39,862 bases of DNA from Candidatus Yonathbacteria bacterium CG_4_8_14_3_um_filter_46_25 (GCA_002788135.1 PFQT01000053.1:1-39862); one strand, 5' to 3'. Numbered from the stretch's first letter, positions 1 to 39,862 are shown. Notes: generated from the sequence alone by a model not told the origin. A program made the numbers and translations.

Positions 1-184
1 CAGTCATTTTCTGGCAGTATTTTCGTGTTTCCCATTGTTTTCAAAGTGCTCGTCTACTGTCAACTATACACTGACCCAGTGCAAGTATTAGCCATTCCTC
101 CGAGAATGAGGTAACGTGGGAGTGTCGCAACAGAAAGGCGCACCATGGCCACCCCATCGCGGATGGTCGTCTAATCCGCCCTTA

Positions 185-230
185 AAAATGCCACAGGCGG
201 CATCCAATCGGATGCCGCCTGTGGCATTTT
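185..230 (-). terminator. Perfect 21-bp hairpin downstream of ahpC, probable (possibly bidirectional) intrinsic terminator
   Basis: AAAATGCCACAGGCGGCATCC-aatc-GGATGCCGCCTGTGGCATTTT, A/T tracts at both ends, 20 bp past the ahpC stop. Confidence 0.75.
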
Positions 231-250
231 AACAATGGACACGGCATCAA

Positions 251-898
251 TTATATCTTCCCCACTAGATCAAGTCCCGGCTCAAGATCATCGTCACCCG
301 GTTTCCAACTTGCCGGGCATACATGTCCCGCGTGCTCGGAAACATATTTTGCCGCCTGTAATTTTCGATACAGTTCCGCGGCGCTTCGCCCGATATCATT
401 ATGGTTGATCTCCAATGATTTCAAAACGCCTTCGGGGTCAATAAGGAACGTTCCGCGAAGCGAAACACCTTCTTCATAAATATACGTCCCGAACATTTTT
501 GATAATTCTCCCGTACGGTCGGCAATCATCGGATAGGTAACCTTCCCTATCGCTTCCGAGGTATCGTGCCATGCTTTGTGTACCTCAATGGTGTCCGTAC
601 TTATCGACAAAATTTCCGCGCCCTCTTTTTGGAACTTCCCATAGTAATTTTGCATTTCCTCCAATTCGGTAGGACACACAAACGTGAAGTCTTTTGGATA
701 AAAGAAAAGTATGAGCCATTTTCCCCGATAATCAGACAGGTTGATCTTCTTCTCCTCATCGTTATGATAGGCAGACAGATCCATATCGGGGACAGTGTCC
801 CCTATCTCGATCGTGTATTCTCCCCACTGATCATGCGCGCCGCACCCATCGCACGCGCCAGTGCAATTGCCACACATGTCTTTTTCATCTTTATTCAT
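251..898 (-). CDS. ahpC: 2-Cys peroxiredoxin (AhpC/Prx1) with Cys-rich N-terminal extension
   Basis: FFYPKDFTFVCPTE peroxidatic motif, RGTFLIDPEG, C-terminal VCPASW resolving Cys. Confidence 0.93.
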   Translation of the reverse strand: MNKDEKDMCGNCTGACDGCGAHDQWGEYTIEIGDTVPDMDLSAYHNDEEKKINLSDYRGKWLILFFYPKDFTFVCPTELEEMQNYYGKFQKEGAEILSISTDTIEVHKAWHDTSEAIGKVTYPMIADRTGELSKMFGTYIYEEGVSLRGTFLIDPEGVLKSLEINHNDIGRSAAELYRKLQAAKYVSEHAGHVCPASWKPGDDDLEPGLDLVGKI

Positions 899-973
899 GA
901 TATTTTTAGAAAATTAAATTGATAAGCCATTTTGATGATTGGTAAAAATCATACTACCGTATATTATAGAGAG

Positions 974-1888
974 ATGCAAGAAACAGAAAAGAAATTGAAC
1001 GAAAGACCGAAGATCCTTGCAGTTATTGGTCAAACCGCGTCCGGCAAGAGCGATCTAGCGGTCGTGTTGGCAAAAAAATTCAATGGAGAAGTGGTGTCAG
1101 CTGATTCGCGACAGGTGTATCGTAGAATGAACATCGGCACCGGAAAAATAACAAAAAAGGAGATGCGGAGCGTCCCCCACTATCTGCTCGATGTTATAGA
1201 TCCTCAGTCAACATTCACCGTTGCGCGGTATAAAAAGCACGCTGAGAAAGCGATACACGGTATTCTGCGACGTGGCAAGTTGCCGATACTGTGCGGAGGT
1301 ACCGGATACTATGTGCAAACAATTACTGGTGGCACGAATATCCCTTCGGTAAAACCCAACACTGCTCTGCGGAAACGCCTTGAATATGCGGGAACGCCGG
1401 AACTTTTCGCCATACTAAAACGACTCGATCCGCGGCGCGCGGGAGAAATTGATCAACACAATCGCCGACGACTCGTCCGTGCCATCGAGATTGTAAATTA
1501 TCTCGGGGTTGTGCCGTTAATAGAAAATACCCCGCGCTATGACGTTCTCTCTATCGGAATCAAGACAAACGACCAAATACTCAAAGAAAAGATCGCGACG
1601 CGGCTCCATGCGCGCATTCGACACGGCATGATAGCGGAAGCAAAGCGTTTGCACGATGATGGTGTGTCATGGAAACGAATGGAAGAAATTGGACTTGAAT
1701 ATAAACATCTCGCACTCCATCTGCAAGGAAAATTATCGCGCGAAGAGATGGAACGGCAACTCACCGCCGCGATCTGGCAGTATGCAAAACGCCAAAAGAC
1801 GTGGTTCAAACGCGACAAAACAATTCACTGGATCAACGCAAAAGAAATAAAGGAAGTAGAGCAGTTGGTGAAAGGATTTCTTAAGTAA
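974..1888 (+). CDS. miaA: tRNA dimethylallyltransferase
   Basis: GQTASGKS P-loop, SADSRQVY, GGTGYY, YAKRQKTWF; start moved to ATG 974. Confidence 0.95.
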   Translation: MQETEKKLNERPKILAVIGQTASGKSDLAVVLAKKFNGEVVSADSRQVYRRMNIGTGKITKKEMRSVPHYLLDVIDPQSTFTVARYKKHAEKAIHGILRRGKLPILCGGTGYYVQTITGGTNIPSVKPNTALRKRLEYAGTPELFAILKRLDPRRAGEIDQHNRRRLVRAIEIVNYLGVVPLIENTPRYDVLSIGIKTNDQILKEKIATRLHARIRHGMIAEAKRLHDDGVSWKRMEEIGLEYKHLALHLQGKLSREEMERQLTAAIWQYAKRQKTWFKRDKTIHWINAKEIKEVEQLVKGFLK

Positions 1889-1908
1889 GAGGTTGTTTTT
1901 CGCAACAG

Positions 1909-2121
1909 TGCTTTCATGCGGGCGCTCGGGGAATTGGCGTCAGCTCACATCAATCCCGCCGAATGCGGGATTGTGTGGCTCCTGCCCGGACTCGCCTGTC
2001 GCAAAGCGACATGGCTCCGTCTTTCAATTCCCTACGCGAGGCAAGTAGTTGCCTCGCTCATCGCCCTTTACGCTTAAAAAGCGCCGTTGTTGATGCTTTC
2101 ATGCGGGCGCTGAGGGAATTG
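1909..2121 (-). repeat. Direct repeat of tRNA-Trp 3' end (1909-1936 vs 2094-2121) enclosing a multi-hairpin element
   Basis: TGCTTTCATGCGGGCGCT(CG/GA)GGGAATTG, 26/28 identical. Confidence 0.8.
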
Positions 2122-2174
2122 AACCCCCGACCGCGGTTTTGGAGACCGCTATTATGCCACTTAACTAAGCGCCC
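2104..2174 (-). tRNA. trnW: tRNA-Trp (CCA), 3' CCA not encoded
   Basis: Acceptor stem GGGCGCT/AGCGCCC, anticodon arm GCGGT-CTCCAAA-ACCGC, T-loop GTTCAATTC. Confidence 0.95.
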
Positions 2175-2214
2175 AGAAACTGTTTCGAATTATAGCAAAG
2201 CACTGGACGAAAAA

Positions 2215-2373
2215 CTACTTTTTCGCTTCCTTATGAACCGTATGCTTTTTACACCACCGGCAATGCTTCTTAAGTTCAATCTTACGCTCAACGCTTTTTC
2301 TATTCTTTCGGCTCCAATAGTTGATCCGTTTGCAATCATGACATGCCAATTTTATTAGGTGATCTTGTGACAT
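2215..2373 (-). CDS. rpmG: 50S ribosomal protein L33 (Zn-ribbon C+ form), 52 aa, below the ORF-track cutoff
   Basis: Hand translation MSQDHLIKLACHDCKRINYWSRKNRKSVERKIELKKHCRWCKKHTVHKEAKK; two CxxC motifs; adjacent to tRNA-Trp. Confidence 0.93.
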   Translation of the reverse strand: MSQDHLIKLACHDCKRINYWSRKNRKSVERKIELKKHCRWCKKHTVHKEAKK

Positions 2374-2457
2374 AAAAGTATCTATATTCTTGCGCCGACA
2401 TACGGCTAATCCACACTAGAGTAATATAAACAGACTAAAAAAGCAACTATTTTGTTA

Positions 2458-3612
2458 TCACGGGAGATATATACGCTTAATGAGCGGATTGATCCGTGTT
2501 ACCACCTCATAATTGATCGAGTCTGACATTCGCGCCAAATCGTCGACGGTAACATGCTTCCCGTCCTGCTCGCCGATAATGACAACTTCGTCCCCGGGTG
2601 CCGCTTTTGGCACATCCGTAACATCAAGTACAACCATATCCATCGAAACACGACCGACAACGCGCGCGCGGCGCCCTCGCACCAGCATTGACCCAACACT
2701 CGAAAACACTCGCGAATAACCGTGCCAATACCCGATCGGGACGACCGCGATTTTTGTCTTCCGCTCAAGCGTTTCCGTCAGATCATACCCAACACCCATA
2801 CCCGCTTCAAGTTCTTTTGTTTCGCCGATAATAGTCTTCCATGAGAGTATCGGAGCAAGCGAAAATTTCCGACTCGCAAACGCCTCAACCTCTTTGGATG
2901 GCCAAAGACCATACGACCCGATCCCGATACGCACCATGTCAAAATGCGCTTCTGGAAAGAGAACGGCACCCGATGTTGCGGCGGCATGGGTGACCGGCAC
3001 AAGACCGAGACGTTTGAATTCATTGATCCATTGTTTGAGAAGAGCAATCTGCCCGACGGTATAGGCGGGAAAAGAGGGATTCTTTGCTACGGCAAAATGA
3101 GTATAGAGTCCCTCAACGGCAAGTTTGTTTTTTTTACCAGTAACAAGACGCATTACGTCAGGAAGTTCACCGATGAGAAAGCCTTGCCGATGCATTCCCG
3201 TATCAACTTTGACATGAAGATTCGGACATTTTTCGGAAGGATATCGGGCAATCTCTTTCAGAGCCGCCATATTTGAAACCGTGATGCTTATGTTATATTT
3301 TCGCGCTTCAGCGATCCTACCATCCAGCGTATGCCCAAGCACAAGAATCGGCGCGCCAACCCCTTCACGACGTAGAGCAATACCCTCAACAATAGAGTCA
3401 ACCCCAAGCCAATCAACGCCGATTGTCACGATCTCTTTCGAAAAAGAGATGAGGTCGTGCCCGTATGCGTTCGATTTAACAACCGCCATCAAACTGCACG
3501 TCTTAGGTATAACAGAGCGAAATATTTTGTAATTGTGCGCTATCGCTTTTCGGTCGATCTCAATCCACGTCCGCAGTTCATTTTTCGTTTGTTTTGCGCC
3601 ATTGAGAAGCAT
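2458..3612 (-). CDS. alr: Alanine racemase
   Basis: AVVKSNAYGH PLP-lysine motif, KVDTGMHRQG, GRVSMD, INYEVVTRI. Confidence 0.95.
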   Translation of the reverse strand: MLLNGAKQTKNELRTWIEIDRKAIAHNYKIFRSVIPKTCSLMAVVKSNAYGHDLISFSKEIVTIGVDWLGVDSIVEGIALRREGVGAPILVLGHTLDGRIAEARKYNISITVSNMAALKEIARYPSEKCPNLHVKVDTGMHRQGFLIGELPDVMRLVTGKKNKLAVEGLYTHFAVAKNPSFPAYTVGQIALLKQWINEFKRLGLVPVTHAAATSGAVLFPEAHFDMVRIGIGSYGLWPSKEVEAFASRKFSLAPILSWKTIIGETKELEAGMGVGYDLTETLERKTKIAVVPIGYWHGYSRVFSSVGSMLVRGRRARVVGRVSMDMVVLDVTDVPKAAPGDEVVIIGEQDGKHVTVDDLARMSDSINYEVVTRINPLIKRIYLP

Positions 3613-3630
3613 AGTGTCCTTGATTGTAGC

Positions 3631-3798
3631 AAAAAAAATCCCCCCGTGCCATTTGCGGCAACGATGGGGGGCGAACCTGGGCGACCTCTACCAAAAGAGC
3701 GGGAGGGGGGATGGGACCGCGCATCGGGATAGAGACCGTCCCAGGTCCGCCATATAGGTCGATGAGAGGCGGAGGAGGAACTCATCAACCTATATCTA
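3631..3798 (-). ncRNA. Candidate ~168-nt structured RNA (sRNA or alr leader): two long hairpins plus terminator
   Basis: Promoter directly upstream; stems at 3752-3795 and 3670-3751 whose plus-strand A-C mismatches are G-U pairs on the minus strand; GC hairpin + T8 at 3631-3670. Confidence 0.6.
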
Positions 3799-3804
3799 CT
3801 ATAA

Positions 3805-3832
3805 ATTTTACTCGACTTTTTTTATTTGTCAA
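3805..3832 (-). promoter_or_regulatory. sigma70-type promoter
   Basis: TTGACA (3832-3827), 16 nt, TAAAAT (3810-3805). Confidence 0.65.
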
Positions 3833-3921
3833 CCCCCTGTTCTCAACACCGACATTTGCCCCGTAAATGTCGGGCATCTACAGACAGGACACGTGAATTC
3901 TGGTCTACAGTGCATCTGTAA

Positions 3922-5352
3922 TTAGTATCGTTTCCATAGAGAATCTTTTTTAATGCTTATTCCCAAATCAACTCTTTGTCTATTAGATATTTCAGCAGGC
4001 GCGTTCATTATTAAGTCTTTACCATCGCCAGTCTTCGCGAAAGCAATCACTTCTCTTATATTTAGTTCTTGTTCAAGAATCATCATGAGTCTATCGAAAC
4101 CCCACGCAATGCCTCCATGGGGGGGAGCCCCAAGTTCCAATGCTTTCAACATATGGCCAAAATTATTTTCTATTCTCTCATTGTTGTAACCCATAATTTC
4201 GAAAGTAGTTCGGAGAGCGGAAGGTTTGTGGTTCCTTATGCTTCCACCCCCAATTTCAAGCCCATTCAAAGTAATGTCGTATTGCGTGGTAAGAATTTCT
4301 CCAATACTCTCTTTGCTCATAAATTTTTCAAAATCTTCGTCTCTTGGTTTTGAAAAAGGATTGTGAGTGAACGTCCACTCGCCGGTGCCATCAACATTAT
4401 CTTCTCCTGTCTTTTCAAACATGGGAAAATCTACAATCCAAAGAAATGCAAGAAGATTTGCGTCTGTCTTGTCTTCTCTTATATCAGGTCTGTCATTTCC
4501 ATACTTCCCCATTGCTTCTTTATAAGGCATTCTCGGAAAGGGTATTTGTTGTATTCTTTTTTCAGGATAATATTTTTCTACAATAGAAATCAATATTTTC
4601 TCATTTAGCTGAATAATATCTTCTTCGGTAACAAAAGACATTTCCATATCAAGCTGGGTAAACTCAGGTTGCCTGTCGCCACGAGTATCTTCATCTCGCA
4701 TACAGCGTGCAAATTGAAAATACTTTTCAAAACCACTAACCATTAAAAGTTGTTTATATTGTTGTGGAGATTGAGGAAGAGAATAAAAGCTTCCTTTGTA
4801 AATTCTACTTGGCACAACATATGAACGAGATCCTTCGGGCGTCGGTGCAGATAAAAGGGGCGTTTCTATTTCTAAAAAGCCATCTTTTTCAAGATAATTT
4901 CGAATGAAATTTTGAATTTTAAATCTATTTGCAATATTTTTGTGCATTCTGTCGCTTCGTAAATCCAAATATCTGTATTTAAGACGAATAGATTCGTTCA
5001 CCTCTCTAGTATCACCACTAATCGGGAACGGCAAAGTTGCCGATTCATTTAAAACATTGATGTGCAAAATCTCAAGTTCTATATCTCCATTTAGTATTCC
5101 TGATTTTTTATTTTTCTCGGGTCTTTCATTAACCTTTCCGGTAATTTCAACTACAAATTCTTCTCGTAGAGTTTTACCAATCTCCATTGCGTTACTATTC
5201 GGCAATATCACACCTTGTATGATGCCTGATGTATCACGAAAATCCAAAAAAATCATTTTCCCTTGATCACGACGAACATTTATCCAACCATAAATAATCA
5301 CCGTTTCCTGTTTTTTTTCTGATAATTCATTTATGTAGGTTCTTTGCTTCAT
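3922..5352 (-). CDS. aspS: Aspartate--tRNA ligase, short bacterial type lacking the GAD insertion
   Basis: OB-fold N-terminus, LKYRYLDLR, LPQSPQQYKQLLM, RDED..DRQPEFTQLDMEMSF, GAPPHGGIAWGFDRL; 476 aa. Confidence 0.93.
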   Translation of the reverse strand: MKQRTYINELSEKKQETVIIYGWINVRRDQGKMIFLDFRDTSGIIQGVILPNSNAMEIGKTLREEFVVEITGKVNERPEKNKKSGILNGDIELEILHINVLNESATLPFPISGDTREVNESIRLKYRYLDLRSDRMHKNIANRFKIQNFIRNYLEKDGFLEIETPLLSAPTPEGSRSYVVPSRIYKGSFYSLPQSPQQYKQLLMVSGFEKYFQFARCMRDEDTRGDRQPEFTQLDMEMSFVTEEDIIQLNEKILISIVEKYYPEKRIQQIPFPRMPYKEAMGKYGNDRPDIREDKTDANLLAFLWIVDFPMFEKTGEDNVDGTGEWTFTHNPFSKPRDEDFEKFMSKESIGEILTTQYDITLNGLEIGGGSIRNHKPSALRTTFEIMGYNNERIENNFGHMLKALELGAPPHGGIAWGFDRLMMILEQELNIREVIAFAKTGDGKDLIMNAPAEISNRQRVDLGISIKKDSLWKRY

Positions 5353-5356
5353 AATT

Positions 5357-5566
5357 TTATTTCATTAAAACATCAAGCGAAACGCCCAAGGCGTCCGCAA
5401 TTTTTTTAACCGTACCAATGGTAGGGTTAGGCGTTGAACCAGCCTCTATTTTAGCAATAGTATGAAAAGCCAAATTTGACTTTTTCGAGAGGACATCTTG
5501 AGAAATACCGAGTTTATTTCGGTGTTTCTTTATATTGTCCCCAATTATGGATTTTTTGTTTGACAT
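5357..5566 (-). CDS. XRE/Cro-family helix-turn-helix protein
   Basis: IKKHRNKLGISQDVLS...TIAKIEAG..PNPTIGTVKKIADALGVSLD pattern. Confidence 0.88.
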   Translation of the reverse strand: MSNKKSIIGDNIKKHRNKLGISQDVLSKKSNLAFHTIAKIEAGSTPNPTIGTVKKIADALGVSLDVLMK

Positions 5567-5966
5567 ATTCGTGTATGTTTTACTGTTATAGTTAGTATGT
5601 ATATAAAATCTTAACTATATACAAGTTAGTATATGAAATATTTACCATTCAGTCAAACAAAAATAGTGAGCTCTCTTTTAGAATTGCTCGCCTGCGCTAT
5701 CGCTCCGGTGACAACCTCGCAGAAATTTCCCCCTACAATTTTTCTTTTGCGCGCGCCCCCTGAAAAAAAGGTAAGGGAAATTTCTACTCGGTTCCGCCCT
5801 CCAAGTATTCGGGCGGGATGGGACGACGATTTCCCGGAGGATCCCTGATAGGTGGAGGAAGACGCGATAAGGAATTCATCCACGACCTGGGCGACGGCAT
5901 GAGCCGCTCAAAAGCATCGACTACGAGGCCATGTAATCGATTACGATAGAGCCCGCGTCGTCTAGC

Positions 5967-6020
5967 TGTCAAGAGTTATCCACACAACATCTTGACGGCA
6001 AAAATCCAGGGGTGTACGAT
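5967..6020. promoter_or_regulatory. Divergent promoters around a perfect DnaA box
   Basis: TTATCCACA at 5976-5984; plus-strand TTGACG(5992)-17-TACGAT(6015); minus-strand TTGACA at 5972-5967 with a weaker -10. Confidence 0.55.
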
Positions 6021-6052
6021 GGGATAGTTCCTCAAAAGGGAACAACCCCATC

Positions 6053-6177
6053 GGTCCCCCGCCCACAAAGGCAGGGGACCATTTTTTTGTACAACTCCCC
6101 CATATACGACATCGCAAGTCGTATATGGGGGAGTTTAAAAAGAATACCGCCTTGCGTCATAGACGCAAGGCGGTATT
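6053..6177. terminator. Three tandem hairpins (6053-6088 with T-tract; 6093-6135, 18-bp perfect; 6143-6177, 16-bp perfect)
   Basis: GGTCCCC..GGGGACC-ATTTTTTT; AACTCCCCCATATACGAC/GTCGTATATGGGGGAGTT; AATACCGCCTTGCGTC/GACGCAAGGCGGTATT. Confidence 0.7.
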
Positions 6178-6318
6178 TGTTAGTACACTTTTTTGTCCTT
6201 ATCCGCGCGATGTTGGAATCCTCCTTTGAAAGAGGAACCTCACACGCGGCCATGGCAGACGCTCTTTTGGAATTCGCCTTTTGGCGAAACCTCAAACGTT
6301 TGCTCGGACGAAACTACC

Positions 6319-7500
6319 CTACCGCACCGTCGCGGCGAACTCGTGAACAACCGAATCGTCCTGGATGACGATTCCGAGGTGCCGCCGCGAGGTGGCGGAA
6401 CGGCGCAAGCTTCCCACGACGTTCTTGGGAAGCACCGGCTCGTCCGAGCCGGCGAGAAGGAGTTTCACCTCCTCACTACGCGGATCGATGGGGATCCGCA
6501 CGATCGTCCCCCCGTCTCCCCTGGTCATGTCGCCAGGGAGGCGGAACGAGAACGCCATGCGATCAACCTCGTCCGCGATTGTCGCATGTGCGTCAATCGC
6601 GTCCCGCAGGTCATCCTGCAGATCCGCCATTGCCCTATCGGCCTCGGCGAACAGCGCTTCGGCCTGGTCGGCGCGCTTCGCGGCCTCTTTTGCGTGGCCG
6701 GCAAGTCCGCGTGCGGTCTCCTCAACGCCCTTCCGCACATCACGCTGATGGAGCGCGATGATGCAAAGAAGAAGCGTGGCGGCGAAAAGCCATCCTTCCG
6801 GGGCCGTGAAGCCCCGGATTCGCTCGATCGCCGTCGCCACAGTCAGTGGCGGATTCACGGGGGGGATGACCTCCGAAAGAATCTTGTCGATCCCCGCGGC
6901 GATCACGGCAAGGCGCGTCGAGAGCGCGGACATGTGCGTCTCGATGCCGTCAAACCGCGCGATCGCGGCGGCGAGCGCGTCCTTTAAAGCCGCGACCTGC
7001 GACTCAAGGTCGGCGACCTGCGCTCGCGCGGCAACAACAATCGGCAGAGCCGCGACATCAAGTGGCTCCATGTTGGCGAGCGCGTAACTCACCGCGCCCC
7101 CTGCCCGCCGCTCAAGCACGACATTCGCGGGCAGGGTGACGGTGTTTGGCGGCACCACTGACCCGTCAGCCATGCGGACGACGTACGTCGTCCCGACGGC
7201 TCCGGGTCGTGCCGAAGCCATCCACACGCCAGCCGAGAGGTGGCGAAACGCCTCGTCGGAACAATCCGCCATGGCGTTTACGACACAAAACTCCTCGAGA
7301 AACTCCTCGAGGGTGACGTCAGGACGGTAAAACTGGTTCCAGATGTCCCACGCCGTTCCCCCCGGCTGGAGCTCGTACTCCTCAACTGAACGGATAACCA
7401 AGTTATCCGTCGAAGGAGCGGCGATGGCGCTGTCCGCGATGGCTGGCATATCATGCATCACTACGAGTACTGCGACGAGTACTGCGACGATCATTTTCAT
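6319..7500 (-). CDS. Hypothetical exported/membrane protein: signal peptide, LysM-like N-terminus, coiled coils flanking one TM helix
   Basis: AAGGAG SD before ATG 7500; MKMIVAVLVAVLVV signal; YELQPGGTAWDIW...N...L..G; heptads; WLFAATLLLCIIAL TM. Confidence 0.75.
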   Translation of the reverse strand: MKMIVAVLVAVLVVMHDMPAIADSAIAAPSTDNLVIRSVEEYELQPGGTAWDIWNQFYRPDVTLEEFLEEFCVVNAMADCSDEAFRHLSAGVWMASARPGAVGTTYVVRMADGSVVPPNTVTLPANVVLERRAGGAVSYALANMEPLDVAALPIVVAARAQVADLESQVAALKDALAAAIARFDGIETHMSALSTRLAVIAAGIDKILSEVIPPVNPPLTVATAIERIRGFTAPEGWLFAATLLLCIIALHQRDVRKGVEETARGLAGHAKEAAKRADQAEALFAEADRAMADLQDDLRDAIDAHATIADEVDRMAFSFRLPGDMTRGDGGTIVRIPIDPRSEEVKLLLAGSDEPVLPKNVVGSLRRSATSRRHLGIVIQDDSVVHEFAATVR

Positions 7501-7780
7501 CTTCTCTCCTTGCTGTGGTCTCACGACTTCGCGTGAGACCTATTGATGTGGCGAGCACGCGAGCACGTTTTTCGCGGTTCGCGGTAATTCTTTGCTCCTT
7601 CTTTTGGCTTTTGGAAGTGGTTGTAAAAGTCCTTCTCTCCTGTATTCATTGCAACGGCGGACAAGGGAGTTTTTTCCCTCAAATCCAGCCATTATTGGCA
7701 TATTTCAACACAATAACGCAATAATCGTGCTTTCGTAATCTCGGTTCTTTCTACCCTAAATCAATCATTTTGTCAATCCG

Positions 7781-7809
7781 TAGCTATAAAGGTCCGACCT
7801 TTATAGCTA
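7781..7809. repeat. Perfect 29-bp palindrome centred on GTC-C-GAC
   Basis: TAGCTATAAAGGTC-C-GACCTTTATAGCTA. Confidence 0.85.
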
Positions 7810-7814
7810 TATTC

Positions 7815-7856
7815 AAAAAAAGGCCCTGCGTCGAGAAATATGCTCGACACAGGGCC
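7815..7856 (-). terminator. Intrinsic terminator of the 9795-7868 operon
   Basis: GGCCCTGTGTCGAG/CTCGACGCAGGGCC stem followed by T7 on the minus strand. Confidence 0.8.
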
Positions 7857-7867
7857 GGAAAAGAACT

Positions 7868-9115
7868 TCAGTGGGGAGCGACAATCCCCTGCGCGACGGA
7901 ATGGTCCGTCGCGGCGACTTGCCCGACAACGTTGCCGCTCCCGCCCACATTGGACGTTTGGACCGTCCCGCCCGGCGCGACAATGTGCGGGCCGTTGTTG
8001 TTGGTGGTGTTGTTGTTGACCACTCGATTGACCACCGAGTGGTCACTTTGGTCGACGTCGGCAGTCGCATCCGACGTCGAATTTGACGAGCTGGAGCTAT
8101 ATGTATGCGCCATGCTCGCCCCGCCGGTCGCGTTGATTGTGGGGTTTGCCGTCGCGTTTCCGCCAATGCCCCCCGCGCCGCCGGAAGCGGTATTGGTCGA
8201 ACTGACCACCGTCGGACCGGTGTAGCTCGTCCCGCCAGAACCACCCTCAGCGGTGGTGCTAATATCACCGACTCCGGACGAGCTGGTACTGCCGGCAACG
8301 TTGACCGCTCCGGTCGTAGCACCGCCCGCCGTGTTGGTGTTCTCAACCCGCACCGCGCCTGGCGCAACCGCCACATCGCCACCGGCAACATCGCCGACAT
8401 TGCCGCCGTGGCTCGTCGAAGACGAGTTTGGGTTCGCGGTAACACTCACCGCGCCGCCCGTCATGACGCCGCCGTTTTGCGTTGGGCTGGCAACCGCGCT
8501 GACCGCGCCGTCGGCGAGATTGACGTTCGCGTCACCGCTCGTCGCGGAAACACCGTCAACCGATCCGCCGGTTGAGTTCGCGGCGCCGCCTTCCCCACCA
8601 GTGGCAGTTTGGTCCTGCGCCTGCGACTGGTTACCGCCCTCGTTCGTGAGGGTGGTACTCGCGTTATAGGTCGGCGGAGCAAGGTTTGTCCCGAACGCAC
8701 GCGCCGCTTCCACGTTGCCCGTTGCGATTGCCTCCGCCGCCTGCACATTACCGCTCGCGGTCGCTTGCGCGGCGCGTTCAGCACCTTTGGCGATTTCCCG
8801 CGCGGCAGTCGCGTTGCCGAACGCGGTCGCGATTGCGGCACCGGCGCCGACACCGAAGCCGTCAACCATCGACTGTCCCCAGCCAACGCCCCCGAAACAC
8901 GCCTGCCCGATGGGGATGTCGCGCACGAACGTGTAGGTACACGTTCCCTTGGCACCCCCGTCAAATCCGGTCCCGGTGTCAACCACCATGGACCAGACTC
9001 CATATTTTTCGGCGATGTTCGCCCCCGGCCCCCCAACCTTGGGGACAACGGTTGTTGAGTGCGCACACGCGCACAGACAACACAACGAGATAAGAGAGAT
9101 AAGAACTTTTTTCAC
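7868..9115 (-). CDS. Putative lipoprotein/surface protein with Gly/Ala/Thr/Ser/Asn-rich low-complexity body
   Basis: AAGGAG SD, MKKVLISLISLCCLCAC (lipobox-like), recurrent ATGG/GGAGG/GGNV units; start overlaps the upstream stop (GTGA). Confidence 0.75.
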   Translation of the reverse strand: MKKVLISLISLCCLCACAHSTTVVPKVGGPGANIAEKYGVWSMVVDTGTGFDGGAKGTCTYTFVRDIPIGQACFGGVGWGQSMVDGFGVGAGAAIATAFGNATAAREIAKGAERAAQATASGNVQAAEAIATGNVEAARAFGTNLAPPTYNASTTLTNEGGNQSQAQDQTATGGEGGAANSTGGSVDGVSATSGDANVNLADGAVSAVASPTQNGGVMTGGAVSVTANPNSSSTSHGGNVGDVAGGDVAVAPGAVRVENTNTAGGATTGAVNVAGSTSSSGVGDISTTAEGGSGGTSYTGPTVVSSTNTASGGAGGIGGNATANPTINATGGASMAHTYSSSSSNSTSDATADVDQSDHSVVNRVVNNNTTNNNGPHIVAPGGTVQTSNVGGSGNVVGQVAATDHSVAQGIVAPH

Positions 9116-9795
9116 TCCTTCTCCTTTCCCTCGACATCGACATCGAGGACTTGATACGATTCCTGAATCACCGTAATTGGCGATCCAGTATGGGACACGA
9201 CGACCGAGCCGGTGTCAATCCATGCTCGCCAGCGCGGATACACCGATCCCTCCGTTCTCACCGTCCTGATCCGGTAGCGTTTTGGCAACGGCGGATCAGG
9301 ACGATACTCCGGAGGCGGCTCTTCCGTGACCTCGTCTTCGCTTTCTCCCTCATCTTGCAAAACGTGAATCACGTTTCCGCAATAGAGCGAAAAGGCGGGG
9401 GTGCCGGCAATATAGGCGAATATCTCGCCCGGGTCGCACGGCGCGACGTCCTCACGGTGCCATATGCCAAACTCTCCGGCGTCGTTCACGCGCTCGATTT
9501 CGGGGACGTTTCCTTCCGTCCACGAGCACGTCTCGACGGACGTTATCGCCGCTTCGAGTTCCTCGCGTGACGAAAGCAGGTGCCCCTGCCTCCTTAACCG
9601 CTCAAGGAACTGCGGAAGCGTCACGTAGACACTCACGCCGGGTGTTCCCGACTCGATATCGTCGAGAAGCTCGGCAACGCTCGTCCGAGCCGTTCGCCAC
9701 ACGAACGGATGCCACGTGTCGGACCCGCGTGCCCTGGCCGGGACAAAAAACGTCACCGTGAAGCACAGACAACACAACGAGATAATCTTCTTCAC
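9112..9795 (-). CDS. Hypothetical secreted protein
   Basis: AAAGGAG SD before GTG; MKKIISLCCLCFTVTFFVPARA signal peptide; acidic/Pro-rich linker. Confidence 0.72.
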   Translation of the reverse strand: MKKIISLCCLCFTVTFFVPARARGSDTWHPFVWRTARTSVAELLDDIESGTPGVSVYVTLPQFLERLRRQGHLLSSREELEAAITSVETCSWTEGNVPEIERVNDAGEFGIWHREDVAPCDPGEIFAYIAGTPAFSLYCGNVIHVLQDEGESEDEVTEEPPPEYRPDPPLPKRYRIRTVRTEGSVYPRWRAWIDTGSVVVSHTGSPITVIQESYQVLDVDVEGKEKE

Positions 9796-10173
9796 TCTTT
9801 CTCCTTTGCTGGTTTACCCCAATATAATTCAGGGTTTTTTGTTAATATACTCTGGCGGAAACACTACCACGCCGATGAGAACTGTCAATATCTGTAGGTA
9901 ATGTGCATGCACCGTATGAACATACACTAGGGACTTTCGTCTTCATCATTATAACCACCAACCAATTGAGAAAAACGCCGTTAAAGAACGATGAAATCGT
10001 GCTTGACATGCTCAGCGCGACGCGATCGGCATCATTATCTTGATAAATCTCGGAGCAACCCCGCGCAAACTTTTTTTATTATAATTGTATGCGGCTATGT
10101 AAAGTTATGGTAGTGACAAAAAGCGCGTAGTGGACAATAATCAAAAACACGCCATTGGCATAGGGGGTAAAAT

Positions 10174-10202
10174 TTGACAAAACAAAGGAAGAAACGTAGT
10201 AT
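10174..10202 (+). promoter_or_regulatory. sigma70-type promoter for the 49-aa ORF
   Basis: TTGACA(10174)-17-TAGTAT(10197). Confidence 0.65.
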
Positions 10203-10251
10203 CTTATCAGAGGAGACCCTGTAACACAACCCGAGGGGAAAGGAGGTTCCC

Positions 10252-10401
10252 ATGGAAAACATCATGACGATCGTGGTGGGGGGAGCGGTGGTGGCGGTTG
10301 CGATGTCCTGCTTTATCAAGTTGCAGGAGATCGCAAAGTCGGCGGAGTGCCGACAAAGCACCCGGCTTCCGTGCCGAGTGGTACGGACGCTGTTCGCGTA
10401 A
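10252..10401 (+). CDS. Small (49 aa) single-TM protein, not in the ORF track
   Basis: AAGGAGG SD; MENIMTIVVGGAVVAVAMSCFIKLQEIAKSAECRQSTRLPCRVVRTLFA; own promoter and terminator. Confidence 0.7.
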   Translation: MENIMTIVVGGAVVAVAMSCFIKLQEIAKSAECRQSTRLPCRVVRTLFA

Positions 10402-10406
10402 GTTTC

Positions 10407-10458
10407 AAAGCCCCGCATCGTGTTGTCCGATAGGACACCGGTGCGGGGCTTTCTCTTT
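10407..10458 (+). terminator. Intrinsic terminator
   Basis: AAAGCCCCGCATCG...CGGTGCGGGGCTTT-CTCTTT. Confidence 0.75.
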
Positions 10459-10549
10459 GCCTATAGTACTTGACAGAAATCATCATTACAACAATAATAT
10501 AAGCAGAAAATTTTTTCCCTCATCTAACCTCATCATAAGGAGAAACGAA

Positions 10550-11119
10550 ATGAGCTCGCATAAGAAGATTTTTGCATGCGGAGCGCTCATCGTCTTCGCC
10601 TTATGTGTGGAGACGCGAGCGTATTCCGCCGACGACATCGTCGAGATCACCTACGCGGGCGAAGTTGAGGCGGTGATCGGAGAGGTCGCCGAGGATATTA
10701 ACGGCAAAAAACTCTGCCTCATCGCCGTGCGTATCAGGGATGGCGTGGTGATCCGTGATGCGTTTTATGTAGTACACGAAACGGTCAAGGCGGAGATCGC
10801 ACGTCTGATCTGCGACGCGCGCTACCTCAGCGCCATTGATCCGGATGTGCAGAGTTCCATCCGAACAAATATCGGAACGATAGCAAGGTTGCTGTCGCCT
10901 GATGAGGTTAAGATGATGCGACGCCCCCTGGTGTACGGCAACTGGAACGGACACCAGAAAGCCCTGAAGTTCGCTGTCGCCCGATTGGTGAGTATTGTGC
11001 GCTCGGGAGGCAGAGTTTTCGTTTCCTGCAAGATATTCCCGGAAACGAAAAACCACGCGGCGATAGCGTGGATACAAGACATCGAGGTTGGTGGGAGAAC
11101 GTACGTTCTCACCGACTAG
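10550..11119 (+). CDS. Hypothetical secreted protein (189 aa)
   Basis: TAAGGAG SD before ATG 10550, upstream TTGACA(10470)-17-AATAAT, signal-like KKIFACGALIVFALC. Confidence 0.72.
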   Translation: MSSHKKIFACGALIVFALCVETRAYSADDIVEITYAGEVEAVIGEVAEDINGKKLCLIAVRIRDGVVIRDAFYVVHETVKAEIARLICDARYLSAIDPDVQSSIRTNIGTIARLLSPDEVKMMRRPLVYGNWNGHQKALKFAVARLVSIVRSGGRVFVSCKIFPETKNHAAIAWIQDIEVGGRTYVLTD

Positions 11120-11126
11120 CGCGGAC

Positions 11127-11164
11127 GCGGGCAATGGAGATAAAACTTCGTTGCCCGCCTTTTT
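11127..11164 (+). terminator. Intrinsic terminator between convergent genes
   Basis: GCGGGCAATGGAG/CTTCGTTGCCCGC + TTTTT. Confidence 0.65.
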
Positions 11165-11179
11165 GCAAGAAATCTACTC

Positions 11180-12424
11180 CTATTCATACCGCAGAGCCTC
11201 GATAGGGCTCTTCTGCGATGCCTGTCGCGCCGGATAAATACCGAACACAAGTCCGACCGCCACGGAAACCCCAATCGCAAGAAGTGCGGCGGAAAGCGGA
11301 AGTGTGAAACCCCATGAAGTCCCTACCGTGATAGAGAGTACAAGAGACGCCGCCAAAGAAAGCAGCACACCGCCGAGAATACCAATCAGTCCGCCGGAGA
11401 GCGTCAAAAGGACCGACTCGACCAAAAATTGCGAGAGAATGTCGCGATTTGTCGCACCAAGCGCTTTTCGCAAACCGATCTCGCGAGTACGCTCGGTCAC
11501 GGATACTAACATAATGTTCATAACACCGATCCCGCCGACCACAAGAGAGATGGCGACGACCGACGAAAGGAACGCGGTCAAAACACCAATGATCGTACTG
11601 ATTTGGTCAACCAGACCTTGTTGTGTTTCGATGAAAAAATCGTTCTCGCCGGAATCAGGAATTTTGTGCGAAGTGCGAAGTGTTGCTTCTATGTCACGGA
11701 CCGTTTGCGCCACCACGTCGGGACTCTCCGCACGCATCATGATCTCGTGATAATAGGTGATACCGAGTAAATATTTTTGCGCGGTCGTGTATGGAATCAC
11801 GATCGTTTCATCAACATTAAGGAATGCCGCTTGCCCGTGCGATTCAAAAACACCGACAATTCTAAAATTTTTATCCTTGATTCTAACGTTTTTCCCGACG
11901 GCGGACTCGATACCAAAAAGTTCTTCTTTCACTTTCGCGCCAATAACCGCGACATTGGCGTTCGCGCGAATCTCATCTTCGCCAAAAAGAATTCCCTCGA
12001 CGGGATAGACTTTGAACATCCTGCTTAAGAGCTCCACCGACCATCCGAATGTTGTCGGACGATAGGTTTCACCGCGATAGGAAGCGGTTCCGGACACGAT
12101 GACCGCCGGAACGATTTCAACCAGATCGGGAACATTGCTTTTCTTTTTGAGCGCCGCGACATCGGCGTCTTTGAGCGAATCGGCAAAAAGCGTGTCGGCA
12201 AAATCGGACGGACCGGTTGGTTCTTTCCCGGGACGAACGACGATCGTGTCGGCACCCATCCCCCCTATCTGATCAAGGATCAATTTTTCAGCGCCTTTCC
12301 CGATCGAAACGATCAGCATGATCGAAGCGACTCCAATGACTATCCCAAGGATAGTGAGCAGTGAACGAGTTCGGTGCGTCCAAACGGATGTTCCGGCGGT
12401 TGTGAAAAGATAGCGCAGTTTCAT
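11180..12424 (-). CDS. MacB/FtsX-family ABC transporter permease
   Basis: RSLLTILGIVIGV, VGGIGVMNIMLVSVTERTREIGLRKALGA, PARQASQKSPIEALRYE. Confidence 0.93.
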   Translation of the reverse strand: MKLRYLFTTAGTSVWTHRTRSLLTILGIVIGVASIMLIVSIGKGAEKLILDQIGGMGADTIVVRPGKEPTGPSDFADTLFADSLKDADVAALKKKSNVPDLVEIVPAVIVSGTASYRGETYRPTTFGWSVELLSRMFKVYPVEGILFGEDEIRANANVAVIGAKVKEELFGIESAVGKNVRIKDKNFRIVGVFESHGQAAFLNVDETIVIPYTTAQKYLLGITYYHEIMMRAESPDVVAQTVRDIEATLRTSHKIPDSGENDFFIETQQGLVDQISTIIGVLTAFLSSVVAISLVVGGIGVMNIMLVSVTERTREIGLRKALGATNRDILSQFLVESVLLTLSGGLIGILGGVLLSLAASLVLSITVGTSWGFTLPLSAALLAIGVSVAVGLVFGIYPARQASQKSPIEALRYE

Positions 12425-12425
12425 A

Positions 12426-13145
12426 TTATTTGACAAAATGGCGATTGATACTTTTTGTATCTTCTCTTACTTTCCGATCATTCTCGATACGTCCATCGGC
12501 AAGTGTAATTATTCGCTGTGCGTATTCAGCAGTGTATGTCTCGTGCGTAATAAGAATTATCGTTTTCCCTTGGTGGTGCAAGTTTTCAATGATACCCATT
12601 ACCTGCGCGCCGGATTTTGAATCAAGATTACCAGTCGGTTCATCGGCGAAAACGACCGCCGGGTTGTTGACCAGCGCGCGCGCGATGGCAACGCGCTGTT
12701 TCTCCCCGCCAGATAGGTCCGATGAATGATATCCGATTCGGTGAGAAAGCCCGACTGAATCAACCGCGTGGCGAGCCATCTCGTCCCAAAGTTTTTCGTG
12801 AACATCGGAATACAAAAGTGGAAGTTTGACATTTTCAATCACGGTCGCTTTTGCCAGAAGATTGAACGATTGAAAGACAAACCCCATTCGCTTGTTCCGC
12901 ACTCGCGCGAGCTCGTTCGAAGAATAGTCATCTATTGTTTTCCCGTCGAACCGGTACATTCCTTCCGTGTTCCTGTCCAAAAAACCAAGCACATGAAGCA
13001 GTGTCGATTTCCCTGAACCGGAAGGGCCCATAATCGAAACAAACTCTCCCGCATTGATTGTAAACGACGCTTCCCGCAACGCCTGAGTTTCAACCTTTCC
13101 GGTGTGGTATATTTTCCCTACGTTTTGTGCTTCGATGAGCGCCAT
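12426..13145 (-). CDS. ABC transporter ATP-binding protein (LolD/MacB-like)
   Basis: GPSGSGKST, LSGGEKQRVAIARAL, FADEPTGNLD. Confidence 0.95.
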   Translation of the reverse strand: MALIEAQNVGKIYHTGKVETQALREASFTINAGEFVSIMGPSGSGKSTLLHVLGFLDRNTEGMYRFDGKTIDDYSSNELARVRNKRMGFVFQSFNLLAKATVIENVKLPLLYSDVHEKLWDEMARHAVDSVGLSHRIGYHSSDLSGGEKQRVAIARALVNNPAVVFADEPTGNLDSKSGAQVMGIIENLHHQGKTIILITHETYTAEYAQRIITLADGRIENDRKVREDTKSINRHFVK

Positions 13146-13158
13146 AAGAGATTAGACA

Positions 13159-14730
13159 CTACCGGCTGGTCGGAGTGATGATCACATGGTCGCCTTCTTC
13201 GACACCGGTTATAATCTCGACTCTGCCATGGGAATCGAGTTTCCCGGTCTTGACCGGCACAGTGTCAACAATACCGTTATCTCGCATGATCCGTACCGCT
13301 TTCCCATCACTGTGCGAAAATATGGCACGTGCGGGAACCGATATCACCCCCTCGCGCCGGTCCACGATAATATCAATATTTGCCGTCATCCCCGACCATA
13401 TACGCCCGTCATTGTCATCAAACTCCAGGATTGCCTTATAGGTCGGAACACCTTGAATAATCACTTCAGCAGGATCGACTGAAACAATAGTCGCGCCAAA
13501 GACAACGCCGTTGTACGCGTCAAGAGCGACATCCGCGTGGTCTCCCGTAGAAACATTGATAACATCAACTTCGGGAATATGAGCTTCAATTTTGAATCTT
13601 TTATCCGAAATAATCGAAACAACCGGCGTACCGACAGGAATAATCTCGCCCTGTTTCGCGTCTTGCGCAGTCACGATACCATCCATAGGAGATCGAAGGA
13701 TGGTCTTCGCTATCTGCGCTTTGATATTTTCCATATTTGCTTGCGCAGATCGTACCCGCGCATCCTGCGCGGCCCGGTCTTCCGCCGTGGCAGGAGCTTG
13801 TGTTAGAGTCAACTCGTTGAGAGAAAGAGAGAGGTTTGACTCAGTCGATAAAAGTTTTTCTTCGGCTGATGAAAGATTGACAATGGCGGCGTTGATATTC
13901 GTCCGTGCCATCGACACGTCGGATTTATAGCCATCAATGGCCGCTTGGGATAAGGAGGCATTCGCGGTGAGACCGTTCGTCGCAAGCGCAACCGTATCAA
14001 GAAAATCTCTGACTTGCTCAAGATCACGCTGGGATGCGGTGGTAAAATCGAAAAGAGCGCTGTCGGTCGAGATGGAATCGATCAAAGCACCCCATGACGC
14101 AAACATCCCCTCGATGACAAACCTTCTCCACTCAACGTCAACCTTGATCGAGTAATCAACGGCGTATTTGAACTTTGGCTCCGAGCTCTTGGCGTTGTCA
14201 AATAATTGGTCGACATTATTGCGTACCGCGTCGTCCGCTTTCGCGTATGCGTCACGCAACTTGTTCGCAACATCTGTTTTTGCGGCCTCACGAGCAACGC
14301 GCGCACTCTGAACCTTCGCCTCCGCAACGCCGATTTCTTCGAGACGCGCGCCTCTAGTAAGCTTGTCGAGGCGGGCCATTTCTTCTTGAGATGCCGCTGT
14401 GGCTTGACCGAGCGCCGCCACAAGTTCCGATGAATCAATGCTAACAAGTGATTGCCCCGCAATTACTCGATCGCCGACATGCACATGCACATTCGTAGCT
14501 CTACCGCCCTTTTCAAAGCCGAGAGAAACGTCGCTGGACGGTTTCACGCGTCCGGTAACACTCACGTCAAGAACAAAATCACTCTTCTTCGCAACCTCGA
14601 GGTCGTACGCCGTCCCCGTGCGGCTTGAACGAAAGACGAGGAACGCGGCAACAGCGATAATGACGATCACGATTCCGATGAGTGATTTTCGCGGGACACT
14701 CAAAGTCATAATATATTTTTTTATCAGCAT
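13159..14730 (-). CDS. Membrane fusion/periplasmic adaptor protein (MacA/HlyD-like) with a long helical hairpin
   Basis: N-terminal TM, lipoyl halves (VHVGDRV.AGQ; LRSPMDGIV), WSGMTANIDI, VEIITGVEEGD. Confidence 0.88.
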   Translation of the reverse strand: MLIKKYIMTLSVPRKSLIGIVIVIIAVAAFLVFRSSRTGTAYDLEVAKKSDFVLDVSVTGRVKPSSDVSLGFEKGGRATNVHVHVGDRVIAGQSLVSIDSSELVAALGQATAASQEEMARLDKLTRGARLEEIGVAEAKVQSARVAREAAKTDVANKLRDAYAKADDAVRNNVDQLFDNAKSSEPKFKYAVDYSIKVDVEWRRFVIEGMFASWGALIDSISTDSALFDFTTASQRDLEQVRDFLDTVALATNGLTANASLSQAAIDGYKSDVSMARTNINAAIVNLSSAEEKLLSTESNLSLSLNELTLTQAPATAEDRAAQDARVRSAQANMENIKAQIAKTILRSPMDGIVTAQDAKQGEIIPVGTPVVSIISDKRFKIEAHIPEVDVINVSTGDHADVALDAYNGVVFGATIVSVDPAEVIIQGVPTYKAILEFDDNDGRIWSGMTANIDIIVDRREGVISVPARAIFSHSDGKAVRIMRDNGIVDTVPVKTGKLDSHGRVEIITGVEEGDHVIITPTSR

Positions 14731-14762
14731 AAACACACTATGGAAAATAATTGCGGGAGGTC

Positions 14763-15524
14763 CTATTCCGCGTTGAGAATCGCTTCGATCTTCGCTTGAA
14801 CCATCTCAAATGTTTCCGCGCCATCAATCGCGCTTTTCGGGGTACCGTCGGAAGACAGGATCACGCTATACGGCGTACCGCGAGCCCCGGAGAGAACAGC
14901 GTTCTGTATGCTATTACTTATCTTGTTTTGATAAATGTCGGCATTGGAAATACAGCCGTCAAATTGTTGTCGACTAATCCCCACATCTTCCGCCATGCCC
15001 GGAAGAAGCGCGAGGTCGAGACCATTGTTCGACGGCGTAACTTCAAAGATATTATCAAGATATCGCCAAAATGCGTCTTCGCCGGCAAGCGTCGCGACAC
15101 ATTCGGTGGCGACCGCTTCCGCAACCGCTTTTGAGTGCAAATTCTGTATCGGGAAGTGGCGATACACCCATGCCACCTTGCCGTCTTTCCCATATACATC
15201 CATTATCCGGTTCATTGTGTTATGGAACACCTTGCAATAAGGACATTCAATATCGGAATATTCGACGATCTTGACTGGGGCATTCGGATTCCCAATGACA
15301 TGATCCTCCGCGGTGATCGGGGTTACGTTTGTAATCGATGGCTGTTGTGTCAGCCCAGTGGTGACGGGTTGTGCATTGTTCGCCACGGCATTTGCCTGAT
15401 TATTGCCAGTCGGCGCGTTCGTGGCGGAAGAATACCATATTGCTCCGGCGACAAAGGCGCCCGCTATGACAATAGCCAAAGGAACAAGAAAAGTAGTGCC
15501 CGTGCTGGTTCTTTCATTTTCCAT
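14763..15524 (-). CDS. Membrane-anchored DsbA/thioredoxin-fold oxidoreductase
   Basis: GNPNAPVKIVEYSDIECPYCK, YRHFP, GARGTP cis-Pro loop. Confidence 0.92.
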   Translation of the reverse strand: MENERTSTGTTFLVPLAIVIAGAFVAGAIWYSSATNAPTGNNQANAVANNAQPVTTGLTQQPSITNVTPITAEDHVIGNPNAPVKIVEYSDIECPYCKVFHNTMNRIMDVYGKDGKVAWVYRHFPIQNLHSKAVAEAVATECVATLAGEDAFWRYLDNIFEVTPSNNGLDLALLPGMAEDVGISRQQFDGCISNADIYQNKISNSIQNAVLSGARGTPYSVILSSDGTPKSAIDGAETFEMVQAKIEAILNAE

Positions 15525-15648
15525 AATAAAATATCGTGGATAAGTTTTTAATGACATTCATTATATACCAAAATCTCATAAAAATCCACTCTCCACCTTC
15601 TTTCGTTAATAGTTACCTTATGGAGAACATGATACAATAACAGAAACC

Positions 15649-16202
15649 ATGATCAGAGAAAAGGTGCAAAACGGCTTCACGTTGATTGAGCTCTTGGTGG
15701 TCATAGCGATCGTTGGGATCTTGGCATCGGTTGTACTCAGCAATATCAATCTCTCCAGAGAAAAAGCGAGAATCGCGAAAGCGAAGGCGGAATTGCGGCA
15801 AGCACGAAGCGCGATTGCTCTGCTCGAGGACGACACCGCGAAATGACCAAATGGATGTCCTCCCGCCACAGGCGCCAATCCTGAAGTCGCGCTTGATGGC
15901 GCGCAGGCCGCATAAAACAAATACCGGCAGTTCAAGACAACGGCGGCGGATGCGAATGGACGGCAACTGATGTCGCCGCGTGGAAAGGTCCTTATATGGA
16001 TACGCCGATTGACCCGTGGGGAAATTCATATGTGTTTGATCCGGATTATCACGCTGACCCAATCACTGACGTGCGAGAGGATTGCCCGATAGCGGGAAGC
16101 AATCCGGGTGTGCCGTCGATTGTCGTGGTTTACTCACCGGGACAAAATGGCTCGGCGATAAACGATTACGACTGCGACGATATCCTTTATCCGCTATATT
16201 AA
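15649..16202 (+). pseudogene. Type IV pilin/GspG-like pseudopilin broken by a nonsense codon and a 1-bp frameshift
   Basis: [17 protein letters not shown]; TGA at 15844; frame change near 15910; resumes WKGPYMDTPIDPWGNSY. Confidence 0.82.
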
Positions 16203-16678
16203 AACTCACTAGCAAAATCTTTCACATCAGCAAGTACATCGCCCGGATGTGTCGCAGGTTTCACTTTTTTGTAATGCTTGAGGATCGTGCCGTCTTTCCC
16301 GATGAGAAATGAATCGCGCCTAACACCCATATATTTTTTCCCGAACATTGACTTCTCCACCAGCACGCCGTAACGATCGGCGATTTTTCTGTCTTCATCC
16401 ACCAAAAGCGGGAAATCGAGCGAATTCTTTTTGCAGAATTTTTGATGCGAGACGGCACTGTCGGCGCTCACCCCGAGCAACCGCACTCCGAGTTTTTCCA
16501 ATTCCTTACCCACTTTTTGAAATTCAATCGCCTCGACCATGCATCCCGGCGTCATGTCTTTCGGGTAAAAATAAAGCAAAACCATTTTCCCGCGATAATC
16601 GGAAAGTCGGTGAATCACGCCATTGTGGTCCGATAATTCAAATTCAGGAGCTTTTTTGAGGATTTTTTCGTTTGTCAC
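16199..16678 (-). CDS. bcp: Thioredoxin-dependent peroxiredoxin (BCP/PrxQ)
   Basis: LYFYPKDMTPGCMVEA, EKSMFGKKYMGVRRDSFLI. Confidence 0.9.
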   Translation of the reverse strand: MTNEKILKKAPEFELSDHNGVIHRLSDYRGKMVLLYFYPKDMTPGCMVEAIEFQKVGKELEKLGVRLLGVSADSAVSHQKFCKKNSLDFPLLVDEDRKIADRYGVLVEKSMFGKKYMGVRRDSFLIGKDGTILKHYKKVKPATHPGDVLADVKDFASEF

Positions 16679-17124
16679 AGATACTGCAATTCTTCTGCTG
16701 ATGGAGGATTCAAGACATCGGTAAATTCATATATATCACTTAAAACAATAACCTTGGGAAAACAAAACGAGAGCTGTATCGCGGCAATCCCGCGAGGAAC
16801 AAGAATTGCCTTTATGATGCCGCCGGCTTCTTTGCACTTATCGAGGTCGATGTCGTATCGTATGATTCTTATCGTGTAATCGGGACAAACATCGGAGCAA
16901 GGAAAAACAACTCGTACAGGAATTCCGTGATGGGAGCCGATGATCATCCTCTTTCCCCACATTTTTTCTTTACTAAATCGCGCTTGAGCATAACTTAAAA
17001 GTTCCTCATCGGATAGTTCTGATGTCCCGTCATAAAGTGCTCCATTTTTATAGTCCATAAACATCCATGCCGCCATAACAACCATGACGACCGCGACGAA
17101 TGAAATTACAACTTTTTTGTTCAT
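16675..17124 (-). CDS. Hypothetical membrane-anchored protein with four Cys
   Basis: N-terminal TM; FPCSDVCPD, CKEAGG, FCFP; stop overlaps the bcp start. Confidence 0.75.
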   Translation of the reverse strand: MNKKVVISFVAVVMVVMAAWMFMDYKNGALYDGTSELSDEELLSYAQARFSKEKMWGKRMIIGSHHGIPVRVVFPCSDVCPDYTIRIIRYDIDLDKCKEAGGIIKAILVPRGIAAIQLSFCFPKVIVLSDIYEFTDVLNPPSAEELQYL

Positions 17125-17145
17125 GCTTTTTTGCTATTTCGTAAT

Positions 17146-17721
17146 TCAAGATAAGATAAGACGAAGCAACATATCTCTCCCCTCTCCCGTTTTTGCGGAA
17201 AACGGCACAATGTCGTAATCGGGAATGCCGGCCGTGATGGACAGTTCTTTTTTTAATCGATAACGGACACTTTGTTTTGCTTTGTCGATTTTGTTTGCCA
17301 CCAGTATAACACGGTGGTGATTCTCACGCAAAATATCGAGCATGTCGCGATCAAGCGGAGTTACGCCGACATTCGCATCAACGATAAGCGCCACCGCGGC
17401 GGGTTTCACTCCCGCGTCAACCAAGTACCAGATCATCATCTTGCGCAATTTTTCACGCTTCTTTTCCGGTATCTTCGCGAACCCATATCCGGGCAGATCG
17501 ACAAAATATCGCTCGCCGTTCACGAGAAAAAAATTGATCTCTTGCGTTTTTCCCGGCGTTGTACTCGCTTTTACCAAAGTTTTTCTGCCGGTAAGAGTAT
17601 TGATGACGCTCGACTTGCCCGCGTTCGAGCGGCCGACAAAGGCGACGTGAGGAATACGCCCCTCCAAGATCGGATCGGTGCCAATGATCCCTTTGACGAA
17701 TTCGGCGGTGGTGATATTCAT
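17146..17721 (-). CDS. engB: Ribosome biogenesis GTPase EngB/YihA/YsxC
   Basis: GRSNAGKSS, TPGKTQ, VDLPGYG, NKIDK; ATGA overlap with the upstream gene. Confidence 0.93.
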   Translation of the reverse strand: MNITTAEFVKGIIGTDPILEGRIPHVAFVGRSNAGKSSVINTLTGRKTLVKASTTPGKTQEINFFLVNGERYFVDLPGYGFAKIPEKKREKLRKMMIWYLVDAGVKPAAVALIVDANVGVTPLDRDMLDILRENHHRVILVANKIDKAKQSVRYRLKKELSITAGIPDYDIVPFSAKTGEGRDMLLRLILS

Positions 17722-18002
17722 AGCCCCAAAATATTTCGCAGTTCGGCACTCGGCTTCCACGGCGGCTCGAACGTGATCTCGACACGGACATTCTCCGGCG
17801 CAAGTGGCGCAAGTGCTTCCTCAACCGACTCAATGATCTCTCCGCCGAAAGGACAGAGGGGTGACGTGAGCGTCATAACGACTTCGACACCGTCGTCAGT
17901 TTTAATCTCATAGATAAGACCAAGCGTGTAGATATCAATCCCGAGCTCCGGATCTTTTACTGTTTTTAATTTTTCGATAACGTTTTGTTCTTGAATGTTC
18001 AT
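17718..18002 (-). CDS. sufT: DUF59/SufT-like Fe-S assembly factor
   Basis: VKDPELGIDIYTLGLIY, MTLTSPLCP, FEPPW. Confidence 0.88.
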   Translation of the reverse strand: MNIQEQNVIEKLKTVKDPELGIDIYTLGLIYEIKTDDGVEVVMTLTSPLCPFGGEIIESVEEALAPLAPENVRVEITFEPPWKPSAELRNILGL

Positions 18003-18013
18003 AATATTTTTAG

Positions 18014-18751
18014 TTACTTCGCGGTTACGCGGTCAAACCCATTGGTACGAATCTTGGCAATAAGATCGCTTCCGCCCGACTCAATTATTTCTCCTCCGGC
18101 CATGACATACACCCGATCGGGATCGATATGATCGAGAATATGCACGGAATGAGAAACAAGCACGAAACAGGTCTTTTCTCCGCTCCGAAGAACACGCAAA
18201 GCCGCAAAAACACGCTTCTGCGCATCAATATCCACCCCCGAGTCAATCTCATCAAGGAACGCGAATTTGGGCATCACAAGAGAAAGGAGGAGTGCCTCGA
18301 GCAACTTCTTCTCTCCCCCCGAAAACCCAACATTGACCTCGCGCGCGAGAAGCCCTTCAGCGCCAAACTGCACGGCTTTCTCTTTGAGACCACGATGGAA
18401 TTCCATCGCTGGCACCTTTGTCCCCGTAAACGCCTCATAGGTCGTATGTAAAAAATGTGCGACACCGACGCCATCGATCTCCGGCGCGTGTTGCAGGGAA
18501 AGAAAAATGCCTCGACGCGCTTTCTCCTCGGTCGGCAAAGTAAGAATATCATCGCCGTCGAGCGTGATCGTTCCGCGCTTCACGGAATAGCCCGGGTGCC
18601 CCATGATCGCGTTCAAGAGACTCGACTTGCCCGATCCGTTGCGCCCCATAATAATGTGCGCCTCACCGGAAGCAAGCGAGAGCGACACGTCTTTGACCAC
18701 GGTCTTCCCTTCCGCCGACACTTCGATATTTTTTATTTCAAGCGTTGCCAT
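18014..18751 (-). CDS. sufC: Fe-S assembly ATPase SufC
   Basis: MGRNGSGKSSL, REVNVGFSGGEKK, LDEIDSGVDIDA. Confidence 0.92.
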   Translation of the reverse strand: MATLEIKNIEVSAEGKTVVKDVSLSLASGEAHIIMGRNGSGKSSLLNAIMGHPGYSVKRGTITLDGDDILTLPTEEKARRGIFLSLQHAPEIDGVGVAHFLHTTYEAFTGTKVPAMEFHRGLKEKAVQFGAEGLLAREVNVGFSGGEKKLLEALLLSLVMPKFAFLDEIDSGVDIDAQKRVFAALRVLRSGEKTCFVLVSHSVHILDHIDPDRVYVMAGGEIIESGGSDLIAKIRTNGFDRVTAK

Positions 18752-19121
18752 ATTTTTCTTTCAATATGCGTTCAAGCGCCCCATAACCAAGCAGAACGCA
18801 CGCGCTCCGCGAAGGACCGACTTTCCACCCGAGCAGTGTGTAAACATCGCCCGGCGTAAGGAGTCGCACATCCCCGATGTTCGCCCCGGATATCTTTTCC
18901 ACAAGGAGCGATGCGGCGGCGCGTGAGAGCGCGCACCCCTCCCCTTCGAATCCCACGTCGGCAATCACGCCATTGTCATTGAGTTTGAGATAGAGCGTCA
19001 ATTCGTCACCGCAGGTCGTATTGCGCTTTTTACCTTTCAAATCAAAATCGACAAGCGCCCCGTAATGTCGCGGGTTATGGTAGTGATCCAAGATATTTTC
19101 TTTGTAGAGTTCCTCTTCCAT
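18738..19121 (-). CDS. sufU: SufU/IscU-family scaffold or sulfur-transfer protein
   Basis: LYKENILDHYHNPRH, NTTCGD, GEGCALSRAAAS, RSACVLL. Confidence 0.88.
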   Translation of the reverse strand: MEEELYKENILDHYHNPRHYGALVDFDLKGKKRNTTCGDELTLYLKLNDNGVIADVGFEGEGCALSRAAASLLVEKISGANIGDVRLLTPGDVYTLLGWKVGPSRSACVLLGYGALERILKEKYGNA

Positions 19122-19122
19122 A

Positions 19123-20352
19123 TTATCGTTTTGAAAAAAAATTAACTGCTTCACGAACGGAGGCCGTGAGTATGTCAAGGTCGGTTTTATCATTATAGAG
19201 ATAAAGACTCGCGCGAGTAACCGCCGGCAGAGAAAGACTTTTCACGAGCGGTTCGGCGCAGTGATATCCAGCACGCAAGGCGATGCCGTTTCGCCCCACA
19301 ATCTCGGCAATATCATGCGGATGAATGTCGTCAACCGAGAACGCGATGATGCCCCCGTTCTCGCGCGGATTTCGCTTCCCAACGATTGTAACGCCCAATA
19401 CTCTCTCAATTTCTTCCACAGCGTATAAAAGAAGTCCGCGAACATATTCATGGATACTCTCGACCCCAATCGCGGTGAGATACTCCGCGGCGGCGGCAAG
19501 TCCGATCGCGCCTGCGATATTCTGCGTACCCGGCTCAAATCGCTGGGGCGGCTCGCGCCACACGACATCGCTCTCTCCAACCGACTCGACAATCCCGCCG
19601 CCCATGATGTTCGGTTCAAGTTTCGCCAAGAGATCACGCTTACCATAAAGCACGCCGATGCCGGTCGGCCCGCACATCTTGTGACCGGAAAATACCAAAA
19701 AATCGCAAGCGAGTTCGCGCACATTGACCGGAATATGCCCGACCGCTTCGGTAGCATCAACGATCATGATCGCACCAACCCGATGCGCGAGATCGGCGAT
19801 CAACCGTACGTCGTTGATTGTACCGAGTACATTGCTCACGAGCACGATCGACACAATCTTGACACCATCCGTGATAACACGCTTCGCCTCCTCATAGTCA
19901 AGCCCAAAGTCTTTCATAACGCCGATACGCACCAGTTTCGCACCATTCTTGCGAGCGAGATTCCAAAGCGGCAGGTATGAACTGTGATGCTCCATCATGG
20001 TGGAGACGATCGTGTCACCACTACCGATATCAAGATACTCGGCAAGACCGGCAACAAGCATATTCATTCCCGCGGTCGAGCCGCTCGTGAACACCACTTC
20101 ACTCGCTTGCGCGCCAATAAAGTTCGCGAGAGTCTGCCGTGCGTTTTCAAAGCGCTCGGTTGCCATCTCGGCAATGCCGTATCCACCGCGATGAATATTG
20201 GAGCGATAGCACGTGTAGTATTTTTCCATCGCCGCAAGTACTTGCCGCGGCGTTTGCGAGGTCGCCGCGTTATCGAGGTAGACAAGTTCGGGGTTATTCT
20301 CGAATATCGGAAAATCCTTTTTTATTTTTTTCGTATCAAACACTACGCTCAT
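19123..20352 (-). CDS. sufS: Cysteine desulfurase, SufS family
   Basis: YLDNAATSQ, FSGHKMCGPTGIG, LRAGYHCAEP. Confidence 0.93.
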   Translation of the reverse strand: MSVVFDTKKIKKDFPIFENNPELVYLDNAATSQTPRQVLAAMEKYYTCYRSNIHRGGYGIAEMATERFENARQTLANFIGAQASEVVFTSGSTAGMNMLVAGLAEYLDIGSGDTIVSTMMEHHSSYLPLWNLARKNGAKLVRIGVMKDFGLDYEEAKRVITDGVKIVSIVLVSNVLGTINDVRLIADLAHRVGAIMIVDATEAVGHIPVNVRELACDFLVFSGHKMCGPTGIGVLYGKRDLLAKLEPNIMGGGIVESVGESDVVWREPPQRFEPGTQNIAGAIGLAAAAEYLTAIGVESIHEYVRGLLLYAVEEIERVLGVTIVGKRNPRENGGIIAFSVDDIHPHDIAEIVGRNGIALRAGYHCAEPLVKSLSLPAVTRASLYLYNDKTDLDILTASVREAVNFFSKR

Positions 20353-20361
20353 GGAATGATT

Positions 20362-21723
20362 TTATTTTTCGAGCTCAAACTCGATGAGCTTATTGAGCTC
20401 GAGCGCGTACTCGAGCGGAAGCGCTTTTATGACGGGACCGACGAATCCAGACACAATAAGCTTGATCGCCTCCTCTTCGGTGTATCCTCTGCTTTTGAGA
20501 TAGAAAATTTCTTTCTCGCCGATACGACCGACGCGTGCTTCGTGAGCGACGCTCACTTTGTCATTGTGTGTCTTGACCGCCGGATAGGTATTTGATTGTG
20601 ACTTGTTGTCGAGAATGAGCGAATCGCACACAACGGATGACACCGCGTTCTCGGCGTTCGCCGCAATCTTCACCATTCCCCGATATTCCGCAATCCCGCC
20701 ATCTTTTGAAACGGACTTCGAACGAATGATCGAGGTGGTGTTGGGCGCGCGGTGGTCGGCTTTCGCGCCGACATCCTGTATCTGCCCCGCTCCGGCGAAC
20801 ACGATTCCCGTGCTCTCAGTGCGAGCACTGTCGCCAAGAAGAATGGACGACGGATACAGCATGGTCACCGCCGATCCCATGTTGCCGTTGAGCCATTCGA
20901 TCGAACCGTGCTCATAGACAAGCGCGCGCTTGGTGTTCAAATTGTAGGTGTTGGCCGACCAATTCTCAATGCTTGAGTATTTCATCCGCGCACCCGGAAG
21001 CACAAAGAGCTCGACGCACCCGGCATGCAAAGACGATGCGTTGTAACGCGGCGCCGAACATCCTTCGATATAGTCCACGCTCGACCCTTCGTCGGCGATG
21101 ATAAGCGTGTGCTCGAACTGCCCTGAGCTCGGACGGTTCATGCGGAAATACGCCTGAAGCGGCATCTCAACGTGCACACCCTTCGGAACATAGATGAACG
21201 TTCCCCCGCTCCACACCGCGCCGTGGAGCATCGTGAACTTGTGGTCGCCCGCGGGGACACATTCCGACATAAAATATTTTTTGACAAGCTCGGGGTGTTT
21301 CTTGAGTGCTGTATCCATGTTCTCGAAGATTACCCCTTTGTCGGCAAGTGACTTTTTGAGGCGATGGTACACGACGCCGGAATCATACTGCGCGCCAACA
21401 CCGCCGAGATAATCGCGCTCAGCTTTCGGGATGCCAAGCTTCTCGAATGTTTCTATCACATCTTTGGGCAATTCCTTCCAGTCGTCTGATTCGGCAACAC
21501 CCGGGTCGGCATAGTAGCAGAGATTTGGCAGATCAAGACCGGAGAGGTCGGGGCCGAATTTCGGAAGCGGCGTCTTTTGGTACAAATCAAAGGCCGCGAA
21601 TCGTTTCTCGCGCATCCACTCCGGCTCGCCCTTGTGCTCGGAAATATACTCAACAAGCTCGCGAGAAAGCCCCTTCAACATGCTCGGAGTAAGTTCTTTA
21701 TTGTGCTTTGTGTCCATTGACAT
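20362..21723 (-). CDS. sufB: Fe-S assembly protein SufB
   Basis: PLQAYFRMN, GQFEHTLI, YIEGCSAP, HEARVGRI, LPLEYALEL. Confidence 0.95.
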   Translation of the reverse strand: MSMDTKHNKELTPSMLKGLSRELVEYISEHKGEPEWMREKRFAAFDLYQKTPLPKFGPDLSGLDLPNLCYYADPGVAESDDWKELPKDVIETFEKLGIPKAERDYLGGVGAQYDSGVVYHRLKKSLADKGVIFENMDTALKKHPELVKKYFMSECVPAGDHKFTMLHGAVWSGGTFIYVPKGVHVEMPLQAYFRMNRPSSGQFEHTLIIADEGSSVDYIEGCSAPRYNASSLHAGCVELFVLPGARMKYSSIENWSANTYNLNTKRALVYEHGSIEWLNGNMGSAVTMLYPSSILLGDSARTESTGIVFAGAGQIQDVGAKADHRAPNTTSIIRSKSVSKDGGIAEYRGMVKIAANAENAVSSVVCDSLILDNKSQSNTYPAVKTHNDKVSVAHEARVGRIGEKEIFYLKSRGYTEEEAIKLIVSGFVGPVIKALPLEYALELNKLIEFELEK

Positions 21724-21769
21724 ATTCACTTCAATGTTACATTAACTTACACTATTGAATGCGATATGT

Positions 21770-21816
21770 CTATCTCATTCCACTTGGGAGTCGGACTCCC
21801 AAGTGGAATGAGATAG
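21770..21816. repeat. Perfect 47-bp palindrome, REP-like core CACTTGGGAGTC-G-GACTCCCAAGTG
   Basis: 23-bp arms CTATCTCATTCCACTTGGGAGTC / GACTCCCAAGTGGAATGAGATAG. Confidence 0.92.
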
Positions 21817-22120
21817 TGTTGGTTAGTGGTTAATGACCCATATCAGGAATGCCAATGCATTTTACAGTGAACAACAAAGTACTATTTGATATTTAAGATC
21901 AATCCTCTGTTGAGACACCTGCTCATCAGTCAGATCATCATTTACCGTAAGCACCCGATACGCCAGATAGCCGAAAATCCCACCCGCAAGGAAGGTGCTA
22001 TATATTTTCTAAAACATCTCTTTATCTTTTCTTTAACATCGGGTTGATCATTGTTGATCGCTTGGAGGATGAACCTCAAAGAGCGCTGGGCACAGTAACG
22101 ACCAAATTTTGCAGGATATA

Positions 22121-23479
22121 TTAATAATTCCGCAAACGGCGCACTTTGTCATGATGGCGGATTTTTTCGAGTGCCTTTGCTTCGATCTGGCGGATGCGTT
22201 CACGGGTGACTCCGAACTCTTTTCCTACTTCCTCAAGGGTGTGCATCACACCGTCAATGAGTCCGTGGCGAAGCTCCAATATTTTGCGCTCTTTGAGCGA
22301 GAGGTCGTTCAAAATATCCTTGATCTGGTCGGTCAATATTCGTCGAGCCGAATCCTGATCGGGTGAGAGTATTTTATCGTCAGCGATAAATTCTCCGAGA
22401 GTTGATTTGTCCTCGTCATCACCGATCGGCTTCTCGAGAGAAACCGTACCGTGATCAATCTTCGTGATCGTGTGGATCTTCTCGACATCAACTCCCATTT
22501 CAGTCGCGATCTCTTCGGGAAGCGGTTCGCGGCCAAGGTCCTGCGAGAGCCGACGGAACACCTGCTTGTATTTCGCGATCGTCTCCACCATGTGAACTGG
22601 GATACGAATCGTGCGCGATTGGTCGGCAAGCGCACGCGTGATCGCCTGCCGAATCCACCATGTTGCGTACGTTGAGAACTTAAATCCTTTCGTCCATTCA
22701 AACTTATCAACCGCCTTAAAAAGCCCCAGGTTCCCTTCCTGAATAAGGTCAAGGAGTGTCAGGTCAGGACTTCGGCCGACATATTTTTTCGCTATTGAAA
22801 CAACAAGCCGCAAGTTTGCGCGAGCAAGGAGATTGCGCGCCTCTTCATCGCCCGCCTCGATTCGTTGTGCAAACTCACGCTCTTCCTGCGCCGTCAAAAG
22901 CGGATACTGCCCAATTTCGCGCAGATACATCTGGATCGAATCATATGAAGAATCGCGACCACCATAGGTGTATTTCTTCCCCAAAACTTCTTCATCCGCG
23001 GCATCCAAAAGTCCGCCGCTATCGAGGATGTCAATACCGGCATCGGAGAATCTTTCATAGAGAACATCGAGGAAAGTGATATTCTCCTCGATCTTCGGAA
23101 AATGCTTAAGCATCTCGTCATAAGTAATGAATCCGCGTGAGCGCCCCTTTTCAATGAGCACTTTGGAATTTTTTTCAAAATCGTCATGGCCGCGGGGCGC
23201 TTTTTTGCGGGGTGCTTCCTTCGCGGGAACTAGCTTCGCTTTCTCTGACTTAATCACTTTTTTCTTCGCAACGGGAGTTTTCTTTTTTGCGGAAACTGCT
23301 CGCGCGCTTACCGTGCCATTCCTTAGTGGAGAGGTAGTTTTGCGTTTTGTCGTAGACGCGCTCTTTCGCGGGGCGGTCTTCACATGAAGTTTCGACACAC
23401 TGCGAGCGCGAGCTGGTTTCTTTTTAAGCATTGTCTTTTTTACCGCGCTTGATTGCTTTATTTTTGCCTTGGTTGCCAT
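22121..23479 (-). CDS. rpoD: Primary sigma factor RpoD with Lys/Ala-rich N-terminal extension
   Basis: Region 1.1 [60 protein letters not shown]. Confidence 0.95.
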
Positions 23480-23533
23480 ACAATGAAAAAGTGAAGGTTA
23501 TATTATATGATATTGATAATTCTCTCCACGACA

Positions 23534-25270
23534 CTACTTCAACGCGTTGATCTTCTTCGAAATATCTTGACACTTCGCGAGCAAAGCGATCGACCGCTCT
23601 TTGTCGTTTTCGTGCTCAGCTTTTTTAAGATCCATCATCGTTTTTGAAAATTCTTCTTTTAACACCTCTTCGCGGAAATAGTGAAGAAGTTCTCTTACTT
23701 CGGCTTCCATATCTTCGGTGCCATCATAATATGCCTCTGCTTCGAATATACGTTCTTTTTGCTCTGTTTCGGCGATACTGGCGATATGCGAGATGTCTTT
23801 TGCGCCGAGGATGATGGCGTATTCGGTTCGCAGATATTTAACGTCAATCGACGGTTTTTTCATCTCATCCTGCCAGAGTATGATCCCGATGATCTTTCGT
23901 TCAACGAGCTCTTTACGGGTGGTGATCGTCGCGAGTATCTCTTGCTCTCGCGCTTTTTTATCCTGCTCATTATTTTTATTTTTCGCTCCGGTGGCGCGGA
24001 TTATTGATTCTTTCTTTTTAAGTTCTTCCCATATCGGATCCTCGGAGGTCATTTGCAACATTCGCGCAACCTCAGAAACGAAATATGCTTGCCGCATTTT
24101 TCCGGAAAGGGCGGCGATGTAGGGCAATACCGTTTCACTGATATTGAGACCAAGCGTGCGTTTATCGTGCCCTTGCGAGCTCAAAAGTTCGAGATAGTAG
24201 TCAATGACGTGCTTCGCGGAACCGACAAGCTCTTTCCAGCGCGCAGAATCATCGAGGATGAGCTCGGCCGGGTCGCGTCCGTCCGGCAAAGTTACGATAT
24301 GTACGTCCATACCGAGCGAAAGCGCGCTGTTAATCCCCCGCGCGGACGCCTTGATACCCGCCGCATCAGGATCGAACGCAAAAACAAGATTGTCGGTAAA
24401 TCGCTTGATAATCTTCAAGTGCCCTTCAGTAAGAGCTGTCCCTGACACCGCGACGGTGTTCTTTGCTCCCGCTTGATGAGACATAAGGAGATCCATCTGA
24501 CCTTCTACAAGAATACATGCGTCTTCACGCTTGATCTCCAAACGCGCTTTATCGAATCCATAGAGCACTCGCGACTTGTCGTAGAGATCGGTCGCCGGTG
24601 TGTTAACATACTTAGCGCCCCGATTCTCTTCTTCTCCGCCGAACAATCTTCCGGAGAAACCGATTACTCTGCCCGAAATGTCCGCGATAGGAAACATGAT
24701 CCTGCCGCGGAACCGATCGTAGTATCCCTTGTCACCTCGTACGACGAGTCCGACTTTCTCCATCTGCGCATCAGAGAATTTCTCTCCTCGCAGAAACGCA
24801 TGAAGCGAGTTCCATGAATCGCGCGCGTATCCGACTCGAAACTCTTTCGCGGTTTTCCCCGAAAGCCCGCGTTTCTTTAAGTAATCAATGGCTTCTTGTT
24901 CTTCTTTGAGACGCGCTTCAAAAAATTGCGTCGCCTTCTCGAGAATGTTGAACTGCAATTCAGCTTCCGTAGCTTTTTTTCGATCGAAGGTTGTTATTTT
25001 GATACCAGCCCGGTCGGCGAGTGTCTTGAGCGCGCCGGCGAAGTCGGTTCCTTCTATCTCTTCTACAAAACTGACAATGTCTCCACCTTTGCCGCATCCG
25101 AAACAGTGGAATGATTGCCGTGAAGGCGACACAAAGAATGAGGGTGTCTTTTCGCTATGGAACGGGCAGCGCGCTTTTAGGTTTGTGCCGGCGCTCTCAA
25201 GCTTGACATATGTGCCGATGACTTCGACGACATCAAGACGTGATTTTATTTGTTCCACTGTAGAAGACAT
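23534..25270 (-). CDS. dnaG: DNA primase
   Basis: CPFHSEKTPSF, CFGCGKGGD Zn finger, DRFRGRIMFPI, TOPRIM VEGQMD and FDPDAAG. Confidence 0.96.
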   Translation of the reverse strand: MSSTVEQIKSRLDVVEVIGTYVKLESAGTNLKARCPFHSEKTPSFFVSPSRQSFHCFGCGKGGDIVSFVEEIEGTDFAGALKTLADRAGIKITTFDRKKATEAELQFNILEKATQFFEARLKEEQEAIDYLKKRGLSGKTAKEFRVGYARDSWNSLHAFLRGEKFSDAQMEKVGLVVRGDKGYYDRFRGRIMFPIADISGRVIGFSGRLFGGEEENRGAKYVNTPATDLYDKSRVLYGFDKARLEIKREDACILVEGQMDLLMSHQAGAKNTVAVSGTALTEGHLKIIKRFTDNLVFAFDPDAAGIKASARGINSALSLGMDVHIVTLPDGRDPAELILDDSARWKELVGSAKHVIDYYLELLSSQGHDKRTLGLNISETVLPYIAALSGKMRQAYFVSEVARMLQMTSEDPIWEELKKKESIIRATGAKNKNNEQDKKAREQEILATITTRKELVERKIIGIILWQDEMKKPSIDVKYLRTEYAIILGAKDISHIASIAETEQKERIFEAEAYYDGTEDMEAEVRELLHYFREEVLKEEFSKTMMDLKKAEHENDKERSIALLAKCQDISKKINALK

Positions 25271-25371
25271 GAACGAAAAGTTTGCGCGTTACCGACCGCG
25301 CACGCACGCCAAGCGTGCATATCAGATAACTACTCATGCTATTCTCTCGCCCGAACACTGCAAGGCATCGC

Positions 25372-28300
25372 TCATTCCACAGGAGCGCTATCTTTTTCTC
25401 TGTCACTTGCCACCTTCTCTTTTATCCGGGCCCCTGTGCCTACCGGAATGAGTCTGCCTAATATGACATTCTCTTTGAGGCCTCGGAGTTGATCTTCGGT
25501 TCCGCGAATGGCAGTTTCGATGAGTACGCGGGTGGTGTTTTCGAATGAAGCGGCGGAAAGCCAGCTTTTGGTGGTGAGCGCGACGTCGGAAATCCCGAGT
25601 ACAATCGAGATCGCGGTCGCCACTTCTCCTCCTCCCGCTTTTACTTTTTCATTTTCAGCATTGAATACCGATTTGTCGACAACGGACCCGATAATGAATT
25701 TCGTATCCCCCGCTTCTTTTATTCTGACGCGAGCGAACATTTGTCGGACAATGACTTCAATATGTTTTTTACAGATCGATGCTCCCTGCAGTTCATATAT
25801 GCGATTCACTTCGTTAAGAATATAATCTTGGGTCGCGTCTTTCGTGCTATATTTGAAGAGTTCTGAAATATCAGCCGAACCGTCGGTTAGAATGTCGCCT
25901 TTCTTCACCGTATCGCCAACCTTGACGCGCGACATCCTTTTGAGAGGAACGATGTATTCCACGCGCTCCTTTCCTTTTGTTTTTGTTGCCGGATCAGCAA
26001 GGACAATGATTTTTTTGCCATCCATTGAATTTTCAACCTCGATGACCTCGCCATCGGAAACATTGATGACTGCCGCGCTCTTGGGGATTTTGCGTTCGAA
26101 TATCTCCTCAACGCGAGGAAGACCCTGCGTAATGTCTCCTCCGACGGACGCGATGCCTCCAGCATGAAACGTTCTCATGGTCAACTGAGTGCCCGGTTCT
26201 CCAATCGCCTGCGCCGCGACAATACCGACCGCTTCTCCAAGTTTAACAAGTTTGTTTCTTCCGGGATCGACACCGTAACATTTCTGGCAAACACCGTACA
26301 AAGTTTTACAGGTAAGCGGAGAACGGACGAACGCTTCGGTAACACCAGCCTCTTCCGCCTTGATCGCGTCCTTTTTTGAAACAATCGCTCCTTTTTTAAA
26401 CAAAACTTTTCCATCGACGCCAACAACGTCTTTCGCCAAAATTCTTCCGCGCAAATTCTTTGAAATCGGCGTTTCGAATCCGGCAAGATTTTGCTTCGTG
26501 ACACGCTTTCCTTCTTTTTCTCCGCAGTCTTCCTCAGTAATGATCGCGTCCTGTGCGACATCAACCAAACGCCTGGTAAGATATCCTGCCTTTGCGGTCT
26601 TGAGGGCGGTGTCGGCAAGACCTTTTCTCGAACCATGTGTCGTAACGAAATATTCTATCGGAGAAAGACCTTCTTTTGCCGACGGAATAATCGGAAAATC
26701 AATCGTTCTTCCCGCCGTATTGACGATAAGTCCTTTCATTCCGGCCATCTGGACAATCTGCGAGATCGATCCGCGCGCGCCAGAATGAAGCATGTCGCTC
26801 ACCGGCCCGTCTTTGGCAAGCGTTCCCGGGATGACGCGCTCTATCAAGTCGCGTGTTTCCTGCCAAACTGAAATGACCTTTCTGAAGCGTTCTTCATTTG
26901 CGAGCAATCCTTCATCGTATTGATCTTGTATCACCGCAATCTTCTTTCGCGCCCCTTCGATGATCCCTTTCTTCTCCGCAGGAACCTGAACCTCGTCAAT
27001 ACCCCAAGTGATCCCCGACTGAGTAACATATTTATAACCGAACGCTTTTATCTTATCGAGTATTTTTGGTGTTCCCTCCATGCCATAGCGTTCAATGATA
27101 TCTTCAACGATCTCTCCAAGTCCTCGTTTGTTCACCTCTTTGTTGATATAGGCAAAGTCGCTCGGTAAAACGCTATTGAAAAGAAGTCTTCCGACGGAGG
27201 TTTCAAAAAGTTTGCTTTCGTACGCGCCATATTTCGGACTATCGGTCGGCATCACCTTGATCTTTGATCGGAATCCGACCAGTCCAAAGTCATATGCCAT
27301 AATGGCGCTATTGGGATTGGGAAATACTTTCCCCTCGCCAACTTCGCCGTCAATCACTTTCGTCATCCAGTAACAACCGAGTACGATATCAAGTTCCGGA
27401 TTGACGATCGGATCTCCGTTTCCCGGTCCCAAAAGATTCTGATTGGATGCCATAAGGTCACGCGCTTCCTGTTGCGCTTCATCGGAGAGCGGAACATGCA
27501 CCGCCATCTGGTCTCCGTCAAAATCGGCGTTGAACGCGCGACAAACAAGCGGGTGCACCATAATCGCGTTTCCTTCGATTAAGATTGGATTGAATGCTTG
27601 AATACCCAAACGGTGAAGAGTCGGAGCGCGGTTTAAAAGAACAAATTTATTCTTTATCACCTCCTCGAGGATTGCCCATACGTCGGGGTGTCCGTCGTCG
27701 ATAATCCTTCCCGCTCCCCGTATATTGAAAGCGAGTTCCCGTTCAAGTATTTTTGATATCACGAACGGGCGGAAAAGTTCAAGCGCCATGTGCTTAGGGA
27801 GCCCGCACTGATTGAGCTTAAGATCGGGACCGACGACGATAACCGATCGTCCCGAATAGTCGACGCGCTTGCCGAGAAGGTTTTGTCTGAAAAGTCCTTG
27901 TTTCCCTTTGAGAGTGTCGGCGATCGACTTGAGTGCTCTTTTTTGCGATTGACTTACCGCCGCCGTTTGGATGCGCCGGATCGAATTATCGATAAGCGAG
28001 TCGACCGCTTCCTGCAAGATCCTTTTCTCATTGCGCAAGATCACTTCCGGTGCGCCTATTTCTTTTAACTTTTTAAGTCGGTTATTACGGTTTATGACTC
28101 GTCGATACAGATCGTTGACATCGGAGGTCGCATGCCGTCCGCCCTCAAGAGCCACCATTGGTCGAAGCGCCGGCGGCGTCACCGGAATCATGGTAAGAAA
28201 CATCCACTCGGGCATGACACCGGAGATAATAAGCGATTTTATCAACCCCAAACGTTTTCTCAATTTTGTCTTTTCAGCCGTTTTTGCTTTTTCCAATCTT

Positions 28301-29013
28301 TCTTCAAGAATTTCCTTGTAGCGATGCAAATCAAGCTCTCTAAAAATATTGTAGATCGCCTCGGCGCCGATACCCGCCTCAAAAGCAGTTCCGTATTTCA
28401 GTGAATACTTGCCATAAGTCGCCTCGTCAATGACATTACCCTCTTCGATCTCGCCCACCTCCTTCTTTGCGGTAAGGAGCAATTCCTTGAGTTTCCCTTT
28501 TGAACGCTCATCATTAACTCCTTTTACCTTTTCCTTATATTCGCTGTCGAGACGCTTCAAGATATTGGTTTTCTCCGTATCATTGACGTTAGTGATGATA
28601 TAACCGGCAAAGTACACGACTTTTTCGATATCGGCAACCGATAGGTTAAGCAAAAGCCCTATTCTCGACGGAACACCCCTCAAAAACCAAATGTGTGCGA
28701 CAGGACTCGCAAGCTCGATGTGTCCCATGCGCTCTCTTCGAACGATTGAACGAGTAACCTCGACGCCGCACTTTTCACAAATAATACCTTTATACCGAAT
28801 TCTTTTGTATTTTCCGCAATAACATTCGTAGTCCTTTTCCGGTCCAAATATTCGCTCGTCAAAGAGTCCGCCGCGCTCGCTCCGTTGGGTTCGATAGTTA
28901 ATCGTTTCCGGCTTGGTCACTTCTCCGTATGACCATTCTTTGACCCTTTCGGGAGAAGCAAGTTTGAGGACAATCGAATCAAAATCGGTGATTTTTCCTT
29001 TTGTTGTTTTCAT
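25372..29013 (-). CDS. rpoC: RNA polymerase beta' subunit
   Basis: NADFDGDQM catalytic motif, GKRVDYSGRSVI, GEPGTQLTMRTFH. Confidence 0.99.
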   Translation of the reverse strand: MKTTKGKITDFDSIVLKLASPERVKEWSYGEVTKPETINYRTQRSERGGLFDERIFGPEKDYECYCGKYKRIRYKGIICEKCGVEVTRSIVRRERMGHIELASPVAHIWFLRGVPSRIGLLLNLSVADIEKVVYFAGYIITNVNDTEKTNILKRLDSEYKEKVKGVNDERSKGKLKELLLTAKKEVGEIEEGNVIDEATYGKYSLKYGTAFEAGIGAEAIYNIFRELDLHRYKEILEERLEKAKTAEKTKLRKRLGLIKSLIISGVMPEWMFLTMIPVTPPALRPMVALEGGRHATSDVNDLYRRVINRNNRLKKLKEIGAPEVILRNEKRILQEAVDSLIDNSIRRIQTAAVSQSQKRALKSIADTLKGKQGLFRQNLLGKRVDYSGRSVIVVGPDLKLNQCGLPKHMALELFRPFVISKILERELAFNIRGAGRIIDDGHPDVWAILEEVIKNKFVLLNRAPTLHRLGIQAFNPILIEGNAIMVHPLVCRAFNADFDGDQMAVHVPLSDEAQQEARDLMASNQNLLGPGNGDPIVNPELDIVLGCYWMTKVIDGEVGEGKVFPNPNSAIMAYDFGLVGFRSKIKVMPTDSPKYGAYESKLFETSVGRLLFNSVLPSDFAYINKEVNKRGLGEIVEDIIERYGMEGTPKILDKIKAFGYKYVTQSGITWGIDEVQVPAEKKGIIEGARKKIAVIQDQYDEGLLANEERFRKVISVWQETRDLIERVIPGTLAKDGPVSDMLHSGARGSISQIVQMAGMKGLIVNTAGRTIDFPIIPSAKEGLSPIEYFVTTHGSRKGLADTALKTAKAGYLTRRLVDVAQDAIITEEDCGEKEGKRVTKQNLAGFETPISKNLRGRILAKDVVGVDGKVLFKKGAIVSKKDAIKAEEAGVTEAFVRSPLTCKTLYGVCQKCYGVDPGRNKLVKLGEAVGIVAAQAIGEPGTQLTMRTFHAGGIASVGGDITQGLPRVEEIFERKIPKSAAVINVSDGEVIEVENSMDGKKIIVLADPATKTKGKERVEYIVPLKRMSRVKVGDTVKKGDILTDGSADISELFKYSTKDATQDYILNEVNRIYELQGASICKKHIEVIVRQMFARVRIKEAGDTKFIIGSVVDKSVFNAENEKVKAGGGEVATAISIVLGISDVALTTKSWLSAASFENTTRVLIETAIRGTEDQLRGLKENVILGRLIPVGTGARIKEKVASDREKDSAPVE

Positions 29014-29036
29014 AAGATTGAGCGTTATAAATTCAA

Positions 29037-32000
29037 TTATTTTGTCCGAGTATCTTCGTCATGTTTTTGTAAAATAACATCGAGCGAGAGACCACGCAGG
29101 TTATACAAAAGCACATTGAACGATTCCGGCGTATTGGACTCGTGTATTTTCTCACCTTGAACGATCGCATCGAACGCACGCGACCGACCTACGATATCGT
29201 CCGATTTTATGGTGAGCATTTCGCGCAATATGTGCGCCGCGCCGTATCCTTCAAGCGCCCATACTTCCATTTCGCCAAAACGCTGACCACCTCCTTGTGC
29301 CTTGCCTCCAAGCGGTTGCTGTGTAATGAGCGAGTATGGTCCAATGGATCGCATATGTATCTTGTCTTCTACCATGTGATGCAATTTGAGTATGTACATA
29401 TAGCCAACAGCTATATTTTGTTCGAATGTCTGACCCGTTCTACCGTCAAAAAGTTTCATTTTCCCGTCAGCGCTGAATCCAGCCTTTTCCAATTCTTCTT
29501 TGATTTCTTCAACAGTCGCCCCCATGAACGCCGGAACGATCGCTTGATAATCGAGCGTATGCGCGGCAAGACCAAGATGAAGTTCAAGTATCTGTCCCAA
29601 ATTCATACGAGACGGAACGCCAAGAGGAGTCAAGATAACATCAACCGGCCTTCCGTCTTCCATGAACGGCATATCTTCTTCCGCGAGAACCGTTGAAACA
29701 ACACCCTTGTTCCCATGGCGTCCCGCAAGTTTGTCGCCGACCGTAACGTTGCGAAGTTGAGCGATTTCAACATGAATCTTCTTTATAATCCCAGACTCAA
29801 GATTGTCTCCGCGATCACGCGAAAAGACCTTGACGCCGACAATACGACCGCGTTTGCCGTGCGGCATCCGCAGTGATGTGTCCTTGACATCACGCGCTTT
29901 CTCTCCGAAGATCGAACGGAGAAGACGCTCCTCGGGAGTAAGTTCCGCTTCTCCCTTGGGAGTAATCTTGCCAACCAGAATATCTCCCGGCTGAACTTCG
30001 GCGCCGATGCGCACAATACCATCTTCGTCGAGATCTTTGAGTTTCGCTTCGCCAACATTCGGAATATCGTGAGTTGTTATTTCCGGCCCAAGCTTCGTGT
30101 CTCTCACATTGGCCGTAAACTCGTCCATATAAATGCTCGTGAAGCGTCCGTCTTTCACCACTTTTTCCGAGAGAATGATCGCGTCTTCATAGTTTGACCC
30201 TCCCCACGACATGAAAGCGACGAGCATATTTTGCCCGAGCGCGATCTGTCCGCCGTCAGACGACGAGGTGTCGACGAGTAGATCTCCTTTCTTTACTTTC
30301 TGTCCAAGAGAAACCGCTGGTCGTTGATGGAGCGCGGTAAAACTGTTCGTGCGCGAGTAATTCACCAGATCATAGGTATGTCTTGTTTCTTTGTTCCCTT
30401 TAAGAACGACTTTTTTCGCGTCAACCGCTTCGATCGTTCCATCTTCTGGAGCAAGGATGATCCTTCCCGTATCACGAGCCGCTTTTGCTTCCATGCCGGT
30501 AGCGACAAGCGGCGCTTGGGGGAGAATGGCCGGTGTCGCCTGTTTCTGCATGTTTGATCCCATGAGTGCTCGGTTGGCATCATTATGTTCAAGGAACGGG
30601 ATCATGGATGTTGCTATGGAAAACGCCTGACCGGGCGCAACATCCATCAATTGGACTTCGTCACGACCAACAAGAAGAGGACTGGTCTTTGATCTCGCTT
30701 CCACATATGGCTCCGAAATATTCCCCGACGCATCATAATGTGTCGCCGCGTGAGCGATGATGTATTGCTCCTCTTCAAGCGCGTCAAGATAAACAACTTC
30801 TCCGGTTATTTTTCCTTTTTCAACTTTTACGTATGGTGTTTCAATGATCCCGAAATCATTGACCCAAGCATACGTTGCGAATCGCAAGATAAGACCGATG
30901 TTCGGACCTTCGGGGGTATGGATGGGACACAGTCTTCCATAGTGCGATGAATGAACATCGCGCACCTCAAGCCCCGCGCGCTCACGAGTGAGACCGCCCG
31001 GTCCGAGCGCCGAGAGTGTTCGGAGGTGCTCTATTTCGTTCAATATATTGTACTGCCCCATGAACTGCGAAAGTTGGTTGGTGGCAAAAAATTCTTTGAT
31101 GCGCGCCTGAAGCGGTCGAGGACTAATGAATTGTATGGGCAGGACCGTGTCCGACTCAATGGTCGACATCCTATCCTGAACATTTCGTTTGATCTGCGAC
31201 ATGCCAACTCGCAGTTTTTGATGAAGAAGCTCGCCGACGGAACGAACCCGACGCGAACCGAGGTGGTCAATATCATCGGGAGCGGCCCCGGGTGTTATAT
31301 TGAGCTTGGCGATATGCGCGACGATGGCAACGACATCATCGCGAGAAATAGTGCGCTCGTTCGTCAATACGCTTTTGTCAGATTTCCTTCCGAACCGCTT
31401 GTTGAATTTGAAACGACCGACTTCGGAAAGATCATACCGTTCCTTGCTGAAAATCGAGTCGATAAATCCTTTCGCGTTGTCGGGAGTAACAAGCTCGCCG
31501 TCACGCAAACGTTTATGGATCTCAACATACGAATTTTCTACCGTCTTTGCCGTGTCTTTTTCAAGCGTCGCCTCTATCTGCGCGCGGGCGGCAGGATCGG
31601 CAAACGCCGCGATGATCTCTTTGTCATCTTTCATTCCAAGCACACGAAGCAAAAAAGTGACCGGAAATTTTCGCTTCTTATCGATCCGAACATAGATCAC
31701 GCCATCCGGCTCGGACTCAAGCTCGACCCACGCGCCACGAGACGGAATAATCTTTGCTCCAAAATACCGTTTTCCTTTAAGTTCCTGCACGGAGAACGAA
31801 ACCCCAAACGAACGAGCGAGTTGGGGAACGATGACACGTTCGACACCGTTGATAATGAATGTCCCATGAGGAGTCATCATCGGAAAATCCGCCATGAAGA
31901 TTTCTTGCTCTTTGCTCGTATTGAGCGTTTTGTTCTTCAGTCTGACGACCGCGCGAAGAGACGCTTCATAAGTGATCTTATTGTCTTTCGCGTAATACTC

Positions 32001-32207
32001 ATCGTACTTCGGCTTCCCGAGCTCAAAACTTACAAACTCAAGATCGAACTTTTTCTGCGAATAATCAACGACGGGAGAGAACTCTCGAAACACCTCCCCG
32101 ATCCCTTCGTCAATAAGCAATCGATAGGATTTTAATTGCGTCTCCACAAAGTCAGGAAACTGCACGATCGGCTCTTTATACCTGCTGAAATATTTCTTTG
32201 TTTTCAT
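29037..32207 (-). CDS. rpoB: RNA polymerase beta subunit (compact, 1056 aa)
   Basis: GDKLAGRHGNKG, GGQRFGEMEVWAL, TPEGPNIGL. Confidence 0.99.
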   Translation of the reverse strand: MKTKKYFSRYKEPIVQFPDFVETQLKSYRLLIDEGIGEVFREFSPVVDYSQKKFDLEFVSFELGKPKYDEYYAKDNKITYEASLRAVVRLKNKTLNTSKEQEIFMADFPMMTPHGTFIINGVERVIVPQLARSFGVSFSVQELKGKRYFGAKIIPSRGAWVELESEPDGVIYVRIDKKRKFPVTFLLRVLGMKDDKEIIAAFADPAARAQIEATLEKDTAKTVENSYVEIHKRLRDGELVTPDNAKGFIDSIFSKERYDLSEVGRFKFNKRFGRKSDKSVLTNERTISRDDVVAIVAHIAKLNITPGAAPDDIDHLGSRRVRSVGELLHQKLRVGMSQIKRNVQDRMSTIESDTVLPIQFISPRPLQARIKEFFATNQLSQFMGQYNILNEIEHLRTLSALGPGGLTRERAGLEVRDVHSSHYGRLCPIHTPEGPNIGLILRFATYAWVNDFGIIETPYVKVEKGKITGEVVYLDALEEEQYIIAHAATHYDASGNISEPYVEARSKTSPLLVGRDEVQLMDVAPGQAFSIATSMIPFLEHNDANRALMGSNMQKQATPAILPQAPLVATGMEAKAARDTGRIILAPEDGTIEAVDAKKVVLKGNKETRHTYDLVNYSRTNSFTALHQRPAVSLGQKVKKGDLLVDTSSSDGGQIALGQNMLVAFMSWGGSNYEDAIILSEKVVKDGRFTSIYMDEFTANVRDTKLGPEITTHDIPNVGEAKLKDLDEDGIVRIGAEVQPGDILVGKITPKGEAELTPEERLLRSIFGEKARDVKDTSLRMPHGKRGRIVGVKVFSRDRGDNLESGIIKKIHVEIAQLRNVTVGDKLAGRHGNKGVVSTVLAEEDMPFMEDGRPVDVILTPLGVPSRMNLGQILELHLGLAAHTLDYQAIVPAFMGATVEEIKEELEKAGFSADGKMKLFDGRTGQTFEQNIAVGYMYILKLHHMVEDKIHMRSIGPYSLITQQPLGGKAQGGGQRFGEMEVWALEGYGAAHILREMLTIKSDDIVGRSRAFDAIVQGEKIHESNTPESFNVLLYNLRGLSLDVILQKHDEDTRTK

Positions 32208-32348
32208 GCAAAAAAAGATACAGGGTAAAAACCCCTATTCTGGTAAGTAACAACTAGTTTATACTCAAAGTACGCAAAATAGCTCTGGAAACTAGCCCAC
32301 TATCAAAAAATACTCCAACAGTAACTCAATCTATGAGGATTGCACGAA

Positions 32349-32387
32349 AGTATACTCCCTGTATATTTTTTGTCAATATGTGGATAA
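32349..32387 (-). promoter_or_regulatory. rpoB promoter with adjacent DnaA box
   Basis: Minus strand: TTATCCACA (32387-32379), 2 nt, TTGACA (32376-32371), 16 nt, TATACT (32354-32349). Confidence 0.65.
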
Positions 32388-32524
32388 TCATACCCCGCCA
32401 TCAACGATGCCGTTGTTATTCCCCGCGTTTCCACTGCCACCCTCATGAATTAACTGTTACCCAAGAGACACGCAAGCAGTGATATGAATTTTACGATAAT
32501 GCGCTTGGTTATTGATATGAAAGT

Positions 32525-33178
32525 TTACCGCCTTCCTTGCCCTTTTCGCTTTTTTTTCCATCCTTCTATTTTTACATGGTCGCCGGAAAGCAGAACGCGT
32601 GGCACGCGGTATTTTTTACCTTTGTGAACAAATATATCAGGGCGCGTGTAAGTTTCACTTGCCGAAACGCGGTACTCTTCGATGGACTCGCTCTTTCCGA
32701 GAACTCCCGGCACGCGACGCGACACGGCATCGACCACCACCATCGCGGGTGCTTCGCCACCCGTGAGCACATATGGTCCGATCGAAACCTCTTCGGCGCG
32801 CAGTATTTTTTTAACACGCGCATCAATACCCTCATAACGGCCGGAGATGAGGACGATGTCGCGATATTCCTTGGCAAGCTTGTCGGCATACGCATTGGTG
32901 AATTGCTTCCCGGACGGCGAGAACAAGACGATTTTCACATTTCGCTTTCGCGCGCGCGCCTTGCCTACCGCCGCAATAATCGGTTCCGCTTGCATGACCA
33001 TCCCGGGACCTCCGCCGTACGGCCGATCATCTACCTTACGATGCTTATTTTTGGTGAAATCGCGCGGATTGTAAAAACGCACATCGACAAGTCCTGCCTC
33101 TCCGGCGCGGCCAAGGATCGACTCATTGAGATACCCTCTGATACTCTCGGGAAACAAGGTTATTACATGGAATGTCAT
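32525..33178 (-). CDS. trmD: tRNA (guanine-N1)-methyltransferase
   Basis: VDDRPYGGGPGMVM, GRYEGIDAR, SIGPYVLTGGE, YTRP, VLLSGDH. Confidence 0.96.
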   Translation of the reverse strand: MTFHVITLFPESIRGYLNESILGRAGEAGLVDVRFYNPRDFTKNKHRKVDDRPYGGGPGMVMQAEPIIAAVGKARARKRNVKIVLFSPSGKQFTNAYADKLAKEYRDIVLISGRYEGIDARVKKILRAEEVSIGPYVLTGGEAPAMVVVDAVSRRVPGVLGKSESIEEYRVSASETYTRPDIFVHKGKKYRVPRVLLSGDHVKIEGWKKKRKGQGRR

Positions 33179-33252
33179 TTATTTTTGTGTTTGATCAATT
33201 CTTGTACTCTAGCAAAAATGCGCAGGGTAGACAAATAAACAGATGCTAAACG

Positions 33253-33290
33253 AAAAACCGCCCTCGCGCCACATGGTGCAAAGGCGGATA
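33253..33290 (-). terminator. Probable intrinsic terminator after khpA
   Basis: Minus strand CCGCCTTTGCACC/GGCGCGAGGGCGG + TTTTT. Confidence 0.55.
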
Positions 33291-33318
33291 TTTCTTCCTT
33301 TTATTCCGAAAGGGAAAC

Positions 33319-33639
33319 CTAGGATTTCAGGTCCTCCATTGCCTGATCGATACTGTTTGCGGAATCGCTCCCGCTTCTACTGCCTCCTTCCGGTTCGTTG
33401 ATCTTGAGATTCACACGCGCGTTGTTTTTCATACCAACTATGCGGAGAAGAGTACGGATCGCTTTGGCGGTATTACCCGATCGTCCGATGACCTTACCCA
33501 TGTCATCTTTATTGACATCAAGAGTGACCAACACTCCCATTTCGTCAACATCACGCTTGACTTTCACGTCGCTTGGGTTATCAACCAACGCCTTGACCAC
33601 GTACTCGAGAAATATTACATCGCTTTCTTCTGAAGACAT
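33319..33639 (-). CDS. khpA: KH-domain RNA-binding protein (KhpA/YlqC)
   Basis: LEYVVKALVDNP, DDMGKVIGRSGNTAKAIRTLL; lies between rpsP and trmD. Confidence 0.88.
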   Translation of the reverse strand: MSSEESDVIFLEYVVKALVDNPSDVKVKRDVDEMGVLVTLDVNKDDMGKVIGRSGNTAKAIRTLLRIVGMKNNARVNLKINEPEGGSRSGSDSANSIDQAMEDLKS

Positions 33640-33920
33640 TGCAACCTAAGTACTTAAACTTAAATAACTTATTCCATGCAGTTGCTCGACCACATCCAAA
33701 CTGCTGAAGATAATTGTATAAAAAAAACACAGACAGTCAACCCCTTGTACCAACAATGTCGCTTCTGCTTCACGTTTTTATAGCTACCAACGGAGCAATT
33801 GCCAAAGAACGGTATCTGACAGTGATATAAACTTTTGCAACGAAAATACGATAGTATTGGTGCGCGGACAAGTTGGTGTTATTGGCGATTGCCACAGGTG
33901 AACACAGCGCGCGCCCAACT

Positions 33921-34322
33921 CTACTTTTCTTCTTTCTTTCCCGCAATAGAAGTATCTTTGGCGGCAACTGCTGGTTTTTCTTCTCCGCCGGCTGATGAAT
34001 TTTCAGCTTTCGATGCGGCTTCGACTTTCTTATCCCCTTCTTTCTTTATCGGGCTCTTTTTAGGAAGCACGTTGACTTTTTTGCCCTCGATCACCTTTTC
34101 CGTAACAAAAATATTGTGTACCGTGTCGGAGAGTTTCGCACCAACCGACATCCAGTGGAGTGCTCGCTCCTTGTTTATTTGAGGGGTTCCAAAGCGCGCG
34201 TTATATGAACCAACAACTTCGACATGATTGCCGCTTTTTGGACCCGTATGGGAATCAACGACAACAAGCCGAAACGACGGATCGTTCTTTCTCCCCACTC
34301 GTTGTAATCGTATCTTTAACAT
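33921..34322 (-). CDS. rpsP: 30S ribosomal protein S16 with C-terminal extension
   Basis: MLKIRLQRVGRKNDPSFRLVVVDS, W..VGAKLSDTV. Confidence 0.95.
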   Translation of the reverse strand: MLKIRLQRVGRKNDPSFRLVVVDSHTGPKSGNHVEVVGSYNARFGTPQINKERALHWMSVGAKLSDTVHNIFVTEKVIEGKKVNVLPKKSPIKKEGDKKVEAASKAENSSAGGEEKPAVAAKDTSIAGKKEEK

Positions 34323-34434
34323 TGGGTGCAATACTAACAGAACGACGGGTAAAGGTCAATATGCGCATGCGCACGAATGGTGTTGTAGATAGACTTATAG
34401 ACGCAGAGCTTATAAGATATTACAATACAGATAC

Positions 34435-34680
34435 ATGTTTTTCCCGAGCAACACTACCGAACACGCGCCGATCGTCATACCGACTCATTTTCTTTGGGTC
34501 GGCTTGCTTGCGATGCTTATACTATTTATGATCATCAGCACTGTTCTTGTATATCACTGGGTAACGTACGGGTACAAAGCCGCAACAACGAGTATTGCGG
34601 GCATTGTTTATTTTTCCGGCTCGGTCCTTTTTGTCGGCATTACGATGATCGCAATCATATCTTATGGAATTTCATTATGA
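34435..34680 (+). CDS. Small two-TM membrane protein
   Basis: Two hydrophobic helices around YHWVTYG; ATGA overlap with the next gene. Confidence 0.75.
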   Translation: MFFPSNTTEHAPIVIPTHFLWVGLLAMLILFMIISTVLVYHWVTYGYKAATTSIAGIVYFSGSVLFVGITMIAIISYGISL

Positions 34681-35219
34681 TCAAACTTGATGAAAATGAA
34701 AAAATAATCCTCGAGATACGGAAACACTGGTTCCTGCTTGTGGCTGAATCGTTCTTTCTCGTATTCCTTGCCACCATTCCGTTCATAGTATTCAAAGGAA
34801 TAAGCATCACCGGCTTTCTGCGATTCATAACCTTCCAGGGAAGTGGTACATCTCTGTATGTTGCGATCTCCTCCGTGTGGCTTCTTTTTGTGTGGGTCAC
34901 ATTTTTTGTCATCTGGACGGATTACTATCTCGACATTCTCATCATCACCGACAAAAAAGTGATCGACATTGAGCAAAAAGGTCTTTTCTATCGTGAAATA
35001 TCAACATTTCGACTAGACAAGATACAAGACATCACCGTCAAAGTGAACGGCCTCATCCCCACATTCTTCGGTTTTGGCGATATTTATATTCAGACCGCGA
35101 GCGAGGAACAATCATTTGCCGCCAAAGGTGTTCCACACCCCGACAAGATCAAATGGCAGATCCAGGACGAACAAAACAAGGCGCTTGATGAATTACGACA
35201 CGTGTGGATACGAAAATAG
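34677..35219 (+). CDS. Membrane protein with bacterial PH (bPH_2/YdbS-like) domain
   Basis: EKIILEIRKHW, two TMs, IITDKKVIDIEQKGLF, KIQDITV, FGFGDIYIQTA. Confidence 0.85.
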   Translation: MIKLDENEKIILEIRKHWFLLVAESFFLVFLATIPFIVFKGISITGFLRFITFQGSGTSLYVAISSVWLLFVWVTFFVIWTDYYLDILIITDKKVIDIEQKGLFYREISTFRLDKIQDITVKVNGLIPTFFGFGDIYIQTASEEQSFAAKGVPHPDKIKWQIQDEQNKALDELRHVWIRK

Positions 35220-35271
35220 AAAAGAAAAAGACGGCACGCGCGGACGCTTGTGCCGTCAATCTTGAAACAAC

Positions 35272-35841
35272 CTAAACCATTGCCGACATCTCGTCGGCAA
35301 CCTCGTCGACGAGTCCGAACGCCACCGCCTCCTCGGCGGAAAACGATCTCTCGGCGTTCATCGCCGCAACAATCTCCGCCAATGAGCGCCCTGTGCGTTG
35401 CGTGAATATCGTGTATATCCTCCGCAATCTCTGGAGGACATAATCGATATTCTCGATCACCCGCGCTTGATCGAGCTCGACGGTTCCCGACTCGTTCATT
35501 CGGCTAATAATTCTGATATTCGCGGTGCTGTTGTGAATCACGATCTCGGCATGCCGCGCGATCATTCGCAGCCGACATGCCTGCAGTACCACACTCGCCA
35601 TCGAGTTCGCCGAACCGACAACAACGCCGACAACCGGCACCCCCGACATGCTGACAGTGTCGTAGATATCGAGCCCGTCGCGGACGTTCCCGCCGGAGCT
35701 CTTGATATAGAGTGTCGCTTCGTCTCCACCATGTTTCAGACGAAGCAACGCCTCTGCAACATAGTTCGCTGTGCGCTCATCTATGTTGCCATTCAACACT
35801 ATGATCCGCGACCGAAGTAGTCGCTCATGGACTTTATTCAT
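35272..35841 (-). CDS. Divergent ClpP-family protease
   Basis: GGAGG SD before ATG 35841; LYIKSSGGNV.DGLDIYD, ANSMASVV (Ser), VIHN (His), FSAEEAVAFGLVDEV. Confidence 0.85.
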   Translation of the reverse strand: MNKVHERLLRSRIIVLNGNIDERTANYVAEALLRLKHGGDEATLYIKSSGGNVRDGLDIYDTVSMSGVPVVGVVVGSANSMASVVLQACRLRMIARHAEIVIHNSTANIRIISRMNESGTVELDQARVIENIDYVLQRLRRIYTIFTQRTGRSLAEIVAAMNAERSFSAEEAVAFGLVDEVADEMSAMV

Positions 35842-35980
35842 GGAAATACCTCCGTTGCGTGCGTGCGCTATTGCACCGTGCTTCAAGTATGCTATACTAT
35901 AGTAAGCATTACCACTATTAGTGGTAATTGTCAACGGGTGTATCTTTACACTCGCATTATTCATTAAAATAAAAAATATT

Positions 35981-36244
35981 ATGATGTCAGAAGGAGTACC
36001 GCAAGACAGCGGGCAAACAAACGCGTTCCCCGCCGACAAAGATGAGAACGAAGAGAAGAATGAGAAAAAGAACGAGGACAGAAATAATGGACAAGCAACT
36101 GCTGTTCATGTTACTGGTGGTGCGGGTGGCGTCCCCCCGCAAGGAGACGGCACGGGGAAATTCATACGAGTCCATAAAGACGGCACGACCGAAAGAACGA
36201 ATAATCTGAAACCAGATGACAATTGGCCACCAGAGCACAATTAA
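35981..36244 (+). CDS. Small acidic/disordered hypothetical protein
   Basis: Open frame after an AT-rich leader, followed by hairpin + T-tract near 36270-36297; no recognisable motif. Confidence 0.55.
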   Translation: MMSEGVPQDSGQTNAFPADKDENEEKNEKKNEDRNNGQATAVHVTGGAGGVPPQGDGTGKFIRVHKDGTTERTNNLKPDDNWPPEHN

Positions 36245-36324
36245 TTTCCACCTTATCCGGAACAACATGTCCCGCCTTTAGCGGGATTTGTTTTTTGGAC
36301 AAAAACCACTATCATAAAAAAAAT

Positions 36325-38268
36325 ATGATTGATAATGACGCGCATTTTATCGGAACCATCAGGATCACCGCGCGTGGAGACGGATATGTTTCCCCTACCG
36401 GCAGAAGGGACGACAGCGTCAAAATAGACCACGTTGATCTCAATACCGCACTCCACGGCGACACGGTTAACGTATTCCGACATCCGAAAAAAACTGGGGG
36501 AGAAGAGCGTGGGGAAGTGATTGAGGTTATGAGGCGGACAAAAGATGTTTTTGCCGGCGTGTTGGAAAAAAATAACGGCTCGTATTTTTTCGTGCCTGAC
36601 GATCAGAAGATGTACATTGACATTCTCATCCCGGAGCAATCTCTTGCGGGAGCACGAAACAAAGAGAAGGTGGTCGTGCGCATCGCCAAATGGAACGACC
36701 CGAAAAAAAATCCGGAAGGAGAAGTAATCAAGGTGCTGGGGAAACCGGAAGATAACAACGTCGAAATGGAGTCAATCGTCTACGATAAAGGGTTTTTAAT
36801 CGAATTCTCAAACAAAGTGGAACGAGAAGCGCTCAAGATACAAGCTTCCGCGCGGCGCGATATCGAAGAGGAAGCGCCGAAGCGAAAAGACATGCGGGGT
36901 GTCACGACGTTCACCATCGACCCAGCAACGGCAAAAGATTTCGATGACGCTATCTCGTTCCGTGAATTGCCGAATGGGAATATCGAGGCGGGAGTGCATA
37001 TCGCTGATGTTACCCACTATGTACGGCCCGGATCGATAATCGAAGATGAGGCGCGGAAACGCGCAACATCAATCTATCTTGTCGATCGGACGATCCCCAT
37101 GCTTCCCGAAGAACTCTCAAACGACATCTGCAGTCTGAAGCCGAACGAAGATCGGCTGGCATTCTCGGCGATATTTACATTCAAAAAAGATTCCCTCGCG
37201 CCCGGCGCAAATCCCGAAATCATCGATCAATGGATTGGCGAAACGATCATCAATTCAGACAAACGTTTTTCCTACGAGGAGGCGCAGGGTGTTTTGGATG
37301 GAAAAGACGGGCCGTTTCGTCATGAACTCAAGACCCTTAATGTGTTGGCAAAAAACTTGCGTGCTGAGCGCATCCGTGCCGGAGCGATCATGATTGAACA
37401 AGACGAGATAACATTTTCGCTCGATGACCGAGGAAAACCCGAGAGTGTGGCAATTAAGGTTCATGGCGACACGAATGAGCTCATTGAGGAGTTGATGCTC
37501 CTTGCCAATCGCGCGGTTGCTGAAGCAATGACTGGCACGCCGGAGACCAAAAAGCGTACATTCATTTTTCGCATACACCCGAAACCCGAAAGCGACCGAA
37601 TCGCCGAACTTGCGGAATTTCTCGGAACGCTCGGATACTCGCTCAAGCCGGGACTCACGAACCTCTCCCATGGCCTCAACACCATCCTCAAGCAATCGGT
37701 GGGTACCGAGGTCGAGCATATCGTCCATACCGTTACCATCCGTTCATTGCAAAAGGCGGTGTATTCAACACAAAATGTCGGGCACTTCGGACTCGCGTTC
37801 AAATATTACACCCATTTCACCTCCCCTATCAGGCGCTACCCGGACATGATGACGCACCGGCTCGTAAAAACATATCTTGCGGGAAAAACGGTGCCGCCTA
37901 ATGAAGCGGAATGCTATGACAGCGACGCGCGGCACTCAAGCGAGATGGAACAACGCGCCGCGGAAGCCGAGCGCGATTCGATCAAGTACAAACAGATCGA
38001 GTTCATGATTGAGCGTGGCGGAGAAACATACGAGGGGATCATTTCCGGCGTAACTGATTGGGGTATCTATGTCGAAGAAAAAACAACCAAAGCAGAGGGA
38101 CTTATTCGTCTGCGCGACATCGGCAACGATTATTACGTCCTTGATAAAAAGAATCACGCCATCGTCGGAGAGAAGCGCGGGAAGCGATATCGTCTCGGAG
38201 ATACGGTAAAAGTCAGAATAAAAGACGCAAACTTGGAACGTCGAACGGTAGATTATCTACTAGTGTAG
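36325..38268 (+). CDS. rnr: Ribonuclease R (RNB family)
   Basis: TIDPATAKDFDDAIS, HFTSPIRRYPD, cold-shock domains and C-terminal S1. Confidence 0.95.
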   Translation: MIDNDAHFIGTIRITARGDGYVSPTGRRDDSVKIDHVDLNTALHGDTVNVFRHPKKTGGEERGEVIEVMRRTKDVFAGVLEKNNGSYFFVPDDQKMYIDILIPEQSLAGARNKEKVVVRIAKWNDPKKNPEGEVIKVLGKPEDNNVEMESIVYDKGFLIEFSNKVEREALKIQASARRDIEEEAPKRKDMRGVTTFTIDPATAKDFDDAISFRELPNGNIEAGVHIADVTHYVRPGSIIEDEARKRATSIYLVDRTIPMLPEELSNDICSLKPNEDRLAFSAIFTFKKDSLAPGANPEIIDQWIGETIINSDKRFSYEEAQGVLDGKDGPFRHELKTLNVLAKNLRAERIRAGAIMIEQDEITFSLDDRGKPESVAIKVHGDTNELIEELMLLANRAVAEAMTGTPETKKRTFIFRIHPKPESDRIAELAEFLGTLGYSLKPGLTNLSHGLNTILKQSVGTEVEHIVHTVTIRSLQKAVYSTQNVGHFGLAFKYYTHFTSPIRRYPDMMTHRLVKTYLAGKTVPPNEAECYDSDARHSSEMEQRAAEAERDSIKYKQIEFMIERGGETYEGIISGVTDWGIYVEEKTTKAEGLIRLRDIGNDYYVLDKKNHAIVGEKRGKRYRLGDTVKVRIKDANLERRTVDYLLV

Positions 38269-38301
38269 TTAGTTTAGGATATTGAAAAGTTCATGAATTA
38301 C

Positions 38302-38330
38302 CCCACTTGGGAGTCCGACTCCCAAGTGGG
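38302..38330. repeat. Perfect 29-bp palindrome, same 25-bp core in the opposite orientation (central C)
   Basis: CCCACTTGGGAGTC-C-GACTCCCAAGTGGG. Confidence 0.92.
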
Positions 38331-38451
38331 TGGAGTTTTGGTACTATATTGAAATTTCACCATACTGTATTACGATGCCCCTCTACACGAAATAACCACG
38401 TCCCTGAGTTCCAGAATTAATTACAACGCTTGTTTAGTAAAATAGACAAGT

Positions 38452-38592
38452 ATGAAATATGTAAATAATCGAAAACATAAAGATGGTAATCCTTTCTCGC
38501 TTTGCGAAAGGAGTATTATCGAAGTAAGATGGTGCCGAAATTTTAAAAACATAACCGAGATGACCAAAAAGTTACTAACCTTTTCCACATAG
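38452..38592 (+). pseudogene. Possible N-terminal HTH fragment of an IS30-like transposase
   Basis: MKYVNNRKHKDGNPFSLCERSIIEVRWCRNFKNITEM resembles the IS30 'LS..ER..I' start; truncated. Confidence 0.4.
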
Positions 38593-38601
38593 GTTATATT
38601 A

Positions 38602-39506
38602 GACCAACTGCTCAATAATATTCCAACCAGTCAACTTAAAATATCGGCATTGTTTCTCTGGTTATGTTTCAGATTATAAAGTCCAGCCACAATTACAAAT
38701 TTTGCGTTATAGGTTTTGAGAGCATTTCTAAATCTGTGAGATAATATTCTCCACTGTTTGAGCGAAGTAAAAACATGTTCAACCACAATACGTATATGGC
38801 TGTGTTTTTTGTTGTGTACCTGCTCTTTCTTGGTAAGTAGCTGATACTTTAAAGCATTGTACGGAAGATGCAGATTAGTGCCCAAATATCCCATTTCAAT
38901 TTTACCTCTGCTTGATCATACAAATTTTTGTCATGAAAATTTCCTGACATTGATTTTGACACATACTTGATTCGTCCTTTAATATCAACCACTACTTATG
39001 TTTTAACGGTTTGTTTCTTTTTCTTTCCGGAATATCCCGAACCGGATCGTCTTTCTGTTTCCTGTTCAGTGGCATCAATAAAAAATTGTATTTCTTCTTT
39101 GGTAAGATGTATTTTTTCAATCGTAATTTTCTTCATTTTTCGGTAGAGTATCGGTTCCAGTTTTTTGAAATACCGGCAGACCCGTGAATCATCAATATGA
39201 AAAAAACTCTGCCAACATCATATGACTCATATATGTGCGAGTATACAAAAAATACATAGCAACCATCTGTTCAAATGATGGTTTGTATTGAATGCCTCTA
39301 CCCACCGCCCTTTTTCTTGGGTAGGCTGATTTTCTTTTGTGTTCTGCTTCTTGCCACAATAGTTCAAGTTCTTTGATTAAATCGTTAAACTGCTTCGGTG
39401 AAATACCAAAAAAATGACCAAAGACCTTTGGTCTTTGGGAGAGTTTGCGTATATTCATACCCTGTATTATGTATTATACTACAATATATTAGTTAAGCAG
39501 TGGGTC
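38602..39506 (-). mobile_element. IS5-family (ISL2-like, DDE_Tnp_4) insertion sequence, ~905 bp, degenerate
   Basis: Imperfect TIRs GACC(A/C)ACTGCT(C/T)AA flanked by TA on both sides; contains a fragmented transposase. Confidence 0.75.
38631..39458 (-). pseudogene. Fragmented DDE_Tnp_4 transposase
   Basis: Pieces in different frames: FFGISPKQF.., FIDATEQ, YSGKKKKQTVKT*, GYLG, RIVVEHVFTSLKQWRILSHRFR. Confidence 0.8.
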
Positions 39507-39569
39507 TAATATATGTTCATGAGATAAAGGGTGTATGATCATCTCATCACCGGAACGCGACCGCAAGAA

Positions 39570-39790
39570 GCTGGATCGCCGCCAACATCTCATGGCTCCG
39601 CACGGCGCGCTTCCTCGGTTACGCTCCTGGATTGAACCCGATTAAGTATCTGTGGTCGACGACATCTCGGCAATCTTTCCGATCTCTCCGTAATCGGTAC
39701 GGCGTTGCGTTCCTATCGAAGAAAGGTCGGGAACCTCGACCTTCTCGGCGGGTTCCTGTGAGCGAACGGACTCTTTATATAACATCTGTG
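39570..39790 (+). pseudogene. Remnant of an IS630-family transposase C-terminus
   Basis: 39611-39658 translates FLGYAPGLNPIKYLWS, matching the IS630 P.Y(S/A)P.LNPIE..W motif with the catalytic E lost; left boundary approximate. Confidence 0.55.
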
Positions 39791-39854
39791 GCAAAGTACA
39801 TCACTTGGGAGTCGGACTCCCAAGTGATGTACTTTGCCACAGATGTTATATAAA
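39774..39854. repeat. Perfect 81-bp palindrome (40-bp arms) with the same 25-bp core
   Basis: TTTATATAACATCTGTGGCAAAGTACATCACTTGGGAGTC-G-GACTCCCAAGTGATGTACTTTGCCACAGATGTTATATAAA. Confidence 0.92.
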
Positions 39855-39862
39855 TACTTCTG

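Follow-up and report, generated by a model that had tools for sequence, protein, structure and literature searches.

Perfect REP-like palindromes associated with a RAYT-like Y1 transposase gene in Patescibacteria, with arms that may have been extended by copying of flanking DNA

The window analysed here, a stretch of 39,862 nucleotides, is one contig (C62) of the 0.83-Mb (828-kb), 99%-complete genome of a groundwater bacterium belonging to the Patescibacteria. It contains three exact copies of the palindrome CACTTGGGAGTC-S-GACTCCCAAGTG (family A), matched with no mismatches at 21781-21805, 38304-38328 and 39802-39826, and 100 dinucleotide-preserving shuffles of the window yielded no core match. 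All three copies lie outside long ORFs (Table 1). Perfect symmetry continues past the common 12-bp arms by 11, 2 and 28 bp, resulting in full arms of 23, 14 and 40 nt for copies 1, 2 and 3. An earlier sequence-only reading of the window, which had described three intergenic perfect palindromes with a 1-nt centre and additional symmetry of these lengths, was accurate on both points. Folded as single-stranded DNA, the three copies reach -25, -15.1 and -44.5 kcal/mol (z -10.2, -5.7 and -16.9). Intrinsic terminator scoring returned no score for copies 2 and 3 and a score for copy 1 on the + strand only, both of its neighbour genes being on the - strand; none of the three therefore qualifies as a rho-independent terminator, a G+C-rich stem-loop with a T run after it, for the gene preceding it. 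The window further contains TAGCTATAAAGGTC-c-GACCTTTATAGCTA, a member of family B, the genome's second hairpin family, whose RAYT-like gene is located on contig C31. The decayed insertion sequence is bounded by 21-nt terminal inverted repeats (38595-38615 and 39493-39513, 90%) and retains a DDE_Tnp_4 transposase fragment at 38631-38894 (E 1.5e-10).

Table 1 Palindromes and neighbouring features in the window and on contig C49.
Feature	Family	Position	Strand	Description
Family-B palindrome	B	7781..7809	.	Same GTC-S-GAC apex
sufB/D		20362-21729	-	Neighbour of copy 1; start 51 nt downstream of it
Copy 1	A	21770..21816	.	47 nt; 12-bp arms plus 11-bp unique mirrored extension
rpoD		22121-23479	-	Neighbour of copy 1
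RNase R-like gene		36223-38268	+	
Copy 2	A	38302..38330	.	Core plus 2 bp (CC/GG); 35 nt past stop of RNase R-like gene
Decayed insertion sequence		38595..39513	-	Between copies 2 and 3; context only, outside the palindrome family
Copy 3	A	39774..39854	.	81-nt perfect palindrome as assembled; contig end 8 bp away
RAYT-like ORF	A	C49:11678-12412	-	Pfam Y1_Tnp match
C49 copy, upstream	A	centre C49:12379		Before start
C49 copy, internal	A	centre C49:12159		In frame inside ORF
C49 copy, downstream	A	centre C49:11655		3 nt past stop

Copy 1 is spanned by long Logan contigs in four of four runs with 0-1 differences, and it is the only window copy that is both unique and independently verified. In same-family relatives, whose SufB is 74% identical, the contigs break off roughly 40 and 505 nt upstream of where sufB matches. 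At copy 2 the Logan contigs end at 38301/38330. Its CC/GG pair also occurs, as part of a common C-run, in the copy that follows the RAYT-like gene and in those on contigs C11, C41 and C20, and is therefore not locus-specific. The extension of copy 3 consists of a multi-copy arm. The sequence-only view that every extension is peculiar to its site thus holds for copy 1 and fails for copies 2 and 3, and the independent assemblies cross the palindrome at copy 1 and break at the other two.

The 28 bp of copy 3 had been the most striking case in the earlier reading, yet they are the weakest, combining a repeated arm with a contig end. At least three copies of the 28-nt arm exist. Arm and core are also present in two long metagenome contigs of this population (99.97-99.99% identical to genome contigs C1 and C26), where the arm has other partners, namely the C42 left flank in L061 and an insertion-sequence end in L095. 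The assembled 81-nt palindrome may well be a mis-join at a repeated palindromic node, in which case the true loci would have less extended arms, such as 13 bp where the C62 left arm meets the C42 right flank, and 6 bp. Consistent with such an error, copy 3 lies 8 bp from the end of C62, C42 begins 101 nt before its own copy, and the two contigs have 44 nt in common at 100%. None of the contigs listed for the independent Logan assemblies (k=31) runs across copy 3; they terminate at 39803/39813, a 43-nt unitig of this copy has a depth of 100 against 26.8 for the genome (~3.7x), and run X7 shows the C42 left flank folded back. Against a mis-join, the final 8 nt of C62 run into the known context of the arm and do not mirror the left flank, which argues against a simple fold-back to the contig end. 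A contig carrying the left flank, arm and half-core is present at genome depth in four of four runs, and with at least three arm copies a genuine inverted pair is possible.

A search of the whole genome for the core, as had been proposed from the window, recovered 12 family-A copies in the 828 kb. The 24 specified bases recur unchanged at 50 metagenome loci and at 26 loci in the genome collection, every one of which bears a Patescibacteria or CPR group name in its title; the patchy distribution of this core across distant lineages suggests that it may have spread horizontally. A GTC-S-GAC apex is common to families A, B and C, and this centre is found in 29 of the 51 perfect odd palindromes of the genome with arms of at least 8, the arms at six control centres being 7 at most. 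The repeat is over-represented and mainly extragenic, as the repeat of a REPtron should be: eight of nine exact-core copies lie outside ORFs of at least 80 aa, the ninth (C20) lying within an ORF without a Pfam hit, and one near-exact copy (C49:12159) falls inside the RAYT-like ORF. Copies are concentrated just 3' of genes, many of them 0-4 nt past a stop codon, and their neighbours include Mur ligases, RNase R, a methylase and insertion-sequence debris. Family B occurs in pairs 21-33 nt apart, and a true inverted doublet is present in a relative (L102). Outside the palindrome no conserved motif was found, the commonest outer trinucleotides (TAA, AAA and TTT) accounting for 5 each of 82 sides. 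Sequence variation within the arms can be compensated, as in the T/A change at position 1 of C49:11655 and in GAGTT-S-AACTC of another genome (G023), and in some copies the innermost pair is T..G, which would be G.U in RNA.

The window holds no catalysing enzyme, as had been noted from its sequence. A search for Y1/HUH tnpA-RAYT genes beside copies located one on contig C49, with the same palindrome before, inside and after it. Its ORF matches Pfam Y1_Tnp with 35.5 bits (cut-off 23), one of five such matches in the genome, and the HUH histidines and the tyrosine (His84, His86 and Tyr144) are invariant in all four paralogues. A Foldseek search with the predicted C49 structure, whose core has a pLDDT of 74-87, gave 24 matches at E <= 0.001. 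Every one is a TnpA-type transposase of the IS608 or ISDra2 kind, and E. coli TnpA-REP (4ER8) ranks 18th in the list. NCBIfam NF047646 (REP_Tyr_transpos) is the top-scoring family for the three paralogues scanned, at 24.3 (C49), 45.2 (C47) and 73.5 bits (C40) against a cut-off of 80, so the equivalog level is not reached. A PDB sequence search with the C49 protein alone returned no transposase, and a four-sequence profile gave E values of 0.13-0.35 at best. The paralogues on C31 (family B) and C47 (family C) each carry their own palindrome upstream, inside and downstream, a layout repeated with an A' variant at a MAG locus (L031). At most 400 nt separate a RAYT-like frame from 16 of 55 unique copies (10 loci). 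Among 11 loci examined, all have an upstream perfect palindrome of lineage-specific sequence, and in nine another follows the gene at a distance of up to about 45 nt, the arms often being unequal in length between copies at one gene. Within the order, 27 of 41 genomes carry the gene clade. The link between repeat and gene is thus established, and this RAYT-like Y1/HUH tyrosine-transposase module is widespread in Patescibacteria.

Across the phylum, arm extension is genuine. At least 3 bp are added in 17 of 32 solitary perfect copies, where 0.5 would be expected, so the copies do extend further than chance. Such extensions are found in 1 of 16 gene-adjacent copies vs 20 of 39 solitary ones (Fisher p = 0.0019). 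Past the first mismatch, pairing falls to chance level (97 of 407 positions complementary, 23.8%), and the edges of the extensions are therefore sharp and contiguous with the core. The arms of family B mostly end at 7-8 bp; extension is thus not universal. Part of the extension is inherited and not locally made, as seen in the C-run described above, in GTACAT plus a 13-nt stretch of the copy 3 arm that recurs at C42, and in the copies on C11 and C35, which are paralogous on both flanks. At C20, C35 and C64 we observed partial tandem half-arms, which look like copying slips. The in-frame palindrome of L107 has 15-nt arms and the same length as five homologues (L100, L104, L105, L108 and C31), so that it arose in place by substitution. 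In three stop-adjacent copies extended by at least 3 bp (C11, C41 and L041), the palindrome abuts the stop codon without including it, an arrangement that fits the insertion of a ready-made extended palindrome and in-place growth equally well.

Short hairpin-forming repeats dispersed in intergenic space together with their transposases (RAYT, or TnpA-REP) are known as REPtrons from E. coli, Pseudomonas and Stenotrophomonas (PMC3116915, PMC3733652; structure 4ER8). The Patescibacteria families resemble these systems in being dispersed in this way, in the Y1/HUH transposase-like gene flanked by its own repeat, in the presence of several gene and repeat pairs per genome, in hairpin-preserving variation and in the location of copies near gene 3' ends. 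They differ in that the arms are perfect around a single unpaired centre base and the foot, Y-CACTTGG, carries no GTAG or CGTC tag; family A consists of single 12-1-12 palindromes and not of the REP doublets that form REPINs; the lower stem is variable in length and often unique to its site; one copy lies in frame within the transposase-like gene; and the protein, of 224-235 aa, stays below the NCBIfam cut-off. The host phylum and the patchy distribution of an identical core set them further apart.

The best structural matches of the predicted C49 protein are the IS200/IS605 transposases of IS608 and ISDra2. These recognise single-stranded hairpins at both gene ends, to which the palindromes at both ends of the present gene may be analogous. 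The left hairpin of IS608 differs from the right one, both are imperfect, and a tetranucleotide at the hairpin foot guides cleavage. In contrast, the same perfect palindrome stands at both ends here, the gene is present once per family in this assembly, and the hairpin alone has multiplied. HUH Rep proteins nick rolling-hairpin and rolling-circle origins, such as parvovirus ends and the stem-loops of circoviruses and geminiviruses, and a nick at the hairpin lets the 3' end copy back along its own strand. These origins likewise combine a conserved loop with variable stems, the difference being that no replicon is involved here and the nick site is putative only. Template switching that extends the arm identity of quasi-palindromes is an established mutation type (PMC7202029, PMC3820800), in which fold-back copying of the other arm can give perfect arms, sharp edges and even unchanged length; it is known from infrequent point or cluster mutations in imperfect repeats. 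In the present case it would recur at one repeat family, with arms reaching up to 12 bp past the core, or 28 bp should copy 3 prove genuine.

The palindromes very probably constitute a REP/RAYT-type system, because the C49 gene carries its own palindromes, two paralogue families have the same layout, and the apex is common to them. Placing them among REP-like hairpins tied to an HUH enzyme, as the window alone had suggested, was therefore right; the accompanying premise that REP arms are normally conserved sequence was too strong, since compensatory arm variation in REPINs and REPs within larger palindromes are on record in parts of the literature (PMC3733652, PMC3116915). A literature search found no description of a REP/RAYT-type system in Patescibacteria. 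In a hairpin, the GTC-S-GAC apex would form the loop and closing pairs. By likeness to IS200/IS605 TnpA and E. coli TnpA-REP, the C49 protein is the candidate catalyst, which would recognise the hairpin in single-stranded form, cut it at this apex or close by, and then move or copy it. The strand may fold back on the perfect 12-bp stem, one flank being copied as the complement of the other, either through fill-in of a tailed hairpin intermediate or through a switch of template at the palindrome while the DNA is being replicated. Such mirroring of a local flank had been proposed for the window, and it fits the excess of extensions, their sharp edges and the palindrome of L107; the excess and the edges favour a templated fold-back or template-switch step, which we infer rather than observe. 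Templated copying is the best explanation of the extensions but a tentative one, somewhat less likely than not; the full statement, uniting family-A REP-type hairpins, the RAYT-like Y1/HUH module and templated flank copying, is probably correct.

Alternatively, a 25-27-nt element could insert precisely at the centre of pre-existing palindromes or hairpins, such as terminator stems, the outer symmetry being old. REPs inside larger palindromes are described in A. variabilis, T. roseum and H. neapolitanus, with hundreds of unoccupied target palindromes in T. roseum, in passages of PMC3733652; some flanks resemble the A-tract/T-tract of a bidirectional terminator (L037, 12 bp), and hairpins are common in the position just past stop codons that many copies occupy. 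We consider this unlikely, as it predicts unpaired loop remnants followed by renewed pairing, where we see chance-level pairing and symmetry contiguous with the core. By hand arithmetic, 828 kb should contain fewer than one loop-less perfect palindrome of 18-24 nt, the extensions in this genome lack a G+C-rich stem followed by a T run, and L107 gained in-frame symmetry without insertion. Equally improbable is that the hairpins are RNA or DNA structures (mRNA 3' stabilisers, terminators or protein sites) whose stems were lengthened by selected compensatory point mutations. The concentration of copies 3' of genes, the compensated changes in C49:11655 and G023 and the T..G pairs agree with selection on structure, and Di Nocera et al. 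(2013) infer RNA roles from G-T pairing in a passage of PMC3733652. Stepwise compensation, however, should leave ragged, mismatched stems in which pairing resumes, whereas the observed arms are perfect and end abruptly; copy 1 alone is terminator-like, and this only on the strand without flanking genes; some copies are in frame within ORFs, transposase-like genes included; and the tie to Y1 transposase genes is left unexplained. A role as operators for a dimeric regulator, with no tie to transposition, would account for a perfect 12-1-12 dyad and for the copy 51 nt upstream of sufB/D, but is very improbable given neighbour genes without a common theme, a majority of copies 3' of genes, three families each with its own Y1 gene, tandem half-arms and a patchy distribution over distant lineages. 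A protelomerase or hairpin-telomere target, for which a telomere resolvase gene and one long palindrome in each replicon would be expected, is unlikely because twelve dispersed copies are tied to a Y1 gene.

For a REP/RAYT-type system with templated arm copying, published work on REPINs offers a point of contact. In the relevant passages, Bertels & Rainey (2011) depict the putative REPIN intermediate as a 5'-tailed hairpin and name the re-establishment of symmetry as a key issue (PMC3116915). The mirrored flanks described here hint at how REP-type repeats regain symmetry.

A pattern search of the window with CACTTGGGAGTC-N-GACTCCCAAGTG returned three mismatch-free matches (copies 1, 2 and 3), and 100 dinucleotide-preserving shuffled replicates of the window returned none. 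Sequence reading and an inverted-repeat scan show arms that pair perfectly over 23, 14 and 40 nt, with an unpaired G, C and G at the respective centres, which bears out the three palindromes of the sequence-only reading and their mirrored extensions of 11, 2 and 28 bp beyond the shared 12-bp arms. Folded as single-stranded DNA, copies 1, 2 and 3 reach -25, -15.1 and -44.5 kcal/mol (z-scores -10.2, -5.7 and -16.9). None of the three resembles an intrinsic terminator on the strand of its neighbouring genes, and in an Rfam scan of the window the tRNA-Trp gene alone reached its gathering score. A decayed insertion sequence lies between copies 2 and 3; since it possesses 21-nt inverted repeats of its own (38595-38615 and 39493-39513), we rejected a reading of the palindromes as its terminal inverted repeats.

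Palindromes and RAYT-like genes in the window, on other contigs of the genome (C) and at loci from metagenomes or other genomes (L)
Feature	Coordinates	Strand	Setting
Family A, copy 1	window 21781-21805		between sigma-70 and sufB/D genes, each minus-strand
Family A, copy 2	window 38304-38328		35 nt past stop of RNase R-like gene
Family A, copy 3	window 39802-39826		beyond decayed insertion sequence, 8 bp from contig end
Family B copy	window 7781-7809		
RAYT-like gene	C49:11678-12412	minus	own palindrome in frame inside ORF; Y1_Tnp E 1.2e-8, 35.5 bits (cut-off 23)
RAYT-like gene	C31:8738-9661		own palindrome in frame inside ORF
RAYT-like gene	C47:4816-5532		own palindrome in frame inside ORF
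RAYT-like gene	L031:5664-6404		own palindrome in frame inside ORF
RAYT-like gene	L107		own palindrome in frame inside ORF
CGATCG palindrome	C41:14652-14695		
CGATCG palindrome	C21		
CGATCG palindrome	C46		
CGATCG palindrome	C13		
CGATCG palindrome	L061:8289-8332		

The window makes up contig C62 in full, one of 65 contigs in a genome of 828,423 bases that is rated 98.96% complete and whose size lies within the 0.5-1.1 Mb range of its order. A whole-genome search allowing up to four substitutions places this hairpin repeat, family A, at 12 sites with total arm lengths of 21, 13, 12, 15, 18, 19, 11, 13, 23, 14, 40 and 6; three of them (C20, C35, C64) carry additional partial half-arms in direct tandem. 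Some copies share sequence outside the core. The C11 and C35 copies agree at 85-87% identity for about 55 nt past the core and also have the other side in common, the C42 copy shares 44 nt at 100% with copy 3, and a C-run ahead of the core (G behind it) recurs in C11, C41, C20, copy 2 and the copy that follows the RAYT-like gene; the 2-bp "extension" of copy 2 is therefore inherited element sequence. At C35:4060-4160 the palindrome is adjoined by about 45 nt of the 3' end of the C11 Mur ligase gene with its stop codon (85% identical to C11:30185-30265), which points to flanking DNA that moved along with the element or to a duplication of the segment.

In independent k=31 assemblies (Logan) of four groundwater runs, out of 24 runs that contain this population, contigs cross copy 1 (0-1 differences), are interrupted at copy 2 (38301/38330) and end inside copy 3 (39803/39813); such contigs verify copy 1 and cannot decide copy 3 or show arm-length polymorphism. 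In run X1, a 43-nt piece of copy 3 (39797-39839) has a depth of 100, compared with a genome depth of 26.8, and the loose ends at it run into both flanks of the C42 copy and a third context. Two long metagenome contigs (L061 and L095), 99.97-99.99% identical to C1 and C26, hold the same 28-nt arm next to the core within a common stretch of at least 190 nt, and its partner is the C42 left flank in L061 and an insertion-sequence end in L095. The arm of copy 3 is thus a multi-copy sequence, and is not locus-specific whether the 81-nt palindrome is real, as an inverted pair of the arm, or a mis-join, two readings that we regard as about equally probable. Copy 3 is the least secure part of the earlier observation, and the locus-specific extensions once claimed for every site hold for copy 1 only. 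A G+C-rich fragment recognized by eye at 39530-39773 stops exactly at the start of the left arm of copy 3; an IS630-like identity for 39530-39770, suspected from an 'NPIxYLW' motif, was dropped, as Pfam assigns no family to the ORF at 39632-39853. A fourth palindrome family, 44 nt, perfect and centred on CGATCG (..TTACCACTATTTTCCACGATCGTGGAAAATAGTGGTAA..), has at least six copies and is found in mosaics with the copy-3 arm.

The assembly is fragmented, at window positions 1-89 and at the ends of at least 11 other contigs, by an insertion sequence roughly 1.36 kb long (L067:148-1510): 12 contig ends match its left end and 11 its right end, the first 89 nt of the window among them. The element has two overlapping frames with HTH-like and integrase-core-like motifs by eye, which suggest an IS3/IS481 type; in two metagenome contigs it lies 10-12 nt from a family-A palindrome. 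Together, the family-A repeats and this high-copy element leave the assembly fragmented, with false or ambiguous joins possible at contig ends, as at copy 3. Elsewhere in the window, 6000-9800 has 54-65% G+C against 46% for the genome, contains three long minus-strand ORFs (401, 415 and 227 aa) without a Pfam family, and may be foreign DNA. At 185-230, beside a peroxiredoxin gene, a 4-nt loop separates the perfect 21-bp arms of an inverted repeat (AAAATGCCACAGGCGGCATCC / GGATGCCGCCTGTGGCATTTT) that has A and T runs on either side and looks like an ordinary bidirectional terminator.

The genome has 51 perfect odd-centred palindromes with arms of 8 or more; GTC-S-GAC occupies the centre of 29, and the arms around six control centres of the same type never exceeded 7. 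These 29 palindromes fall into three families, A, B (..AAAGGTC-S-GACCTTT..) and C (..TAGGTC-S-GACCTA..). By our count from the listing, family B comprises about 30 copies whose arms reach 7 or more, and these often stand in pairs 21-33 nt apart. Each family is matched by a gene. The sequence-only reading had found no catalysing enzyme in the window, and we agree; Pfam Y1_Tnp has five matches in the genome, all on other contigs, namely one IS200-type gene (about 150 aa) and four longer RAYT-like genes (C40, C31, C47, C49). The C31 gene carries family B at its flanks and inside, and the C47 gene family C likewise. The C49 gene bears family-A palindromes before, inside and after its coding sequence: one centred 33 nt into the open frame, just ahead of the likely ATG, a second in frame (centre 12159) encoding ..LGSPTPK.., and a third, with 19-nt arms, 3 nt past the stop. 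Such pairing of gene and repeat is a defining trait of REP/RAYT systems, and the presence of several repeat families in one genome, each with its own gene, resembles the Pseudomonas genome with three REPIN groups, each near its own RAYT, described in a section of Bertels & Rainey 2011 (PMC3116915).

The HUH histidines and the tyrosine are invariant across the four paralogues. A PDB sequence search with the single C49 protein found no transposase, and one with a four-sequence profile gave weak matches only (E 0.13-0.35), so a fold search was needed. The AlphaFold model of the C49 protein (224 aa) has a mean pLDDT of 60, with core blocks at 74-87, and the palindrome-encoded peptide starts in a low-confidence loop (residues 59-67). 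All 24 Foldseek matches at E <= 0.001 are TnpA-type transposases of IS608 or ISDra2, with E. coli TnpA-REP (4ER8) at rank 18. Among the RAYT-like ORFs, in-frame palindromes sit in a variable loop ahead of the HUH motif, and their codon phase is equal across families (xGT-CSG-ACx, read as G-R-T or S-P-T); the family-B palindrome encodes K-G-R-T-F.

The RAYT-like clade is present in 27 of 41 genomes of the order. All 11 loci fetched from other genomes have, 30-140 nt upstream of the gene, a perfect palindrome whose sequence is lineage-specific; 9 have a second one within about 45 nt downstream, and in 8, by our reading of the listing, the two share a core. Family A itself, at up to two mismatches, occurs in only two of the 41 genomes: this one and G023, which has four copies of a compensated variant, GAGTT-S-AACTC. 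The exact core (innermost pair Y/R) occurs at 50 metagenome loci and at 26 loci in a collection of species-representative genomes; the latter are all titled as Patescibacteria/CPR groups and come from 19 assemblies by our count of accession prefixes. Since the core is identical in distant lineages yet missing in close ones, its distribution suggests horizontal movement of a gene-plus-hairpin module.

Pooling family-A copies from 47 sources gave 94, of which 55 are unique by their 30-nt flanks; a RAYT-like frame, detected with a profile of the four paralogues, lies within 400 nt of 16 of these 55 (10 loci). Extension was tallied for 40 copies whose 12-bp arms are perfect and whose flanks span at least 40 nt, copy 3 being left out because it lies too near the contig end. 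Lengths were 0 bp (8 copies), 1 (6), 2 (9), 3 (4), 5 (3), 6 (4) and 7 (2), with one copy each at 8, 9, 11 and 12 bp. Judging from the listed flanks, the 13th pair, mostly Y:R, looks like element sequence. Extensions of at least 3 bp occur in 17 of 32 solitary perfect copies against 0.5 expected, with a binomial tail of about 1e-22 that is too strong because related copies are not fully independent. The same threshold is reached by 1 of 16 gene-adjacent copies against 20 of 39 solitary ones (Fisher p = 0.0019) and, for perfect copies alone, by 1 of 10 against 17 of 32 (p = 0.026). Past the first mismatch, 97 of 407 positions (23.8%) are complementary, which is chance level; the mirrored part thus continues the core without interruption and has a sharp edge. 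No conserved motif or target bases were found just outside the family-A palindromes. Extended palindromes abut a stop codon exactly at C11, C41, L034, L039 and L041, and their overlap with a stop codon never exceeds 2 nt. Arm extension is a statistically solid, phylum-wide pattern. At copy 1, comparison with empty sites in same-family genomes found no alignable intergenic DNA: SufB was located in two of three, at only 74% identity, on contigs that run out about 40 and 505 nt upstream of the sufB match.

The idea put forward from the sequence alone, that folding back copies one flank into an inverted duplicate, fits this phylum-wide pattern, and the copying step itself is what we infer. A strand would fold back on the perfect stem and one flank would be written as the complement of the other, which predicts perfect arms, sharp edges, variable length and slips like the tandem half-arms, and is for that reason the best available reading of the extensions. 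Insertion of the element into palindromes already present at the target has a precedent in some REP families, as one passage of PMC3733652 describes; it would leave loop remnants or require pre-existing loop-less palindromes of up to 24 nt, whereas the symmetry we observed is contiguous and then drops to chance-level pairing. Stepwise compensatory change under selection for a stable hairpin would give ragged stems, and none was seen.

For fold-back copying, the palindrome within the RAYT-like ORF of L107 (15-nt arms, reading ..FNEGRTFIE..) is informative: the region is equal in length to that of five homologues, so its symmetry came by substitution in place and not by insertion. The templated step could occur during mobilisation, by fill-in of a 5' single-stranded tail, and a putative excised REPIN intermediate with such a tail, for which restoration of symmetry is a key issue, is discussed in part of Bertels & Rainey 2011 (PMC3116915). 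It could also occur by template switching during replication, the accepted origin of quasi-palindrome mutations according to sections of PMC7202029 and PMC3820800; the data do not separate the two. Each extension may also be inherited in part from the donor copy, as with the C-run and a GTACAT subfamily. Tentatively, we postulate a "rolling-hairpin" style of REP propagation, which we consider possible but doubtful: the RAYT-like enzyme would nick the hairpin at its conserved apex, GTC-S-GAC, self-primed, fold-back synthesis would complete the freed or tailed strand, and each mobilisation or repair event would rebuild a perfect palindrome and might mirror variable donor or local flank.

REP/RAYT systems are well known in Proteobacteria. 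The families and genes described here are very probably such a system in function and layout, and are set apart from its plain members because three of the usual marks fail: the palindromes are without the GTAG/CGTC tag and imperfect stem of textbook REPs, family A is without the doublet unit of REPINs, and the proteins, for which NCBIfam REP_Tyr_transpos is the best family match, score 24-73 bits, under its equivalog cut-off of 80. Our literature search listed no relevant paper joining Patescibacteria with RAYT or REPIN, the two that matched by wording being studies of gut microbiota, and a term search of Quentin et al. 2018 (PMC6006769) gave no mention of Parcubacteria, Saccharibacteria, Microgenomates or TM7. 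Perfect-palindrome REPs may nevertheless already stand in the repeat catalogues that accompany published REP/RAYT studies. On the question of how REP hairpins are copied, this patescibacterial clade offers unusually clean material, with perfect palindromes, a common apex, sharp-edged extensions in roughly half of the solitary copies and, in one 0.83-Mb genome, three families with their own enzyme genes. If fold-back copying is what the extensions record, a few oligonucleotides and one small protein would suffice to test the mechanism directly. Rolling-hairpin propagation, if true, would explain how REPs and REPINs regain symmetry from an asymmetric intermediate, and would mean that these elements generate new inverted duplications beside and inside genes.
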